From Gammaproteobacteria bacterium (GTDB taxonomy: Bacteria > Pseudomonadota > Gammaproteobacteria > Eutrophobiales > Eutrophobiaceae), in contig OZ220696.1 of NCBI GenBank assembly GCA_965116495.1, positions 416,001 to 480,000 on the forward strand: 64,000 bases of DNA. The letters are read 5' to 3'. Below, one piece after another: positions 1 to 64,000 of the stretch. Below the pieces are notes generated by a model. The model was not told the origin of the DNA and did no database searches. It saw only the letters and a list, made by a program, of their open reading frames with translations. Made by a program: the position numbers and the translations under genes. Positions within the stretch are counted from its first letter, which is position 1. Each line of letters begins with the position of its first letter.

Positions 1-191
1 CCGCCGGCAACCCGGACGTCATGTCCCTTGACCTTCTCAAATAACAGGGCAGGGCCCTTGTCTCCCATGTTCGAAGCCTTGCGCAGGTATGCCGCCAGTT
101 CGAATTCAAGCGACACTTCATCCCTGATACGCACCAGTCTACCGCTTTCCTCAAGATGGTTGAGAAACTCACGCATATCTTTAAATGCCAT
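1..191 (-). CDS. UbiD-family (prFMN-dependent) decarboxylase, N-terminal part; runs off the window start
   Basis: Not in the ORF track. Manual translation from ATG at 191 gives MAFKDMREFLNHLEESGRLVRIRDEVSLEFELAAYLRKASNMGDKGPALLFEKVKGHDVRVAG, the typical UbiD start (DxREFxxxLExxGxL...GPALLFExV). GAGGAG RBS upstream. Confidence 0.85.
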   Translation of the reverse strand, partial: MAFKDMREFLNHLEESGRLVRIRDEVSLEFELAAYLRKASNMGDKGPALLFEKVKGHDVRVAG

Positions 192-203
192 TACCGTCTC
201 CTC

Positions 204-1007
204 TCAGCCTGGTCGTTTATCCTCTACCTGTACCCGGAGACCCGAGCGGACGTGGGGGAAGTAATCCCACACGGCCAGGTGCTGGGTGCAGCGGTTGTCC
301 CAGAATGCCACGGAGTGGGGCTCCCAGCGGAACCGGACATGAAAATACGGGTCTTCAATATGCTGGTACAGGAATGCGAGGATATGCCGGCTCTCCCGGT
401 CGCTCAGTTCATTGATATGGCTGGTAAAACCGCGGTTGACGTAAATCACCTTGCGCCCGGTGGCCGGGTGTTCCCGGATAATCGGATGGACGGCTCTCGG
501 ATACTTGCCGTGCGGGTCAAACCGTCCGAAGGCCAGCATACCGTCATGGGTGGCGGTCAGTGCATCCAGGTAGTCCTTCATGCCGTCCGAAAGCGCGTCG
601 TAAGCGGCATACATACTGGAGAAGACAGTATCGCCCCCCATGGGCGGCAGCGTATGCAGGTAGAGAATGCTGCCCATCGGCGGCACTTCGGCGCAGGACA
701 TATCGGTATGCCACTCTTCTCCTGATACATGTTTGGAGTTCTCGTCCGCGTGCAGTTTGCGTACTTCCGGATGGTCGGGAAGTCCTTTAAGTGCATGTTT
801 CTGCAACGGTCCGAAGTAAAGGCCGACCCGCTTCAGCGAGGCGGCATCAAGCGCCTGGTTGCGAAAGAAAATCACCAAGTGCGCCGCCAGGGCGTTGTGC
901 AGGTCTTCAAGCTGGATGTCATTCAGCGGTTCCGCCAGGTTGATGCCCGTGACGACTGCCCCGATCCGGGGTGTCAGCGGGGCTACCTCAATGGTTTGGT
1001 ATGTCAT
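204..1007 (-). CDS. TauD/TfdA-family Fe(II)/2-oxoglutarate dioxygenase
   Basis: PLTPRIGAVVTG start, WHTD (HxD), GGDT.F and WDNRCTQH motifs. Start taken at MTYQTIEV (1007); ORF track opens at 1034. Confidence 0.9.
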   Translation of the reverse strand: MTYQTIEVAPLTPRIGAVVTGINLAEPLNDIQLEDLHNALAAHLVIFFRNQALDAASLKRVGLYFGPLQKHALKGLPDHPEVRKLHADENSKHVSGEEWHTDMSCAEVPPMGSILYLHTLPPMGGDTVFSSMYAAYDALSDGMKDYLDALTATHDGMLAFGRFDPHGKYPRAVHPIIREHPATGRKVIYVNRGFTSHINELSDRESRHILAFLYQHIEDPYFHVRFRWEPHSVAFWDNRCTQHLAVWDYFPHVRSGLRVQVEDKRPG

Positions 1008-1160
1008 GGTCTTGTCCCTGTGAACCTCCGGCACATCCGGCGATGGCTGATGATTGATATAGTACCGATTACAGTCGTCAATAATATCACAAATAATATT
1101 GCTGTCTTTCCCTGCCCGTTTAAGATAAATTCACGTATCCAACCGGCGCTTGTACACAAC

Positions 1161-2375
1161 ATGAAAAAAACCGACAGCCGTAACATCCAGGCGACATTGA
1201 TGGTCGGAGCCGGCCTGTTGCTGGTATTTATACTGGGGATATTCTCCGACGTGTTGTACTGGGACCGCTACCTGCGCGCATACACGTTCGAAACATTTGT
1301 TGAGAATCCGTTCCCGGCCCTGGAACGCTTGTATCCGCAGGAGACAGTGCCCGGCGCCGATAACCCCGTCACTATTCCACGTGCGGAGGTTGCATCCCGG
1401 ACTATCACTGCTGCCGCACTTGACGAGGCGGTTGTCTTCGCGGAAGCGAGCGACTCCACCTCGCTGATTGTGTCCCATAAGGGCGTAATCCAGTTGGAAA
1501 AGTACTGGAACGGAGAGGGGGCCGGCCAGGTCGTCTACTCCTTTTCCATGCACAAGAGTATTGTCGCCCTGTTGATCGGCATAGCCATCGATGAGGGCCT
1601 GATCCGCGGCATTGACGACCCGCTGGCAAGGTATCTGCCGGAATGGCAGGGTGACCCGCGTGAGCTGATCACGCTGCGCCATGCCCTGCAAATGAACAGC
1701 GGTCTCGAACCCATGAGTTTCCCTGCAAATCCGTTTTCAAAACACGTTAAACGGCAGATCGGCACCGACCTCGCCGGCACTGCCCTCAGTTTTCGCCTGC
1801 ACGAAGAGCCGGGCAGCGAATTCGACTATAACGGCGTCAATCCGACCCTGCTGGTCATGGTGCTGGAGCAGGCAACGGGCAGGCGCTACGCGGCTTACCT
1901 CTCAGAGAAGCTGTGGCAACCCCTGAGCAATGAAGACGCCAGTGTCTGGCTTGATCGTCCCGGTGGACTGGCGCGGGGTGCTACCTCATTGTATGCGAAA
2001 CCCATGGACTGGTTGCGCATCGGAGAGATGCTGCTCAACAAGGGCAGGGCAAACGGCAGGCAGGTCATCCCGGAACGCTGGCTGGCAGCGTTGACCATAC
2101 CGTCACCGACCAATCCCCGCTACGGCCTGTTGACCTGGATTGGTACGGACTACGTGGAGGAGCGCACCCTGGAAGCCTTCGAGGGTTTTGCCGCAGTCGC
2201 ACAAACGCCGTTTGACGCCGGCGACATCATCTATTTCGACGGCCTGGGAGGACAACGGGTATACGTGATACCGTCGGCACAACTGGTCATCGTCAGGACC
2301 GGTGTGCTCGCATGGGAATGGAATGACACTCGCCTGCCGAACCTGATTCTCGCAGGGATTAAAGAAACTCCCTGA
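1161..2375 (+). CDS. Serine hydrolase, beta-lactamase class C-like family, with N-terminal membrane anchor
   Basis: SxxK (FSMHKS), LxMxSGL, FDYNG and GLGGQ motifs. Hydrophobic segment follows MKKTDSRN. The longer ORF from 729 overlaps the TauD gene. Confidence 0.85.
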   Translation: MKKTDSRNIQATLMVGAGLLLVFILGIFSDVLYWDRYLRAYTFETFVENPFPALERLYPQETVPGADNPVTIPRAEVASRTITAAALDEAVVFAEASDSTSLIVSHKGVIQLEKYWNGEGAGQVVYSFSMHKSIVALLIGIAIDEGLIRGIDDPLARYLPEWQGDPRELITLRHALQMNSGLEPMSFPANPFSKHVKRQIGTDLAGTALSFRLHEEPGSEFDYNGVNPTLLVMVLEQATGRRYAAYLSEKLWQPLSNEDASVWLDRPGGLARGATSLYAKPMDWLRIGEMLLNKGRANGRQVIPERWLAALTIPSPTNPRYGLLTWIGTDYVEERTLEAFEGFAAVAQTPFDAGDIIYFDGLGGQRVYVIPSAQLVIVRTGVLAWEWNDTRLPNLILAGIKETP

Positions 2376-2430
2376 TTAAACCCGCATGATCAGGTCTCAG
2401 CACACCCCGACAGCACGTAGCACAGCTTAC

Positions 2431-2456
2431 CGGGGACAGAATTGATTCTGTCCCCG
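2431..2456. repeat. GGGGAC-family palindrome (REP-like)
   Basis: CGGGGACAGAAT-TG-ATTCTGTCCCCG, perfect 12-bp arms. Confidence 0.8.
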
Positions 2457-2483
2457 AATTTTCACGGCAAAGAGAGAGAAAAC

Positions 2484-3737
2484 ATGACTCAGCAGAGACA
2501 GGGGCCTTTCTTCGGCTGGTTCGTGGTCGGCGCCACCAGTCTGTGTATCTCAACCGGTCCCGGTCCGTTTGCCTTTGCCGCGCTGGGCCTGTTCATCATC
2601 CCGTTCGAGACGGAATTCGGCTGGGATCGGACCCAGATCAGCGCCTGTCTCACCCTGCTGGTTGCGGCGACGGCCGTCTCCGTCCCGATCATCGGCCGTT
2701 GCGTGGACAAACTGGGGTCGCGGGCTATTTTATTTCCCTCCCTGGTTATCTTTGCCCTGTGCCTGGCGGCTATTCCCACATTCGTGTCCGAACTTTGGCA
2801 CCTGGTGCTGGTATTCCTGCTCATCGGCACCATTGCCGCAGGCACAAACAGTGTGCCTTACATGCCGGTACTGTCCGCCTGGTTTTTCAAGTATCGCGGG
2901 CTGGCCATCGGCATTTCCGACGCCGGCATCGGCCTGGGTTATGCCTATGTGCCGTTGCTGCTTCAATTCCTGATCGATACCGTAGGCTGGCGTTACGGCT
3001 ACTACGCCTTGAGCGGAATTGTCCTGTTCGTTGCCTTGCCTCTGGTCTACTTTTTCCTGAGGGAATCACCCGCGGAAATGGACCTGAAACCCGATGGGCA
3101 GACCACGGGTAAAGTGCCCGAGGCGACCAGGAAAGATGTGGGACTGGATGTGAAGGCAATATCAAGGCATCGCGAATTCTGGATACTGGTAGCGATCTTT
3201 GTGATTTTATCGTTCGCATTGAACGGCATGCTGTCCCACCTGGTGCCCATGCTTTCGGACCGGGGCATGGACACCGGCAGCGCCGCGGCCGTGGCGGCGA
3301 CGGTGGGCATCACCGTATTTGTCAGCCGTATCGTCATCGGCTACCTGATCGACCATTATTTTGCGCCTTACGTCGCCATGCTGGCTTTCAGTTTGTCCGC
3401 GCTCGGCATAGCCGTCTTTGCGCTGGGTGCGGTGGATGCCATGGCCTTCGTTGGCGCCATCTGCGTGGGCCTGAGCCTGGGGGCCGAAGGGGACCTGCTG
3501 GCCTACCTGGTCGGCCGTTATTTCGGCCTGAAATCATTTGGTGCGGCCTTCGGTTTCCTGTTCTCGGCGGTGTTGGTCGGCACGGCTATGGGACCGCTCG
3601 CCTTCGGCATCGGTTTCGATACCACCGGGTCTTACATCGGCATCCTGACGATTTGCGTGGGGCTCAATATCCTGGCCGTTATCCTGACCGGCTTCCTTGG
3701 TAAATATCCGGACTGGGAGAAACAGACTGCTAAATGA
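2484..3737 (+). CDS. MFS transporter
   Basis: About 12 hydrophobic segments, MFS motif A variants (GRCVDKLGSR, GYLIDHY) and WFFKYRGLAIG. Confidence 0.9.
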   Translation: MTQQRQGPFFGWFVVGATSLCISTGPGPFAFAALGLFIIPFETEFGWDRTQISACLTLLVAATAVSVPIIGRCVDKLGSRAILFPSLVIFALCLAAIPTFVSELWHLVLVFLLIGTIAAGTNSVPYMPVLSAWFFKYRGLAIGISDAGIGLGYAYVPLLLQFLIDTVGWRYGYYALSGIVLFVALPLVYFFLRESPAEMDLKPDGQTTGKVPEATRKDVGLDVKAISRHREFWILVAIFVILSFALNGMLSHLVPMLSDRGMDTGSAAAVAATVGITVFVSRIVIGYLIDHYFAPYVAMLAFSLSALGIAVFALGAVDAMAFVGAICVGLSLGAEGDLLAYLVGRYFGLKSFGAAFGFLFSAVLVGTAMGPLAFGIGFDTTGSYIGILTICVGLNILAVILTGFLGKYPDWEKQTAK

Positions 3738-5461
3738 TGAAATCTAACAAATTTTTATTCGTATTGACGGCCGCGTTTTGCCTGGTTGCCGGGACGGTTC
3801 AGACAAAACCGAACCTAAATGAGCTTGTTAACGCCTACATAGAAGAGTGGACCGGGTTTTATCCGAGCAATGCATTTCGTAACGGGCTCAGACCGGCTGC
3901 ACGGCAATTCGAGGATTTTTCCGGCGACAGGGTCGGGGAATGGATTGCCTATAACCGGCGTACCCTGGAGTTGCTCGACTCCCTGCCGGCCCTGTCCGTC
4001 AATGAACAGGTTGATGCGCGGGTATTGCGGCGCCAGGCCAGGCGGGAGCTGGAGCGCTGGGTGCATGACGGCGCGCTGGTCAACCAGCCCGCCTGGTATG
4101 CCGAGGTGATTTCCCAGGCCCTGACCTATATCCTGGTACGCGAACAGTTCACCCCTGAAGACAAGCTCGGGGCCGTCCTGCAACGACTCAAGGGGGTGCA
4201 GTCCCTGTGCGAACTCGGCATGACAAACCTGCAAAACGGCAGCCGGGAAAGAACGCAGCGAGCCGTGGAAGTACTGGAGCGCACAAAGACTTTTTATCAT
4301 GACAGCCTGCCCGGATTGATGCATGACTGGTCCGGGGGTAATCAGCATGAACAGGTAACGCAGGTCATCAGTGATACCGTTAACACGGTGGATGCCCTGT
4401 TGCGCCACATCCGAGAGACCGTGTTGCCGGACACTTCCATCCCGGACCGCCTTGATGATCGGGATTATGCGCGTAAATTAAGGATTTATACGGACAGCGA
4501 CCTCACCCCGGCACAACTCAGGGACCGCGCTGCGGCGGAGATCGAGGAAGTGCGGAGATTGATGGCGATCGAGGCAGGGGCCTGGTGGAATGAGCAAGGT
4601 TCAGACTCGCCGATGCCTGCGGATGAGAATGAACTGCTGGAGGCGGTAATGGCGGAAATGGAGCGGGCGAGATCGGACAACCGTTCCGATTTCGTGAAGT
4701 TTTTCAGGGAGTTGACCGACAGGGCGGAAACGTTCCTGGTGCAAAACGACCTGGCGACGGTACCCTTGCCTCGCACCATATACGTTGGCCTGTCACCCGA
4801 TCACTTCTCCGGCGCAGCCTATGGCGGGGTCTACTCGGCAGGCCCGTTCAATCCCGGCGCCGATACGCTGTTTTACCTGCCTTCCATTCCCGATGATTCA
4901 ACGCCGGAACAGAAAAACGGGTTTTACCGTTCCTTCAACGACCACTTCAACACGATGATCATCGCCCATGAGATCTACCCGGGACACTACCTGCAACTCA
5001 AGGTCGGGGCCGGCGCGGCGCCGGCCTTGCGCACGCTGTTTGCTAACGGTGTGTATGTCGAGGGCTGGGGCACGTTCAGCGAAGAGTTGATGCTGGATGC
5101 CGGCTGGGATGACCATAACAGGTTGACGCGCCTTGCGCATTTAAGGAAGCGCCTGGAAAATGCGACGCGCGCCTACGTCAGCGTCATGGTGCACGTTCAT
5201 GACTGGAACAAGGAGCAGGTAATGGAATTCGCGGTAACGCGCGGTCTGCTGCCGCCGCAGTTTGCGGCCAATTTATGGGTCCGGGTAATGAACAACCCGT
5301 TGCAGATTCCCAGTTATTTCCTCGGCTTCCATGGCTTCAGGAAACTGTGGCAGGAAGAACAGGCCCGGCTAGGCGAGAGTTTCACAACCCGTGAATTTGT
5401 CGACAGCGTTTTACAGGCTGGGCCGATACCCATTGATGTCCTTACGTTAACCTTTCGCTGA
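3734..5461 (+). CDS. DUF885-family exported protein (putative metallopeptidase-like)
   Basis: Signal peptide, AHEIYPGHYLQ, VEGW and SYxLG motifs. Overlaps the MFS stop codon. Confidence 0.85.
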   Translation: MMKSNKFLFVLTAAFCLVAGTVQTKPNLNELVNAYIEEWTGFYPSNAFRNGLRPAARQFEDFSGDRVGEWIAYNRRTLELLDSLPALSVNEQVDARVLRRQARRELERWVHDGALVNQPAWYAEVISQALTYILVREQFTPEDKLGAVLQRLKGVQSLCELGMTNLQNGSRERTQRAVEVLERTKTFYHDSLPGLMHDWSGGNQHEQVTQVISDTVNTVDALLRHIRETVLPDTSIPDRLDDRDYARKLRIYTDSDLTPAQLRDRAAAEIEEVRRLMAIEAGAWWNEQGSDSPMPADENELLEAVMAEMERARSDNRSDFVKFFRELTDRAETFLVQNDLATVPLPRTIYVGLSPDHFSGAAYGGVYSAGPFNPGADTLFYLPSIPDDSTPEQKNGFYRSFNDHFNTMIIAHEIYPGHYLQLKVGAGAAPALRTLFANGVYVEGWGTFSEELMLDAGWDDHNRLTRLAHLRKRLENATRAYVSVMVHVHDWNKEQVMEFAVTRGLLPPQFAANLWVRVMNNPLQIPSYFLGFHGFRKLWQEEQARLGESFTTREFVDSVLQAGPIPIDVLTLTFR

Positions 5462-5487
5462 TGGTGCGGGTTCATCCACCGGAGTAT

Positions 5488-5504
5488 ATTGTTGTGAACA
5501 ACCA
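5488..5504. promoter_or_regulatory. Candidate GntR-type operator
   Basis: GTTGT-GA-ACAAC palindrome core (5491-5502) about 25 bp upstream of a candidate -35. Confidence 0.3.
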
Positions 5505-5527
5505 ACAAAAATTTATTGTGTTATGTA

Positions 5528-5556
5528 TTGAAACAACAATATGTGTGGGTTAAACT
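5528..5556 (+). promoter_or_regulatory. Candidate sigma70 promoter for the SnoaL-TBDR unit
   Basis: TTGAAA, 17 bp, TAAACT in an AT-rich intergenic region. Confidence 0.5.
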
Positions 5557-5653
5557 TACACGTAATCCAAATATCAGGTAGGGGACAGGGGCTACTATGT
5601 CAGCGGCATTGGCAGACGAGCCCCGTTCATCATTGGTGAGTGGATGCCTGCTG

Positions 5654-6142
5654 ATGAAAGAATTTATAAAAATAATACTCATGATTTTGCTATGCCAGTT
5701 GGGAACTCCTGTTTTCGCAGATCAGGGTGATGCCAACGTGCTGGTACGGATGTTTGACTGGTGGAATACCGCCATGAAAACACCCGACGGCTTGACGGAA
5801 CAGGCTTTTAGTGAGTATTACACCGAGGATGCGGCCATTATCATCAATGGCAATGAACTGGTACGCGGTATTGAACCCATGGTCGAACACTTCAGGGGCG
5901 CCCGGGCGCGCATCGAATCAGTGGAAATTGTGCTGCCGTTCGAAGAAGAATTCGAGTCCGAATCCGGTGACCACATCTTTACCTATCACCTGGTACGCAC
6001 CCGTGTAGACGGTGCAGACCGGCTTTCTCACTTAATGGGTTATGCTGCTGTCGATGACGGCAGAATTTCATTGATCAATTTTGTGAGATACGATCGACCG
6101 GCTGCCGCTGATGCGGTGGCTTTATCCAATTATCCTCAATAG
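5654..6142 (+). CDS. Exported NTF2/SnoaL-like protein
   Basis: Signal peptide MKEFIKIILMILLCQLGTPVFA and YYTEDA...NG...RG pattern of NTF2-like folds. ORF track opens at 5597. Confidence 0.65.
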   Translation: MKEFIKIILMILLCQLGTPVFADQGDANVLVRMFDWWNTAMKTPDGLTEQAFSEYYTEDAAIIINGNELVRGIEPMVEHFRGARARIESVEIVLPFEEEFESESGDHIFTYHLVRTRVDGADRLSHLMGYAAVDDGRISLINFVRYDRPAAADAVALSNYPQ

Positions 6143-6170
6143 CTAATGCAAGATCACAAAAGGGGGAGAT

Positions 6171-8462
6171 ATGAGCAGCAAAAATATTAACAATAATTCA
6201 GTCAGTCTTGTGCGACTGTTAGTCACGAGTTTTGGAATCCTGCTGCTGGGTTTTTCCAGCGCCATCGTCGCCCAGGACAGCGTCGGGATTGAAGAGGTGG
6301 TGGTCACCGCGCAGCGTCGAGAGCAGAACTTGCAGGAAGTGCCGATTAGCATCTCCGCGTTCAACGCAGATAACGTCGAGGCATATATGTTCAATGACGT
6401 GACGGATTATCTTATCCGCACCCCCAATGCCGCCTGGACCTCGGTCGGTTCCAAGTCAAGACGGGAACTGTCTATCCGGGGCGCGACAAACCTCCTGAAT
6501 ATCAACCGTGGTTTGAGAACTTCCACGTTCGCTTTTTACCAGGATGATTTCAGTGTCAACGGGAGTACGGGTAATCCGCCGGTCATGGACGTAGAGCGCA
6601 TTGAGATTCTGCGCGGACCACAGGCGACTTACTTCGGCAGAAATGCACTTGCGGGCGGTCTCAGTGTTACCTCGAAAAAACCCCATAACGACCTGGCGGG
6701 GTCGGTAATGGTGGATTATTCACGTTTCGACACCATAGATGTCGAAGGTATTGTGAACCTGCCGGTCGTGAAAGACGTACTGGCCATGCGCGGCAACATC
6801 AAATACTCGGAATCGGATGGGAATATCAAGAACATCAATCCTGTCGGCGGCGGCAATGAGTCGGAATACAAATACGTCAGGACCGCAATACGTTTTACCC
6901 CAACTGATGCCCTGACCGTGGATATCACCGGAACGCTTGCCTCCGAGACAGCAGGCATGCGCGAAGGCGTCCCGACCGGAGTCTTCTCGAATTTCGGTAA
7001 CTTTCTATATCAGAGAGACAGTACAAGGTTTCCTGATGCCAATAACGACGGTATTCGGGAACCAATTCGGGACGGAGTCGGTTTCTACCCTGAAAACAGA
7101 ACGAGAGTAAATTTTAACTTCCCCCAACAGGTAGGCACCAATTACCGGATGATAACGGGCCGTGTGGATTATGAACTGGGCAATGTGTTGTTTACAAGCA
7201 TCTCCGGCCATATCAATTCGGATTTTTACCTGAATGGCGACGTAGATGGCGCCAGTATCGATGCCTGGAATGAATTCAGGAATATTGAACGCCAGAGCTT
7301 CAGCCAGGAAGTGCGCTTGCAGAATACCAACGAGGGCCGCTTCCAGTGGAGTGTCGGTGGTCTGTATGCCAAGGATGAAAGTGATTACAGAAGTGCCACT
7401 TTGACCGGCAGGGATAATGGATTTGGCGCGCCAGCGGGCATTCCCGTCGGTACTACAGACGATCATGATGAGATTGAAAGCTGGGCCCTGTTCGGGCAGT
7501 TTGACGCGGATTTCACGGACAAACTGACACTTTCCCTGGGGGGTCGATACAGCGAAGAAACGATCGGTGCAGATGTCAGCTATATTGCCGCTACTTTAAG
7601 TCAGATCGCTACGGTCGAGCAGAAATTTACCAGTTTTTCTCCCCGGTTTGCGGTTAACTATGGCGTTACCGAAGACATCAACCTGTACGGGACGATTTCG
7701 AAAGGCATCAAATCTGCCGGCATAAATACGGATGCCGCAATAGTTGTGCTCCAGACCGGCTCTGAAGAACTGACACAGTTCTTTGAGCCGGAGATTATGT
7801 GGAACTACGAACTGGGTGTAAAGGCGGACCTTTTCGATGACAGGCTGAGACTCAACGCCGCCGTATTTTACATGAAATGGACGGATATGCAGGCGGATTT
7901 CCTGCAATTCGTAGTGATAGACGGCGCGCTGGCGGGATTCGATGTGGTCAGTAACGCAGAATCTGCAACCTCGAAAGGTGTAGAGGTATCGCTTACTGCC
8001 CTACCCATCGAAAATCTCATTGTGAATTTTGACGTCGGTTACCTGAGTGCAAAATTTGACAAGGCCGTTATCTTTATTGAAGGACAGAATCATGTATTGG
8101 ATGGTGTAAGGACACCCCTGGCCCCCGAGTGGACTCTGGCTGCGGACGCCGAATATACGTTCAACGTCAGCCCGACATACGATGGTTTCGCCCGCGTCGA
8201 GTGGACGTACCGGGACGGGACCAAGACCAATGTTGCTGGCCTGATACACGATGGTTTTCCCTATTATTCGCCCAGCTACGATTTCTTCAACCTGCGCGCC
8301 GGCATTCGCCACAAGAACTTTACCATTACAGGGTATGCAGAGAACCTGTTTGATAGTAATTATTACCCGAATGCCTACATCAAAGCCTGGGCCAGCGGTA
8401 TGTCCGTTGAACCGTCATTCCGGACTTACGGCATTCGTGTAAAATATACGTACGGCGAGTAG
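6171..8462 (+). CDS. TonB-dependent receptor
   Basis: Signal peptide, EEVVVTAQRREQNLQEVP TonB-box region, ERIEILRGPQATYFGRNA plug motif, C-terminal RTYGIRVKY. Confidence 0.95.
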   Translation: MSSKNINNNSVSLVRLLVTSFGILLLGFSSAIVAQDSVGIEEVVVTAQRREQNLQEVPISISAFNADNVEAYMFNDVTDYLIRTPNAAWTSVGSKSRRELSIRGATNLLNINRGLRTSTFAFYQDDFSVNGSTGNPPVMDVERIEILRGPQATYFGRNALAGGLSVTSKKPHNDLAGSVMVDYSRFDTIDVEGIVNLPVVKDVLAMRGNIKYSESDGNIKNINPVGGGNESEYKYVRTAIRFTPTDALTVDITGTLASETAGMREGVPTGVFSNFGNFLYQRDSTRFPDANNDGIREPIRDGVGFYPENRTRVNFNFPQQVGTNYRMITGRVDYELGNVLFTSISGHINSDFYLNGDVDGASIDAWNEFRNIERQSFSQEVRLQNTNEGRFQWSVGGLYAKDESDYRSATLTGRDNGFGAPAGIPVGTTDDHDEIESWALFGQFDADFTDKLTLSLGGRYSEETIGADVSYIAATLSQIATVEQKFTSFSPRFAVNYGVTEDINLYGTISKGIKSAGINTDAAIVVLQTGSEELTQFFEPEIMWNYELGVKADLFDDRLRLNAAVFYMKWTDMQADFLQFVVIDGALAGFDVVSNAESATSKGVEVSLTALPIENLIVNFDVGYLSAKFDKAVIFIEGQNHVLDGVRTPLAPEWTLAADAEYTFNVSPTYDGFARVEWTYRDGTKTNVAGLIHDGFPYYSPSYDFFNLRAGIRHKNFTITGYAENLFDSNYYPNAYIKAWASGMSVEPSFRTYGIRVKYTYGE

Positions 8463-8487
8463 TCTGGAAATCTATAAATAGGTAGCC

Positions 8488-8631
8488 CGTCACTCCCCTG
8501 CTGTCGCAGGGGCAGGCACTGCGCAAGTTTACGCCTGCATGGCGTTGAGCAGGTGCAGGAATCTATTCTGACAGTGTGCCGCAAAATGCGGCACACTGTA
8601 TCACCGTTTCCGGCATCCGCCGGAATGACAG
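8488..8631. repeat. Degenerate CGTC-type REP-like composite element with hairpins
   Basis: CGTCACTCCCCTGC-TGTC-GCAGGGG at the left and TTCCGGCATCCGCCGGAATGAC at the right, resembling the pair at 55393-55490. Confidence 0.4.
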
Positions 8632-8686
8632 TTGGATCTGAACGACTAAGGGATAAGTGTCACACCTGATGGGGGAGGTAACTGGC

Positions 8687-9970
8687 ATGAGCATAAACCG
8701 GGCACTGTTAAGCATTATACTTCTGATTTTCCTGATAGCATTTGTCCTGACAGCAAATGCAGCCGGAATTTCTGCCATTATCGGCGGCACCGTGGTTGAC
8801 CTTGATGGGAATGCACCAATTGAGAATGCCGTGATTGTTATTGAGGGCGAGCGGATCGCGGCAATCGGCGCGGCCGGCAGCGTTGAAATCCCTGACGGCG
8901 CCGAGCAGGTAGACGCCAAGGGCACCTGGCTCATCCCCGGCCTGATGAATATGCACGTTCATCTCGGTCTTATCCTGCCCGGCAAGATGAAAGCGGAATT
9001 GGCCAACGAATCCGAAGCTGCACTGGCCCTGCGCATGGCTGCGGCAGCGCGGGAAACCCTGCAGGCAGGCGTTACTACCATACGTTTACCCGGGGACACG
9101 GCACATGCCGACCTGGCCCTGATGAGAGCGATAAACAAGGGACAGGCTGATGGCCCGCGCATATTCAGTTCCGGTGAAGCACTTACGATAACCGCCGGAC
9201 ACGGGTCAAAAGGCGGCAAGAGAAATTACGATGGCCCGGATGAACTGGTAAAAGCGGCGCGTACGCAGATCAGCGCAGGGGCGAAATGGATCAAGATCCT
9301 CATATCGGGCGGGATAGCCACCGCCGGGGGTGATCTTGATGCAGTACTGATGACACCCGGGGAGATCAGTGCGGTGATCGACGCTGCCCACCGCTTCGGG
9401 GTGAAGGTGACGGCGCACTCCGGTTCCCCGACAGCCACAAGCATTGCCATTGATGCCGGACTGGATTGTGTAGAACATGGTTACTTCCTTGATCGTCCGA
9501 CCCTCAGGAAAATGAGGGAGCACGGCACCTGGCTGGTGCCGACCATCGTCGTGAGCCAACCGGCTACAGAGCCGTTTTTTAAGGCGATCGGTTCACCGCC
9601 GTGGTACCTGGAACGGCGTAATTCCGCCGGCATAGCGCACTGGAAGGCGCTGCAGATGGCTATTGAGGAGGGCGTGAATATCGCCGTAGGTACGGACCAG
9701 TTACCGCACGAACCCAATGACGGCACCACAGCGACCGTGCGCGAGGCGCAATACTACGCGGAAGCCGGCATGACCCCGCTGCAGGCGTTGCGCTCGGCAA
9801 CTATAGAACCCGCCAGGCTGCTGGAAGCGGAGGATGAGATCGGGTCTCTGGAAACGGGCAAATATGCCGATATCGTTGCCGTGGACAGTGACCCCACGGA
9901 AGACATCAAGGCATTGCGCAATATCCTGCTGGTGATGAAAGGCGGCAAGGTCTACCGTAATAATCTGTAG
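8687..9970 (+). CDS. Exported metal-dependent amidohydrolase (Xaa-Pro dipeptidase-like), tandem copy 1
   Basis: Signal peptide, PGLMNMHVH, WIK, TAH, EHG, GTD, GKYADIVAV. GGAGGT RBS. Confidence 0.92.
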   Translation: MSINRALLSIILLIFLIAFVLTANAAGISAIIGGTVVDLDGNAPIENAVIVIEGERIAAIGAAGSVEIPDGAEQVDAKGTWLIPGLMNMHVHLGLILPGKMKAELANESEAALALRMAAAARETLQAGVTTIRLPGDTAHADLALMRAINKGQADGPRIFSSGEALTITAGHGSKGGKRNYDGPDELVKAARTQISAGAKWIKILISGGIATAGGDLDAVLMTPGEISAVIDAAHRFGVKVTAHSGSPTATSIAIDAGLDCVEHGYFLDRPTLRKMREHGTWLVPTIVVSQPATEPFFKAIGSPPWYLERRNSAGIAHWKALQMAIEEGVNIAVGTDQLPHEPNDGTTATVREAQYYAEAGMTPLQALRSATIEPARLLEAEDEIGSLETGKYADIVAVDSDPTEDIKALRNILLVMKGGKVYRNNL

Positions 9971-10053
9971 AAAAAGCATTTAATCCATCACCGGAATCGC
10001 AAAAAAGGCGATATTGCATAGAGAGGGGCCATCCCTGATCAGCAGGCCATGAA

Positions 10054-11385
10054 ATGAGCATCAACCGGGCACTGTCCAGAAAAACAGGGGACAGGTTTCA
10101 AATCTGCCCCGGGTGGATTCCGGTAGTTCTGACGTTTCTCACGGCGTTTATCCTCACAGCCAATGCAGCCGGAATGACCGCCATCGTCGGCGGCACGGTG
10201 GTAGACCTGGAGGGCAAAGCGCCCATCGAAAATGCCGTTATCCTCGTTGAAGAGGACAGGATCGCGGCAATCGGTGAAGCCGGCAACGTAGAAATTCCTG
10301 ACGGAACCGAACAGATAGACGCCAGGGGCACCTGGCTGATCCCCGGCCTGATGAACATGCACGTCCACCTCGGCCTCGTTATGCCCGGCAGGATGACTGC
10401 TGAACTGTCCGATGAAAGTGAAGCGGCCCTGGCACTGCGCATGGCCGCGAACGCGCGGGAGACTCTGCAGGCCGGCGTCACCACCATCCGCTTGACAGGC
10501 AGCCGGGCCCATGCCGACCTGGCTCTGATGAGAGCGATAAACAAAGGCCAGGCCGATGGCCCGCGCATCTTCAGCGCCGGCGAAACGCTCACCATTACCG
10601 CGGGGCACGGTTCGAAAAAGCCGGGAAAGAAGAATTATGACGGCCCGGACGAATTGGTAAAAGCGGCGCGCACCCAGATCAGCGCCGGGGCTAAATGGCT
10701 CAAGATACTGATTTCGGGCGGAATAGCCACCGATGGCGGCGGTCTTGCCGCGGCATTGATGACTCCCGGGGAAATCCGGGCGGTAATCGACGCGGCGCAC
10801 CGTTTCGGCGTAAAGGTGACGGCCCACTCCGGTTCCCCGGCAGCTACTGACGTTGCTATCGATGCCGGGCTGGACTGCGTTGAACACGGTTATTTCCTGG
10901 ATCGTCCGACCCTGAAGAAAATGAAGGAACACGGAACCTGGCTGGTCCCGACCATCGTTGTCACCGCGCCTGAAACCCAACCGTTTTTTGAGCGGATGGG
11001 TATGCCCCCGTGGTACATGGAACGGCGTAATTCCGCCGGCAAGTTGCACTGGCAGGCACTTGAGATGGCCATTGAAGAAGGTGTCAGCATCGCCCTGGGC
11101 ACCGACCAGTTGCCTTTCGAACCCAATGACGGGACCACGGCAACCGCGCTCGAGGCGCAATATTACGTGGAAGCAGGCATGACGCCGCTGCAGGCCTTGC
11201 GCTCGGCAACCATAGAATCCGCCAGACTGTTGGAGGCCGAGGATGAGATTGGTTTCCTGAAACAGGGCAAGTACGCCGATATTGTTGCCGTTGACAAGGA
11301 TCCCACGGAAGACATCAAGGCATTGCGTAATATCCTGCTGGTGATGAAGGGCGGGAAGGTTTACCGTAATCTACTTAAACAGTAA
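10054..11385 (+). CDS. Exported amidohydrolase, tandem copy 2 (palindrome insertion in the signal peptide)
   Basis: Same motifs as copy 1, with 13 extra codons in the N-terminus. Confidence 0.92.
   Translation: MSINRALSRKTGDRFQICPGWIPVVLTFLTAFILTANAAGMTAIVGGTVVDLEGKAPIENAVILVEEDRIAAIGEAGNVEIPDGTEQIDARGTWLIPGLMNMHVHLGLVMPGRMTAELSDESEAALALRMAANARETLQAGVTTIRLTGSRAHADLALMRAINKGQADGPRIFSAGETLTITAGHGSKKPGKKNYDGPDELVKAARTQISAGAKWLKILISGGIATDGGGLAAALMTPGEIRAVIDAAHRFGVKVTAHSGSPAATDVAIDAGLDCVEHGYFLDRPTLKKMKEHGTWLVPTIVVTAPETQPFFERMGMPPWYMERRNSAGKLHWQALEMAIEEGVSIALGTDQLPFEPNDGTTATALEAQYYVEAGMTPLQALRSATIESARLLEAEDEIGFLKQGKYADIVAVDKDPTEDIKALRNILLVMKGGKVYRNLLKQ
10087..10110. repeat. GGGGAC-family palindrome, degenerate, inside a CDS
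   Basis: GGGGACAGGTTTCAAATCTGCCCC, translated as GDRFQICP. Confidence 0.7.
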
Positions 11386-11439
11386 GCGATCAAGCGTACA
11401 GAAACGGAGAGGACGCGATACTTGATGGAGGCGAATGAA

Positions 11440-12726
11440 ATGAGCATAAACCGGGTGCTGGTAAGAATTGTCTTTCTCATCTTACTCGCAGCAGTTGTCA
11501 TTACGGCGAATGCTACCGGCGTTACAGCCATTGTCGGCGGTACTGTTGTCGACCTGGACGGCAAAGCGCCGGTTGAAAACGCCGTTATTCTCGTGGATGG
11601 GGATCGGATCGCGGCAATAGGCGCAGCCGGCAACGTGAAAATTCCGGACGGCGCCAGGCAGATAGACACCAGCGGCACCTGGCTCATCCCCGGCCTGATG
11701 AACATGCACGTCCACCTGGGTCTCGTCCTGCCCGGCAAAATGAAGGCTGAATTGTCCGATGAAAGCGAGGCGGCGCTGGCGCTGCGCATGGCCATGAACG
11801 CGCGTGACAGCCTGCAGGCCGGCGTCACCACCATCCGTTTGACGGGTGACCGCGGCCATGCCGACTTGGACCTTATGCGGGCGATCAACAAGGGCCAGGC
11901 CGACGGGCCGCGCATATTCAGCGCCGGCGAAGAACTCACTATTACTGCAGGACATGGGTCGAAGTTGCCCGGCAAAACCAATTACGACGGCCCTGACCAA
12001 CTGGTGAAAGCGGCGCGTACGCAGATCAGCGCCGGGGCGAAGTGGCTCAAGATCCTCATATCGGGCGGCATAGCCACCGACAGCGGCGGGCTTGCCGAGG
12101 CGCTGATGACACCGGAAGAGATCCATGCGGTGATCGATGCGGGCCACCGGTTCGGCGCCAAGGTCACGGCCCACTCCGGTTCCCCGGCGGCGACACAGGT
12201 TGCCGTAGATGCCGGGCTTGACTGTGTGGAGCACGGTTATTTCCTGGATCGTCCCACCCTGAAGAAGATGAAGGAACACGGTACCTGGCTGGTGCCGACC
12301 ATCGTTGTCACCGCGCCTGGGACACGGCCGTTTTACCAGCGTATAGGATCCCCGCCGTGGTACCTGGAACGGCTTCATTCCACCGGCAAGGCGCACTGGC
12401 GGGCTCTTGAGATGGCCATTGAAGAAGGCGTGAATATTGCCCTGGGTACCGACCAGATGCCTGCCGAACCTAACGACGGGACCACGGCGACCGCGCGTGA
12501 GGCTCAGTACTACGTGGAGGCGGGCATGACGCCGTTGCAGGCGTTACGCTCTGCGACCATCGATACAGCGAGACTGCTCGAGGCGGAGGACGAGATCGGT
12601 TCCCTGGAAGCAGGCAAGTACGCCGATATTGTTGCCGTAGACAGGGACCCCACACAAGACATCAAGGCCTTGCGTCACATCCTTCTGGTAATGAAGGGTG
12701 GTAAGGTTTACCGCAACAAGTTGTAG
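11440..12726 (+). CDS. Exported amidohydrolase, tandem copy 3
   Basis: MSINRVL start with GGAGG RBS; same metal-ligand motifs. Confidence 0.92.
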   Translation: MSINRVLVRIVFLILLAAVVITANATGVTAIVGGTVVDLDGKAPVENAVILVDGDRIAAIGAAGNVKIPDGARQIDTSGTWLIPGLMNMHVHLGLVLPGKMKAELSDESEAALALRMAMNARDSLQAGVTTIRLTGDRGHADLDLMRAINKGQADGPRIFSAGEELTITAGHGSKLPGKTNYDGPDQLVKAARTQISAGAKWLKILISGGIATDSGGLAEALMTPEEIHAVIDAGHRFGAKVTAHSGSPAATQVAVDAGLDCVEHGYFLDRPTLKKMKEHGTWLVPTIVVTAPGTRPFYQRIGSPPWYLERLHSTGKAHWRALEMAIEEGVNIALGTDQMPAEPNDGTTATAREAQYYVEAGMTPLQALRSATIDTARLLEAEDEIGSLEAGKYADIVAVDRDPTQDIKALRHILLVMKGGKVYRNKL

Positions 12727-12738
12727 CGAAACATCGAA

Positions 12739-12763
12739 GGGGACGGATTTGAAATCCGTCCCC
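12739..12763. repeat. GGGGAC-family palindrome
   Basis: GGGGACGGATTT-G-AAATCCGTCCCC between copies 3 and 4. Confidence 0.85.
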
Positions 12764-12787
12764 GGGCACAGAAGGAGGGTTATTGAA

Positions 12788-14074
12788 ATGAGAAATACTC
12801 GGTTACGGTTCAGCGCTCTATTACTGATATTCCTTGCGCTATCTGTCCAGGCAGTTGATACGAATGTAGTTACCGCCATCGTCGGTGGCACAGTGGTGGA
12901 CCTGGAGGGTAAAGCGCCGATAGAAAACGCCGTTATTGTCGTCGAAGGGGAACGGATAGCGACAATCGGTCCAGCCGGAAGTGTGGAAATTCCTGATAGC
13001 GCTGAGCAGATAGACGTCAAGGGCGCCTGGCTGATCCCCGGCCTGATGAACATGCACGTTCACCTTGGTCTGGTTCTGCCCGGCAAGATGAAGGCCGAAC
13101 TGCACAATGAAAGCGAAGCGGCGCTGGCGTTGCGCATGGCAATGAACGCGCGTGAGAGCCTGCAAGCCGGCGTTACAACCATTCGTTTGACGGGAGATCT
13201 GCATCAGGCCGACCTGGCCCTGATGCGGGCGATAAACAAGGGTCAGGCGGACGGACCGCGTATCTTCAGCGCCGGCCAAGCGCTTACGATAGTCGCAGGT
13301 CATGGGTCGAAAAAGGAAGGCAGAAAAAAATTCAGCGGGCCTGACGAACTGGTAAAAGGAGCCCGTACCCAGATCAGCGCCGGGGCCAAGTGGATCAAGA
13401 TAGCGATTTCCGGGGGTATAGCCACAGACGGCGGCGGTCTTGCCGAAGCATTGATGATGCCCGAGGAAATCCAGGCGGTGATCGACGCGGCCCACCGTTT
13501 CGGCGTAAAGGTGACGGCCCACTCCGGCTCCCCGGTTGCGACAAGCATTGCCGTAGACTACGGGCTTGATTGCGTGGAACACGGTTATTTCCTGGATCGT
13601 CCCACCCTGAAGAAGATGAAGGAACACGGTACCTGGCTGGTGCCGACCATCGTCGTCAGCCAACCGGCCACGGCGCCGTTTTTTGAGCGGATTGGCTCTC
13701 CGCCCTGGTACCTGAAACGGCGCGATTCCGCGGGCAAGGCCCACTGGAAGGCGCTTCAGATGGCCATCGAGGAAGGTGTGAATATCGCCCTGGGCACCGA
13801 CCAGATGCCTGCCGAACCCAATGACGGCACCACCGCGACCGCCCGCGAGGCCCAATACTACGTGGAAGCGGGCATGACCCCGCTGCAGGCGTTGCGCTCC
13901 GCCACCGTAGAAACCGCCAGGATGCTGGAAGCCGGGGATGAGACAGGCACGCTGGAACAGGGTAAATATGCCGATATCGTGGCTGTGGACAGGGACCCGA
14001 CGCAGGACATCAAGGCGCTGCGCAATATCCTGCTGGTGATGAAAGGCGGCAAGGTCTACCGTAACAAGTTGTAG
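12788..14074 (+). CDS. Exported amidohydrolase, tandem copy 4
   Basis: MRNTRLRF start with AGGAGG RBS; same motifs but a different signal peptide. Confidence 0.92.
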   Translation: MRNTRLRFSALLLIFLALSVQAVDTNVVTAIVGGTVVDLEGKAPIENAVIVVEGERIATIGPAGSVEIPDSAEQIDVKGAWLIPGLMNMHVHLGLVLPGKMKAELHNESEAALALRMAMNARESLQAGVTTIRLTGDLHQADLALMRAINKGQADGPRIFSAGQALTIVAGHGSKKEGRKKFSGPDELVKGARTQISAGAKWIKIAISGGIATDGGGLAEALMMPEEIQAVIDAAHRFGVKVTAHSGSPVATSIAVDYGLDCVEHGYFLDRPTLKKMKEHGTWLVPTIVVSQPATAPFFERIGSPPWYLKRRDSAGKAHWKALQMAIEEGVNIALGTDQMPAEPNDGTTATAREAQYYVEAGMTPLQALRSATVETARMLEAGDETGTLEQGKYADIVAVDRDPTQDIKALRNILLVMKGGKVYRNKL

Positions 14075-14088
14075 CAACAAGCGATTCA

Positions 14089-14112
14089 GGGGACGGATTT
14101 AAATCCGTCCCC
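14089..14112. repeat. GGGGAC-family palindrome
   Basis: Perfect 24-bp palindrome GGGGACGGATTTAAATCCGTCCCC. Confidence 0.85.
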
Positions 14113-14139
14113 CGGTTATGCGGTGATGTCCAATCAGGT

Positions 14140-14262
14140 TCAAAAATTAAACTTGACGCCGCCGCCGTAGGACGCGGGCCTGCTCGGCTTGCTCAGGTGG
14201 ATGCCGGGACCGAATACGTCGGTGCCCATCGCGGTAGACTGCTGTTCATCCGGCACATTCTT
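14140..14262 (-). pseudogene. C-terminal remnant of a TonB-dependent receptor
   Basis: Translates NVPDEQQSTAMGTDVFGPGIHLSKPSRPASYGGGVKFNF-stop, matching the N..DE...P..YG..V.xxF barrel terminus. No upstream gene body. Confidence 0.65.
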
Positions 14263-14308
14263 TATTTTAGCTGATATATTATGCAAATATAGAAGGCATA
14301 ACCCGATT

Positions 14309-15487
14309 ATGATATCAATACTTAACAACTGCAGCGTCCTGGATGTGGAAAGCGGCGCCATAACCGAAGCGGCAATTACTGTCAGTGACGGTGAAATCCA
14401 TTCCATTGGCGAGGGGGTTGAACAGGACGGAAGTTGCCAGGTTATCGATATGCAAGGCGCCTGCCTGTTGCCGGGCCTGATCAGTTGCCATACACACCTG
14501 ACCATTGTATTTCCATTTAGTTTGAGCGACCCGGGGGAAGACGCGGCAATGTCGGCTTATCGCGCCTACAGCAGGGGGCAGGACGCATTGCAGGCCGGGG
14601 TGACCACCGTTCGCACGGTGGGCGAACTGAACCGCGCCGACATAGCGTTGCGTAAATCTATCGCTGAAGGCTGGGTAACCGGCCCGCGCATCTATTCTGC
14701 GGGGCTGGGCGTTTCCGTTACCGGCGGCCACGGTCACGGGTTTACGGCGGAGGCGGACGGCGCGGACGATTTCAGGAAAAAATGCCGGGAGGACTTACTG
14801 GCCGGGGCAGACCATATAAAAATCTTCATGACCGGGGGCATAGCGCAAAAGGATGAAACCTTCTCCGAATCGCAAATGTCGGACGAGGAGATCCGGGCCA
14901 CAGTCGAGGTCGCCAGGAGCAAGGGGACTTACGTGTGTGCCCACGTGGGAGATTCCGAGCCCATCATGAAAGGAGTCAGGGCAGGGGTGCGCTCATTTGA
15001 ACATGCCTATAACCTGGATTTCTCCACGGCCTCGGCCATCAGGGAAGCCGGCGGTTATATTGTGCCTACGCTCGGCGTGACTCGCTCCAGGGACTGGATG
15101 CGCAGACACGGGTTTGAAGAATGGACAATCTGCAAGGCCGTAGCCGCGGCCTCGGACCACTTGGAAAGCATCAGGACTGCGGTCAGGGCAGGCGTTACCC
15201 TGGTGAACGGGACGGACATTCCACCCGGTGACACGGATGATGGCGCGCCGGTCGCGGTGCGTGAAATGGAACATTGCCTGGAGGCAGGTTTAAGCCCCCT
15301 GCAGGTCATCCAGACAGCCACAGTCAATGCGGCGGCATTGATTAATGACGAAAAACTGGGAGTAATCAAGCCTGGGGCGAAGGCCGATTTAATTGCGACA
15401 CCCGGCAATCCTATGGAAGATATCAGCCGGTTGAGGGAAATATTTTTTGTTATGCAGGGCGGCAGGATAATCAGGGATGACCGTTAA
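14309..15487 (+). CDS. Cytoplasmic metal-dependent amidohydrolase (divergent from the tandem array)
   Basis: PGLISCHTH, HIK, CAH, EHA, GTD; no signal peptide. Stop overlaps the next start (TAATG). Confidence 0.9.
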   Translation: MISILNNCSVLDVESGAITEAAITVSDGEIHSIGEGVEQDGSCQVIDMQGACLLPGLISCHTHLTIVFPFSLSDPGEDAAMSAYRAYSRGQDALQAGVTTVRTVGELNRADIALRKSIAEGWVTGPRIYSAGLGVSVTGGHGHGFTAEADGADDFRKKCREDLLAGADHIKIFMTGGIAQKDETFSESQMSDEEIRATVEVARSKGTYVCAHVGDSEPIMKGVRAGVRSFEHAYNLDFSTASAIREAGGYIVPTLGVTRSRDWMRRHGFEEWTICKAVAAASDHLESIRTAVRAGVTLVNGTDIPPGDTDDGAPVAVREMEHCLEAGLSPLQVIQTATVNAAALINDEKLGVIKPGAKADLIATPGNPMEDISRLREIFFVMQGGRIIRDDR

Positions 15488-17523
15488 TGGGCTCATATAA
15501 CCTGGGCATCGATATTGGCGGGACATTCATCGACGCAATCCTGTTTGATGGCAAGACAGGCGAGACCAGGCTGGAAAAGGCGCCGACTGTTCCTCAAAAC
15601 CCGTCTTCCGGTGTGCTGCGTGCCGTTGACAAGCTGGGGATTGACCTCGGTGAAGTCGGCACGATCGTTCACGGCACAACCCTGGGTCTCAATGCCGTGC
15701 TCGAACGGCGCGGTGCAAGCGTTGGAATAGTCACCACGGAGGGTTTCCGGGATATCCTCGAACTGGGTAGGGGCGACCTGCCCGCAGATCACATGTATGA
15801 CATGCATTACCGGCGCCCGGAACCCCTGGTGCAAAGGCGCCGGATTGCCGGTGTCCCTGAACGGCTCAATGTGGACGGCAAGGTAGATGTCAGACTGGAT
15901 GGAGATGCAGTGGTCAATGCCGTCAACCATCTGGTGCATAAGCAGGATGTTTCCTCAATGGCTATCTGTTGTCTGCACTCATACAGAAATCCCGAACATG
16001 AACGGCAAATTGCTGCAATCGCGCGCGAACTGTTCCCTGACATATGGTTATCGGTTTCCCATGAGGTTGTGCGTGAATACCGCGAGTATGAGCGTACCTG
16101 CACCACCGTTCTGGATGCCTACATCCGGCCCATTTTCGAGAGATACATAGACGATCTTTACTCGGACCTGGCAGACAAGGGATTTACCGGAAGATTCCTG
16201 GTGATGCGCAGCAGTGGTGGGGCAATGACGGCGCAGGCGGCAAAACAACGACCCCTGGACAGTGTGATGTCGGGTCCTGCCGGCGGCATCATCGGCGCCT
16301 CATACCTGGCACAACAATTGCGGCTGGACCGTGTACTGACCATGGACTTCGGCGGCACCAGCCTGGATACCTGCGTTATCGAGAATGCCGCACCGGACGT
16401 GATCCATGAAACTCGGTTGCAGCACATGCCGGTGTTAATCCCAACTTTTGATATCCGTTGCCTGGGCGCAGGCGGTGGTTCTATCGCCTGGCTGGAGGAA
16501 GGCATGCTCAGGCTCGGGCCGCAAAGCGCAGGCGCCGAACCCGGACCCATCGCGTACGGCCGGGGCGGGAAGGAGCCGACGTTGACGGACGCGGCCCTGG
16601 TACTGGGGTATATCGACCCGGACAATTTTCTGAATGGAGAACTGCCGCTCTACATGACCGAAGCGCGCAAGGGACTGGAATCCGAAATAGCCACGCCCAT
16701 GGGAGCTGATGCCCTGGAAGCCGCTGCGGGAATTTTCTCCGTGCTGGTCGCGCAGACGGAAGGCGCAGTCCGTGAAATTACGATAGAGCAGGGTAAGGAT
16801 CCGAAGGAATTCTCGATACTTGCATTCGGCGGAGCCGGACCGCTGGTTGCGCCGTTGCTGGCATTGGAAATGGGTATACCCAGCACGATCATCCCAAACG
16901 TACCGGCTGTATTCTCTGCATGGGGGATGTTGATGGCGGACCTGGCGACGGACGTTGCGCGGACGTATATTGTCGAATTGGAAGAGTCACAATTGCCGGG
17001 GATTGCCGAACTGTTTCAGGTACTGGAACAAGAAGCATCGTCAAGCCTGACACAGCAGGGAGTGGAGACGGATAAGCAAGCCATGGTGAGGTACATGGAA
17101 ATGCGCTACCTGGGTCAGGAGCATACACTGAAACTGGAGGTGCAGGGCATGCCTGCGTATGAGGCTATGCGTTCCCTGTTTGACTCCGCCCATGAACAGC
17201 GCTACGGACACAGGACGGAACAGCCCCTGGAACTTGTGAACCTGCGCGTGACTGGTCTCGGGCGTGTCGCCAAACCCGGACTGGCAAGGCAATCGGCCAC
17301 AACCTCAACCGGGTCTTTCGAAAACGTATCTGGAACGCGCAAGGCCTATTGTTTCAGGGATAGGAAGATGAAAGTATTTCAACTTGTCGAACGGCACAGA
17401 CTGGTTCCCGGAGACTGTATTTCCGGCCCGGCGATCATTGATGAAGGAACGTCGACCACGGTTATATATACCGGCCAGGTCTGCACGCTTGACGATTTCG
17501 GGCACCTGTTAATCACCACGTAG
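15487..17523 (+). CDS. Hydantoinase/oxoprolinase A subunit (HyuA-like, ATP-binding)
   Basis: GIDIGGTFID, HGTT, SGPAGG, DFGGTS, GAGGGS, AFGGAG. Confidence 0.93.
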   Translation: MGSYNLGIDIGGTFIDAILFDGKTGETRLEKAPTVPQNPSSGVLRAVDKLGIDLGEVGTIVHGTTLGLNAVLERRGASVGIVTTEGFRDILELGRGDLPADHMYDMHYRRPEPLVQRRRIAGVPERLNVDGKVDVRLDGDAVVNAVNHLVHKQDVSSMAICCLHSYRNPEHERQIAAIARELFPDIWLSVSHEVVREYREYERTCTTVLDAYIRPIFERYIDDLYSDLADKGFTGRFLVMRSSGGAMTAQAAKQRPLDSVMSGPAGGIIGASYLAQQLRLDRVLTMDFGGTSLDTCVIENAAPDVIHETRLQHMPVLIPTFDIRCLGAGGGSIAWLEEGMLRLGPQSAGAEPGPIAYGRGGKEPTLTDAALVLGYIDPDNFLNGELPLYMTEARKGLESEIATPMGADALEAAAGIFSVLVAQTEGAVREITIEQGKDPKEFSILAFGGAGPLVAPLLALEMGIPSTIIPNVPAVFSAWGMLMADLATDVARTYIVELEESQLPGIAELFQVLEQEASSSLTQQGVETDKQAMVRYMEMRYLGQEHTLKLEVQGMPAYEAMRSLFDSAHEQRYGHRTEQPLELVNLRVTGLGRVAKPGLARQSATTSTGSFENVSGTRKAYCFRDRKMKVFQLVERHRLVPGDCISGPAIIDEGTSTTVIYTGQVCTLDDFGHLLITT

Positions 17524-17534
17524 GGTTTAACCTG

Positions 17535-19247
17535 ATGGATAGCGCAACGATCGGAGTCATCCATAGTTACCTGTGTTCAGCGGCGGAAGAAATGCGGCGT
17601 ACCTTGATTCGCACTGCATTCAGCCCCGTCATTTACGAAGTGCTGGACTTCGGGATTTCCATATACAGTAGCGATCTCGACCTAATTGCCGATGCGCCGG
17701 GACTTGCGTTCTTTCTCGGCGCCAATGATTATGCCGTGAAAACCGGCATAGAGCGGGTTGGAGTCGACAACCTGGAACCTGGCGATATCATCGCCCTGAA
17801 TTACCCGTACTGGAGTTCGGCCCATGCCGCGGACGTAGCTCTGTTTGCCCCTGTGTTTGACGATGGAGAGGACAGGCCTTTCGCCTATACCTGTATCCGC
17901 GCGCACTGGCTCGATATGGGCGCCAAGGACCCTGGCTACGTGCTTGATTCAACCGATATTCACCAGGAAGGGTTGATACTGCCGGCAGTCAAGGTCTACA
18001 AGCGCGGTAAGCCGGACAAGGAACTGCTTGATGTCATCCGCTTCAATTCCCGCATGCCGGAGAACGTCCTGGGGGACCTGGAGGCACAGGTGGCGGCGAC
18101 ACAGACGGGTATCGATCGCCTGAAACAGGTGCGCAGGAAATTCGGTGGTGACGTCCTGGCCCGGGCGATCACCGGCATACTCGATTACGGGGAGAGGATC
18201 ACGAGAAAAGCATTGAAAGAAATTCCCAACGGCAGCTGGACAGCCGAGGACTACGTGGATGATGACGGTATCGATGATGAAATTATCCCGTTGCGGGTCA
18301 GGGTTACCGTGAAAAATGACAGGTTTATCGTGGATTTCAGCGAATCTCCAGGTGCCGCGGTCGGGCCGGTCAACATTCCTTTTGGTCTTACTCAGACAAT
18401 AGGCAAGGTGGTACTGAAAATGCTGACGGCGCCGAACCATCCTAGCAACGCCGGATGTTTCCGTCCCCTTGAAGTCATCGCGCCTCCCGGCAACCTGTTC
18501 CATGCGGTTTATCCTGCCGCAACATATACACTATGGCCGGCGATGGTGGCCCTGGAACTGGTTTTGAAAGCACTGTCAGTGGCGATGCCAGACAGGATCC
18601 CTGCCTGTTCGGGCGGGGATGTTCCTGGGTTTATGATGTACGGTAAGGAACCGGCAAGCGGCCGGCCCTATGCGATCAGCAATAATGAACCGGTGGGGTG
18701 GGGCGCCGCGGCTGGCCATGACGGCGCCAATGCGCATAATCATGTCTCCACGACCATGGTGCGCAACACTCCTATCGAAGTCATGGAAGCAAAAACGGGC
18801 ATGCAGTTTGACCGCGTCGAATTGCGCTGTGATAGCGGCGGCGGCGGTAAATTCAGGGGCGGCCTGGGAATTTACCGGGACATCCGGTTTGTCTGGCCGG
18901 GACATTTCCTGTCCATCACCAAAAAAAGTAAAACGTCTCCCTGGTCACTGGAAGGAGGTCACAGACCGCAACCGAATGAGTTTCATGTGTTTCCGGATAC
19001 GGCGCGGAACACTAAGGTAGGCACGTACAGGACCGCTGTCTCCCCGGGCGAACATATCCTCAGCGTTTCTGCTGGAGGAGGGGGTCACGGCAATCCAGGG
19101 CTAAGGGATCCCGGCCTGGTCCTCAATGACGTGCTGGATGGTTACGTATCCGTTGAGGCCGCGGAGGAAATCTACAAGGTTGTCATAAAGGACGGGAAGG
19201 TCGATACGCGGGCGACGTCTGCACTGCGGAAAACAACCGGTGATTGA
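17535..19247 (+). CDS. Hydantoinase B/oxoprolinase subunit (HyuB-like)
   Basis: RTAFSPVIYEVLD, HAAD, HWLD, GxFRGG, GGGGHG.P. Confidence 0.93.
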   Translation: MDSATIGVIHSYLCSAAEEMRRTLIRTAFSPVIYEVLDFGISIYSSDLDLIADAPGLAFFLGANDYAVKTGIERVGVDNLEPGDIIALNYPYWSSAHAADVALFAPVFDDGEDRPFAYTCIRAHWLDMGAKDPGYVLDSTDIHQEGLILPAVKVYKRGKPDKELLDVIRFNSRMPENVLGDLEAQVAATQTGIDRLKQVRRKFGGDVLARAITGILDYGERITRKALKEIPNGSWTAEDYVDDDGIDDEIIPLRVRVTVKNDRFIVDFSESPGAAVGPVNIPFGLTQTIGKVVLKMLTAPNHPSNAGCFRPLEVIAPPGNLFHAVYPAATYTLWPAMVALELVLKALSVAMPDRIPACSGGDVPGFMMYGKEPASGRPYAISNNEPVGWGAAAGHDGANAHNHVSTTMVRNTPIEVMEAKTGMQFDRVELRCDSGGGGKFRGGLGIYRDIRFVWPGHFLSITKKSKTSPWSLEGGHRPQPNEFHVFPDTARNTKVGTYRTAVSPGEHILSVSAGGGGHGNPGLRDPGLVLNDVLDGYVSVEAAEEIYKVVIKDGKVDTRATSALRKTTGD

Positions 19248-19316
19248 CCTGATGTTTCCCGAAAGAATGTGCTGCACCGGGGACAGGTGTCCCTGATGCC
19301 CGTATCAGGATAAGGG

Positions 19317-20594
19317 ATGGCCCGTTTCCAGCCAGGTGACGATTACTCCCACCAACCGGTTCCGGAAAATGAAAGGACCGACGCCTATTATATTGCCGTT
19401 ATAATTATCGGCGGCACCATCGCCGTGCCGGGTTTCCTGATGGCGTCTAATATCAGCCAGGGCGCCGGGTTCTATCCGGGATTGATCGGCTTTATCTTGG
19501 GGTGCCAGGTCCTGGCGATAACCGGCGTTTTTGCCGGCATGGTGGGGGCCCGTTCCAAGCTGTCCACCTACCTGATCCTGCGCTATTCCTTCGGCGTGGC
19601 CGGTTACCGGTTCGCGAATTTCCTGATTGCCCTGGTCATGTTCTTCTGGTTTGCTATCCTCTGTAACCTGTTCGGAGCGGCAGCGGAGGAAATCGTATCC
19701 ATCGTTACCGGGATGGAACTCTCCAGGCAATGGCTCGGAGTCCTGGGTGGTTTGATCATGGTAGGTGTGACCATCTACGGGTTTCGTGCGATACAAAAGA
19801 TGGCGCTGTTCATGGTTCCCCTGCTGGCGGTCATCCTGTTGTATGGGGCGTACAGGTCGGTCGTATCCAGCGATGCCGGATTGCTCGGCAGCCCCGGAAC
19901 AGGCGTCCTGGGGATAGGGGGCGCCATATCGGTTGTCATCGGTGCGTACAGCGGCGGCATTGTGACCCTGCCCGATTACCTGCGCTACGCCCGCCACCCG
20001 GAACGCGCACTGGGCGCCGTGTATTTCGCACTGGGAGTTTCATTTCCCATTGTGTTGACGGTCACTGCCATACCCAGTGTGCTTTCAGGCGAACAGGACC
20101 TGATCAGGATCATGCTCACACTCGGTGTCGGGGTTGGCGCCCTGATCGTCCTGATCTTTTCCACGATGTCCAGCAACGTGGGAATGCTGTATTCGGTAGG
20201 CCTGTCAATTGCCGCTTCATTCAAACAGGTAGCATTCTGGCGCAGTGTCGCCCTGTTCGGCCTGCTGGCCACACTGCTTTCCATATTTGATATCGTTACC
20301 TACTTTATTCCGTATATCAGCGTACTGGGAATTTGTATTCCGAGCCTGTGCGGTATCTATATCTGTGATTTCTTTTATGTTAACAGGCAGAATTACTCAC
20401 CTGAAAAACTCGAGACGCTCCCCGCCTATAACCTGCCGGCATTTCTGGCATGGGGCGCGGGATTCCTGGTAGGTTTGCTGAGCGTGAAGGGATATATCAC
20501 CATTACGACGGTATCCGCCTTTGATTCCATGCTGGCTGCCGCATTCTGTTACTGTTTGACATCGTCAAGGCAAACTTTGACGACGACTAAATGA
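19317..20594 (+). CDS. NCS1-family (cytosine permease/CodB-like) transporter
   Basis: About 12 TM segments; DDYS..PVP, R.SFG..G and PDYLRYA motifs. Confidence 0.85.
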   Translation: MARFQPGDDYSHQPVPENERTDAYYIAVIIIGGTIAVPGFLMASNISQGAGFYPGLIGFILGCQVLAITGVFAGMVGARSKLSTYLILRYSFGVAGYRFANFLIALVMFFWFAILCNLFGAAAEEIVSIVTGMELSRQWLGVLGGLIMVGVTIYGFRAIQKMALFMVPLLAVILLYGAYRSVVSSDAGLLGSPGTGVLGIGGAISVVIGAYSGGIVTLPDYLRYARHPERALGAVYFALGVSFPIVLTVTAIPSVLSGEQDLIRIMLTLGVGVGALIVLIFSTMSSNVGMLYSVGLSIAASFKQVAFWRSVALFGLLATLLSIFDIVTYFIPYISVLGICIPSLCGIYICDFFYVNRQNYSPEKLETLPAYNLPAFLAWGAGFLVGLLSVKGYITITTVSAFDSMLAAAFCYCLTSSRQTLTTTK

Positions 20595-21490
20595 GTCTAC
20601 GGGTAGGTGTCGTCGGCTGGGGAGATGCCGGCAGGATTCATGCAAAACACCTGGCGGCGCACGGCGCGCGCCTGGTCGGCGTAGTCTCGCGCAGGCCGCC
20701 GGATTCGGATTTCCCCTGGTTCAGGAGTCTGGAAGATATCCTGCCCGAGGTGGATGCGCTCACGATTGCCACGCCCAATGATCTTCACGCCGGGATGGCG
20801 TTGAAGGCAGTACAGGCGGGTAAGTCAGTCATGGTCGAGAAACCGCTGTGTATAACCCGTGAGGAACTGAGACAGCTCGAACTTGTTCTTCCATCTGCAA
20901 ACGTTCTCTTTCACCTCGGCTATCGCCTTCGTTTCAACGACGAGATTCGACGTTTGCGCCGACCGAAAGGCGACGGGGTTGTTCCCCGCAGAGTACATTG
21001 CAGCTATCAACTGGGAATTGACCGGTTAGCGCCCGGGAAAAGCTGGATCCGCGACCCTGCGCGTAGCGGGGGAGCTTTTTTTGTACTGGGGAGCCATTGT
21101 CATGACCTGGTCCGCTGGCTCTGCCGGGCCCGGGGTAGGGCGCTGACGAATCTTGCTGTGCCTGACAAATTACAGGGTGATTTCCCGCTCCGGGTTTCAC
21201 TTATGGGCCGGCTGGGAGAAACGGAACTCGGAATCTCGGTGGATATGAGAGGATACGCAGATTATCGCCTGCAAATTACGGTGGAATGGCCGGATGAAGA
21301 TGAGCCCCGTTCAGTTGTTCTCTCGGGAGAGCGCCCCGGAGTACGGGAAGAAGCCGAGTACTCCGGTCTCATGGGCAACTTCGTACAGGCCGCAGAGCAA
21401 GGACTGGTTGACCCCGTCACTATTACAGAAATTCTGCAAACCCATCGTGAGCTTCTCGATGCCAGGAATAAACGGCAAAGTCATTGCTGA
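20591..21490 (+). CDS. Gfo/Idh/MocA-family NAD(P)-dependent oxidoreductase
   Basis: GVVGWGDAG Rossmann motif, IATPN..H, VEKP, SGG....GSH..D. Confidence 0.88.
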   Translation: MSLRVGVVGWGDAGRIHAKHLAAHGARLVGVVSRRPPDSDFPWFRSLEDILPEVDALTIATPNDLHAGMALKAVQAGKSVMVEKPLCITREELRQLELVLPSANVLFHLGYRLRFNDEIRRLRRPKGDGVVPRRVHCSYQLGIDRLAPGKSWIRDPARSGGAFFVLGSHCHDLVRWLCRARGRALTNLAVPDKLQGDFPLRVSLMGRLGETELGISVDMRGYADYRLQITVEWPDEDEPRSVVLSGERPGVREEAEYSGLMGNFVQAAEQGLVDPVTITEILQTHRELLDARNKRQSHC

Positions 21491-21689
21491 ACAATGCCTC
21501 CTGGGAGTTCCCGGCAACAGGGGTTCTCCAGTTCTGAAATGAACCTGATTTGAAGATTCTGCGTCTTGACAGTGCAGGATTGATATTGAATACTTGAATT
21601 ACTGATGTTTCCCGGCGCGACGGTTTACGTGCTCAGGAAACACAACCCCCGGATATAAGACATTTTCTGCTACCACCAGGAGAGGAAAC

Positions 21690-23087
21690 GTGAAGCCGAT
21701 ACTGGCAGTCGTCGTCCTGTTCATGTGTTTATACGCTCTTTTCCCGGGATTGCCTGCGAGCACCGAGGCGGATCTCGTGGCAAAGGGAGAGGATATCTTT
21801 TTCAACGAGACGTTTGCCGGGAACGGCCGCACCTGTTCGACCTGCCACCGTCCGGAGGACAACTGGCGTATCACACCGGCATTCATTGCCACGTTGCCCG
21901 AGGATGATCCGCTCTTCGCCCATGAATTCATGCCGGCGTTAGGGGAGAACTTCGAGAAAGCAGACCTCCTGCGGGAGTGGGGCCTGATCCTGATCAACCC
22001 TGATGGCTTCGTCGACCTGGAGAATGACTACGTGATGCGCACCGTGAATTCCCTGCGCTCCGTCCGCACCAGCGTGGAGGGCATGCCCCACGAAGGCATG
22101 GAGAACCAGCTCGATTTCATGGAGCCGCTCACCGGGTGGGCGGGGGACGGTGCGCCCGGCGACGGCAGCCTCCGGTCATTCGCCTTCGGGGCCGTCCTCC
22201 AGCATATGCCCAGGACGCTTGCCCGCAAGCCCGGGGTTGACTTTCGCCTTCCCACCGACGCAGAACTGGATGCGCTGGAAGCGTTCATGCTCACCATCGG
22301 ACGCCAGGAGGAACTCTCGCTGCCCCTGCCGTTGAAGGGGGACCTGGCGCTGCGCGGGCAGGAACTGTTCATTGACAGGGATAACAGCAACGGCCGCTGC
22401 AATGTCTGCCATATCAATGCCGGCGCGTCTTCGCTCCAGGCAAGCGTACTGCCGCAGGGCCGCATCGTGAATCTCGGCAGCATTGTCCATGCCACCGGCG
22501 AGGAGTTCGCACCGGGGAAGCCGACCGAACTCATTCCGCTGGATGGTGGCTACAAGGACACGCACCAGTTCAATACCCCGCCGGTGGTCGAGGCGGCGGA
22601 CGCCGGGCCGTTGTTCCACAGCGGGTTCGTGAAGTCGGTCGAAGAGGCGGTGGACATCTACAATCTCGATGCGTTCAGGAACTCGGGAGTAGGTGTCGCG
22701 CTCACCAAACGCTTCGGAACCGAGACTGATTTATCCGCCAGCGAGGTTCTCGCTATCGGCGCGTTCATGAGGGTCATCAACGCACTCGAAAACATCCGGG
22801 AAACCACTGAACTTCTGGAGTCCAGCCTTGAGAAGGGGTTCTTCGAGAGCGTGCGGGCGCGCGAACTGATACGGCGGGCGGCCTACGAGACGGAAGACGC
22901 CATCATCGTTCTTGACGGTGTGAACCTCCATCCGCTGGCGGTGGGGAGCTTGCGCAGGGCGGAGGAGATCATACACAGCGCCCGGGAAGCAACATTCGCG
23001 CGCAGCGATCTTACCCGGGACGCGCTCGCCGAACTCCAGCGTGCGCGTGAGATATTGATTGAGTCAGAAAAGACGGAGGCTGGATAG
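21690..23087 (+). CDS. Exported di-heme cytochrome c (cytochrome c peroxidase/MauG superfamily)
   Basis: Signal peptide, two CxxCH motifs (GNGRTCSTCH, CNVCH) and FNTPP...PLFHSG. Confidence 0.8.
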   Translation: MKPILAVVVLFMCLYALFPGLPASTEADLVAKGEDIFFNETFAGNGRTCSTCHRPEDNWRITPAFIATLPEDDPLFAHEFMPALGENFEKADLLREWGLILINPDGFVDLENDYVMRTVNSLRSVRTSVEGMPHEGMENQLDFMEPLTGWAGDGAPGDGSLRSFAFGAVLQHMPRTLARKPGVDFRLPTDAELDALEAFMLTIGRQEELSLPLPLKGDLALRGQELFIDRDNSNGRCNVCHINAGASSLQASVLPQGRIVNLGSIVHATGEEFAPGKPTELIPLDGGYKDTHQFNTPPVVEAADAGPLFHSGFVKSVEEAVDIYNLDAFRNSGVGVALTKRFGTETDLSASEVLAIGAFMRVINALENIRETTELLESSLEKGFFESVRARELIRRAAYETEDAIIVLDGVNLHPLAVGSLRRAEEIIHSAREATFARSDLTRDALAELQRAREILIESEKTEAG

Positions 23088-23226
23088 CTGCGACCAGTGT
23101 TGAGATAGCGTGATAATCTCGAAAAGCGCTCGAGTCTTTCCCGGGGTATTAATATTTGAAAACATGCCGAATTACTGACATAATCCTAGGGAAGTTATCT
23201 AAGTCTTCCAATAATCTCACGGGGGA

Positions 23227-24627
23227 ATGGGGGGGGTGACGTTGAGGAAGTTTACATGCATCATCCTTATGCTGCTGTTGTGGTCGTCGGGTTGTTCGGG
23301 CGACCAGCCAGGTTCTGGTAGCGAACTCATCATTACAGATGTCACCTTGATCGACGGCACCGGGTCTGAGCCGCAGGCTGGGGTCGATATCCGCATAGCC
23401 GATGGCCGGATTGTTGAAATCGGTCCGGATTTGTCGGCTTCTTCAGGAGCAGAGACTATCGGCGGCAGCGGGAAATATGTCATCCCCGGTCTAATCGATG
23501 CCCACGTCCACATGGACGCTCCCATTGTCTTCCAGCTTACACCCGAGGAGAAAACCCAGGTCATTGAGAACAACCCCAGGGCTTTTCTGTACAACGGCGT
23601 CACCGCGGTCCTCAACGTATCCTCGAAGGTGGACTGGATCTTCGAACAGCGCCAGGCCGAGCGGGAAGGCAGGCTGCTGTCGCCCAGGCTATACGTAATG
23701 GGCCGTTCTTTTACGCCGGTAGATGGCTGGGGCAGCCGGCATGGCGGCGCCCTTGCCGATGCCGATGATGCAGTGGCCCGCGCCCGGGAGTACATCAGCC
23801 GTGGCACGGATGGGTTCAAGGTGATCATCGAAGACGGTCTGGGAGCATCAGGCACCTACAAAAGAATGAGCGAAGAGATGATGATGGCCATTTCGAAGAT
23901 CGCCCATGAGAACAATGTCCCGATCTATACGCATGCCATCAACCTGGACGAATTCCATTCGGCGGTGGCAATGTTATCAACGGCTATCGTCCATGGGCTT
24001 GAAGACCCCATCCCGCCCGGCGATACCATTCTGCAGGACATGGTCGACAACAACGTGATGTTTGTTCCCACCCATAGCCTCTGGGAGGCGTTCCTGCGCC
24101 ACGACGAGGCGGCAGCCGACCTGAATGATCCGATACTGCGTGACAGCGTTCCCCATTTTCTCCTGGACTATATGCAGGATCCGGACTATCGCGCCGAGGA
24201 GACCCGCCGCTTCCTGGCAGTGGCCGACATGCCGGTTTACAAGTGGGCTGAAGATAAGATTCCTGTCTTCAGTGAGAATATCCTGAAGGCGCACCAGGCC
24301 GGAGTAATTGTCGCCACCGGGACCGACGCAGGCGGACCGGTGGGGTTCAACTTCCAGGGCTATAATCTCCCTTGGGAGGTCAAGCTGTTCGTGCAGGCAG
24401 GATTGACCCCGATGGAAGCCCTGGTGGCGGCCACACTCAACGGCGCTAGGGTAATCGGCGTTGAGGATCAACTGGGCACGGTGGAGGCTGGGAAACTGGC
24501 CGATCTCCTGATCCTGACCGCTAACCCGCTTGATGACATAGAGAACATTCGCCAGATTGAGACCATCATCTACAAAGGCAAGGCCTACCCGCGTATGGAG
24601 TTTGCCTATCAACCCCCGAACGAGTGA
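23227..24627 (+). CDS. Amidohydrolase, probable lipoprotein
   Basis: Lipobox-like LWSSGC, PGLIDAHVH, GFK, TH, VHG, GTDAG, GKLADL. The start may be a few codons downstream. Confidence 0.88.
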   Translation: MGGVTLRKFTCIILMLLLWSSGCSGDQPGSGSELIITDVTLIDGTGSEPQAGVDIRIADGRIVEIGPDLSASSGAETIGGSGKYVIPGLIDAHVHMDAPIVFQLTPEEKTQVIENNPRAFLYNGVTAVLNVSSKVDWIFEQRQAEREGRLLSPRLYVMGRSFTPVDGWGSRHGGALADADDAVARAREYISRGTDGFKVIIEDGLGASGTYKRMSEEMMMAISKIAHENNVPIYTHAINLDEFHSAVAMLSTAIVHGLEDPIPPGDTILQDMVDNNVMFVPTHSLWEAFLRHDEAAADLNDPILRDSVPHFLLDYMQDPDYRAEETRRFLAVADMPVYKWAEDKIPVFSENILKAHQAGVIVATGTDAGGPVGFNFQGYNLPWEVKLFVQAGLTPMEALVAATLNGARVIGVEDQLGTVEAGKLADLLILTANPLDDIENIRQIETIIYKGKAYPRMEFAYQPPNE

Positions 24628-24635
24628 GGTAAAAA

Positions 24636-26921
24636 ATGAAAAATCAAGATTGTCGTTCAGTCAACAAGATCCATTATATTCTACCCGTCAGCCTGCTCAT
24701 TTTGCTGTTCGGAATTACACCGGTAGCGCAGTCCCAGATCGAAGAGATCGTGGTGACCGCCACCAAGCGCGGTGACACGTTGATCCAGGACATACCCCTG
24801 TCCGTGCAGGCGATCAGCGGGGACAGCCTACAGGAAGCAGGGGCGCTGGACTTCAACGATTTTTTCCGCCAGGTGCCGGGTTTGAGTGCCGTCGACCAGG
24901 GGCCCGGTGACAAGCGCTACAACATACGCGGCATCAACTCGGCCGGCGCCGGTACCGTGGGTCTGTATTTCGATGAAATCGTCGTTACCGGCAACATGCT
25001 GACAGCGGCCGGCGGGCGCTCAATTGACGTCAGGCTGTTCGATATGGACCGTATCGAGGTGCTGAAAGGGCCTCAGGGAACCACCTTCGGCTCCAGTTCC
25101 CTTTCCGGTGCGATCAGGTGGATACCTGCTTACCCCGATATGAGCCAGGCCTCCATGGACGTCGGCGCGGGGTTCAGTTCCACCCGCCACTCGGACGGCC
25201 TCGGTTACACGGTCGATGCAATGGTCAACATACCCATCGTCAAGGACAGGGTGGCACTCAGGTTTGCCGGGATAAAGATTGATAACGATGGTTATATCGA
25301 CGATCAGTGGAGGAAAGACGGCAATGACGATGACACCGAAGCCCTGCGCGGCATACTGGCTGTACAGGTGACGGATAATCTGAAATTTTCGGTGTTGGGC
25401 ATGCACCAGGATGCAAGGACTAATGCCAGGGCCGGGTGGATGGACCAGTTGATCGATCTTCCCGTAAGCCCGACACTCAACGGCGGTCCAACGCCTACCA
25501 AGTATTACAACACGGATATGTCCGACGCCAGCTTTGATGACGAGACCGACATGTACAACGTCAAGTTTGAATATGACCCGGAGTGGGGCAATGTGCTTTT
25601 CACATCATCCATGATGCAGCGGGATACATACTCCAGACGGGACGCCTCTGCCGAGATTGAGATTATCACCCGCCTGTCTTTTCCTGCTGACGGCACCGGA
25701 CAGTCTTTTATTGTTCAGCCCCAGAATCGCGAGTTATTCACCAATGAAATCCGCTTTGCTTCCAGTTGGGACAGTCCTTTTCAGTTATTGCTTGGCGGAT
25801 TTCGCCAGTCGGAAGAACGTTTCTTCAGGAGCAAGGTGATAACGGTAGACCCGGTGAGCGGCAGGGTCACACCTGAGTCAATTTCGTTGTTGGACCGCAC
25901 AGTGGACACCTCGGTTGATGAGAAAGCGTTATTCGGCGAGTTGTCCTGGGACATTACGGAACGGCTGAATGTGACGGGCGGTTTCCGCTGGTTTGATTTC
26001 GAGTTATCAGAAATCGCCGCAGCGGTGACCGGCTTTCCGGGCAGGCCCGGCACCGGCCCCGGCCCGGAACTTGCATTTGGCGAAAAGGACATCATTTTCA
26101 AGGCGAATGTCTCCATGGATATCACTGATGACGTATTGGCCTACTTCCAGTTTGCCCAGGGATTCCGCTCCGGCGGGCCGAACGACCAGACGGCAGCCAG
26201 TATCGCCGGCGTCACCATTCCCGCGGGGTTTGGTTCCGACTCGGTGGACAGCTATGAAGTCGGGTTCAAAAGTGAATGGGCGGATAGTAAATTCATTTTT
26301 AATGGTTCCTTTTACTATCTTGACTGGACGGATATACAGGCCCGGCAACAGGCAACCGCTCCCGGTGGGCTGACTTTCTCTTACCGGGGAAATGGAGGTA
26401 CCGCGGAAGTCCTCGGGGTTGAACTGCAAGCCCAGGTACATCCTGCTGAAGGACTGTCTTTCGGCGCTACGTTTAACTACAGCGATGCGGAACTGACCGC
26501 GGACGCGCCCATACCGAGCAATGGGATGGATGGCGATCAAATCCCCCACGTGCCGGAAACCACCTTCAGCTTGAACGGCCGTTATGAACTACCCCTGGGG
26601 TGGGCCGGCTGGACCGGGTTTGTCGGTGGTGATTTTTCCTGGGTGGATGAACAGACCAATGAATTGAGGCCGACCTTTATCACTTATCGTGAGATGGACA
26701 GTTATTCCGTTCTAAACCTGAGAGCCGGTGTTAACGGCTCTGGCTGGTCTGCGGTGGTGAGCCTGGACAACGTGCTGGATGAGGACGAAACCCTGGCTTA
26801 TATCTTTAACGGTGGCAATCAGCCGTCCCGGCTTGGCTTACCTGGGTGGGTCCCCCCGGGAATGGTCCGTCCCTGGCCGCGCATGGTTTCTTTAACAGTG
26901 CGTAAATCGTTTGATTTTTAA
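24636..26921 (+). CDS. TonB-dependent receptor
   Basis: EEIVVTATKR, DRIEVLKGPQGTTFG, C-terminal PRMVSLTVRKSFDF. Confidence 0.95.
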   Translation: MKNQDCRSVNKIHYILPVSLLILLFGITPVAQSQIEEIVVTATKRGDTLIQDIPLSVQAISGDSLQEAGALDFNDFFRQVPGLSAVDQGPGDKRYNIRGINSAGAGTVGLYFDEIVVTGNMLTAAGGRSIDVRLFDMDRIEVLKGPQGTTFGSSSLSGAIRWIPAYPDMSQASMDVGAGFSSTRHSDGLGYTVDAMVNIPIVKDRVALRFAGIKIDNDGYIDDQWRKDGNDDDTEALRGILAVQVTDNLKFSVLGMHQDARTNARAGWMDQLIDLPVSPTLNGGPTPTKYYNTDMSDASFDDETDMYNVKFEYDPEWGNVLFTSSMMQRDTYSRRDASAEIEIITRLSFPADGTGQSFIVQPQNRELFTNEIRFASSWDSPFQLLLGGFRQSEERFFRSKVITVDPVSGRVTPESISLLDRTVDTSVDEKALFGELSWDITERLNVTGGFRWFDFELSEIAAAVTGFPGRPGTGPGPELAFGEKDIIFKANVSMDITDDVLAYFQFAQGFRSGGPNDQTAASIAGVTIPAGFGSDSVDSYEVGFKSEWADSKFIFNGSFYYLDWTDIQARQQATAPGGLTFSYRGNGGTAEVLGVELQAQVHPAEGLSFGATFNYSDAELTADAPIPSNGMDGDQIPHVPETTFSLNGRYELPLGWAGWTGFVGGDFSWVDEQTNELRPTFITYREMDSYSVLNLRAGVNGSGWSAVVSLDNVLDEDETLAYIFNGGNQPSRLGLPGWVPPGMVRPWPRMVSLTVRKSFDF

Positions 26922-26966
26922 GGAAGCCCGAGCTTGACTCGGATTTCTCACAGCATTATCTGATAC

Positions 26967-27000
26967 GCGGACATGGCCGCACTGGTACGGCCATGTCCGC
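26967..27000. terminator. GC-rich hairpin downstream of the TBDR
   Basis: GCGGACATGGCCG, 8 nt, CGGCCATGTCCGC (13-bp perfect stem). No U-tract, so the terminator role is uncertain. Confidence 0.45.
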
Positions 27001-27137
27001 AGGGATGAAATTCCGGAAGAAAACCCCACATCCGGCACAGATTATTGAGAATGAGTGTTGAGTCTATGTCAGGATGTGCTACTCTTCAGAGGAGCCTGGA
27101 GTCAGGTTAGATTAAACGTGATTAAGGAGTATGGAAT

Positions 27138-27371
27138 ATGACCAGTATGTTAATGGAACTATATGATGCGCTTATCAGTGCCGGGGCTGCTGATGCAAAG
27201 GCCAGGGCTGCCGCGGCAGTAGTACCCCATGGAAAGGATTTATGCACCAAGCAAGATCTGGATAAAGGTCTGGCTGAACTGTGTGCCGATATGAAAGTCC
27301 TGAAGTTTGCGGTGTTCAGTATGTATCCGTTTATTCTCGCCCTGGTCATCAAGATGTTTTTTTTCACCTGA
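27138..27371 (+). CDS. Small DUF1640/CCDC90-like protein (head, TKxDL neck, short coil, C-terminal membrane anchor)
   Basis: ELYDALISAGA...KARAAA head, TKQDL, hydrophobic C-terminus. AAGGAG RBS. Confidence 0.6.
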   Translation: MTSMLMELYDALISAGAADAKARAAAAVVPHGKDLCTKQDLDKGLAELCADMKVLKFAVFSMYPFILALVIKMFFFT

Positions 27372-27382
27372 AAATTCTACAG

Positions 27383-28300
27383 TTATTCTGCTTCTTGAAT
27401 CATCTCCAGAGCCTTCTTGAACAGTTCGCTTTCTCCGTTCGCCAGCGACAGCGCCGTGTCGGCATGGTCCTCTCCCTCCAGCAGGAGGTAATGGGCGTCG
27501 ACACCGGCTGCCTGTAGCGCTTCGGTCATTGCCATGGACGACTCCTGGTACCCCTCTTCAGAGCCGACTGCGACCAGTGCGACGGGTACCGGGTCTGTGA
27601 CGTGCAGTACCGGGCTGGCCTGCTCCCGCAGTTCCGGAGTCGGGGCATAGGCATATACCTCACCGGGTCGGCCCCTGGCGCGTAAATCGTAAGGCCCGCT
27701 CACGGGGATAATGCCTTTAATTATCTCCTTCGGCATACCCATCTCCACCAACCATGCGCGGTCAACACCGATATCGGCAGACAGAATGGCGCCGGCCGAA
27801 TGGCCGCCTACGTAGATGGCTTCAGAGTTGCCGCCGTATTGTCCGATGTTTTCAAATAACCATTTGACGGTGCTTTTTACATCATCCGGCTGGTCCGGAT
27901 AATGCGCGCCGCTGCCGGTCAACCGATAACTGGCAACGGCCGTAATCACTCCTGCTTCGATAAAAGGTTCGGCAACCGAACCGTAATGCGACTTGTCTCC
28001 TTCACGAAAGCCGCCGCCGTGTAGGAACAGAAACACCGGGGCGTTCGACACCTCACCTGCAGGCAGGTAAAGGTCAAGGACCTGTTTTGGATCAGTGCCG
28101 TAGGCCAGGTCCAGGTGATGCGGGAATTGTTCTCTTACCCTCGCCGTATGGTCATTCATGCGGTGATAAAAGCCGGTCCAGTCGATGGTGAAATCATCGG
28201 GGTTCTGCACCGTGTAGTATTGGGACATATCCTGGGCATTTGTGACACCAGTTAAAAACGCCAGCAGGAAAACAAGTATTGGTAGTCTTATTTTCAACAT
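27383..28300 (-). CDS. Exported alpha/beta hydrolase (HSL/arylformamidase-like)
   Basis: Signal peptide, LDLY.P, HGGG, GHSAG, C-terminal GEDH. Confidence 0.9.
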   Translation of the reverse strand: MLKIRLPILVFLLAFLTGVTNAQDMSQYYTVQNPDDFTIDWTGFYHRMNDHTARVREQFPHHLDLAYGTDPKQVLDLYLPAGEVSNAPVFLFLHGGGFREGDKSHYGSVAEPFIEAGVITAVASYRLTGSGAHYPDQPDDVKSTVKWLFENIGQYGGNSEAIYVGGHSAGAILSADIGVDRAWLVEMGMPKEIIKGIIPVSGPYDLRARGRPGEVYAYAPTPELREQASPVLHVTDPVPVALVAVGSEEGYQESSMAMTEALQAAGVDAHYLLLEGEDHADTALSLANGESELFKKALEMIQEAE

Positions 28301-28361
28301 CAGTTTATCTCCTTGCAGTTTGTTTTTTTCACCACACAGTATTCACCAGAATGGCATACAA

Positions 28362-29738
28362 TCAGGGAGTATACACTTCTCCACCTTTGATAATAAGGAC
28401 GATTTTGTGTTGCAACAGGGTGATATCCTGCAGCGGGTCGCCGTCCACGATCACCATGTCGGCAAGCTTGCCTGCGGTTACCGTGCCCAGGTCTTTTTCC
28501 ACTCCCTGCATCTGTGCAGGCCGCAATGTGGCGCTCTGGATCACTTCCATGGGCGTCAATCCGGCCCCAAGGTAATGCTGCATCTCCCGGGTCAGGGGGC
28601 TGTGCACATTAAACGGTGCGCCTGCGTCCGTTCCGGCAACGATCTGCTCCCGCCCGCCGGCTGCAATAAATGTTTTCAACTTGCGCTTGGCCACCTTGAT
28701 GCGTTCCGGCGCGCCGATGCCCCAGGGCACCGCGTTCGGGTTGTTCCAGGACCAGCGCAGGTGCGCGTACACCTCTTCAGAATATTGCTGCCTGAAGCGT
28801 GGATGATCCGTGAACTCCGGGAATGCAAACACACGCACGTAGGCATTGCGCATTTCGATAGTCGGCACGATGAACGGCCCGCGCAGAATATTGGCCCGAG
28901 GTCCGGTCGGGACGGGTTTTATTCCGCGTATCATGAGGCGGATATCCTCGTCCTTGTAATCCGATAACGGATCGGCGGTAAACACGTGGTGCATACGGTC
29001 GACGCCAGCCTCGATCGCGGTGCGGTAAGCGTTGATGTGGCGCACGTCGGCGTCCACGCCGAGACCGGCCTCATGGGCCGTGTCCACGATAACCTTGAGT
29101 ATGTGGAGGTCCCAGAAACCGTATACCTTTACCTGGTCGACTCCCAGTTCGATAACGTCCTGTGTGATCTGTTTTGCCTCTTCAGGGGAACCAACCAGGT
29201 AGTCTCTCCTGATATTGGGCTTGTCCGGATCGCGCTGGTGCAGTATGGGGCCTGCCAGGAACAGCCTGGGACCGGGCAACTTGCCTGCTTCGATATCTGC
29301 TTTGAGTGCAAGTTGCTCTTGAATCGGGCCGCCGGTGTCGCGAAAAGTTGTAATGCCTGCCAGCAGTGATGTCCTGGCGACGGCCGCCATGATGGATTGT
29401 GCCTGGGACTTGAACTTTACAGGAAACGACGCCGGGTCTCCCTCGCCGATATGGAATAAGTGCCCGTGTGACTCCCATAACCCCGGCAGGATGGTCATGC
29501 CGTTGACATCCAGTGTTTTTACCCCGTCGGGGATGTTCACCGAATTCACGTCGCCGACCGCGGAAATTCGATCACCGGCAACCAGTACTACGGCATTTTG
29601 CACAGATAAACCGCCATAGCCGTCAACGAGCATACCGCCGCTGATTGCCAGCGTCGGCGCATCTTCTGCAGGCGCCGGCCCGGCAAATACGGCGAGGATG
29701 AGGGAGAATGCAACCAGCATGGAATACCTGTTTTTCAT
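28362..29738 (-). CDS. Exported amidohydrolase-family protein
   Basis: Signal peptide, PGLWESHGH, VKVY, AGTDAG, GKLADM. Confidence 0.88.
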   Translation of the reverse strand: MKNRYSMLVAFSLILAVFAGPAPAEDAPTLAISGGMLVDGYGGLSVQNAVVLVAGDRISAVGDVNSVNIPDGVKTLDVNGMTILPGLWESHGHLFHIGEGDPASFPVKFKSQAQSIMAAVARTSLLAGITTFRDTGGPIQEQLALKADIEAGKLPGPRLFLAGPILHQRDPDKPNIRRDYLVGSPEEAKQITQDVIELGVDQVKVYGFWDLHILKVIVDTAHEAGLGVDADVRHINAYRTAIEAGVDRMHHVFTADPLSDYKDEDIRLMIRGIKPVPTGPRANILRGPFIVPTIEMRNAYVRVFAFPEFTDHPRFRQQYSEEVYAHLRWSWNNPNAVPWGIGAPERIKVAKRKLKTFIAAGGREQIVAGTDAGAPFNVHSPLTREMQHYLGAGLTPMEVIQSATLRPAQMQGVEKDLGTVTAGKLADMVIVDGDPLQDITLLQHKIVLIIKGGEVYTP

Positions 29739-29857
29739 GATTACCCCCGGGATAATGTCGTAACCAAGAATAACCCAAAATTCATCCCAGGTCTCACCCC
29801 GTATCGATATAAATCAGTTAAAATCAAAAAACCATTTCGGAACAAGGACATTCAAAC

Positions 29858-32800
29858 ATGTGGCAATTCTGGGTTGATCGCGGCGGCACCTTTACCGATA
29901 TTGTCGCCAAGTCTCCCGACGGCAAATTAATCAGCCATAAGCTGCTCTCGGAAAACCCCGGGCGCTACAGGGATGCGGCGGTCCAGGGTATCCGCGATGT
30001 GCTCGGACTGGCGCCGGGAACCGCCATACCTCCGGACACCATCGAGCATGTCAAGATGGGGACCACCGTCGCCACCAATGCGTTACTTGAACGCAAAGGG
30101 GAACGCACCCTGTTTGTCACCACCCGGGGGTTTGGCGATGCACTGCGCATCGGCTACCAGAACCGTCCGCGCCTGTTTGACCTCCATATCGTGTTGCCGG
30201 CCATGCTTTATGAGCAGGTAATCGAAGTGGACGAACGTGTCGATGCCTGCGGCAAAGTGTTGCGTTCGCTTGATGAGGAACGGGTCAGGGCCGATCTGCA
30301 GGAAGCGTTCGATACGGGTATCAGGGCGGTAGCCGTCGCCTTTATGCATGGCTATCGCTATGCGGTTCACGAACTCAGGGTGGGTGAAATCTGCCGGCAG
30401 ATCGGTTTTACCCGGGTCTCCCTCAGTCATGAGGCCAGTCCCCTGGTGAAACTGGTGTTCCGGGGAGATACGACCGTGGTGGATGCCTACCTGTCTCCCA
30501 TATTGCGCCGTTATGTGCAACAGGTTGCCGATGAACTTGGTATGAAAGATGACGCCCGCGCGCGTCTTATGTTTATGCAATCCAACGGTGGTCTTACCGA
30601 TGCACACCAGTTCCAGGGCAGGGATGCCATATTTTCGGGTCCCGCCGGCGGCGTGGTAGGCATGACCCGTAGCGCGGCGATGAGTGGCTTCCAAAAGCTG
30701 ATCGGGTTTGACATGGGCGGCACCTCAACAGACGTAAGCCATTACGATGGCGAGTATGAGCGCAGCTTCGAGACTGTGGTAGCCGGCGTTCGCCTGCGCG
30801 CGCCGATGATGAATATCCATACCGTGGCGGCGGGCGGTGGTTCCATACTTCAGTTTGACGGCTCCCGATTCAGGGTAGGACCGGAATCCGCAGGAGCAAA
30901 CCCCGGCCCGGCCTGCTACCGGCGCGGCGGCCCGCTGACGGTAACCGATTGCAATCTCATGCTGGGGAAAATACAGCCGGGCTATTTCCCTGCCATTTTC
31001 GGGGCCACCGGCTACGAAAAGCTCGACCGGGGAACCGTAGTGCAGCAGTTTTCCGGCCTGGCCGAACGGGTTTCTGCGGTACAGGGCAAAACCGTCAGGG
31101 CCGAAGAAGTGGCAGAAGGGTTCCTGCGTATTGCCATAGAAAACATGGCCAATGCCATCAAGAAGATTTCGTTGCAGCGCGGTTATGACGTGACGGAATA
31201 CACCCTGAACTGTTTCGGCAGCGCAGCCGGCCAGCACGCCTGTGCGGTGGCGGACACGTTGGGTATGGAGAGTATTTTTCTACACCCATTTGCCGGGGTA
31301 TTGTCCGCTTACGGCATGGGGCTGGCAGAAATTCGGGTGGTGCGAGAAGCACAACTGGGAATTGATTTTGCCGCGGATTCCATAGAGGAAGAGATTGTAG
31401 CCAGTTCCCGGCCATTGACCGCCTCAGCCCGCCGGGCTGTACAGGAGCAAGGTGTGGAAGAGCAAAATATCTCAATTGTCACCAAGGTTCACATACGTTA
31501 CCAGGGCACCGACGCCAGCTTGCAGGTCGATGTGAGCAGCGTTGAGCAAATGCTGTCTGATTTCGAAACCGCACACCGTCAGCGGTTCGGCTTCGTTACC
31601 CGGGAGCGGAGCCTGGTAGTTGAAGCCTTATCCGTGGAAGGCATCGGCGCCACCGAAGTTGAGGTTGATCCGGAGACAGACTCACCCAGGTCTCCACGAG
31701 ACCCGATTGCCCGGGATCATGTAGAGATGTACGGAGCCGGGGAATGGAATGATATTCCCCTGTATCATCGTGCGGATCTGAAACCCGGCCAGGCCGTAGT
31801 TGGACCGGCGATTATTATCGAGGCTACAGGCACAATTATCGTGGAACGGGGCTGGCGCGGCGCGCTGAACCGGCGCGGCCACCTGGTATTGGAGCGTTAC
31901 ATCGAACGGGAACACAGCGAAACAGTGGGCACCGGAGCCGACCCGGTAATGCTCGAAGTATTCAACAACCTGTTCATGTCCATTGCCGAGCAGATGGGTG
32001 TCACGCTGCAGAATACCGCGTATTCCGTCAACATCAAGGAGCGCCTGGATTTTTCCTGCGCACTGTTCAACGCCGGGGGAAACCTGGTGGCCAATGCGCC
32101 CCACATCCCTGTCCACCTGGGCTCGATGGGCGAATCCGTGAGGTCTGTAATCAACGCCAACAAGGGCAAAATCAAACCCGGCCATGTCTATGTGCTCAAT
32201 GCCCCTTATGCCGGCGGCACCCACCTGCCTGATGTCACTGTAATTACGCCTGCGTTCGACGAGAAAGGTGAATCCATTCTTTTTTTCCTGGCTTCACGAG
32301 GACACCATGCCGATATCGGTGGTCGCACCCCGGGCTCTGCGCCCCCGGACAGTACCCATATTGACGAGGAAGGCATACTCATTGATAACTTCCTGCTGGT
32401 GGAGAACGACCGCTTGCGTGAGAAAGAAATCCGTAAACTGCTGGGTTCCGGCAGGTATCCCTGTAGAAACATCAACCAGAACCTGGCTGATTTGTCAGCG
32501 CAAATCGCCGCCAACGAGACCGGTCTGCAGGAACTGCGAAAAATGGTTGTCCACTACGGCGCCGACGTGGTCAACGCGTATATGAAGCATGTTCAGGACA
32601 ACGCCGAGGAGTCGGTGCGCAGGATCATGGACGTGTTGGATGACGGCGATTTTGAATATCCCATGGACGAGGGCAGCAGCATCAAGGTCAGGGTGTCGGT
32701 CGATCGGGACAAACGTGAGGCAACCATCGACTTCACCGGCACGTCAATACAGAACCCGAACAATTACAACGCCCCGACTGCGGTGTGCAAGGCTGCGGTA

Positions 32801-33466
32801 CTTTACGTCTTCCGCACCCTGGTCAACGATGAGATACCGTTGAATGAGGGCTGTCTCAAGCCCGTCAACCTGATATTGCCGGCGTGTTCGATGATCACGC
32901 CGGAATATCCTGCGGCGGTGATGGCGGGCAATATAGAAGTATCCCAGGCGATAACCAATGCACTATACGGGGCGCTCGGTGTAATGGCGGCATCGCAAGG
33001 CACCATGAACAACATCTTCTACGGCAACGACCGCTACCAGAACTACGATACCGTCTGTGGCGGCACCGGCGCCGGTCCGGCTCATCCGGGAACCAGCGCC
33101 GTTCACAGTCACATGACCAACACCCGTATGACCGATCCCGAAGTGCTGGAATTACGTTTTCCCGTACTCGTGGATGAATTTTCCATTCGCCGGGGGTCAG
33201 GGGGCGCGGGAAAATGCCGCGGGGGCAGCGGCGTGGTGCGGAAATTGCGCTTCCTTGAACCCATGACAGCAACCGTGTTGAGCTCTCACCGGGTGGTACC
33301 TCCGTTTGGCCTGGCTGGGGGAGAACCGGGTCAATGCGGCAATAACTTCGTAATACGATCAGATGGCGATGTTGTACACCTTAAAGGTAATGATGAGGTA
33401 GAGGTGAACACCGGCGACACGTTCGTGATGGAAACACCCGGAGGAGGGGGGTTTGGCAAGGACTGA
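29858..33466 (+). CDS. oplA: 5-oxoprolinase (ATP-hydrolysing), fused A+B type
   Basis: [70 protein letters not shown]; 1202 aa. Confidence 0.95.
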
Positions 33467-33473
33467 GGTTGTT

Positions 33474-33625
33474 TTACGAAAACTCTTCGCGCAACTGTCC
33501 GGCTGCCTCGCACATTGCCTGCAACTTACCGTATGCAGACTCCCGTGACAGGTATTTCATGCCGCAGTCCGGCGCCAGTATGACGCGTTCCTTGCTTACA
33601 TGAGACAGAACCCGCTCTCTCCTGG
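33474..33625 (-). pseudogene. C-terminal remnant of a cobalamin-independent methionine synthase-family gene
   Basis: ERVILAPDCGMKYLSRESAYGKLQAMCEAA matches the MetE-family PDCG...A..KL..M terminus. Upstream codons are unrelated. Confidence 0.8.
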
Positions 33626-33721
33626 TCATGGATAGCTGCCTGCAATCGTACATGGAAACAAAGGAAGTCTCATATCCCGTATAATATACAATATACGGAC
33701 TCAAATTAACGGATATCAGCC

Positions 33722-34846
33722 ATGCCTATACATACTACGTTAAACAAGTTTGACCAGGTTCGCCGCAGGTTGTTGACCGCACTGACCGGAGGAGCGCTTA
33801 CCGGGGTGTCAGCCCTTGCCGTCAAACAGGCTGCAGCAGCCACCGGCGCGGTGGAGTCACCGGGACTGCCCGCCAACGCGCTTGCGGACCTGGACAGGAA
33901 GGGGATGCAGTTGATCATCACCGGTTCGGGATCGGCGTTGCCGGACCCGCTGCGGGGCGGCGCCAGTTGCGCGGTCGTGGTAGACGGTACGGTGCTGCAG
34001 TTCGATTGCGGCCGCCGCGTACTTGAGAACCTGATGCTGGTCGGGATTAACCCCATGAAAATAGACCACATGTTCTTTACCCACATGCACTTTGACCATA
34101 TCGCCGATTACGACTATTACGCGATAACCAACTGGATTGCCGGCAGGCAGGAGATGGTCCATGTGTATGGTCCCGCGGGAACGGAACGGATGTCTGAGGG
34201 CGCCATCCAGTACATGCACGCCATGAACGTTGATTTCATAGGCACCATCCTGAAGCACTGGCCGCCCCATATGGCCAGGCGCCCGCGCAGTACGCCCCCC
34301 TACGAAGTGCATGATATCGGGCCGGGGACTGTGTTGGAGACTGATAGCTTCAAGGTATCCTGTCGCGAGACAAAACACCTTCCCGACCCCAGTGTGAAAA
34401 GTCTGGGGTACCGCGTTGACTCCGACTATGGTTCCGTCGCCATCAGTGGCGATACGGCCGTGTCCGAAGGAATGAAAATCCTTGCAAAGGACGTGGACAT
34501 ACTGGTACACGAGTGCGTCAAGCCGGACCTGGGCATGACGCCCGGCGGCAAGTTCAGCCTCAAGGACTTCCATAAGGAGGAGTTGATGGAAGAACGTCCC
34601 CAGACCGGTCATACCAGCCCGTCTCAGTTAGGCCGGTTGGCCAGCGAGGTAAACGCGAAGAAACTGGTAGCGTATCACCTTGCGCCCTACACCAGCGTCC
34701 CGGCGGCGATCGAAATGTCCAGCATGTATCTCGGCCCGAGCCCGGGGCACTCAATCTGGGGCAAGTTTGTTCATGCCATGAAACAGCAGTATGACGGCCC
34801 GGTGATCCTCGCTGAAGACCGGATGATATTTGACCTGGACAAATAA
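33722..34846 (+). CDS. MBL-fold metallohydrolase (RNase Z/arylsulfatase-like) with a Tat-like signal
   Basis: RRRLL...AAA signal, TGSGSALP, FDCG, THMHFDH, SGDT, LVHE, GHT. Confidence 0.87.
   Translation: MPIHTTLNKFDQVRRRLLTALTGGALTGVSALAVKQAAAATGAVESPGLPANALADLDRKGMQLIITGSGSALPDPLRGGASCAVVVDGTVLQFDCGRRVLENLMLVGINPMKIDHMFFTHMHFDHIADYDYYAITNWIAGRQEMVHVYGPAGTERMSEGAIQYMHAMNVDFIGTILKHWPPHMARRPRSTPPYEVHDIGPGTVLETDSFKVSCRETKHLPDPSVKSLGYRVDSDYGSVAISGDTAVSEGMKILAKDVDILVHECVKPDLGMTPGGKFSLKDFHKEELMEERPQTGHTSPSQLGRLASEVNAKKLVAYHLAPYTSVPAAIEMSSMYLGPSPGHSIWGKFVHAMKQQYDGPVILAEDRMIFDLDK
34773..34831 (+). repeat. 59-bp direct repeat, copy 1 (3' end of the MBL gene)
   Basis: ATGCCATGAAACAGCAGTATGACGGCCCGGTGATCCTCGCTGAAGACCGGATGATATTT; 58/59 identical to 36185-36243. 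Confidence 0.95.
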
Positions 34847-34863
34847 TATCAATGAAACTCTGA

Positions 34864-34922
34864 ACAAGTCCGCGCGGGACTTGTCAAAGCACGGGAAACC
34901 CTGACTTAGTCTCAGGGTTTCC
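34864..34922. terminator. Two tandem hairpins after the MBL gene
   Basis: ACAAGTCC, 5 nt, GGACTTGT (34864-34884) and GGAAACCCTGA, 7 nt, TCAGGGTTTCC (34894-34922). Confidence 0.5.
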
Positions 34923-34970
34923 TTAAATACTTTTGAAGCATGAGTTATGCTGTAGCGCGCCTTAACAAAC

Positions 34971-35042
34971 TCCAAAATATTTATAATATTGGAATATGTA
35001 ATTCCAGTATTTATTGAATAATGGAATTTAAAGTACTATAAT
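34971..35042 (+). promoter_or_regulatory. Sigma70 promoter with two TCCA-N15-TGGA boxes
   Basis: TTGAAT (35014), 17 bp, TATAAT (35037). Boxes at 34971-34993 and 35003-35025. Confidence 0.65.
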
Positions 35043-35048
35043 ACAGGC

Positions 35049-36182
35049 ATGTATCCGAGAATTTTCATTCCTCCGAAGCAACAAAGCTACTTTCTTTTCG
35101 GACCGAGGGGCACCGGAAAGAGTGTCTTTGCAGGGCATTTCTACAGGCAAGGACTATTTTTCGACCTCCTGGACTCACAAATCTACAATGAATTCATGGC
35201 TGAACCGGGAAGGTTATCCCGCAGAATACCGGAAGGATTCGACGACTGGATTATTATCGATGAAGTGCAAAAGGTTCCCGCGTTACTGAACGAGGTACAT
35301 CGCCTGATTGAAAGCCGGCGTATTCGCTTTGTGCTTACCGGGTCGAGCGCGCGCCGCTTACGCAGGGATAATGTCAATCTGCTTGCAGGACGGGCTCTGA
35401 CCTGTCGTATGCACCCATTGACCGCCACGGAACTGGGCGCGGATTTCAACCTGGCGCGTGCGCTGAAATATGGACACTTGCCCATGGCCTGCACGTCCAC
35501 TGACCCGGAAATGTTCCTGCAAAGTTATGTGCGGACTTACCTGCAGGAAGAAATACAACTGGAAGGACTGACGCGTAACCTCCCTGCGTTTAGCCGGTTT
35601 CTGGAAGCGGCGTCTTTTTCTCAGGGTTCGCCGCTGAACATATCGGCCATAGCCAGAGATTGCGCGGTAAACCGCAAGGTCGTGGAAAACTATTTCTCAA
35701 TCCTGAGAGACACCCTGGTATCGTATGAAATTCCGGTATTCGCCAAAAGGGCGAAGCGTAGTGTAATTCTGAGCGTCAAGTTCTATTTTTTCGATGCGGG
35801 CGTTTTCCGCGTATTGCGGCCTGCGGGTCCCTACGACTCGGATGCTGAAGCTGAAGGCGCGGCCTTGGAGACGCTGGTTCTGCAGGAAATTGCCGCTCGA
35901 AATGATTACCGGCATTGGAATTACGGTATACATTACTGGCGCACCCGGCAGGGGGCGGAGGTTGACTTTGTGCTTTATGGAGCGCGCGGCTTCAAGGCAA
36001 TTGAGGTAAAGCACTCAGATCGCATCCGACGGGAAGATTTCAAGGGTCTCAAGCAGTTCAAGGAAGAATACCCTGAAGCGGAATTGATTTTCGTCTACTC
36101 AGGGGATCGGCGCTTCCATGAAGGAGGAATAGAGGTTGTTCCTGTGGAAATGTTTTTGGGAGAATTGGATGAATATATTTGA
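35049..36182 (+). CDS. AAA+ ATPase (AAA_14) with DUF4143 / PD-(D/E)XK-like C-terminus
   Basis: GPRGTGKS Walker A, IIIDEVQK Walker B, LTGSS, KFYFFDAG, YWRT..G.EVDFV, AIEVK. Confidence 0.92.
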   Translation: MYPRIFIPPKQQSYFLFGPRGTGKSVFAGHFYRQGLFFDLLDSQIYNEFMAEPGRLSRRIPEGFDDWIIIDEVQKVPALLNEVHRLIESRRIRFVLTGSSARRLRRDNVNLLAGRALTCRMHPLTATELGADFNLARALKYGHLPMACTSTDPEMFLQSYVRTYLQEEIQLEGLTRNLPAFSRFLEAASFSQGSPLNISAIARDCAVNRKVVENYFSILRDTLVSYEIPVFAKRAKRSVILSVKFYFFDAGVFRVLRPAGPYDSDAEAEGAALETLVLQEIAARNDYRHWNYGIHYWRTRQGAEVDFVLYGARGFKAIEVKHSDRIRREDFKGLKQFKEEYPEAELIFVYSGDRRFHEGGIEVVPVEMFLGELDEYI

Positions 36183-36184
36183 GT

Positions 36185-36243
36185 ATGCCATGCAACAGCA
36201 GTATGACGGCCCGGTGATCCTCGCTGAAGACCGGATGATATTT
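36185..36243 (+). repeat. 59-bp direct repeat, copy 2
   Basis: Begins 2 bp after the ATPase stop codon; one mismatch against 34773-34831. Confidence 0.95.
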
Positions 36244-36260
36244 AGCCCGTGATGCTCTGT

Positions 36261-36413
36261 TTATTCCGGGCTGAGTATCATGTTGATGGCCTGCTTGCAT
36301 AGCCGGCTGTTTTCGTCCGCCAGCAACAGGGCCGTATCAGCATGGTCTTCACCCTCAAGCAACAGGTAGTGGGCGTCCACGCCCGCGGCTTTTAAGGCAT
36401 CGGCAAAATCCAT
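36261..36413 (-). pseudogene. C-terminal remnant of an alpha/beta hydrolase paralogous to 27383-28300
   Basis: Manual translation MDFADALKAAGVDAHYLLLEGEDHADTALLLADENSRLCKQAINMILSPE shares AAGVDAHYLLLEGEDHADTAL exactly with the intact gene. Confidence 0.85.
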
Positions 36414-36588
36414 GGGTTGCCCGGTTCCATGCCCAGTTTCTTTTCTTTACTGGAAGTCGACGTCGTGTGATTTTGTTACATGTAGTTCGTGGTATGGGAT
36501 AAGCGGGAAATCAGGAATATGACAGGTTGTGCTGTCGTACCTATAATATGGAAATATAATCGATCACGGTTAACTAGGTGAACCCCAT

Positions 36589-36675
36589 ATGACAGAGCTT
36601 GCCGGAAGCACAAATGAATGGCAACAGGCCGCTCTCGACAATTACCTTCACCCGTTTACGGATTACAAGACACTG
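36589..36675 (+). pseudogene. N-terminal remnant of a class III (SpuC-like) aminotransferase
   Basis: MTELAGSTNEWQQAALDNYLHPFTDYKTL resembles the T.EWQ......L.PFTDYK.L start of polyamine:pyruvate aminotransferases. Similarity stops there. Confidence 0.65.
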
Positions 36676-36834
36676 TTGCCCTGCACGGATTTGAGAAGGT
36701 TATCCCGGGGTAAATCTTCAACTGTCTTAACCCAAGTTTACCAATCTAAAAAATAAATCGTTATATGTCAATGGGTTAGATTGACATAATTCCGCTTATG
36801 GCACTACATTCGCGCCATGTTGCGGACGCTGTAC

Positions 36835-38646
36835 TCAGACGATCTCTTTCTGCGTACCGCCGGGTGGTCCACGAATTCCCAAGGCGTCCAGGATGGCCTG
36901 TTGCGGCGGTTCCGGACGGGTGGCCTTGCGCACGTGCACGGTACGTCCGTCTTTGCGCCGGACCGTGGCGGTCACCCGCTGACGGGCGCCGAGGATGCGC
37001 CGCAGCGTGGTCCAACTTGCGTTGCGGCAGGATTCATCGCCGTGCGCGGCCAGACGACGGCGGACCACCTGGACCAGTTGGTAGGCGATGACGGTGATGA
37101 ACAGGTGGCCCTCGGCGCGTCGGGGCGTGCGGTGATAGATGGGGCGCAATCCCAGCTCGGATTTCAAGGCGCGGAACACTGCTTCGATGTCGGTGAGCAG
37201 GGTGTAGGTCTGCCACAGCCGCGCCTCATCCCAGTCGGTGAGGTTGCTGCGCAGGCAATAGATGCCGGGGTGGGTGAGCATCGAGCCGGTGACCGGCTGG
37301 CGCTGCCAGCGTACGGCCACGGCCCGTTGGCCCTTGGCATCGGTGTCGACCTCGATGGTATAGTGCTGGCCGATGCCGTGGCTGCGGGCTTTCAAGCGTC
37401 CGATACGTTCCCGGACGTAGCCTGGCTGCTTGCGCGTACGCGGCCGGGACAGGCCCTCGTGCAGCGCGCTGAGGCCCTGCTCAAAGCGCGCCATGAAGCG
37501 TTCGGCGATGGCGCGCTCTTTCTCGGCCCGCGCCGCCGAGTAACAGTACAGGCGCACCTCACCGGCCTTGGCATCGGCCACCTGCTCCAGTTGGACCGTC
37601 TCGCCCCCACGGGTACGATGGGCCAGGGCGGCGTCCACGTCGAACCGGCGCTGTTGTTCCCGGCTCACCACGATGTAACGGTAGTCGTTATCCTTGAGCC
37701 AGGTGACCTGCGCCTCGGTGGCGATGCCCCGGTCGAGAATGACCAAGGCCCCCGGCGGGGTCTTGAGCGCCTCCAGCATCCCGGCCAGGGTGGTCTCCTC
37801 GCGCACGTTGCCGGCAAACACCCGTGAACGGCGCACGAAGCCGCTCGCATCGAGCACCAGCCCCAGGGTGAGCAGCTTGCAGTCGCTGCGTTTCTCTTTC
37901 GAATGGCCGCGCTGCGCCAGCGGCTGCCCGTGGGCCTCGCCCTCGTAGTAGGTGTTGGTCAGGTCATACAGGGTGACCGTCGGCGCCAGGTCAAACAAGT
38001 CCATGGCCTGCGCGAACAGGTGTGTCTCAATGACCGCACGGTGTTTGAGCAGCGCATCGGAAGCCCGGTACAACTGCATGGCGCCCATGCGTTCGAAGTT
38101 CACGTCCAGCAACTCGCCCAGGGCACTGCGCTCGCATAACCAGGCATGGGTGGCCCGCTCCGAGGCCGGGCACGCCAGCCGGCCCACGATGGAGCCGATG
38201 GTGGCGGCGCGCAGGGATGCATTGACGCCCTGTGCCGCGAGTAACTCGTCCAGCCCCACCTGTGCCAGGGCCCACAACCCCACCTGCTCCACGCCCACGC
38301 TGCGCGGGCGGGTCAAGGCCAGCGAGTCCAGATCGACTGCCATCCACGCCGGCGCCGTTCCCGTCTCGTCCGGTCGAGACCGGGCCAGCAGTTGGGCGCT
38401 AATCTGTTGTGCCGCACTCTCCACGCCGGCGGGCAGGCTCGCCAGCAGCGACGTCTGGCCCTGGCGCAACGCCTCAATACGTTGGCACAGGGTCGGCCAG
38501 TGTTGTTTATCGATAGCAAACTCGCTGCCGAGGTTCAGCAGGGTGCGTTGGCGCACCTTGGTGCCCGCGCGCTCACTGTGCACCAGGCGGTGGGAGTAAT
38601 AGGCCTGGCCGTCGGTACGGCGGGTGAGGGTACGGCGGATGAACAT
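36835..38646 (-). CDS. IS1634-family DDE transposase
   Basis: MFIRRT start, LYDLTNTYYEG, GHSKEKRSD, ILDRG, Y.....IE..FR.LK..L..RP.YH. Confidence 0.92.
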   Translation of the reverse strand: MFIRRTLTRRTDGQAYYSHRLVHSERAGTKVRQRTLLNLGSEFAIDKQHWPTLCQRIEALRQGQTSLLASLPAGVESAAQQISAQLLARSRPDETGTAPAWMAVDLDSLALTRPRSVGVEQVGLWALAQVGLDELLAAQGVNASLRAATIGSIVGRLACPASERATHAWLCERSALGELLDVNFERMGAMQLYRASDALLKHRAVIETHLFAQAMDLFDLAPTVTLYDLTNTYYEGEAHGQPLAQRGHSKEKRSDCKLLTLGLVLDASGFVRRSRVFAGNVREETTLAGMLEALKTPPGALVILDRGIATEAQVTWLKDNDYRYIVVSREQQRRFDVDAALAHRTRGGETVQLEQVADAKAGEVRLYCYSAARAEKERAIAERFMARFEQGLSALHEGLSRPRTRKQPGYVRERIGRLKARSHGIGQHYTIEVDTDAKGQRAVAVRWQRQPVTGSMLTHPGIYCLRSNLTDWDEARLWQTYTLLTDIEAVFRALKSELGLRPIYHRTPRRAEGHLFITVIAYQLVQVVRRRLAAHGDESCRNASWTTLRRILGARQRVTATVRRKDGRTVHVRKATRPEPPQQAILDALGIRGPPGGTQKEIV

Positions 38647-38654
38647 AGGGGGAG

Positions 38655-38683
38655 AGGATACCGCTCTACCACACCGATGTCAA
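38655..38683 (-). promoter_or_regulatory. Candidate transposase promoter
   Basis: Minus strand TTGACA, 17 bp, TATCCT, ending 8 nt before the ATG; no Shine-Dalgarno. Confidence 0.6.
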
Positions 38684-38837
38684 TATAAATATTCATATTA
38701 TGGCACTACAATGGCCAGACAACCCGTCACTCACCAAAAATCAATGCGTTACGATGACGAACCCGGCAGAAAATAGCAACATCCAACTAAATGCCAGTGA
38801 ATCTTGGTAAACTTGGGTTAATGGGAGCAAACTCAAA

Positions 38838-39470
38838 ATGAGAATTAGTGTTGACTGGCAACGACAAGACGAAATCCTGATCGCTACGCTCATCGGTCGC
38901 GTGGACAGTACCAACGCTGATGAATTTCAAAAGATGATGGAGGCTGAAATTGCCCCCAAAGACAGGGTGTTAATCATGGATTTTGAACAAGTCTCCTACA
39001 TCAGCAGCGCCGGCCTGCGTGTCATGGTGATAATGGCCAAGAAATTCAAGGGGCCGTACAAGCGATTTGGCGTTTGTGCGCTGTCAGACCCGATCAGGAA
39101 GATTTTCAAAATGAGCGGGCTGGAACGAGCCATCCCGGTTATCGGCACACGGACTGATGCGATAGCCGAATTGGAGCAGGACGAGGTAGAGGAAGTAAAA
39201 AAGAAAGAAGTTAAAATCGAGGTTAAGGAAGCAGTCGATTACGTAATCGTGAGGGACAACATCGAGGACATTACCAATTTTACCCTTGAGAAGTATGAAT
39301 TCACCAATGACACAGTCCTCTCTGACGAGATACGTCGTGTTGCAACCACCAGGATAAAAACCGTGTTATGGCAGGAGATTGAGCGATTGAGACACCACCG
39401 CAAGATGTTGCTGGAAAAGATGTTCAAGGATGCGGAAAAGACGCTGGATGATATCGTTGCCGGAAACTAA
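38838..39470 (+). CDS. STAS-domain anti-sigma-factor antagonist with a charged C-terminal extension
   Basis: GRVD, D...V.YISSAGLRV, IFKMSG; about 95 extra C-terminal residues. Confidence 0.85.
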   Translation: MRISVDWQRQDEILIATLIGRVDSTNADEFQKMMEAEIAPKDRVLIMDFEQVSYISSAGLRVMVIMAKKFKGPYKRFGVCALSDPIRKIFKMSGLERAIPVIGTRTDAIAELEQDEVEEVKKKEVKIEVKEAVDYVIVRDNIEDITNFTLEKYEFTNDTVLSDEIRRVATTRIKTVLWQEIERLRHHRKMLLEKMFKDAEKTLDDIVAGN

Positions 39471-39542
39471 TAATACGGCTCAGGGTGCTGCTGGAGTTCC
39501 GCAATTTATGGCTGTCCCAAATTAGAATATGTGGTTGTCCTG

Positions 39543-42500
39543 CTAAAAAGCGTAAGTGAAACCCAGCTTGAGGATACGTCCCAGGGGGTTGTGGGTAAAT
39601 GCGTCATAGTTCAGGTCTTCACCGGCGTAGGGCGGGTCTTCATCGGTGAAGTTGAGTAGCGTTGCCCACAGGCTCAATTTGTCTCCCTTCGCGGCCCAGT
39701 GGAGATGCAGGTCATGGGTGAGGTGGGAGTCGATCCTGATGTTGTCCTCTACGTTGTCATAACTGTTGACGAATTTTGCCCCGTAACGCAGGTTGAAATC
39801 CCGCCAGGCGTAGTTGGCGTGCCACAGGACTTTCCACTCCGTCAGGGTTCGCGCCAGGGGAGTTTCATAGTTCAGCCGCCCCAGTGCGTTATAGGCGGCG
39901 CCAAGTTCCCATGAATCGATGTCGAATGACAGGATACGGGTGCCGGAAAGGCTGAACTCCATATCACCGGACCCCACAGGGAAACGGTAACGGCCGCTGA
40001 AATCGATACCGTCCGTCTCTATGTCGGGGCCGTTGACGATATTGACTTCGATGGCTTGCAGGTCTGCCAGGCTGGTGGCCTTGCCGAAACGGACGCGATT
40101 CAGGTAGGAAGGGTCCCCCGCGGCGCAATTCCCGACTGGACAGGCCAAGGCCAGCACCCGGGGGAATGGCTCAACCACCAGGGGATCGGAGAACCGGTAC
40201 GACCAGTAATCCAGTGACAGGTTGAGGCCGTCGTTGTCGGCCAGCAGGTCGGCGCGGTCAAGTAACAGTCCCACGTTGAAGGTGACGGCCGATTCCGGAG
40301 CCAGGTCCGGGTTGCCCTTGATGATAAGGCTTTTGAATGCCCCGGTCGCGGCCACATAGCGGAGTGAATGTATGGAATTTCCGCTGACGGTCTGGTTCAG
40401 TGTCGGTCCGCGGAAAGCAGTGCTGACGGAACCCCGCAGCACCAGGTTGTCCGACATATGCCAGTGCAGGGCGACTTTCGGGTCCAGGCTGGAGCCGGTG
40501 CCGGCACCGTAATCTTCATAGCGTAGCGAGATCTGCGTATCTATGTCGTAGCCCAGCGGTACATGCAGTTCGCCGAAGGCCGAATAGATATCGCGGTTTT
40601 CATCAACGGTAAAATGCGGCGGCAGGTACCCGAACAGCCCGCTGCGTTCCACTTCGGGACAGTCGGTAATACCCGGACCGGCCGGGCAGGGATTGGCATT
40701 GCCGTCATTCAAGGCGCCCGGTACGGGTCCGTTTTTAAAGTTCTCCCTGCGCCACTGTGCACCCAACGCAAAGGCAATATCGTTTCCCAGGAGCTGAAAC
40801 GGTGCGTTGCCGCTGACGATGCCTTCAAGCACGAGCAATGACGTCCTGCCCCTGATGACACGATCTGTAAGCAGGTAGTCGAACAGCCGCCGGTTGTCCA
40901 GGTCCGGGTTGAAGTCAGGGTTTTCATAATAAACCGCTTCCGGCACCTGGGGATGAGCGCCGTACATGCCGTTGGAAAATGGGCTCCAGTACATACAGTT
41001 CCCCTTGCCCGCGTGCTGTTGCAGGGTCTCGATATCGAAGTCGAGCCTGCCGTCGACATACCGGTTCGGCACATCCTGCTCACATTCGTTCCCCCCCAGG
41101 CCCTGCAACGCGCGTTTGTCTCGGTAACTCATGACGTCCGCCTTGTTGATCCGGCGGGAAGATGAGGACCAGGTCGCGGAGGTGGTGAAATCCAGGTCCC
41201 CGAGTTGTCCGTCAAGGCCCACTGCCCAGCGGGCCAGCCTTGATTTCACCGGTTCGGCACGCAACGGGCCGTCCTGACCGAAAGAGCGGCCGAGTACCCA
41301 GCCCACGTTGTCCCAGGCATCTCCGGACCAGTTGCAACGGGTCTTGTCGTCACAGAAGGCATACGGGCCGTAAGTTTCCGGGTATTTCATGGCCATATCG
41401 ACCAGTGCCGGGTTGTTGGCCCGCAGCGAACGCTCCGGGTCTATCACGCTGTTTGGCGGATATGAGGGCGAAGTATTCCAGTCCGGCACGCTGCTTTCGC
41501 TGTACAGGAATTCAGTGCTGAGGGTCACGGAGTCACTCAGGTTCCAGGATGCCTCGGTAAAGCTCTGCCAGCGCCGGGTTTTCTCGACCAGGTTGTCGAA
41601 GGGGGTATATTGGAAGCGGCAACGTTTATTGCTGCTGGTCGGCGCCCCACCCAGGGCAGCGCAATTTGGATCGATAATGCCATTCGTATTCACGTCTGTA
41701 GTGCTGCCGGGTATGAACGTGGCAGGCCGCCCGGTTGATGACCAGCCTCCTTTCGGGTTTTCCGCGTAAGGCAGGATGGCCCAGTTGCGCCGGTATATCT
41801 CGAGTTCACTGCGCTGTATCCCGCTTGCAGAGGTGGTGAGATGCCCTCTGCCGTCTGCGAAACCCATACCGCCGATGAAGCCGACTTCGGTATCGCCCCC
41901 GGAACCCCGTATCACCTTATGATTGGCGCTGATTTCAATGCCGCTAAAATCACTGCGGGTCTTAAAGTTCATGACACCGGCTATCGCATCGGACCCATAA
42001 CTGGCTGCCGCGCCGTCGCGCAGGAAATCAATATTTTCCAGGGCGATAAACGGCAGCATGTTGACGTCCACCAGCAGTTGCGTGTCCGCGCCGATGGGTA
42101 TGGGTGACCAGGTGGTGCGGCGCCCGTTGATGAGTACCAGCGAGCGGCTGGGGCCCAGGCCGCGAATATTGATAGTTGCCCGGTCCGGTCCCACCCCGGA
42201 ACCGCCACCACCACCCTGGAATCGGTCCGATTCACCGTCCGCGCCCTGACTGAACGGCAGGTTAAGGATCACATCCAGGACATTGGGCGACCCCTGGTAG
42301 CGTAATTCCTCCCGATCGATGTTTGTGACCGGGCTCAAAGCCTCTTCCGGGTCCATCTTGATATGGGAACCTATTACAACAATCTCTTCGACAACTTCTC
42401 TCGCTTTATCCTGTGCTTGCGCCGGTGATATGCACATCAATATGACGCAGAGCGCGAGAATCCGGCATGTGTTGCCCTGTCTTGAAGTGGGAAAAAGCGA

Positions 42501-42551
42501 GGGAAACAGGTAATGGCCCCGCCGCTTAAAGCCTGTCTGCCCTGCTTGCAT
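39543..42551 (-). CDS. Large TonB-dependent receptor (start uncertain)
   Basis: EEIVVIGS, INIRGLG..RSLVLINGRR, LRDGAAASYGSDAIAGV.NF, C-terminal GRILKLGFTYAF; many Cys pairs in predicted loops. Confidence 0.92.
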   Translation of the reverse strand: MQAGQTGFKRRGHYLFPSLFPTSRQGNTCRILALCVILMCISPAQAQDKAREVVEEIVVIGSHIKMDPEEALSPVTNIDREELRYQGSPNVLDVILNLPFSQGADGESDRFQGGGGGSGVGPDRATINIRGLGPSRSLVLINGRRTTWSPIPIGADTQLLVDVNMLPFIALENIDFLRDGAAASYGSDAIAGVMNFKTRSDFSGIEISANHKVIRGSGGDTEVGFIGGMGFADGRGHLTTSASGIQRSELEIYRRNWAILPYAENPKGGWSSTGRPATFIPGSTTDVNTNGIIDPNCAALGGAPTSSNKRCRFQYTPFDNLVEKTRRWQSFTEASWNLSDSVTLSTEFLYSESSVPDWNTSPSYPPNSVIDPERSLRANNPALVDMAMKYPETYGPYAFCDDKTRCNWSGDAWDNVGWVLGRSFGQDGPLRAEPVKSRLARWAVGLDGQLGDLDFTTSATWSSSSRRINKADVMSYRDKRALQGLGGNECEQDVPNRYVDGRLDFDIETLQQHAGKGNCMYWSPFSNGMYGAHPQVPEAVYYENPDFNPDLDNRRLFDYLLTDRVIRGRTSLLVLEGIVSGNAPFQLLGNDIAFALGAQWRRENFKNGPVPGALNDGNANPCPAGPGITDCPEVERSGLFGYLPPHFTVDENRDIYSAFGELHVPLGYDIDTQISLRYEDYGAGTGSSLDPKVALHWHMSDNLVLRGSVSTAFRGPTLNQTVSGNSIHSLRYVAATGAFKSLIIKGNPDLAPESAVTFNVGLLLDRADLLADNDGLNLSLDYWSYRFSDPLVVEPFPRVLALACPVGNCAAGDPSYLNRVRFGKATSLADLQAIEVNIVNGPDIETDGIDFSGRYRFPVGSGDMEFSLSGTRILSFDIDSWELGAAYNALGRLNYETPLARTLTEWKVLWHANYAWRDFNLRYGAKFVNSYDNVEDNIRIDSHLTHDLHLHWAAKGDKLSLWATLLNFTDEDPPYAGEDLNYDAFTHNPLGRILKLGFTYAF

Positions 42552-43347
42552 AGCGATAGAGAAAGTCACCAGCAATCGTGTTAAACCGCTCGGGCGCTTC
42601 AATATTGGTTAAATGACCTGCCTGTTCGATGATGGCCAACTCCGCTCCCGGAATTGCATCTGCCAGAACCTGACTTTCCGATACGGGTAGCACTTTGTCT
42701 TCAGTGCCTACTATGATTAGTGTGGGTACGTCTATTCCGGACAGGTTTTTTCTGAAATCAGTGGTTACAATTGCTTTTAGTGCTTGAATATAAGGTTCTG
42801 TTCGAACCGCTGATAAAGATTTGAGCAGGCGTTGACGTACATTTTCCGAGGCTTTGGAACCTGTTAGCACGGCTATCATTTTCGGCGCAAGATCGGCCGT
42901 AGTCAGTCCTGCCTGTAACGGTTCCAGCCTGGGAACAAGAAAATCCCGTCTGTCTTCCTCGCTGGCAGCGCCGAAGCCGCAGGACGTATCCGCCAGCGTC
43001 AGCGTAGCAACCCGGTCTGCATGGCGGCCATAAAAATCCTGGGCAATCATGCCGCCCATAGACAGGCCAACCAGGTGCGCTGCCCGTACGCCGAGATGAT
43101 CCAGTAATGTATTGAGATCCCCGGCAAAATCCGAAAATTCCAGTGGCTCAACCGGGTCGTCACTTTCACCGTAGCCCCGTGCGTCCCAGGCAACCGTACA
43201 ATACCTGTCGCTCAGACCGGTTTGCTGTTCATCCCAGTTGGTCCTGTTCCCGCCGATACCATGGAGGAAGATGACAACCGGTCCGCTTCCTTCCATCTCG
43301 TAGGCCAGTTTCAGAGGACCACTTTGATAATGCCTTAAAACACGCAT
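42526..43347 (-). CDS. Alpha/beta hydrolase (enol-lactonase/RutD-like)
   Basis: FLHGIGG, D.RGYG.S, GLSMGG, G..D, AGH....E.P. Confidence 0.9.
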   Translation of the reverse strand: MRVLRHYQSGPLKLAYEMEGSGPVVIFLHGIGGNRTNWDEQQTGLSDRYCTVAWDARGYGESDDPVEPLEFSDFAGDLNTLLDHLGVRAAHLVGLSMGGMIAQDFYGRHADRVATLTLADTSCGFGAASEEDRRDFLVPRLEPLQAGLTTADLAPKMIAVLTGSKASENVRQRLLKSLSAVRTEPYIQALKAIVTTDFRKNLSGIDVPTLIIVGTEDKVLPVSESQVLADAIPGAELAIIEQAGHLTNIEAPERFNTIAGDFLYRYASRADRL

Positions 43348-43362
43348 CTGTGCAGGTGTTGA

Positions 43363-43770
43363 TCAGGGATCAGGGATCAGGGCGGCGACCTCGACTTCCA
43401 GCATAAGGTCCGGGTCCACAAGGGCGGTGACCTGCACCCCCGTACTACAGGGCTTGTGATCACCGAAGTATTCCTTGCGTACCTCAAAATAATCGGAGAC
43501 TTTATCGTGGTCGGTGATATCCACGGTAAAAAACGTGGTCATTTTAACCACGTCCTGGAAGCCTGCGCCTGCTTCCTGCAAAATACCCTTGATGTTCTCA
43601 AAGACCTGTCTGGTCTGCCTGCGCAGGTCGCCGACGCCGACGACGTTGCCGTCCGTATCAAACGGGACTTGTCCGGAGAGAAATACCAGGTTGCCTGCCC
43701 GGATACCCTGGGACAGTGGAAAGTTCTCATCCCATTCCCAGCCCGGATCGATGAATTGCATTTTGCTCAT
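43363..43770 (-). CDS. RidA/YjgF-family protein
   Basis: SQGIRAGNLVFLSGQV, DVVK, R..YF...P.ST.V, LEVE. Confidence 0.92.
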   Translation of the reverse strand: MSKMQFIDPGWEWDENFPLSQGIRAGNLVFLSGQVPFDTDGNVVGVGDLRRQTRQVFENIKGILQEAGAGFQDVVKMTTFFTVDITDHDKVSDYFEVRKEYFGDHKPCSTGVQVTALVDPDLMLEVEVAALIPDP

Positions 43771-45563
43771 GCCGGTGTGCTCCCTTGTGTTGTCGGGTCA
43801 GCGGAGAGAGAAGTGCGCAGGGTTTCGGTAGCCATCTCATCAATGGTCATTGTCGCGGGATTAATTACCACGCCGTAGTCCCGCGCCGCTCCCTCGATGG
43901 AAACGTATTCATCCACGACATCCTGCAGTACCGCGGTTGCGTCCCTGGCGAGCGGGTCTCCCCAACCGCCGCCGCCGCCGCTTTGCGCGTACATGATCTC
44001 GCCGGGTTGTTGCGCATAGTCCGCCTTGGCCACCCGAACCTCTTCCTCGTTGTCGCCTCCATAGTCAAGGACAACATGATTGCCCGCCGCTTCCTTGCCT
44101 CCGGCAAAACCCATCAACGGACGCCGGCAGGCCTGGACCTGGATAAAATTGATCACCGGGTCCGTGGTGCTCATGCGCAGCATCTGGTGGGCCGGCGAAC
44201 CGCGCCATTTACCGGGCGCCGCACTGTCGGTACTGTATTCGTTCTGGTAATACAGGAACGGATACATCACTTCCTGCAGCTCGAACGACGGGATGCGCAG
44301 GGAGGCATGAGGCGCAGAGTATCCGCCCCAACCGTCCGTGCCGCAGGCGCCGCCGCTGGAGGTCGGTGTGGTTGAATAGTCAAAACTGACGTACATCTGG
44401 TTATCATAGTGCGAATTCAACCCGAAAACGGTATTGATGGTCAGGTCGATGAATGCCGAGCCGGTTTTTTCCGGAACAATCTTTTCCAGGGTTTTCATTA
44501 CGGCCTGGCCGATATCACTGCCGATGCACAGCGTTGAATTGCCCACCGGCGCCGGCGGCAACGGGTTAATCACGGTACCCTCCGGAGCGATCACCTCGAT
44601 CGGTCTGAAAAACCCGGAATTCAGCGACACATCCGGCATCACTACGGAAAACTCGGTAAACACCCAGGATAAAGTGTTGCCCTTGACGCTGTTGACGAAC
44701 CCCTTGGTCTGGGGGTGAGTACCGGTGAAATCCACCGTGCATGCGTCCCCTTCAACATTGATGGTGACGTCGACGTTGATATCGATGCCGCCGTTGAAAT
44801 CGTGTTCGAGGATACTTCTCCCCTTGTATTCGCCATCCGGCCAGGAAGAGATTTCGGCGCGCACCTGGCGTTCACTGTAATTCAGGATGTAATCCACCGA
44901 CTCCAGCACCGTATCCAGGCCATACTTCTCCACCAGCCGGACGATCCTGTCTTCGCCGACCTTGCAGGCGCCGATCATCGCATTGAGATCCCCCTCCATG
45001 GTGTCCGGGAGGCGATTGTTGCCTGCCAGCAGGTTGACGATGTCGCGGCGCATTTCCCCTTTTTCGCAGATCTTGACGGGCGCCAGGCGAAAACCCTCCT
45101 GCCAGATTTCTGTGGCCAACGAGTTGTACCCCCCCGGCACGGGGCCACCCACTTCGATAAAGTGCGCGCGTACGGCGGGAAAAAAAACGGGCTTGTTATG
45201 GTAGAAAACGGGCTTCATCAGGGTCCAGTCGGGGATGTGACTGCCGCCGGAATAGGGGTCGGTCGCCAGCACGATGTCCCCTTCATTGAGGTTGTATTTA
45301 AACGACTTTAACAGTGTTTCAACCGAATGGACGGACGCATAAATATGGATGGGTTGCGAGTTTGCCCTGGCCAGCAGGCTGACTTCCTTGCCATCTGAAT
45401 AAAATACGCCGGTGGAATAATCATGGGCCTCGCTGAAAACAGTGGAAACGGAGGTGTTCTCCATGGTTTTGCTTATTTCCTCCGATACCGTTTCCAGGTA
45501 TTCGCGTATGATTTCAGCCGTGATCACGTCAATCATTGTCGTATTTCTCCGGGCGATAGCCAT
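43767..45563 (-). CDS. Hydantoinase B/oxoprolinase subunit (conserved D/H/H residues intact)
   Basis: SEAHDYS, DPY.GGSHIPD, AHFIEVGG, G.WRG, GGGGGWGDP. The start may be at MIDVIT. Confidence 0.92.
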   Translation of the reverse strand: MAIARRNTTMIDVITAEIIREYLETVSEEISKTMENTSVSTVFSEAHDYSTGVFYSDGKEVSLLARANSQPIHIYASVHSVETLLKSFKYNLNEGDIVLATDPYSGGSHIPDWTLMKPVFYHNKPVFFPAVRAHFIEVGGPVPGGYNSLATEIWQEGFRLAPVKICEKGEMRRDIVNLLAGNNRLPDTMEGDLNAMIGACKVGEDRIVRLVEKYGLDTVLESVDYILNYSERQVRAEISSWPDGEYKGRSILEHDFNGGIDINVDVTINVEGDACTVDFTGTHPQTKGFVNSVKGNTLSWVFTEFSVVMPDVSLNSGFFRPIEVIAPEGTVINPLPPAPVGNSTLCIGSDIGQAVMKTLEKIVPEKTGSAFIDLTINTVFGLNSHYDNQMYVSFDYSTTPTSSGGACGTDGWGGYSAPHASLRIPSFELQEVMYPFLYYQNEYSTDSAAPGKWRGSPAHQMLRMSTTDPVINFIQVQACRRPLMGFAGGKEAAGNHVVLDYGGDNEEEVRVAKADYAQQPGEIMYAQSGGGGGWGDPLARDATAVLQDVVDEYVSIEGAARDYGVVINPATMTIDEMATETLRTSLSADPTTQGSTPA

Positions 45564-47298
45564 TCACATCCAGCTCTTTTCTTAGTTCGGCGGTACGGGC
45601 GGTGTCGATCTGCAACTTCTCAGGATCGACGATGACACCATATTGTTCCTCTGCCGCTTCCAGGGATACGTAACCATCCAGTACGTCTGCCAGTACCTGC
45701 TCCGGGTTCCTGGCCATGGGATTGCCCCAGCCTGCACCGCCGCCCATCCTGATACTGAGGTCGGATCCCTGTCCGAGCAACTGGTCTACATAGGCGTTCT
45801 CAACGTTTATCTCCGCATCACCGGAATGTACCAGCACGGAATTGTCCATGCCTGCGGTTCCTCCGGCAAATCCGGCTGCCTGCTGGCGCGGGATGACACA
45901 GGCAGTCAGGTAGAACTCATCCGGGTCCGGATCGGGCAATTCAATGCACGCCTCGGTTCCGGGACCGCCACGCCATTGCCCGGCGCCGGCCGAATCCGTC
46001 ACGTACTCCAGCTTGCGGATTTCCCCGTCGACCTCCGCTTCAAACATCTCAATCGACGGCAGGGGAGTGGTAGAGGAAATACCGGGCATGCCCCAGCCAT
46101 CCCGTCCGGCCGCGCCGCTGCAGCCGCCCTGGGTAAAGCGGGCATAGTCGGTAAATGCCAATTGCTCGACGGTAAAGCCGTTGCGTATGCCGCGCCGGAT
46201 CATGTATATCAGCATCGAATTCCCGGCCACGTTGGCAACTTTTTCCGGAACAAGGCCGGACAGGGCATCGGTGACCGCCAGCGCCAGTTCGGTGCCGACA
46301 TGGGATGCCGACCAGCCCGTCGGCGCCGGTATGCGGGCATTCACCAGGGAACCTTCCGGAGCAACCAGGTCGACACAACGCAGGCTCCCCGCATTCTTCG
46401 GAATATCGCCTCCCAGCGAAGCAAAAACAGGTAACAGCGCATAACTCAGGGCCTGGGCCGGCGTAGTGTTTATAAAGCCGGTGGACTGGGCATCGGTTTC
46501 TGAAAAGTCCAGGAGCAGCCGGCCGTTTGTCGTTTCCAGTTTGACGCGGATATTGAGGTTTTCTCGTCCCTGGCAATCATGCATCAGCCTGCAACTGCCT
46601 AGCGCACTGACGTCTCCCCAACCCTTCAGCAACGAACTGAAACGGGTTTCTGCGTAATCGACCGACCAGTCCAGCGCGTCCAGTACCACCCCGGCGCCAT
46701 AGTCGTGAAGCAACTCTGTCATACGCGCCTGGCCGACCCTGACAGCAGAAAACATGGCTTCCAGATCCAGCCTGAAAGCCTTTGGATTGCGGCTGTTCAG
46801 GGCGATGGTGTTCAACGTGTCTTTGAGCAATTTTCCGTCACGGTAAATCTTGACGGGAGGGCAACGCACACCTTCTGCCCAGATTTCAGTGGCCCTGGGA
46901 TTGTAGTTTCCACGCAAATCACCGCCGATATCCTCCGTATGTGCACGCACGCCCACGTACAGGACTATCTCCTCTTCAAAACTCACCGGCGCAAAAGCGG
47001 TAAATTCCTGCAGGCGTGAACCTCCGCCGTAGGGGTCATTGGTGAGCAGGATATCTTCTCCTCCCAGGTCGTACTGGAAGTAGTCAAGCACGGCGGCAGC
47101 GGTATCCGCCATGGATGAAAGGTATAACGGGTTGTCGATCGTGACCAGTGATCCTGCCTCGGTAAATAAGCCGTTACAGCATTGATTTGCCTCACTGATG
47201 GTAGTCGAGCAGGCCGTGTTTATCATTGTGGCGCGCATTTCCGCCACAACCGCGTCGAACTTGCTACGCAGGACTTCGCCGGTAATTTTATCTACCAT
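45529..47298 (-). CDS. Second hydantoinase B-family subunit with a degenerate active site
   Basis: NDPYGGG, HTEDIGG, EG....P.K and GGGAGWG.P are present, but SEANQ and SRLQE replace the conserved D and H. Confidence 0.88.
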   Translation of the reverse strand: MVDKITGEVLRSKFDAVVAEMRATMINTACSTTISEANQCCNGLFTEAGSLVTIDNPLYLSSMADTAAAVLDYFQYDLGGEDILLTNDPYGGGSRLQEFTAFAPVSFEEEIVLYVGVRAHTEDIGGDLRGNYNPRATEIWAEGVRCPPVKIYRDGKLLKDTLNTIALNSRNPKAFRLDLEAMFSAVRVGQARMTELLHDYGAGVVLDALDWSVDYAETRFSSLLKGWGDVSALGSCRLMHDCQGRENLNIRVKLETTNGRLLLDFSETDAQSTGFINTTPAQALSYALLPVFASLGGDIPKNAGSLRCVDLVAPEGSLVNARIPAPTGWSASHVGTELALAVTDALSGLVPEKVANVAGNSMLIYMIRRGIRNGFTVEQLAFTDYARFTQGGCSGAAGRDGWGMPGISSTTPLPSIEMFEAEVDGEIRKLEYVTDSAGAGQWRGGPGTEACIELPDPDPDEFYLTACVIPRQQAAGFAGGTAGMDNSVLVHSGDAEINVENAYVDQLLGQGSDLSIRMGGGAGWGNPMARNPEQVLADVLDGYVSLEAAEEQYGVIVDPEKLQIDTARTAELRKELDVNGYRPEKYDND

Positions 47299-47302
47299 GG
47301 CA

Positions 47303-49366
47303 TTACTGAAAGCTTTCGATAATGTAAGTCTGATAGTGGTCGAGCATAGCTTCTTGTTGCGGATAGATGACTATCGTCGTTTCCGGTTCTTCGATTATGG
47401 CAGGACCCGTAATGAGATTTCCGGGCCTTACTTTCGTACCGTCGTAGACGCGTGTGTCGACAAACCCGACCCCGTCAAAACCCACCCGGCGCGTTTCCTT
47501 GTACGCTGCAGACGGATCCTCGGATTCGAACGGCGTACTGTGGTATTTGAGAGTATCGCGGGTGCCGACCAGGTCCGCACGGACACTGAGCACTTCGACC
47601 GTCTGGTCGGGACGTTTGAAAGAGTAAAGCTGCTCATGGGCCTCATGGAAGTCCTGAAAGGTCTTGTTCAGGTTTAGTTCCGTTACCCGTTTTGTCCTCG
47701 AGCGGATCGGAACGGTGACTTCGTGGGTCTGGCCGACGTAGCGCATGTCTATGGCGCGGTGGGTCTGGGTCTCGACGATGCCCGGCGTTTGTTTGAGCAA
47801 TTCAAGGGCGTTGTTCTCAAGCTCCTCGTAGATGGCATTCAAATCATCGATGCGGATGGTATTGGAACGACTGATGAAACTCTTGACCTTGGATATTTTG
47901 AAATTCGATATGATGCAGCCCAGTGCGCAGAATACACCCGCGTTCTTCGGCACCAGGATCGTATTGACGCCCAGGTCCTTGGCCTGTACTCCCACGTGAA
48001 CGGGACCTGCGCCCCCGAAAGCCATCAGGGCGAAGTCCCTGGGGTCGCGCCCGCGGGAAACCGAAACGTAACGGATGGCGTTGGTCATGGCGCTGTTGGA
48101 GATACGGAATATACCGCTTGCCGCTTCCTCGACCGACATGCCCAGGGGCTGCGCAATCTCAGTATCTATCGCCTTGTGGGCGGCGGCTGTGTCCAGGTTG
48201 ATTTCCCCCCCGCCGATAGCGCCCGGATTGAGGTAGCCCAGTACCAGGTTGGCATCGGTGACTGTGGGTTTGACCCCGCCCCGACCATAGCAGGCAGGTC
48301 CCGGATCGGACCCCGCGCTCCTGGGTCCCACCCTGAGTGCGCCGCCTTCATCGATCCAGGCTATGGAACCCCCGCCGGTACCGATGGAATGTATGTCTAT
48401 CATGGGCGTTGCGACGCGGTAGCGGCTGACCCAGGAATCAACGCCGATATCGGGCCGGCCATCCTTGATCAGGCAGACGTCATAGCTGGTTCCGCCCATG
48501 TCAACTGCGATCAGGTCCTTGTACCCGGACCATTCACCCACCGCAACCGCCGCGGTGACGCCGCCGGACGGCCCTGACTGGATGAGTTCGACCCCGCGTT
48601 TGCAGCAGAAGTCAGTATCCATGACGCCGCCGTTGGAAAGCTTGATAAACAGGCGGCCGCCGAAACCTGCTTCATTCAGGCTGACTTCCAACTGGCGCAG
48701 GTAATTATCGAGTTTCGGACTGAGGTAAGCGTTCAGTATGGTCGTACTGAAACGATCGAATTCCCGAACCTGGGGCAGGACTTCGCAGGACAGGGAAACA
48801 TAGGCTTCCGGGTATTCCTCCCGGATAACCTCCCTGATGCGGAATTCGTGTTCATTGTTTTTGAATGAGAATAACAGGCATACCGCGATTGATTCGACTT
48901 CCAGTTGCTTTAAATTACGGACCGCGTCACGCACTTCCTGCTCGTTGAGGTCAAGTACAATCTCTCCCAGGTGATTGATGCGCTCAGTGACACCCAGGCG
49001 TCTTTGCCTGGGTACGATGGGGTAGGGCGCCGGCAGGCGGATATCAAAATGATCTTCCTTGTACCCGGTCCGCAGTTCGATAATGTCGCGAAAGCCTTTT
49101 GTGGTGATGAGCCCGGTTTTGGCGCCGGCGTACTCCAGCATGGCATTGGTCACCACCGTAGTGCCCAGTACAAGGTTGTCGGCATTTTTGAGAAAGTCCT
49201 GTGAATCCAGGCTGAAATGCTCTGCGGATGTGCGGATGGCATTCATGATACCGACGGTTTCGTCGTTAGGCGTGGTCAGCACCTTGCCGCTGATGACCTC
49301 ATCCGCGCTGCGTACGACATAATCGGTAAACGTCCCCCCGACGTCGATGCCAATTTCGTAACTCAT
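47303..49366 (-). CDS. Hydantoinase/oxoprolinase A subunit
   Basis: GIDVGGTFTD, GTT, SGPSGG, DMGGTS, GTGGGS, AFGGAG. Confidence 0.93.
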   Translation of the reverse strand: MSYEIGIDVGGTFTDYVVRSADEVISGKVLTTPNDETVGIMNAIRTSAEHFSLDSQDFLKNADNLVLGTTVVTNAMLEYAGAKTGLITTKGFRDIIELRTGYKEDHFDIRLPAPYPIVPRQRRLGVTERINHLGEIVLDLNEQEVRDAVRNLKQLEVESIAVCLLFSFKNNEHEFRIREVIREEYPEAYVSLSCEVLPQVREFDRFSTTILNAYLSPKLDNYLRQLEVSLNEAGFGGRLFIKLSNGGVMDTDFCCKRGVELIQSGPSGGVTAAVAVGEWSGYKDLIAVDMGGTSYDVCLIKDGRPDIGVDSWVSRYRVATPMIDIHSIGTGGGSIAWIDEGGALRVGPRSAGSDPGPACYGRGGVKPTVTDANLVLGYLNPGAIGGGEINLDTAAAHKAIDTEIAQPLGMSVEEAASGIFRISNSAMTNAIRYVSVSRGRDPRDFALMAFGGAGPVHVGVQAKDLGVNTILVPKNAGVFCALGCIISNFKISKVKSFISRSNTIRIDDLNAIYEELENNALELLKQTPGIVETQTHRAIDMRYVGQTHEVTVPIRSRTKRVTELNLNKTFQDFHEAHEQLYSFKRPDQTVEVLSVRADLVGTRDTLKYHSTPFESEDPSAAYKETRRVGFDGVGFVDTRVYDGTKVRPGNLITGPAIIEEPETTIVIYPQQEAMLDHYQTYIIESFQ

Positions 49367-49621
49367 TACCTCATCCCCTGATAAATTGTACTGTGTTGGT
49401 ATGCCTGTTCAGGATTTTCTACGGTACTGGTAAGTACCGCTAAAATCAACAATGATACATTAAATAATCGTGGTAAAAAAACATCAGAAACAAAATTCAG
49501 TTTGAGTATTGTAGCTTATATGATACCATTTGGACTGGGGGAGGTAGAACCGAATACCCGATATCTGCCTGTCCCTGTGCAGTCTTACAAAAAACCTGAA
49601 TTCCTCTGGAGGCACAGCGTG

Positions 49622-51787
49622 ATGCTCAAGACAAGAGTTTATGTAAAATTTCTCCTCATCGGTTCGTGTCTCGGATTGCTGTTGTTCGATTCAGCAGCGA
49701 CTTATTCCCAAGAGAAAGATAAGGGCGTTCTGGAAGAAGTGATAGTCACCGCGCAGCGGCGCACCGAGAACCTGCAGGATGTTCCCCTGGCGATCACCTC
49801 TTTTTCTGCCAGGAACCTTAATGATAAAGGCGTCTATGACCTGTTCGGCCTCACGTCCCTGGCCCCGAACCTGGACATCGTACAGAATAACGGCAGGGTG
49901 AAGGTATTTATCCGCGGCATCGGCCTCACATTGGATAATTCCGGCTCGGAAGGCGCAGTCGCGGTGCACCAGGACGGTGTCGTTATTGCCTATCCGAACT
50001 CGCAGGGCACCTCGTTTTACGATATTGAACGGATAGAGGTATTGCGCGGACCGCAAGGCACCTTGTTCGGCAGGAATGCAACGGGCGGTACGCTCAATAT
50101 CATTACCCGGGGGCCGACGGAAGAGGTCAGTATCAATGCCCGCGCCAACTTCGGCAACTATGAAGCACGGGAATTCGAGTTGGGCGTCGGCGGCCCCCTG
50201 GTAAAAGACAAGTTAAGCGCGCGTGCAGCTTTCTACAAGGTGGACAGGGACGGCTTCGGTGAAAACAGTTTTAACGGTGAGGATATCGACGACCGCGATG
50301 AGGTCGCGGCGCGCGGCAAGCTGAAGTGGCAGGTGACGGACGAGTTGACCGTAGTTGCGGCGATTGATTACTGGGATGCGGATGACTCGGGCGCGGTCGT
50401 GCATACTTTCGGCTCGGCATTCGGCGAATTGCAGGGGGTTGTTGAGGGTGGTAACGGCAAGCCGAGTTTCAGGGATATAGCAAGCGAAACTGAAGAAAGC
50501 AGGGACATGAGAACCTATGGTTACTCCGTGGACATTACCTATGAACTGAATGAAAACTTCACCTTCAAATCCCTGACCGGATACCGTGATGAGCACAGCG
50601 TAAAAAAATCACAGTATGACGGTACCGATAATCCCGGCTGGCCTTCGACAAATCACAATTCCGGCGTCCATTTCAGCCAGGAGTTTCAAATAAACTGGGA
50701 CATGGACAGGATCAACAGCGTATTCGGACTGTACTACTTCGATGACGATGTATTTGTCACCAATACGGTCCCGTTCCAGTTCGCGATCAACCTGCCAGGC
50801 GACATCTTTGACGAACGGGGACATGCAAAAACTGAAGCCTACGCGGCATTCGGCAGCTTGACCTGGGCGGTGACGGACAGGCTGAACCTGACGGCGGGAG
50901 TCAGGTACAGCGACGAAAAAAGAACCACGGAAAGCTCGTTCCAGCTCATGATTCAACTGTTTGGCCTGGATGTGTTCATCCCGCTGAACAACCAGCGCAA
51001 ATATGACGCCTGGACGCCGCGGTTCTCTATTGATTACGCCCTGACAGATGATGCCATGGTTTATTTCACCGCATCACGCGGCTTTAAAAGCGGGCAGATA
51101 CTGCCGGGCAACACAGCGCCGCCGCTCGACCCGGAGTTTATCTGGAGTTACGAAGGAGGGATAAAGTCCGTACTGTTTAATGACAGGCTGAAAGCCAACC
51201 TGTCGGCCTTCTATTACGATTACACGGATCTGCAGGTGAGCCAGTTGCTGGGCCTGTCGTTTACGCTTACCAATGCCGCGGCGGCCGACGCTATCGGAGT
51301 TGAGGCGGAACTTGCCTACCTGCTGACGGAAAATACGCAACTGGAACTGGTCTACGGCTACCTGGATAATGAATTTACCGAATTTTTCACCCAGGATCCG
51401 ATTTTTCCAGAACTGGGCGTGTTGAACCTGAAAGGCAATCCGCTGCCCAATTCACCCAAACACATGTTTACCCTGAGCGCAAGCCACACATACCCCAGCA
51501 GCTTTGGTGATTTCGACTTCAGGGTGGACTGGCGCTGGCGGGATACGGCTTATTTTGACCCCTACAAGCGGGATGTAGCCTCCCAGGACTCCTACTCAAA
51601 TGTCAGCATGAGGGGTACTTTTCAACCGCGCAACCAGAACTGGTCTATCTCGGCCTGGGTCAACAACCTGACCAATAAGGATGCGTATATTACCAATTAT
51701 ATCAGCCTGGCCAGTGGTGGTTTCCCCCGTAACGGCGATATCAACGACCCGAGAACCTACGGTATAGAGTTGCGTTACGAGATGTAA
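49622..51787 (+). CDS. TonB-dependent receptor
   Basis: LEEVIVTAQRR, ERIEVLRGPQGTLFGRNATGG, PRTYGIELRY. GGAGG RBS before 49619/49622. Confidence 0.95.
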   Translation: MLKTRVYVKFLLIGSCLGLLLFDSAATYSQEKDKGVLEEVIVTAQRRTENLQDVPLAITSFSARNLNDKGVYDLFGLTSLAPNLDIVQNNGRVKVFIRGIGLTLDNSGSEGAVAVHQDGVVIAYPNSQGTSFYDIERIEVLRGPQGTLFGRNATGGTLNIITRGPTEEVSINARANFGNYEAREFELGVGGPLVKDKLSARAAFYKVDRDGFGENSFNGEDIDDRDEVAARGKLKWQVTDELTVVAAIDYWDADDSGAVVHTFGSAFGELQGVVEGGNGKPSFRDIASETEESRDMRTYGYSVDITYELNENFTFKSLTGYRDEHSVKKSQYDGTDNPGWPSTNHNSGVHFSQEFQINWDMDRINSVFGLYYFDDDVFVTNTVPFQFAINLPGDIFDERGHAKTEAYAAFGSLTWAVTDRLNLTAGVRYSDEKRTTESSFQLMIQLFGLDVFIPLNNQRKYDAWTPRFSIDYALTDDAMVYFTASRGFKSGQILPGNTAPPLDPEFIWSYEGGIKSVLFNDRLKANLSAFYYDYTDLQVSQLLGLSFTLTNAAAADAIGVEAELAYLLTENTQLELVYGYLDNEFTEFFTQDPIFPELGVLNLKGNPLPNSPKHMFTLSASHTYPSSFGDFDFRVDWRWRDTAYFDPYKRDVASQDSYSNVSMRGTFQPRNQNWSISAWVNNLTNKDAYITNYISLASGGFPRNGDINDPRTYGIELRYEM

Positions 51788-51795
51788 AGCCTGGG

Positions 51796-53322
51796 ATGGG
51801 TGTGAGTGAAAGTGTGGTCAAGCTCTTCCGGGGACAAGTCCAAGCTCTTCCCGGGACAGATTTAAATCTGTCCCCCTTTGCCGGGTTTGGGATAAGGAAA
51901 TCCCTCTTACATTGGCTACTGTTTGCCGGCGTTCTCCAGTTCTTTACCGGTTTCGGCCAGGTATGGGCCGGAGAAGTCCTGGCATTGACCGGCGGCAGGA
52001 TTATTGACGGTAACGGCGGCGCCCCGCTGGAAGATGCTGCAATCGTTATCCAGGGTTCGAAGATTACCGCAATCGGTCCCGCATCCGTCGTCCCGGCAAA
52101 CGCGCGCGTAGTGGACCTTGCCGGCAAGACTCTCTTGCCGGGTCTCATTGATGCGCATATCCACATCGGCGGCAGCGGTGGCGGGTCGGCAGACCCGCGT
52201 GAATTCACCCCCACTGCTGTTGAAAACAGCCTCAAGAGTTACCTGAAGTTCGGCGTGACCAGTGTTTACGATATGGCCGCGCATCCCAGCCTCAATTCCA
52301 TGAAAACAGCGCTGGAGACCGGTGAGCTGACGGGTCCGAGGTTGTACGGTAACGGGTTTGGTATCACCGCCCCCGGCTCGCATCCCATCCGCCTGATCAC
52401 TGAACTCGGACTCCTCGACTACCTGGGCCCTTTCTATTTCCAGGTTGACAGCGTGGCAGATGCTGAAGAGGCGGTGCGCAGTATCAGTGCGGAGCAGGTT
52501 GATGGCATCAAGCTGTTCCACTCACGCGTCGAAGCCGGGACCACTCGGTTTGACGCCGATATGGACAAGTTAAAGCCCGATATCCTCCACACATTGATTG
52601 AGGAAGCCCACGCCCGCAGTCTGAAGGTTTATGCGCATACGTCATTTTCCAGCGAGGCCAGCGAATTTGTTGAAGCCGGCGGCGACGTTGTCGTGCATAG
52701 CATACATATGGCCGAGACCGGCGCCCGGGACGTATTCGAATTGATGGCCGAACGTGAAGTTGCCTATATTCCGACCCTCGCCGTGTTTGAAGGCGGCTAT
52801 ACAAGGAAACCCGACTCTTTTGCTTCCCCACATCTTCATGACAAGGTATGGGATGTCCTGCTCGCGTCGATCACCGCTCCGGGCAGCGTGGTCCTGGCTT
52901 CCCGGAATGTGCCCGGTCTCCTCAATGACAGGGAGCGCAGCCTGGAAATCTCAATGGCAAACCTGGAGCGGGCGCTGCAGGCGGGCGTCATGATCGCAAT
53001 GGGTAGTGATGCGGGCAATGCCGGGATGCTGCACGGCGCGACAGTATTGCGCGAACTGCAGTTGATGAACGAAGCGGGCATGACGCCGATGCAGGTGCTC
53101 ATGGCTGCCACCCGCAACGGGGCGGAGGTCATCGGCCGGGGAGAGGAACTGGGCACTCTCGAGGCCGGCAAGCTGGCTGATATCATCGTCGTCAACGGCG
53201 ACCCGTTGCAGGACCTGTCTGCCCTGGGCAATGTCGAACTGGTAGTGAAAAATGGCAAGATCATCAACCCCGGGGAACTGGAGTTCAAGGAAGTACCACA
53301 ACCAACTGGGGACGGATTTTAA
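51796..53322 (+). CDS. Exported amidohydrolase
   Basis: Signal peptide ending VWA, PGLIDAHIH, IK, AH, VHS, GSDAG, GKLADI. Confidence 0.88.
   Translation: MGVSESVVKLFRGQVQALPGTDLNLSPFAGFGIRKSLLHWLLFAGVLQFFTGFGQVWAGEVLALTGGRIIDGNGGAPLEDAAIVIQGSKITAIGPASVVPANARVVDLAGKTLLPGLIDAHIHIGGSGGGSADPREFTPTAVENSLKSYLKFGVTSVYDMAAHPSLNSMKTALETGELTGPRLYGNGFGITAPGSHPIRLITELGLLDYLGPFYFQVDSVADAEEAVRSISAEQVDGIKLFHSRVEAGTTRFDADMDKLKPDILHTLIEEAHARSLKVYAHTSFSSEASEFVEAGGDVVVHSIHMAETGARDVFELMAEREVAYIPTLAVFEGGYTRKPDSFASPHLHDKVWDVLLASITAPGSVVLASRNVPGLLNDRERSLEISMANLERALQAGVMIAMGSDAGNAGMLHGATVLRELQLMNEAGMTPMQVLMAATRNGAEVIGRGEELGTLEAGKLADIIVVNGDPLQDLSALGNVELVVKNGKIINPGELEFKEVPQPTGDGF
51853..51874. repeat. GGGGAC-family palindrome inside a CDS, preceded by a ~22-bp tandem duplication
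   Basis: Perfect 22-bp GGGACAGATTTAAATCTGTCCC. CAAGCTCTTCC(G/C)GGGACA occurs at 51819 and 51841. Confidence 0.85.
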
Positions 53323-53331
53323 GCATGCCCC
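53308..53331. repeat. Degenerate GGGGAC-family copy overlapping a stop codon
   Basis: GGGGACGGATTTTAAGCATGCCCC; the left arm is identical to the 12739 and 14089 copies. Confidence 0.6.
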
Positions 53332-53406
53332 CGCATGTTAGAAGTTGAGTGTTATTCTTGAATAGTGGTAATTAATATTTAAATATCAAATATATAATAT
53401 ATATAA

Positions 53407-54177
53407 TTAAAGTAATCTATTAATACTTTTGCTTAATTGTGCGAATATAAACTTGGGGAAAAACCGGCTCATGAACCAGAGCTGGTTAGCCACGCCAATG
53501 CGAATTTCGTAGTTATCTTTTGCAAAATCTTTCAGGAACGCCGCAACCATTTTTTCTACGGGCATTATCGGAACGCCTTTAATATCTTCTTCATCAAAGC
53601 CTCCTAACATCCCTGTTTCGGTAAGAGGAGGGGCCAGTTCGAAGACCTTGATTGCTGTATTCCTTAATTGCGCTCTCAATGACAATGTATATGAGTGAAT
53701 GGCGGCCTTGGTCGAGCAATATACCGGAGTAATCGGCAGGGGGACAAATGCCAGCCCGGAGGTAACATTGACGATTGCAGGGTTGTTGTTGTGCCGTAAT
53801 AGCGGCAGAAAGGCGTTGTTCATCAACATGGTCCCTTTTAGGTTAATATCGATTTCCTGCGTCAGATATGTTGCGGAAAGGTTGCCGTTACGCAGGTTGA
53901 GCGTTTGCATGATGCCTGCATTATTGATCAGTATATTTAGATCGGGATAGTCTTTTACGGCCTCTTGGTGGAGTTTTTCTACGTCGCCGGGGTTACTGAC
54001 GTCATTCCTGATTATCGTCACACCTCCCAGTTGTTGTTTCGCGTCCTGGAGTTTGTTCTCATCCCGCCCCGTGATAACGACCTTATTGCCCTTTAGTAAA
54101 AACTGCCTGGCCATCTCAAAACCGATACCGCTCGAACCGCCGGTAATCAGGATGGTATTACCGGATAATTTCATCAC
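53407..54177 (-). CDS. Short-chain dehydrogenase/reductase (DltE-like)
   Basis: ITGGSSGIG, LINNAG, TSGLAF, YCSTK. Confidence 0.92.
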   Translation of the reverse strand: MMKLSGNTILITGGSSGIGFEMARQFLLKGNKVVITGRDENKLQDAKQQLGGVTIIRNDVSNPGDVEKLHQEAVKDYPDLNILINNAGIMQTLNLRNGNLSATYLTQEIDINLKGTMLMNNAFLPLLRHNNNPAIVNVTSGLAFVPLPITPVYCSTKAAIHSYTLSLRAQLRNTAIKVFELAPPLTETGMLGGFDEEDIKGVPIMPVEKMVAAFLKDFAKDNYEIRIGVANQLWFMSRFFPKFIFAQLSKSINRLL

Positions 54178-55382
54178 TAACTCCCGGTCCAGGCACGCAG
54201 GGTCCTGACAGCCACTTCATTTTCGATTTCCTCGGGGACATGTTGTGGACCTGCCGGCAATGATTGACTATTTGTCGCGAGATAGGCCAGGGACAGGGAT
54301 TGCAGGGCCAGGCCCAGGTCCATGATTTCGATGGGGTTGCCGTCGCCGGCGCTCAGGTTAATACTGTTACCTCTGCCCAACAGGTAAACGACTTTACCGT
54401 TGCCCAGTTTGAATTTCTGGATATCCGGCATGATTTGGTGTGGTTCGGAGGCCAGTGCGCGCAGGCCGGGCAGGTCGATCTCGTTTTCAAATGCCCCGGC
54501 GTTGCATATTACGGCGCCATCCTTCATTAGCGCCAGGTGACCCTGTTTGAGTGCTCCCGGTCTGCCGGTGACGGTAATGACGATGTCACTGACCGGTAAC
54601 GCCTGCTCCAGTTCAGCCGTATGATAACCCTCCAGGTGCGCTTCCAAGCGCGTCAGGGGGTCGATATCGACTATGGTTACATGCGCCCCCAAGCCGCGCA
54701 AGGCGCGGGCGATACCCTGGCCGCAATAACCATAACCAATGACAGTTGCCCGCTTTCCGCCGATAAGCAGGTTGGAACAGCGCATAATGCCGTCGACAAC
54801 ACTCTGGCCGACGCCATAGCGGTTTTCGACAATGCGTTTTGCCCGGGTATCATTAATTATGAGGGTGGGGAAGATATGTTCATCAATGTCTTCCCGTAAG
54901 CGGAAACCGCCGGTGGTAGTTTCTTCGGTGGCGCCGATCAGCTTCGCCCTGGCGCCGGAAAAGTCCGGATTGGTATGCGCCAACACATGCAATTCTGCGC
55001 CATTATCGGCAATCAGGTCGGGTTCGGTGGATAACACCTTTGCCACGTAATCAAGGTGCTGGCTGGTGGTTTCACTTCTTTTGGCAAATACCCGGACGTT
55101 GTATTCTGCCACCAGCGCGGCAGCCACCTCATCCTGGGTGGTTCCGGGCCAGCCGGTGATTGCGACCTCCGCGCCGCCGCTGGTCAGTGCGTCCATCCAG
55201 ACGCCGGTCTTCGCTTCCACATGCAGGCAGATACCGATACGCATGCCTGTAAAAGGCCTGGTCCTGCTGAAGTCCTCTTTGATCCGGCCCAATACCGGCA
55301 TCCGTTCGCGTACCCAGTTTATTCGATCCAACCCTCGTTGCGCCAGTTCGATATCTTCAATTTCGTATGTAAAATCAGGCAT
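54177..55382 (-). CDS. ahcY: Adenosylhomocysteinase-family protein (short type), divergent active site
   Basis: CLHVEAKT, TQD, EETTTG, NRYG.GQS, GYGYCG.G, IMD. Family-level call; see findings. Confidence 0.85.
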   Translation of the reverse strand: MPDFTYEIEDIELAQRGLDRINWVRERMPVLGRIKEDFSRTRPFTGMRIGICLHVEAKTGVWMDALTSGGAEVAITGWPGTTQDEVAAALVAEYNVRVFAKRSETTSQHLDYVAKVLSTEPDLIADNGAELHVLAHTNPDFSGARAKLIGATEETTTGGFRLREDIDEHIFPTLIINDTRAKRIVENRYGVGQSVVDGIMRCSNLLIGGKRATVIGYGYCGQGIARALRGLGAHVTIVDIDPLTRLEAHLEGYHTAELEQALPVSDIVITVTGRPGALKQGHLALMKDGAVICNAGAFENEIDLPGLRALASEPHQIMPDIQKFKLGNGKVVYLLGRGNSINLSAGDGNPIEIMDLGLALQSLSLAYLATNSQSLPAGPQHVPEEIENEVAVRTLRAWTGS

Positions 55383-55392
55383 TTTTAACCTC

Positions 55393-55490
55393 TACCGTCG
55401 TTCCCGCGCAAGCGGGAATCCAGTCTGAAAATTTGCTTGATGATGTAGAGATTATAATACTGGATTCCTGCTTGCGCAGGAATGGCGGTA
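55393..55490. repeat. Inverted pair of CGTC-type REP elements (REPIN-like)
   Basis: TACCGTCGTTCCCGCGCAAGCGGGAATCCAGT and ACTGGATTCCTGCTTGCGCAGGAATGGCGGTA; each has an internal hairpin and the two are near reverse complements. Confidence 0.8.
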
Positions 55491-55524
55491 AGCTTAGTTA
55501 CGGGTATCAGATTAATGAACGACA

Positions 55525-57048
55525 TCATAAGACGCGCCGGAGACCGGGTTTGCCGTACTCAACGACAAAACGCGCCAGGTCAAAGACTCCGGATTGCGCA
55601 TCCCTGACATTATCTACTGCGCGTGCGGTCGCCTGCCACTCCTTTGCACTGACTTCGTGTAACAGGTAGCCGCGTTTGTCCGGTTCATAAAGCTGTATCT
55701 GAGGGTTGCGAACCAGGTTGTCTGCTATGGGTTTGCCCATCTGGTGAGGCCAGTTGGCCGAGATGGAGGAAGACACAAACTCCACTCCCGGGAACCGTTC
55801 ACCCGGCGCTGTTGACAGGGCGCCGTCAATAGCCCAGAAAGAGTGCATATCGCCGCTGAGGATTACTGCCTGGCCGGCTTTGCTGCGCTTGATTGCGTCC
55901 ACGACCCTGTCCCTGTTGGCCGGGTAACCATCCCAGGAACCTGCAAAATTATAGGTTTTGCCGTCAATGTCCAGGTTGAACGGTGAAAACACGCTGGAGG
56001 AGGCGATCACGTTCCAGGGAGTGTTGTTTGCCAGGATATTATGCGTCAGCCAGTTCTCCTGCTCCTCACCCAGCATGCTGCGCTGGTCAGCGAACAGTTC
56101 AGGGCAACGTACCACGTAGTTGCCGAATCCATGGGGGGATCTGTCACCGGAGCATGGCATCTGCCTGGCGCGGAATTGGCGGGTGTCGAGGAAATTGACC
56201 TGCGCAAGTTCTCCTACCTGGATAGTGCGCCGGATGCGAAACCGGTTATCACCGGGGTTGCCGTAACCGCGGGTCGGCATGTGCTCATACCAGGCCTGGT
56301 AGGCCGCCGCCCGTATCGCCATGGTAGCCGGATCGGCATCAATTACCGCATCATGGTTATCAAGGGTGCAAAAGAAGGGCAACCAGGCATGAGCCTGTTG
56401 GAGGTTTTCATCGGTTTTGTACAGCGCGTGGCGGCGCCGGAAACCGTCAAGCGTCGGCGGCATGTCTTCGGTCTCGTGTCTGCGGAAGGTCTCACCGTAG
56501 GATGTTTCATAGATATAGTCGCCCAGGTGAACCACGAAGTCCGGGTCATCCGCAATGATATGGTTGTAAGCGACGAAAGAACCGTGCGTGTAGTTCTGGC
56601 AGGATGCGGTGACGAAGCGAATGGAAGCGGGATGACTACCGGCAGCGGGCAGGGTCTTTGTACGGCCCTTTGCCGAGGTGTATGAGCCTGCGTTGAACCG
56701 GTACCAGTACACTTGCCCCGGTTCCAGGTCCCGGATGTCGGCATGTACCGAATGGCCAAGCTGGGGGACAGCCGGTTCTGCACCACTCCTGACAAGTTGT
56801 TGCATGTCCTCATCCCGGAACAATTCCCAGTGCACCGGTATGACGTCCCGGCCAAGTCCGCCATCGGCAGCGAGCGGTTGCGGCGCGAGCCGGGTCCACA
56901 ACACCACCGAGTCATGCGTCACGTCGCCGGAGGCAATACCCAGGGTAAACGGGTTTCTGCCAAACCGAGCCTCTGCAACAAGCGGTGAGGAAACCTGTGC
57001 AGCGGCCAGTCCAAGGGTAGAGCTGATAATGAATTCCCGCCGTTTCAT
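55525..57048 (-). CDS. phoD: Alkaline phosphatase D family protein with a Tat signal
   Basis: MKRREFI, F.LGIASGD, LWTR, SC, HLGDYIYE, DNHD, LDTR.FR, WDGY, LSGDMH. Confidence 0.93.
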   Translation of the reverse strand: MKRREFIISSTLGLAAAQVSSPLVAEARFGRNPFTLGIASGDVTHDSVVLWTRLAPQPLAADGGLGRDVIPVHWELFRDEDMQQLVRSGAEPAVPQLGHSVHADIRDLEPGQVYWYRFNAGSYTSAKGRTKTLPAAGSHPASIRFVTASCQNYTHGSFVAYNHIIADDPDFVVHLGDYIYETSYGETFRRHETEDMPPTLDGFRRRHALYKTDENLQQAHAWLPFFCTLDNHDAVIDADPATMAIRAAAYQAWYEHMPTRGYGNPGDNRFRIRRTIQVGELAQVNFLDTRQFRARQMPCSGDRSPHGFGNYVVRCPELFADQRSMLGEEQENWLTHNILANNTPWNVIASSSVFSPFNLDIDGKTYNFAGSWDGYPANRDRVVDAIKRSKAGQAVILSGDMHSFWAIDGALSTAPGERFPGVEFVSSSISANWPHQMGKPIADNLVRNPQIQLYEPDKRGYLLHEVSAKEWQATARAVDNVRDAQSGVFDLARFVVEYGKPGLRRVL

Positions 57049-57144
57049 CGCGTTATCATAGCAGGTAGAGTTTTACAGGCGTATGATCCGATCCAAATCC
57101 GGCTGGAACAGGCTTGCCGGGGAGCAGGTTAAGACGAATTTTAC

Positions 57145-57633
57145 ATGGTGATGACTATGTCGGCAAAACCCTTGGACGCAGCCAGGATGGAAGCGGTAAT
57201 GCGCGAATATTACGATGGCTGCAACGAGGCCGACCGGGAGAAGATAACGGGTTGTTTCATGCTCGATGCGGTGCACTATTTTCCACCCGGCATGTACGAA
57301 GGACCGTTCCGCGGCGCCGGGAAGATTGCCGAACGCTGGTGCGCAGCCGTGGAAAAGGGCGGTTCTTACTGGACCCTTGATGCCTTGTTGATCGATGCGG
57401 ATAAGGCCGAGGCGGTGATCGAGTGGAGCCACTTCAAAACGGGGCAGGGGACCGTTTTGCGCGGGGCGGAATGGGTGGTTTTTGACAGAGCATCAGGATT
57501 GATGCAGGAAATCCGGGCCTATTATGCGTCGCCGCAAGCGGCAGAACTGAAACGCCTGGAACTGGGTGGCTTCGATTACGAGGGGCGCGGTTACGAGATG
57601 GATTCTCCCAGGGATCGCTCAGCGGGCCAGTAG
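57145..57633 (+). CDS. NTF2/SnoaL-like protein
   Basis: YYDGCNEAD...CF..DAVHYFP, AVIEWS.F, LRGAEW..F, EIRAYYA. Confidence 0.8.
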   Translation: MVMTMSAKPLDAARMEAVMREYYDGCNEADREKITGCFMLDAVHYFPPGMYEGPFRGAGKIAERWCAAVEKGGSYWTLDALLIDADKAEAVIEWSHFKTGQGTVLRGAEWVVFDRASGLMQEIRAYYASPQAAELKRLELGGFDYEGRGYEMDSPRDRSAGQ

Positions 57634-58656
57634 CCCTGCCAGTTGCTGGTGGCTGCCGATAATGCGGTAGGCCCCGGCCCCGCATAAACTGGCTGAGGTG
57701 CCGGCGCCCGTGAGCACTCCTATCGGCACGACACCCGCAGCGTGGCTCGCCTGCATATCGATCATACTGTCGCCCACGTAAATCGTATCGGCCGGATCGG
57801 CATCCATGCGACCCAGGCACTTCAGCATGCCTTCCGGATCGGGCTTGCGTTGTTCGACGTCAGCGCCGGTAACCACTGCGTCGAATAACCCGGCTACGCC
57901 CTGTTCATACAGTAAATCCAGCGATCTTTCTCCGGATCCCGTAACAATGCCGAGCCGGTATCCTGCGCTTTTTAATCCGGATAATGTCTCGGACACGCCG
58001 GGGAATGCGAGCGCATGGGCCTTGAATATATCAGGCCAGAGTTGCATGGCCCTGTCGTTCAGTTTATGGACCATGGCCGGGCGGTTCTCAACGGAGGCGG
58101 GTACTACCTGATGCCAATAGGAGATGCCGTTATTCAGCGTCTCATACATGACCGCTTTGGATACTTCCAGGCCGAATTCATCTCCGGTCGTTTTGGCAAG
58201 CAGGTAAAACGCGCCGACCGTGTCCACCAGCGTCCCGTCCAGGTCGAACAAAATGTTGCTTGTCCTGACAGGCTCGATGACATCCAGGCGCAGGCGGTCG
58301 CCATCGTCCAGGGATAAGTGCCGGCGCAGTGAGACGGAGGTAATAACTTCCACCTGGTCTTCAGGGTAACCGTTGATTTGCGGAAAGATAATCGCCCCGG
58401 TCACACGCCTGTTGATATGCACCGGATAACTCCGCGCATGACAGTTATTCCCGTCAGGGCTGTTTATGTCGATACCGTGCCTGTCCCTCAGCGATTGCCA
58501 GTTCGAGAGGGTCCGCTTGTCATCGATCTTTATGTTGAGGGTGCCGGGCCACGCCTCAATGCCCAGTTTCTCCAGGAATTGCTGTTTTGCGTGTGTAAGT
58601 TCGGTAAAACCCGCGGCTTGTCCTGTCCCGGTTACTACCCGGCCGGATAACTCCAA
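57619..58656 (-). CDS. Fusion of a CTP-dependent (archaeal-type, DUF120) riboflavin kinase and a HAD phosphatase
   Basis: N-terminal G.V.TG.G...F, QF...LG...WPGTLN, VEVI....LR..L.L.DGD; C-terminal LFDLDGTLVDT, GIVT, KP.P, YVGDS..D. Confidence 0.85.
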   Translation of the reverse strand: MELSGRVVTGTGQAAGFTELTHAKQQFLEKLGIEAWPGTLNIKIDDKRTLSNWQSLRDRHGIDINSPDGNNCHARSYPVHINRRVTGAIIFPQINGYPEDQVEVITSVSLRRHLSLDDGDRLRLDVIEPVRTSNILFDLDGTLVDTVGAFYLLAKTTGDEFGLEVSKAVMYETLNNGISYWHQVVPASVENRPAMVHKLNDRAMQLWPDIFKAHALAFPGVSETLSGLKSAGYRLGIVTGSGERSLDLLYEQGVAGLFDAVVTGADVEQRKPDPEGMLKCLGRMDADPADTIYVGDSMIDMQASHAAGVVPIGVLTGAGTSASLCGAGAYRIIGSHQQLAGLLAR

Positions 58657-58657
58657 G

Positions 58658-59122
58658 TCAATACGTCTCCTTTTGTATTTCAGCGGCGCGATGAATCGCG
58701 GCGCGGATGCGCTGGTACGTCCCGCAACGGCAGATATTGCCGGACATGGCCTGGTCGATATCGGAGTCAGATGGCGCAGGATTATCCGTCAGCAGGGCGG
58801 CGGCGGACATCAGTTGTCCCGACTGGCAATAACCGCACTGGGGCACCTGCAATTCCAGCCAGGCCTGCTGTACGGGGTGATAACCGTCTTTGGCCAGGTG
58901 TTCGATAGTGGTAACTTTCTTGCGGCCTATACTGCTCGCGGGGAGCACGCAGGAGCGCATGGGATTGCCGTCAACGTGAACGGTGCAGGCGCCGCACTGG
59001 GCTATTCCGCAACCGAACTTGGTGCCGGTCAGGCCGATCTCGTCCCGCAGCACCCACAACAGCGGCGTGTCCGCTTCGACGTCAACTTCATATTGCCGGT
59101 CATTAATGTTGAGTTTAATCAT
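58658..59122 (-). CDS. (2Fe-2S)-binding small subunit, IorA/CoxS family
   Basis: [42 protein letters not shown]. Confidence 0.95.
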
Positions 59123-59215
59123 GTCTTTTCTGCACCAGGGTTACACCAGGAAGTGGACTCCGCACAATATAATCCAGAAATTGATATTTTTGTATCGTTT
59201 TTTACCTGTTGCCGG

Positions 59216-60847
59216 TTATTCCGGATCAACACATGCAAAGTTCTCATGCGCATCGATACTGCCGGTCCCGCGGTACCTGGAAACCTGGGGGTAGGCGCAT
59301 AACGGGCGCGTCCTGGTCACTTTGCCCTGTTCTACCCGGTGGCCTGTAAGGTCCCGCGGTATGGCATCGCCTTCCACCCAGTTGATCAGCGGCGTCATCA
59401 AATCGAACCGGTCCACGTTCACCCCGCCGTTGCAATGGTGCATGCCGGGGACCAGGTACAGTTGCAGAAACCCGGAAATTTCATCGCCCAGCAGTGCGGC
59501 TACTTCATGGTAATACTCGACGGTGCGCATGGGGTTGATGCCGAAATCGGCCCAGCCGTGGTAGATTATCATTTTTCCGCCACGCCGCTGGAAGGGCCTG
59601 AGATCGGGGTCGGTCGCATTGAAAATCAGCCCTGATTGCAGCGTGCGCGGGTAGTCCCGTTCCGGATCCAGTTCCCGCCAGTCCCGGTCGGCGTCATCCG
59701 TTTCGAATGCAAGGTACTCGAACCAGGACTTGACGATATACGATTGCCCCAGTCCGCCTTTACTGTCGGGGACTGCGCGCCCGTCCCACGCCGATTGCGG
59801 CGCAACCGGTGTATAGGTACCGTCGGTGTAGGCGAGGCCCGGAAACTCGCCGCCGATGACGGTGCGGGGATAGATTTGCGTCTTCCCGATAAAGGTGGGC
59901 CCGTAGATGACTGCGAGGGTATTGATTTCATCCTGCGTGAACCCCTGCTGCGTTTCCTTCATACGGGGTAAATCCCGTTGCGGGTCGAAGTCCACGGCCG
60001 GCGGGTTCCCGATAACGCCGTCTGTTACCCCGTCAGCTTCATCATAGCGCGTGAGGATAATGTCACCCAACAGTTCAAGTTTTTCCCGGGACAGGGGAGC
60101 GTCGGCAACCGCCTCCTGGACATTCCGGTATTGCCAGATCATCTCCCTGAGGCTAAACACAGGCGCGCCGGCAAGGATACCGTCGAAATCGGCCGGGAAA
60201 CGTTGCGCCTCGTTAAACCCCTGCAAACCGCCGGTCGAGCAGCCGTCAAAATAAGAATACCCCGGCGCCTTCCCGTAGTATGCCGCGGCAAGGTTTTTTG
60301 CCGTCAGCGCAGTCAAATGCACCGCACGGAACCCGAAATCGATCTCTTTCTGCAGGTTATTGTGCGCCCAGGTGCCGCCTCGCTCCGTGGCCGCGTCGTG
60401 ACCGGTGTTGGTAAACGCCGCCGCAAATCCATGCCGCGCCGCCTTCAGCCGCGCCATGTGGCCGGCCTCGTCATCCAGCGCTTCCCCTGCATAACCCCCG
60501 TTGCCGTGCATGTACAGACGTCCGTTCCAACGGGCGGGCAGGTAGACGATGTAGCGGACTTCGGGGCTGATCACCCCCCGCACCACGCACAGATCCGGGC
60601 TGCCGGCTGCTGCCGGTGACAGGGTGGCGGATACTACGCTGTTATCCGCGTCGGAAACATGGATGAGGTCTCCGCAGCCTATACGTGGTTGCGTTACTTC
60701 GGGTGCGGTGTAATCGATACGGGATTGTTCCGCATCAAGAAAGCTCGAACCGTTCGCGGTCGGGGTCGCCGGCGCGCCAGGTGTGAAAAAAAGCACTGCA
60801 AGCGCCGCCGCGACGGACCGGATGGTAAGCTTGCAGGGAAATCTCAT
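59216..60847 (-). CDS. Tannase/feruloyl esterase-family alpha/beta hydrolase, exported
   Basis: WNGR....GNGG, GCSTGG, FDGILAGAP, HGWAD, PGMHHC.GG, RPLC.YP. ORF track opens at 60883. Confidence 0.92.
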   Translation of the reverse strand: MRFPCKLTIRSVAAALAVLFFTPGAPATPTANGSSFLDAEQSRIDYTAPEVTQPRIGCGDLIHVSDADNSVVSATLSPAAAGSPDLCVVRGVISPEVRYIVYLPARWNGRLYMHGNGGYAGEALDDEAGHMARLKAARHGFAAAFTNTGHDAATERGGTWAHNNLQKEIDFGFRAVHLTALTAKNLAAAYYGKAPGYSYFDGCSTGGLQGFNEAQRFPADFDGILAGAPVFSLREMIWQYRNVQEAVADAPLSREKLELLGDIILTRYDEADGVTDGVIGNPPAVDFDPQRDLPRMKETQQGFTQDEINTLAVIYGPTFIGKTQIYPRTVIGGEFPGLAYTDGTYTPVAPQSAWDGRAVPDSKGGLGQSYIVKSWFEYLAFETDDADRDWRELDPERDYPRTLQSGLIFNATDPDLRPFQRRGGKMIIYHGWADFGINPMRTVEYYHEVAALLGDEISGFLQLYLVPGMHHCNGGVNVDRFDLMTPLINWVEGDAIPRDLTGHRVEQGKVTRTRPLCAYPQVSRYRGTGSIDAHENFACVDPE

Positions 60848-60900
60848 GGCTAATATCTTAAGCTTTGGGAATCCTGCTTTCAACTCTGTCCTGGGGTGAA

Positions 60901-60985
60901 GGGGTCAGGTCGCACATTGCACACATTCTCAAAGGCTCATATTCATTCCTTCGTATGCAATGTGTGCAATGTGCGACCTGACCCC
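60901..60985. repeat. Long perfect inverted repeat (27-bp arms, 31-bp spacer)
   Basis: GGGGTCAGGTCGCACATTGCACACATT / AATGTGTGCAATGTGCGACCTGACCCC; TGACCCCATCACCC is duplicated at 60979 and 60994. Confidence 0.9.
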
Positions 60986-61152
60986 ATCACCCGTGACCCC
61001 ATCACCCCGGCCGGGTGTCAGGTTTATTTGATATGTAAAAAACAGGTATTATGGTCAAATCAACATATGCCGGAAACGGGGTCAGCATTCAGTTTTGTTC
61101 CACCGGAACCTTTCCGGAATATTGTGCAGTTTAATACAAACCAGGGTATCTC

Positions 61153-63234
61153 ATGTCGAGTGAAGGAATAAGAATCGGAATTGACACCGGGGGCACTTTT
61201 ACCGATTTTGCCTTGTCAAGGGACGCTGTTTTCCACACGACCAAGATACTGACCACCCACCAGGCGCCGGAACTGGCGATCATGCAGGGACTGGATGACC
61301 TGATGAAGGCTACAGGTTGCCGCCCTGGCGATGCGGAATTGATCATCCATGGCACCACGCTGGCCACCAATGCCGTCATCGAGCACAAGGGCGCCAGGGT
61401 GGCCATGCTTACGACGGAGGGGTTCCGGGATGTCCTGGAACTGGGTTCGGAAAGCCGGTTTGATCAATACGACCTCGGCCTGACCAAGCCCGCCCCCCTG
61501 GTGCCGAGACAACTGCGGTTTACCATTTCCGAACGCCTGGCGGCAGACGGCAGCGAATTGCTGCCGCCTGACCTTTCAGCCATCGAACAGGTTGCCGAAG
61601 AGTTAAAGAGACACGAAATAGACAGTGTCGCGGTTTGCTTTTTGCACAGCTTTATCAACCCCGAACATGAAGAACGGGCCGCGCAGGCGTTGCGCAAATA
61701 CTTGCCGGGTATCTATATCAGCCTGTCATCCCGGGTGGCGCCGGAGATCAGGGAGTACGAACGCTTCTCCACGACGGTCGCCAATGCCTATATCCAGCCG
61801 TTGATAGATTCCTACCTCAAGCGCCTGCAGGAGGGCTTGAAACGGGCAGGATTTGGTTGTCCGCTTTACATGTTCGTATCCAACGGCGGACTGGTGGAAG
61901 TGGACGTGGCCAGGCAGTTCCCGATCCGGCTGGTTGAATCCGGGCCTGCCGGCGGCGCCGTCTTTGCGAGCCATGTCGCCCGTATCCACCAGGAGGATCG
62001 CATATTGTCGTTCGATATGGGCGGCACTACTGCGAAAATCTGCCTGGTCGACAATGCGGAACCGCAGAAAGCGACCCTGTTCGAGATGGCGCGGGCGCAT
62101 CGTTTTAAACAGGGCAGCGGCCTGCCGGCCAGGATACCGGTGATTGAAATGGTCGAGATCGGCGCCGGTGGCGGGTCCATTGCCCGGGTCGACAGTCTTG
62201 GCCGTATAACCACAGGTCCTGACAGCGCCGGTTCTGAACCGGGACCGGCCTGTTATGACCTTGATGGCGATGAGGCAACGGTAACCGATGCCGATCTCAT
62301 CCTGGGGCGGCTGGAGGCGGAGGGATTCGCCGACGGTTCCATGCAACTCAACAGCGAGGCTGCCAGGCAGGCAGTCCGGGACAAGCTTGCAGTGCCGCTG
62401 CACATGGATATTCCGCTGGCCGCCTACGGTGTGGCTGAGATTGTGGAAGAAGATATGGCCAACGCGGCGCGTGAGCATGCAACGGAAAGCGGGAAATCGC
62501 TGACGGGGCGAACCCTGGTTGCCTTCGGTGGCGCGGCGCCGTTACACGCTCTTTCCCTTGCAGGCAAACTCGGGATCAAGCGGGTCATCGTTCCGGCCCA
62601 TGCAGGGGTGGGTTCGGCAATTGGGTTTTTACTGGCGCCCGTTGCTTATGAACTTGCCCGCAGTTGTCACGTCAGGCTGACTGATTTCAAGCCTGGAGTA
62701 CTGAACAAGCTGTTTAAGGAAATGAGTGAATACGCACACGGAATAGTCGTATCAGGCGCTCCCGGGCGGGAGCGTACGGAAATCCGGCAGGCACAAATGC
62801 GCTATATCGGGCAGGGTTATAGTATTCCTGTCGATATGCCGGTCGGGGAGTTGCTGAAAACTGACGCACAATCACTGCAGCGGGCTTTCGACAAGGCCTA
62901 TATCAACCTCTACAGCAAGCTGCATGAGGGGGTTGACGTGGAAATTGTCGGCGTCAGTGTTTCCGTTTCCGTCCATCTTGTTTTCGCGCAGCCTGCAGAG
63001 ACTGCCGTGACTGCCGCCGGCATTCCGCCTGAAATCGATCATGGCGCCACTGTGTTCGATGCGCAGGCCGGTGCTTACGCGGACGTAAACGTGTATTCAC
63101 GTCATGCCCTGCAACCGGGGAATTACATACCGGGGCCAACCCTGGTGCGCGACAAGGGCACAACTGTCATGGTGCCGCAGGGTCACGGTGTCACGGTGGC
63201 CGGGGACGATAGTTTGATCATCGAAAGGGAATAA
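61153..63234 (+). CDS. Hydantoinase/oxoprolinase A subunit
   Basis: GIDTGGTFTD, HGTTLATNA, ESGPAGG, DMGGTTAK, GAGGGS, AFGGAAP. Confidence 0.93.
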   Translation: MSSEGIRIGIDTGGTFTDFALSRDAVFHTTKILTTHQAPELAIMQGLDDLMKATGCRPGDAELIIHGTTLATNAVIEHKGARVAMLTTEGFRDVLELGSESRFDQYDLGLTKPAPLVPRQLRFTISERLAADGSELLPPDLSAIEQVAEELKRHEIDSVAVCFLHSFINPEHEERAAQALRKYLPGIYISLSSRVAPEIREYERFSTTVANAYIQPLIDSYLKRLQEGLKRAGFGCPLYMFVSNGGLVEVDVARQFPIRLVESGPAGGAVFASHVARIHQEDRILSFDMGGTTAKICLVDNAEPQKATLFEMARAHRFKQGSGLPARIPVIEMVEIGAGGGSIARVDSLGRITTGPDSAGSEPGPACYDLDGDEATVTDADLILGRLEAEGFADGSMQLNSEAARQAVRDKLAVPLHMDIPLAAYGVAEIVEEDMANAAREHATESGKSLTGRTLVAFGGAAPLHALSLAGKLGIKRVIVPAHAGVGSAIGFLLAPVAYELARSCHVRLTDFKPGVLNKLFKEMSEYAHGIVVSGAPGRERTEIRQAQMRYIGQGYSIPVDMPVGELLKTDAQSLQRAFDKAYINLYSKLHEGVDVEIVGVSVSVSVHLVFAQPAETAVTAAGIPPEIDHGATVFDAQAGAYADVNVYSRHALQPGNYIPGPTLVRDKGTTVMVPQGHGVTVAGDDSLIIERE

Positions 63235-63242
63235 TCGCCATC

Positions 63243-64000
63243 ATGATTAACAATAACTTTAAGTCATCATTGCAATATATTGAATTTCAAGTGATATGGC
63301 GTCGCTTAATCTCTATTGTAGAAGACCAGGCCAGGACTTTGATGAAGACCGCGTTCAGCCCCGTGGTACGGGAATCCGGCGACCTGTCCGCAGCCGTGTT
63401 CGACCCGCAGGGGCGCATGCTGGCCCAGGCCATTACCGGCACGCCCGGACACGTCAATTCAACCGCTGCCGCGGTACCGCATTTTCTCAGGGAATACCCG
63501 CCGGCGGAACTAAAACCCGGGGATCACCTGATTACCAATGACCCGTGGATTGCGTCGGGGCACCTGCACGACGTCACGGTTGTGTCCCCGGTATTTCTTG
63601 CAGACAGGTTAATAGCGCTGTTTGCCTGCACCTGTCACCAACTGGATATCGGCGGCTTGGGGCAGGGGCCTGACGGCAAGTCGGTGTATGAAGAGGGACT
63701 GTATATTCCCGTTATGAAACTGGTGGACCGGGGTGAGGTAAACCAGGACTTACTCAGGATAATTGAGGGTAACGTACGCACACCGTACGAAGTGCGCGGC
63801 GATATCCTGTCCTATGTCGCCGCAAACGAGACCAGCGGGGTGAAACTGCTGGATATGATGCGGGAATACGGACTGGATAATCTCGATTATACCGGGAACG
63901 AGATCATCGAACGCTCGCGCAAGGGGATGCTGGAAGAAATCCGTAAGCTACCGGCAGGGACCACCCATAACACCATTACCCTGGACGGGTATGACAAGCC
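63243..64000 (+). CDS. Hydantoinase B/oxoprolinase subunit; runs off the window end
   Basis: Not in the ORF track. Manual translation MINNNFKSSLQYIEFQVIWRRLISIVEDQARTLMKTAFSPVVRESGDLS...NDPW..SGHLHD...CHQLDIGG. Confidence 0.92.
   Translation, partial: MINNNFKSSLQYIEFQVIWRRLISIVEDQARTLMKTAFSPVVRESGDLSAAVFDPQGRMLAQAITGTPGHVNSTAAAVPHFLREYPPAELKPGDHLITNDPWIASGHLHDVTVVSPVFLADRLIALFACTCHQLDIGGLGQGPDGKSVYEEGLYIPVMKLVDRGEVNQDLLRIIEGNVRTPYEVRGDILSYVAANETSGVKLLDMMREYGLDNLDYTGNEIIERSRKGMLEEIRKLPAGTTHNTITLDGYDK

Follow-up and report, generated by a model that had tools for sequence, protein, structure and literature searches.

Does a region in which TonB-dependent receptors (TBDRs) lie among C-N hydrolases encode one uptake route or several? 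TBDR-led utilisation loci are well established, namely the SusC/SusD polysaccharide utilisation loci (PULs) of Bacteroidota and the CUT loci of Xanthomonas and Caulobacter. The region analysed here, hereafter the window, is a stretch of 64,000 nucleotides from a gammaproteobacterium, and its genes are named by their first coordinate. The initial annotation proposed a single pipeline that captures substrates at the outer membrane, deacylates them in the periplasm and opens their rings in the cytoplasm. Our results point, with moderate confidence, to a different organisation: the window would be part of a catabolic island with three or more distinct TonB-receptor modules, each likely importing and degrading its own class of amide-bearing nutrient.

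Pfam domain matches confirmed the genes and coordinates first noted. Plug and barrel domains are present in all four TBDRs and Amidohydro_1 in each of the eight amidohydrolases; the MFS permease, the NCS1 carrier and the four Hyu systems (HyuA/B or fused) are where they had been placed. TonB_C matches numbered five. The TBDR neighbours were correct in domains and position, as were the two 8-bp gaps, from 23227 to 24636 and from 49622 to 51796 (the latter assuming the first ATG of 51796), but amidohydrolase 28362 lies on the opposite strand and adjoins no TBDR. Pfam matched no SusD lipoprotein among the 41 window proteins and no glycoside hydrolase among those scanned. Rfam gave 0 matches in the window, and a promoter/terminator scan there stayed at chance level.

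Export was predicted with our own hydropathy heuristic (best 11-residue mean), not SignalP. Seven amidohydrolases have an N-terminal hydrophobic stretch ahead of the catalytic domain (2.1-3.7), and no stretch of the exported type occurs in amidohydrolase 14309 (1.5) or the Hyu subunits (0.8-1.8), as first claimed. The hydrophobic N-termini thus bear out the earlier tally of seven exported enzymes out of eight, but it amounts to four of five independent genes, because 10054-14074 are tandem copies 80-83% identical to 8687. Of 110 homologues of 8687, 75 could be parsed, and every one of these has a hydrophobic N-terminus. The M38-type metal ligands (HxH, Lys, His, His, Asp) are kept in all window amidohydrolases except 28362 (7/8).

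Module A, with TBDR 6171, comprises the following genes (export predicted):

2484..3737, plus strand: MFS permease, upstream of the module (Pfam MFS_1)
3734..5461, plus strand: exported DUF885 protein, predicted to be a zinc peptidase, with a HEIYPGH motif (Pfam DUF885, motif)
5654..6142, plus strand: exported NTF2/SnoaL-fold protein (predicted structure, pLDDT 83.5; Foldseek matches at E~1e-7)
6171..8462, plus strand: TBDR (Pfam; orthologue conservation)
8687..9970, plus strand: exported amidohydrolase of M38-like type, copy 1, which retains the metal ligands and has an AHSGS motif (Pfam, alignment)
10054..11385, plus strand: amidohydrolase copy 2, 83% identical to copy 1, with a REP-like palindrome within its signal-peptide region
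11440..12726, plus strand: amidohydrolase copy 3, 81% identical to copy 1
12788..14074, plus strand: amidohydrolase copy 4, 80% identical to copy 1

We found that TBDR 6171, the exported amidohydrolase and DUF885 are conserved together over several gammaproteobacterial families. A 6171 orthologue (at least 45% identity and best hit) lies upstream of the amidohydrolase, no more than 2.6 kb away, at 47/65 loci with at least 2.5 kb of upstream sequence, and at 29/44 by hand count once 24 close-kin loci are set aside. The receptor occurs in 0/400 genomes of a class sample at E<=1e-150, about two candidates being scored per genome, and in 0/14 from other genera of the family. Among 50 non-kin module A loci, three DUF885 subtypes are found at 14, 10 and 7, an exported beta-barrel protein at 18, DPP-IV at 16, an NRAMP-like permease at 15 and orthologues of 23227 at 11. 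M1 and M24 peptidases share one locus, and a POT peptide:H+ symporter is present at 9/74 related loci. An exported partner protein absent from the window had no Atlas match and no Foldseek match at E<=0.001, with weak lipocalin-like rows only; the homologue search returned generic names only.

As for the enzymes, we take Sgx9355e (2QS8), Cc2672, Sgx9359b, Sgx9260c and ochratoxinase/ADH3 to be M38/cd01299-type amidohydrolases. The window enzymes share with them the HxH, bridging Lys, two His and Asp ligands, and the GHG His after strand 3; they differ in that AHSGS replaces AHAHG, in their tie to a TBDR and DUF885, and in an identity of about 30-35% to the closest solved relatives (three alignments). 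Their sequences place them in the M38-like binuclear amidohydrolase class, and apparently outside the Xaa-Pro dipeptidase, Arg carboxypeptidase and ochratoxinase equivalogs (Xaa-Pro dipeptidase model, 256-294 bits against a cut-off of 500). From its HEIYPGH motif, we predict that DUF885 is a zinc peptidase. In the available text of one report, the closest solved relatives include dipeptidases and carboxypeptidases acting on Xaa-amino acids and N-acyl derivatives, and His289 of ochratoxinase binds the substrate carboxylate; the module A enzyme has no counterpart of this residue (PMC11342369). SGS follows the metal His in 108/110 homologues of the 8687 type, so the carboxylate-binding His is absent and specificity may differ from that of known peptidases.

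Altogether, we propose that receptor 6171 likely imports short peptides or N-acyl amino acids. Trimming would fall to DUF885, joined in relatives by DPP-IV; the C-terminal amino acid would be freed by the binuclear amidohydrolases of the periplasm, and the products would enter the cell through a POT or MFS carrier. The source genus appears to have amplified the amidohydrolase to up to four copies. It is rather unlikely that module A instead serves a heterocycle or a small modified amino acid, whose breakdown free-living relatives would complete with RidA, a DHDPS-family enzyme and a flavin amino-acid dehydrogenase. The altered carboxylate pocket would fit such a substrate, as would the presence of DHDPS (11), DAO (10) and SoxA-like (10) subunits, RidA (10) and LysR (14) at the 50 non-kin loci, and a Novosphingobium plasmid carries a similar set (amidohydrolases, TBDRs, LysR, DHDPS, RidA). 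Creatininase, PQQ, molybdo-enzyme and luciferase-like genes at some loci also point to heterocycles. However, DPP-IV, DUF885 and POT are commoner partners, and the downstream genes have no close match in the source genome (best about 25-33%), yet the module was kept and amplified there. The hydroxyproline version of this reading, a collagen/hydroxyproline locus prompted by the DHDPS, flavin dehydrogenase and DPP-IV neighbours, failed its tests. No proline racemase family member (PF05544) exceeded the cut-off in the source genome, and HypD, whose structure has been solved, did not appear in the 24 hits obtained at E<=1e-20 for the relatives' DHDPS. This DHDPS had no close solved or rhizobial match, rhizobial plasmid hits reaching about 30-34%. 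On these grounds, the lhp/hyp hydroxyproline pathway was rejected for module A.

Behind module A lies a hydantoinase cassette, module B:

14140..14262, minus strand: remnant 3' end of a fifth TBDR, cognate receptor of the module (blastn to G407)
14309..15487, plus strand: cytoplasmic amidohydrolase (Pfam, hydropathy)
15487..17523, plus strand: HyuA (Pfam)
17535..19247, plus strand: HyuB, D-H-D-H tetrad intact (Pfam, alignment)
19317..20594, plus strand: NCS1 permease (Pfam, curated models)

In six other genomes (G407, G404, G409, G451, G443 and G445), a divergent TBDR of its own accompanies the cassette; these receptors are 63-79% identical (99% for one pair). Here the receptor has been lost: about 2.0 kb is deleted by blastn to G407 and alignment, and the 41 codons left translate into a TBDR C-terminus ending in Phe. 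The cassette is missing at the source site in 7/7 congeners examined and present in 4/22 congeners. Module B would now work by NCS1 uptake, followed by ATP-driven ring opening and a cytoplasmic amidohydrolase.

Module C comprises TBDR 49622, its amidohydrolase and a divergent Hyu operon, with TBDR 39543 behind the latter:

39543..42551, minus strand: large TBDR, start uncertain (Pfam)
42526..43347, minus strand: alpha/beta hydrolase (Pfam)
43363..43770, minus strand: RidA-family protein
43767..45536, minus strand: HyuB, intact metal tetrad (Pfam, alignment)
45529..47298, minus strand: HyuB, degenerate tetrad Q-R-E-H, likely non-catalytic (alignment)
47303..49366, minus strand: HyuA (Pfam; CapA model 696 bits, cut-off 1000)
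49622..51787, plus strand: TBDR, divergent from HyuA, 255 bp apart (Pfam)
51796..53322, plus strand: exported amidohydrolase (Pfam, hydrophobic N-terminus)

This arrangement, with 49622 and 51796 divergent from HyuA-HyuB-HyuB-RidA, recurs in 9/22 congeners. Outside the genus it was found in one MAG, G475, possibly mis-binned (1/42 and 0/400 genomes). There, the arrangement is identical, with 65-88% identity, including orthologues of TBDR 49622 (72%) and of 51796 (66%, with an N-terminal hydrophobic stretch); the second HyuB reads Q-K-E-H. TBDR 49622 is found in 0/31 module A genomes. The N-terminal extension of 51796 holds a REP-like palindrome, and in one congener a Met lies closer to the hydrophobic stretch; a metagenome scan for this gene gave 4 loci, only one with upstream context. 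TBDR 39543, said to close a hydantoinase operon, does hold that position but is separable from it, as it occurs without a Hyu match in G405, G412 and G419 and is absent behind the operon in G475. The operon's conserved partner is 49622.

The Hyu proteins resemble CapAB, OplA and HyuAB, described as the ATP-dependent lactamase family in the accessible part of PMC8453981, in having A and B subunits and, in active HyuBs, a D-H-D-H tetrad, whose positions we placed by spacing from that text in all HyuBs but the one at 63243. Unlike that family, module C has a second, degenerate HyuB, and there are cognate TBDRs. Hydantoinase_A and _B domains and the tetrad suggest that the window systems are ATP-dependent lactamases, the protein at 45529-47298 excepted. 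All Hyu proteins score below the CapA/CapB and Apc cut-offs; for the caprolactamase equivalog (1000 bits) the best were 696 (A) and 372 (B).

The remaining loci of the window are these:

23227..24627, plus strand: lipoprotein-type amidohydrolase (Pfam, hydropathy)
24636..26921, plus strand: TBDR behind it (Pfam), the pair retained in 7/7 congeners examined
27383..28300, minus strand: exported alpha/beta hydrolase, BD-FAE type (Pfam, hydropathy)
28362..29738, minus strand: exported amidohydrolase with Asp in place of one metal His and no adjoining TBDR (Pfam, alignment)
29858..33466, plus strand: fused OplA-type ATP-dependent lactamase (Pfam), likely a general 5-oxoprolinase by score band
61153..64000, plus strand: HyuA and HyuB pair with no TBDR close by, continuing past the window end (Pfam)

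Does one route for N-acylated lactams or heterocycles unite these genes? We regard this as improbable, more so than the small-molecule reading of module A. In its favour, module C keeps three compartments together in a second lineage (G475), the region is largely syntenic within the genus, and Hyu genes cluster near TBDRs (25/44 within five genes, 2.4-fold). Moreover, HyuB is encoded somewhere in 31/31 module A genomes tested, against 151/301 in the class, so the modules could cooperate in trans. On the other hand, the 6171 module, the best conserved of all, travels with peptidases and has hydantoinases at 4/39 loci (10-kb flanks; the fused OplA of G441 lies ~16 kb from the amidohydrolase), module B had its own receptor and keeps its own cytoplasmic amidohydrolase, and 39543 is separable. 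Furthermore, the score band of the fused OplA matches a single-copy gene common across the class, and three of the window TBDRs are mutually only 25-28% identical. The proposed pipeline fits module C alone (42526-53322), the only locus keeping all three compartments together. There, receptor 49622 together with amidohydrolase 51796 in the periplasm would supply a cytoplasmic set made up of HyuA, an active and an inactive HyuB, RidA and a hydrolase, presumably in that order of steps and under common regulation.

With 87 TBDR (one per 50 kb), 41 Amidohydro_1 and 24 HyuA matches in the genome, some closeness is expected anyway. Nevertheless, M38-like amidohydrolases abut a TBDR in 8/17 cases, a 9-fold enrichment reached in 0/1113 rotations, and an amidohydrolase adjoins 9/86 TBDRs where the null gives 2.0, a count reached in 1/1113 rotations; the other 77/86 have none. 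A co-oriented adjacent TBDR accompanies 8/23 exported and 0/18 cytoplasmic amidohydrolases (Fisher p=0.006). HyuA adjacent to a TBDR is not enriched in this genome (2 vs 1.2 expected, rotation test). Within five genes of a TBDR, GcvT-like genes are enriched (10/12, 3.5x) and Rieske (1.4x), AMP-binding (1.3x) and acyl-CoA dehydrogenase (1.1x) genes were also counted; SDRs (7/41) and one MFS family (4/8) are enriched adjoining TBDRs. Amidohydrolase-linked receptors are scattered across the genome's TBDR tree. Across genomes, the predicted linkage was upheld for TBDR 6171 and its amidohydrolase and for HyuAB cassettes, TBDR-linked in 16/20 regions against about 4 expected, but not for hydantoinases at module A loci. 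That a TBDR-rich catabolic island produces these pairings incidentally, or that the receptors carry iron or B12, is highly improbable and largely refuted: receptor density and weak siderophore-receptor matches would suit it, but the rotation tests and cross-family conservation do not, those scores (112-152) are below the 223.5 cut-off, the best Fur-box match in the window (11-12/19) equals background, the window has no cobalamin riboswitch by Rfam, and, in the phylogeny set beforehand, three window TBDRs fall in a clade (support 0.94) excluding the six E. coli iron/B12 receptors that formed the reference set.

These are TBDR-led utilisation loci in the broad sense, with TBDRs stably linked to exported hydrolases and carriers. 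Like PULs and CUT loci, they group a TBDR with exported hydrolases and a carrier of the inner membrane, frequently together with a regulator; unlike them, they lack SusD and carbohydrate-active enzymes such as glycoside hydrolases, so they are not PULs, and their cargo is amidohydrolases, peptidases and ATP-dependent lactamases. By locus description, they also resemble the DdvT locus of Sphingobium SYK-6, where, in the text available, a non-iron TBDR from a set of 74 takes up a lignin biphenyl (PMC6874591); here too, a TBDR of an expanded set lies in a small-molecule catabolic cluster. In the literature covered, which included few subscription papers, no locus joining TonB-dependent receptors, amidohydrolases and hydantoinases was described, the three families appeared jointly in a table mention only, nothing was found on hydantoinases in sponge symbionts, and no paper was about the DUF885 family by title or abstract opening. 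The loci are an amide/peptide version of TBDR-led utilisation loci, new relative to the known kinds.

To our knowledge, most TBDRs of marine Gammaproteobacteria have no known cargo, and uptake routes for dilute dissolved organic nitrogen are poorly mapped. The modules connect orphan receptors with specific enzymes. Elongatibacter sediminis and Exilibacterium tricleocarpae, both named strains in culture, carry them, so their substrates should be within reach of enzyme screening and induction experiments. Through the modules, functions might also be found for DUF885 and for a new subfamily of amidohydrolases akin to those that degrade ochratoxin. We tentatively suggest that marine Gammaproteobacteria hold a general class of amide utilisation loci, an organic-nitrogen counterpart of PULs, in which TBDRs feed periplasmic AHSGS amidohydrolases and DUF885, or ATP-dependent lactamases; module C may be a true three-compartment route for an N-acyl cyclic amide. 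Judging from its genes, the marine host likely feeds on dilute peptides and ring-shaped nitrogen compounds through these gene sets.

The window corresponds to G000:C1:416001-480000, within a genome of 4.34 Mb (single contig, 99.5% complete) whose nearest relatives are gammaproteobacterial MAGs. Pfam searches bore out the gene families and positions named in the initial annotation. The 8-bp gaps of both TonB-dependent receptor (TBDR)/amidohydrolase pairs were likewise found (23227 to 24636 and 49622 to 51796, genes being named by window start), with the start of 51796 uncertain. Seven amidohydrolases are predicted to be exported, and a hydropathy heuristic sets them apart from amidohydrolase 14309 and the Hyu subunits. 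A hydrophobic N-terminus is kept in all 75 parsable sequences among the 110 homologues of amidohydrolase 8687. The further copies of 8687 at 10054-14074 share 80-83% identity with it. A REP-like palindrome occurs at 10088-10110, 12740-12762, 14090-14111 and 51853-51874, with 106 matches genome-wide, 9 within called genes; two copies lie within what is read as the N-terminal signal region of an amidohydrolase. At 21690-23087, a genus-conserved position between a Gfo/Idh/MocA gene and 23227, is the gene of an exported protein of 465 aa, which has a CxxCH motif and weakly matches di-haem peroxidases.

Since the genome holds 87 TBDR, 41 Amidohydro_1 and 24 HyuA matches, chance closeness needed testing. 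Our gene calling gave 3377 genes, to which 86 of the 87 TBDRs could be mapped, and circular rotations of the TBDR positions (n=1113) served as the null. An amidohydrolase adjoins 9 of 86 TBDRs vs 2.0 under the null (1/1113 rotations); the other 77 have none. A scan of 29 families (figures uncorrected) singled out the M38-like amidohydrolases, 8/17 of which adjoin a TBDR (9.3-fold, 0/1113 rotations), together with SDRs (7/41) and one MFS family (4/8). Co-oriented adjacency was seen for 8/23 exported and 0/18 cytoplasmic amidohydrolases (p=0.006, with export judged by eye). Direct adjacency of HyuA to a TBDR was not enriched in the rotation test on this genome (2 vs 1.2 expected). Within five genes of a TBDR lie 25/44 Hyu genes (2.4-fold) and 10/12 GcvT-like proteins (3.5-fold), against 1.1-1.4-fold for the Rieske, AMP-binding and acyl-CoA dehydrogenase families.

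Module A comprises TBDR 6171, the exported amidohydrolase and DUF885. Its loci were collected by a genome scan with 8687, and all locus counts here refer to the best 80 of 264 stretches, which yielded 74 loci. Of the 65 loci whose upstream sequence covers 2.5 kb or more, 47 have a co-oriented orthologue of TBDR 6171 no more than 2.6 kb upstream of the amidohydrolase; with 24 close-kin loci set aside, the figure is 29/44 (counted by hand). Loci without it are mostly Acidobacteriota and Chloroflexota records; among the records with module A loci are some labelled Halieaceae, Woeseiaceae, Wenzhouxiangellaceae, Lysobacterales and Exilibacterium. The receptor was found in 19/22 congeners and in 0/14 other genera of the family. 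Among 50 non-kin loci, three DUF885 subtypes occur in 14, 10 and 7, accompanied by DPP-IV (16), an NRAMP-like permease (15), LysR (14), DHDPS (11), flavin dehydrogenase subunits (10) and RidA (10). A POT carrier is present at 9/74 loci, all close kin. A further exported partner of about 240 aa, without a Pfam match, occurs at 18/50 non-kin loci:

L060:4624-5349, (-) strand, exported all-beta partner (comparison locus)
G000:C1:1574645-1575370, (-) strand, exported all-beta partner (subject genome)

This beta-barrel protein has a confident model (pLDDT 90.7), whose only fold matches are weak and lipocalin-like.

LysR, a DHDPS-family enzyme, flavin dehydrogenase subunits and RidA stand together at L057:2587-7556, L058:1023-4621 and L044:443-5663. 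The set also occurs on Bradyrhizobium and Novosphingobium plasmids, and DHDPS on Embleya replicons; its reading as the HypD pathway was rejected. A Vibrio vulnificus IncC plasmid (L105:2001-5107, NZ_KY014466.1) carries part of module A, namely the end of DUF885, the amidohydrolase (66%), the exported partner and RidA; two ISVsa3 copies flank this part, and sul1 and blaPER-1 lie nearby.

The 8687-type enzyme retains the binuclear site and the GHG His. Unlike ochratoxinase, whose His289 binds carboxylate (PMC11342369), it has SGS at this position in 108/110 homologues. We infer that the cargo of module A most likely consists of peptides or N-acyl amino acids.

HyuB is present in 31/31 module A genomes tested vs 151/301 in the class sample, a tally that takes in G000 itself and the unpublished comparison genome G039; kin among these genomes are not independent. 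A TBDR lies in 16/20 HyuB regions from module A genomes (picked for contig size, about 8 orthologous groups) vs about 4.3 expected, and in 3 of the 6 unrelated HyuB regions of a second batch. Hence, the TBDR-HyuAB linkage is real, mostly as a module type of its own. The TBDR-linked amide loci first proposed are supported by adjacency tests and conserved loci, but the single pipeline of TBDR capture, periplasmic deacylation and cytoplasmic HyuAB/OplA ring opening is not: Hyu genes occur at 4/39 module A loci flanked by 8 kb or more in both directions (best 80 of 264 stretches), and module B has its own receptor. One group of HyuAB orthologues (75-83% identity in HyuB; G000:C1:3129919-3133864, L170, L171, L174, L175, L178, L181) is widespread in the marine Gammaproteobacteria examined, usually with a TBDR a few kb away.

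Module B, the cassette 14309-20594 (amidohydrolase, HyuA, HyuB, NCS1), is absent from the same site in 7/7 congeners examined; full-length matches occur in 4/22 congeners. In six genomes (G407, G404, G409, G451, G443, G445) it diverges from one orthologous TBDR (63-79% identical, one pair 99%), with a MalT-like regulator between them in G451 and G443 and a similar gene in G445. No orthologue of this TBDR was found in G000 (best 27-30%), where about 2.0 kb is deleted between 14263 and 14307 and 41 codons of the TBDR C-terminus remain at 14140-14262; in G401 it is likewise just a fragment. Thus, the cassette is an orphan of its own receptor and not cargo of 6171.

Module C joins TBDR 49622 and amidohydrolase 51796 to a divergent HyuA-HyuB-HyuB operon, and these genes recur in 9/22 congeners, some split across contigs. 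Searches of other genomes gave 1/42 and 0/400. The arrangement is kept in G475 at 65-88% identity, with RidA and the alpha/beta hydrolase also in place and no TBDR 39543 behind the Hyu operon; this genome is recorded as Planctomycetota, so mis-binning is possible. G405, G412 and G419 have TBDR 39543 and no Hyu match. With ligand positions assigned by spacing from the description of CapB (PMC8453981), one HyuB retains the D-H-D-H tetrad reported there, and the other reads Q-R-E-H (Q-K-E-H in G475). A DDE transposase (36835-38646), from a family with 8 members in this genome, separates the OplA region from TBDR 39543. Module C is followed at 54177-58656 by an adenosylhomocysteinase-family gene, PhoD, a SnoaL protein and a fusion of CTP-dependent riboflavin kinase and HAD hydrolase.

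Membership of the receptors in iron or B12 clades with Fur boxes, which would have told against the amide reading, was not borne out. A FastTree tree of the 86 TBDRs, built with six E. coli receptors as references, places 6171, 24636 and 49622 in a clade (0.94) free of those references and 39543 in a large-barrel group; the eight amidohydrolase-linked TBDRs are scattered over the tree. All four window TBDRs missed all curated cut-offs, Fur-box matches at them equal background, and no riboswitch was found in the window.

Among the openly available papers searched, we found no description of these modules. They share the layout of known TBDR-led utilisation loci but turn it to amide cargo. Altogether, the finding is real and useful, and it consists of several modules, not one pipeline, with putative cargo.

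Follow-up and report, generated by a model that had tools for sequence, protein, structure and literature searches.

A bacterial fusion of a RibK-like kinase domain and a HAD phosphatase, and its possible place in prFMN metabolism

The fusion gene and its host

The analysed window is a stretch of 64,000 nucleotides from a gammaproteobacterial genome (contig OZ220696.1, positions 416,001 to 480,000 of the forward strand). On its minus strand, a single open reading frame with a TTG start encodes a protein in which a RibK-like domain is followed by a HAD domain:

57619..58656, minus strand: fusion gene, RibK-like (DUF120) kinase domain plus HAD subfamily IA phosphatase, 345 aa
58279..58638, minus strand: RibK-like cradle-loop barrel (PF01982), residues 7–126
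57628..58254, minus strand: HAD phosphatase domain with helical cap, residues 135–343
58658..59122, minus strand: gene for a 2Fe-2S subunit of the xanthine/aldehyde oxidoreductase type, upstream of the fusion
58667..58672, minus strand: Shine-Dalgarno-like AAGGAG, 10 nt upstream of the fusion's TTG, within the final codons of the 2Fe-2S gene

The presence of a RibK-type domain and a complete HAD in one frame, first proposed in a sequence-only reading of this DNA, was borne out by the reading frame, by Pfam and by the predicted fold (the AlphaFold2 model of the full protein has a pLDDT of 93.2 and a pTM of 0.91). An artefact or one-off fusion was ruled out by the many homologues of the same layout with invariant catalytic residues. 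The stop of the 2Fe-2S gene lies 1 nt ahead of the fusion start, and the same gene order is found in genomes G030 and G049; from this arrangement, the fusion gene is probably translationally coupled to the 2Fe-2S gene. The 2Fe-2S subunit gene (58658–59122) has no adjacent large-subunit gene and is coupled to the fusion in three genomes of the same genus. The neighbours of the fusion in the window further comprise a tannase and a SnoaL protein, and neither ubiD nor ubiX is among them. In the host genome (G000), the ubiD gene closest to the fusion is ∼58 kb away and ubiX is ∼157 kb away. Two of the 10 host UbiD genes are located at G000:C1 412,155–415,888, immediately left of the window start, and the sole UbiX-sized gene, with no UbiD adjoining, at G000:C1 315,788–316,363. 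Promoter and terminator scans gave counts at chance level. Elsewhere in the window, an adenosylhomocysteinase-like gene (54177–55382) lies amid hydantoinase, PhoD and TonB-receptor genes; its product scores above one NCBIfam cut-off (419.5 vs 275) and below that of TIGR00936.

The host genome is closed and 99.5% complete, and contains one ribF, one PF01982 gene, 10 UbiD matches and one UbiX-sized flavoprotein gene. Whether ribF occurs alongside the fusion was a point raised by the sequence-only reading, and it does: ribF is the only PF01687 match of the genome, and the fusion protein has no match to this ATP-type flavokinase domain. The fusion kinase is therefore an extra kinase, and its role as a RibF replacement was ruled out. 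RibF was also found in all five other carriers tested. However, profile searches for RibH, RibE and RibB, which detect 14, 11 and 14 of 14 controls, respectively, gave no match in the host genome. In the relative G018, the gene order is glyA-nrdR-ribD-ribE-ribBA-ribH-nusB-thiL (with ribE and ribBA being what we take these genes to be from their motifs), whereas at G000:C1 ∼162,500–166,800 of the host ribD runs directly into nusB, and ribE, ribBA and ribH are missing from the block. The host ribD is kept at full length despite their loss. RibH is also absent from both other genomes of the genus, gave no match in five of the six genomes with a kinase-first fusion, and is present in 49 of 61 genomes of the host family. 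The absence of ribB, ribE and ribH probably makes the host a riboflavin auxotroph. The same observations (no RibB, RibE or RibH; ribD followed by nusB) excluded, for this host, a HAD that acts as the pyrimidine (ARPP) phosphatase of the riboflavin pathway.

The kinase and phosphatase domains

The identity of the N-terminal domain had been staked beforehand on its match to the CTP-dependent kinase profile. PF01982 aligns with residues 7–126 over its full length (profile positions 1–121 of 121) with 93.7 bits (cut-off 25; E 1e-26 in Pfam), and the motifs that had been cited for the kinase, G10-T-G12, P37-G-T-L-N41, E103 and L110-R111, are all in place. This was in agreement with fold searches, in which the predicted model of residues 1–130 matched MJ0056 (2p3m; Z 13.0, rmsd 2.8, 124 aligned residues) and the Thermoplasma acidophilum riboflavin kinase (3cta; Z 12.5), with the next match at Z 6.7; the cradle-loop barrel of MJ0056 is present in the model. 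Residues retained in the domain are G10, G12, F17, T39, L40, N41, P92, Y97, E103, L110 and R111. For RbkR of T. acidophilum, the available part of Rodionova et al. (PMC5397151) gives Gly102, Gly104, Gly106, Thr131, Leu132, Asn133, Leu202 and Arg203 as CTP-site residues, and seven of these eight are kept in the fusion. The eighth, Gly106, corresponds to A14 (this position is Gly in 53% of the fusions), so the GxGEG loop reads GTGQA, and Tyr128 is replaced by Trp36. The same part of the paper lists six FMN contacts, among which Tyr115 and Glu195 are termed absolutely conserved. Four are kept (F17, P92, Y97 and the catalytic Glu, E103), and the other two, Tyr115 and Phe165, are replaced by A23 and N71. 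Neither the altered loop nor the state of the FMN contacts had been noticed in the sequence-only reading.

The change at the Tyr115 position recurs across the bacterial group. Among representatives below 75% identity, position 23 is Ala or Val in 75 of 75 kinase-first fusions and in 94% of 118 stand-alone domains, whereas it is Tyr in all nine archaeal-like sequences with an N-terminal extension (the extended sequence P0223 was excluded from this group). The subfamily also has near-invariant W22 (89%) and C72 (99%), and its catalytic Glu is invariant. Position 71 is Phe or Trp in 53% of the fusions; in the clade of the host, position 22 is His and both ring-stacking aromatics are gone (A23, N71). 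The PxxT riboflavin motif, so named in the accessible portion of Kumar et al. (10.1101/2021.04.15.440061), is lost. Among the matches listed, no NCBIfam equivalog cut-off was reached, including that of ribK_Meth, a lineage-specific model (64.5 vs 168 bits). Judged by its residues, the kinase domain is thus RibK-like in its phosphoryl-transfer machinery, yet it fails one defining residue test, that of Tyr115. Since the flavin pocket is altered (A23, N71, H22), plain riboflavin may not be the substrate, and the remodelled pocket lends some support to the earlier suggestion of a flavin analogue. A degenerate kinase was excluded by the invariant catalytic residues and a dN/dS of 0.15. A kinase-domain tree (230 sequences, ∼120 residues, midpoint root) is too weak to name a donor, and therefore we do not claim transfer from archaea.

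The C-terminal domain is matched by Pfam HAD_2 over residues 135–313 with 114.5 bits. As had been proposed, its HAD motifs are complete (D138-L-D140-G-T, T239, K271 and G295-D-S-x-x-D300), and W181 and W207 are conserved aromatics of the cap. Motifs I–IV, the helical cap and the TIGR01549 score (48.6 vs 23.3) assign it to HAD subfamily IA. In fold searches, the model matched 3d6j with Z 25.9 and the pyrophosphatase 3qu2 with Z 23.5, but many HAD structures match about equally, and these searches did not narrow the substrate. Named HAD equivalogs scored below their cut-offs, namely phosphoglycolate phosphatase (103.8 vs 180), PpaX (75.2 vs 218) and the BT2121-type diphosphatase (73.5 vs 245).

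Domain layouts and the link to ubiD and ubiX

Both domains are conserved and under purifying selection. In 36 of 36 close homologues, G10, G12, T39, N41, E103 and R111 of the kinase and D138, D140, T239, K271, D296 and D300 of the HAD are invariant, and, compared with G049, the kinase has a dN/dS of 0.15 and the HAD one of 0.12 (0.32 and 0.18, from few changes, relative to the very close G030). The fusion has at least 119 relatives of the same layout, as 119 of the best 120 homologues are annotated with both PF01982 and HAD; the few source names given among these 120 are Gammaproteobacteria, Betaproteobacteria/Burkholderiales and Anaerolineae. Two ESM Atlas clusters with the same domain pair, of 53 and 76 members, are 100% and 96% bacterial. 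Within the host lineage, in turn, the PF01982 domain is sparse, being found in six of 61 genomes of the family and eight of 401 genomes of the class (three of them partial or divergent).

A profile search over 1.84 billion representatives gave 1,842 proteins; the top 150 were considered and 45 longer ones scanned. In these 45 the kinase domain either precedes or follows a HAD or has another partner: a PNPOx-type barrel, glyoxalase, MFS, Nudix, histidine phosphatase, LMW phosphatase and the FMN-dependent IDI-2, several of the non-HAD partners being based on one cluster each. Partners such as the PNPOx-type barrel, IDI-2, Nudix and the histidine and LMW phosphatases are flavin or phosphate handlers. 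The domain order described in the sequence-only reading thus holds for the present gene, which is kinase-first, but it is not fixed in the family, as HAD-first fusions exist. In a third layout, a separate HAD gene is followed by an ORF of 96 aa with no Pfam family and then by the kinase gene. In a HAD tree with a midpoint root, built from every third kinase-first representative, six further named ones and every second control, 35 of 36 partner HADs from the three layouts form one clade with a FastTree support of 0.996 and none of the 38 controls inside, and therefore the partnership looks older than any one fusion.

Small and divergent relatives were also seen. The conserved ORF of ∼96 aa between HAD and kinase recurs in ∼16 loci (among them L155:7668–7958, L144:7668–7958 and L169:7683–7958) without a Pfam match. 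In two different families, a conserved small ORF follows the HAD-first fusion (L102:9628–10074 and L103:9632–10279, the latter copy without a Pfam match). A much more divergent PF01982-like domain (E ∼1e-7) is present in G109 and G431 (L092:1285–2892, L095:259–1830 and L093:1327–1935). Two of these copies form the N-terminal part of a long protein which, by eye, resembles a glycosyltransferase; this domain seems to form a separate subfamily.

At the level of genomes, the kinase domain occurs together with UbiD. All six carriers in the host family have UbiD (10, 6, 2, 1, 10 and 12 copies), compared with 17 of 55 non-carriers. In four further carriers of the class, UbiD gave 6, 20, 5 and 5 matches at E 1e-3 (6, 17, 5 and 5 at 1e-20), and G460, an alphaproteobacterial carrier outside the class (6.2 Mb, the genome of L003), has 31. 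Among 120 genomes of the class searched at E 1e-20, 51 have no UbiD, 66 have one, three have two and none has more. G016 (six UbiD, 98% complete) and G037 (seven UbiD, 95% complete) are without the kinase domain. Genes of the xanthine-oxidase family are also abundant in the family carriers (13, 14, 7, 0, 4 and 10), so the UbiD signal may partly reflect a catabolic lifestyle. Because kin are not independent, operon links weigh more than genome counts.

Such links recur. In the phenol cluster of Azoarcus KH32C, the genes are arranged as ppc genes-ubiD-ubiX-DUF120-NUDIX, and ubiX overlaps the start of the DUF120 gene; a similar cluster is present in G236. In L117 the UbiD stop overlaps the fusion start, in L115 UbiD is directly upstream of the fusion, and in L108, L109 and L111 the fusion lies ahead of a UbiD/pps block. 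UbiX is carried by L107 and L113, and several glyoxalase-kinase fusions are followed by UbiX. In L123, L130, L135, L139 and L140, a kinase with an N-terminal extension, which is a glyoxalase in the relative P0122, is directly followed by ubiX; three of these loci also have ubiD, and in some a luciferase-like monooxygenase precedes the kinase. Overall, UbiD is present in seven of 10 complete fusion loci (two of four clusters at 75% identity). For all loci of the bacterial type, many of them short, ubiD or ubiX is nearby in 12 of 28 non-redundant clusters, and in seven of the 13 clusters represented by a locus of 8 kb or more. In control loci, neither gene was found in any of 79 generic HAD loci totalling 1.07 Mb; these are the 79 with a generic HAD among 80 loci returned by a contig scan with full-length alignment, the remaining one being a kinase locus. 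Both genes are also absent from L144, L155 and L169, which are 16-kb loci with the HAD/small ORF/kinase layout. By comparison, ribB lies beside 10 of 11 tyrosine-type, archaeal-like loci and beside none of the other 79, and in the loci examined rib genes were never found beside the bacterial subfamily. It is apparent that the kinases split cleanly into a rib-linked (tyrosine-type) and a ubi-linked group.

Possible roles and comparison with known systems

The reading that we prefer, and put forward tentatively, is that the fusion may be an accessory enzyme of prFMN (UbiX/UbiD) metabolism, in which the kinase makes FMN for UbiX and the HAD dephosphorylates a flavin phosphate. In its favour are the ubiD/ubiX linkage across the family, the additional RibF, the grouping of the partner HADs from three layouts in one clade, the purifying selection on both domains and the fusion partners that handle flavins or phosphates. 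The kinase would phosphorylate scavenged or imported riboflavin to FMN, probably with CTP, and this FMN would feed UbiX apart from the RibF route. The HAD would probably remove the phosphate of a flavin phosphate, either surplus free FMN or a spent flavin, and thereby permit recycling. A possible reason for pairing the opposite activities lies with UbiD, which also binds free FMN, so that FMN might compete there with prFMN. According to the available part of PMC13040415, EcUbiD binds FMN ∼10-fold tighter than 18 µM; as free FMN binds at low micromolar levels, clearing it could matter. In a yeast screen, overexpressed riboflavin kinase FMN1 ranked high, which the authors, in the accessible text, read as riboflavin supply limiting the AroY.C step (10.1101/2023.08.30.555557). 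Plants pair kinase and FMN hydrolase activities in AtFMN/FHy, as stated in the portion of PMC9678776 at hand. Against the prFMN reading, neither ubiD nor ubiX adjoins the fusion gene in the host or lies in L144, L155 and L169, and the structural neighbours of the HAD are generic. Coupling a kinase to an FMN phosphatase in the cytosol would also expose an auxotroph to futile cycling.

The futile cycle would be avoided if one protein provided both UbiX substrates, with the kinase making FMN and the HAD cleaving DMAPP to DMAP; this is the main rival reading, which we regard as rather unlikely. In E. coli, the DMAP for prFMN is made by Nudix enzymes, as given in the available part of PMC12359138. 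All of the ubiD/ubiX linkage fits such a role, as do the type 1 IPP isomerase that accompanies ubiX and the kinase in cluster L113, the fusion of IDI-2 to the kinase in P0159, a Nudix gene after the stand-alone kinase in L096 and L186, a fused Nudix in P0256 and the place of the pyrophosphatase 3qu2 (Z 23.5) among the near structural neighbours of the HAD. However, L109 has both the fusion and a Nudix gene, so the two are not simple alternatives. Moreover, the Nudix proteins of these clusters carry a zinc-ribbon-like segment at the N-terminus and look like dinucleotide diphosphatases; their substrate may thus be FAD rather than DMAPP. As for the HAD, most enzymes of this type hydrolyse monoesters, and one that did so would destroy DMAP. 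In addition, some UbiX enzymes need DMAPP, and in the part of PMC6541611 available the preference for DMAP or DMAPP is not readable from one residue; a reading of this preference from the host UbiX was dropped because one residue is not decisive. The zinc-ribbon-like segment was seen in the Nudix proteins of two phenol clusters and in one Nudix protein of the host (L186:10437–10982, L109:11908–12432 and L188:7262–7879), and the closest structure for that of L186 is 3cng.

The altered flavin pocket could instead point to salvage, repair or cross-feeding of prFMN, in which the HAD would convert prFMN species to prenyl-riboflavin and a widened pocket would let the kinase phosphorylate it again. 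We consider this improbable. In its boldest form, which we hold equally doubtful, the bacterial DUF120 subfamily would be a missing salvage branch for prenylated flavins, in which a kinase with a pocket widened to take prenyl-riboflavin works beside a phosphatase of its own; UbiD-rich bacteria unable to make riboflavin could then recycle prFMN, repair it or pass it on in a dephosphorylated, vitamin-like state. The loss of Tyr115 (Ala or Val in 75 of 75) alongside new W22 and C72 and an invariant catalytic Glu would suit it, as would the missing RibH match in five of six genomes with a kinase-first fusion; the MFS fusion P0181 and adjoining genes judged transporter-like from their sequence in L098 and L106 hint at transport. 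However, W22 may simply replace the tyrosine stack, 'prenylated riboflavin' is a loose name for the cofactor in the one paper found with the term, and prFMN forms are unstable in solution according to a source available in part.

A switch for FMN homeostasis in general, which evolved convergently with plant AtFMN/FHy and would serve flavoenzyme-rich genomes without a special tie to UbiD, carries a similarly low probability. It has the plant precedent (PMC9678776, in the part available), and the carriers are rich in molybdo-flavoenzymes too, with xanthine-oxidase-family genes adjoining locally in G000, G039, G049, L107 and L111; some kinase/HAD operons are also without ubiD or ubiX. However, adjacency to ubiX or ubiD with overlapping codons recurs across lineages, neither gene occurs in the 79 control loci, and G015, which carries the fusion, gave no match for the xanthine-oxidase family but has one UbiD at a distance of 13 kb. 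The kinase/phosphatase switch of the sequence-only reading is supported in part, but it missed the ubiD/ubiX link, and a generic FMN switch leaves unexplained the ubiD/ubiX adjacency, the UbiD-rich genomes and the absence from the surroundings of rib genes. A kinase for a non-flavin alcohol, for example prenol to DMAP, together with a HAD that works on the same pool of prenyl phosphates, is very unlikely: the host clade has lost both ring-stacking aromatics (A23, N71) and phosphorylation of prenol is a known DMAP route in a partly available source, but four of six FMN contacts are kept, position 71 is Phe or Trp in 53% of the fusions, and the domain also fuses to flavin-binding PNPOx barrels.

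Both domains are already known, and plants offer a functional analogy. The fusion resembles archaeal RibK (MJ0056, PDB 2P3M/2VBV; PF01982; EC 2.7.1.161) in its full-length profile match, fold, GTLN and LR motifs and catalytic Glu. It differs in being bacterial, joined to a HAD, coexistent with RibF and linked to ubiD/ubiX rather than to rib genes; its Tyr115 equivalent is Ala, GxGEG is GTGQA, PxxT is lost and the ribK_Meth score is below the cut-off. With RbkR (T. acidophilum, PDB 3CTA/5TRD; PMC5397151, available part), it shares a homologous kinase domain (E 1.8e-10, Z 12.5), but it has a HAD instead of a winged-helix domain: the kinase begins at residue 2, and PRK14165 is matched at profile positions 91–217 only. 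The available part of the same paper states that RibK orthologues are absent from Bacteria, whereas members of a remodelled RibK subfamily occur in several groups of bacteria and go along with ubiD/ubiX.

The analogy to plant AtFMN/FHy drawn in the sequence-only reading was right in that a kinase and a phosphatase share one chain. In the plant enzyme, the kinase belongs to the ATP-type family and the HAD is N-terminal, whereas the bacterial family has a PF01982 kinase and is found in either domain order. The two may also be alike in catalysing opposite reactions on one flavin (AtFMN/FHy as cited in the available part of PMC9678776). The known prFMN accessory proteins (LpdD, PhdC and the Nudix/ThiM DMAP suppliers) are encoded with ubiD/ubiX and likely support cofactor supply, as proposed here for the fusion, but their folds differ. 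No kinase/HAD accessory for prFMN was found in the literature searched, and the search, thin in subscription journals, returned no description of the fusion or of a bacterial RibK-like protein in prFMN metabolism.

Supply and turnover of prFMN limit the use of UbiD (de)carboxylases in aromatic breakdown and CO2 fixation. The fusion is a small, soluble candidate for which E103 (kinase) and D138 (HAD) offer single-residue controls, and it has a homologue in Azoarcus KH32C. This DUF120 protein, WP_015451796.1 of the pps/ppc phenol cluster, belongs to the same kinase subfamily (38% identity) and shares F-T-x-x-x-W-V, C-x-A and Y-P with the fusion; it differs in standing alone, between ubiX and a Nudix gene, and is annotated just as a DUF120 protein. 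If the prFMN reading is true, it would also give a function to this so far unexplained member of the anaerobic phenol cluster.
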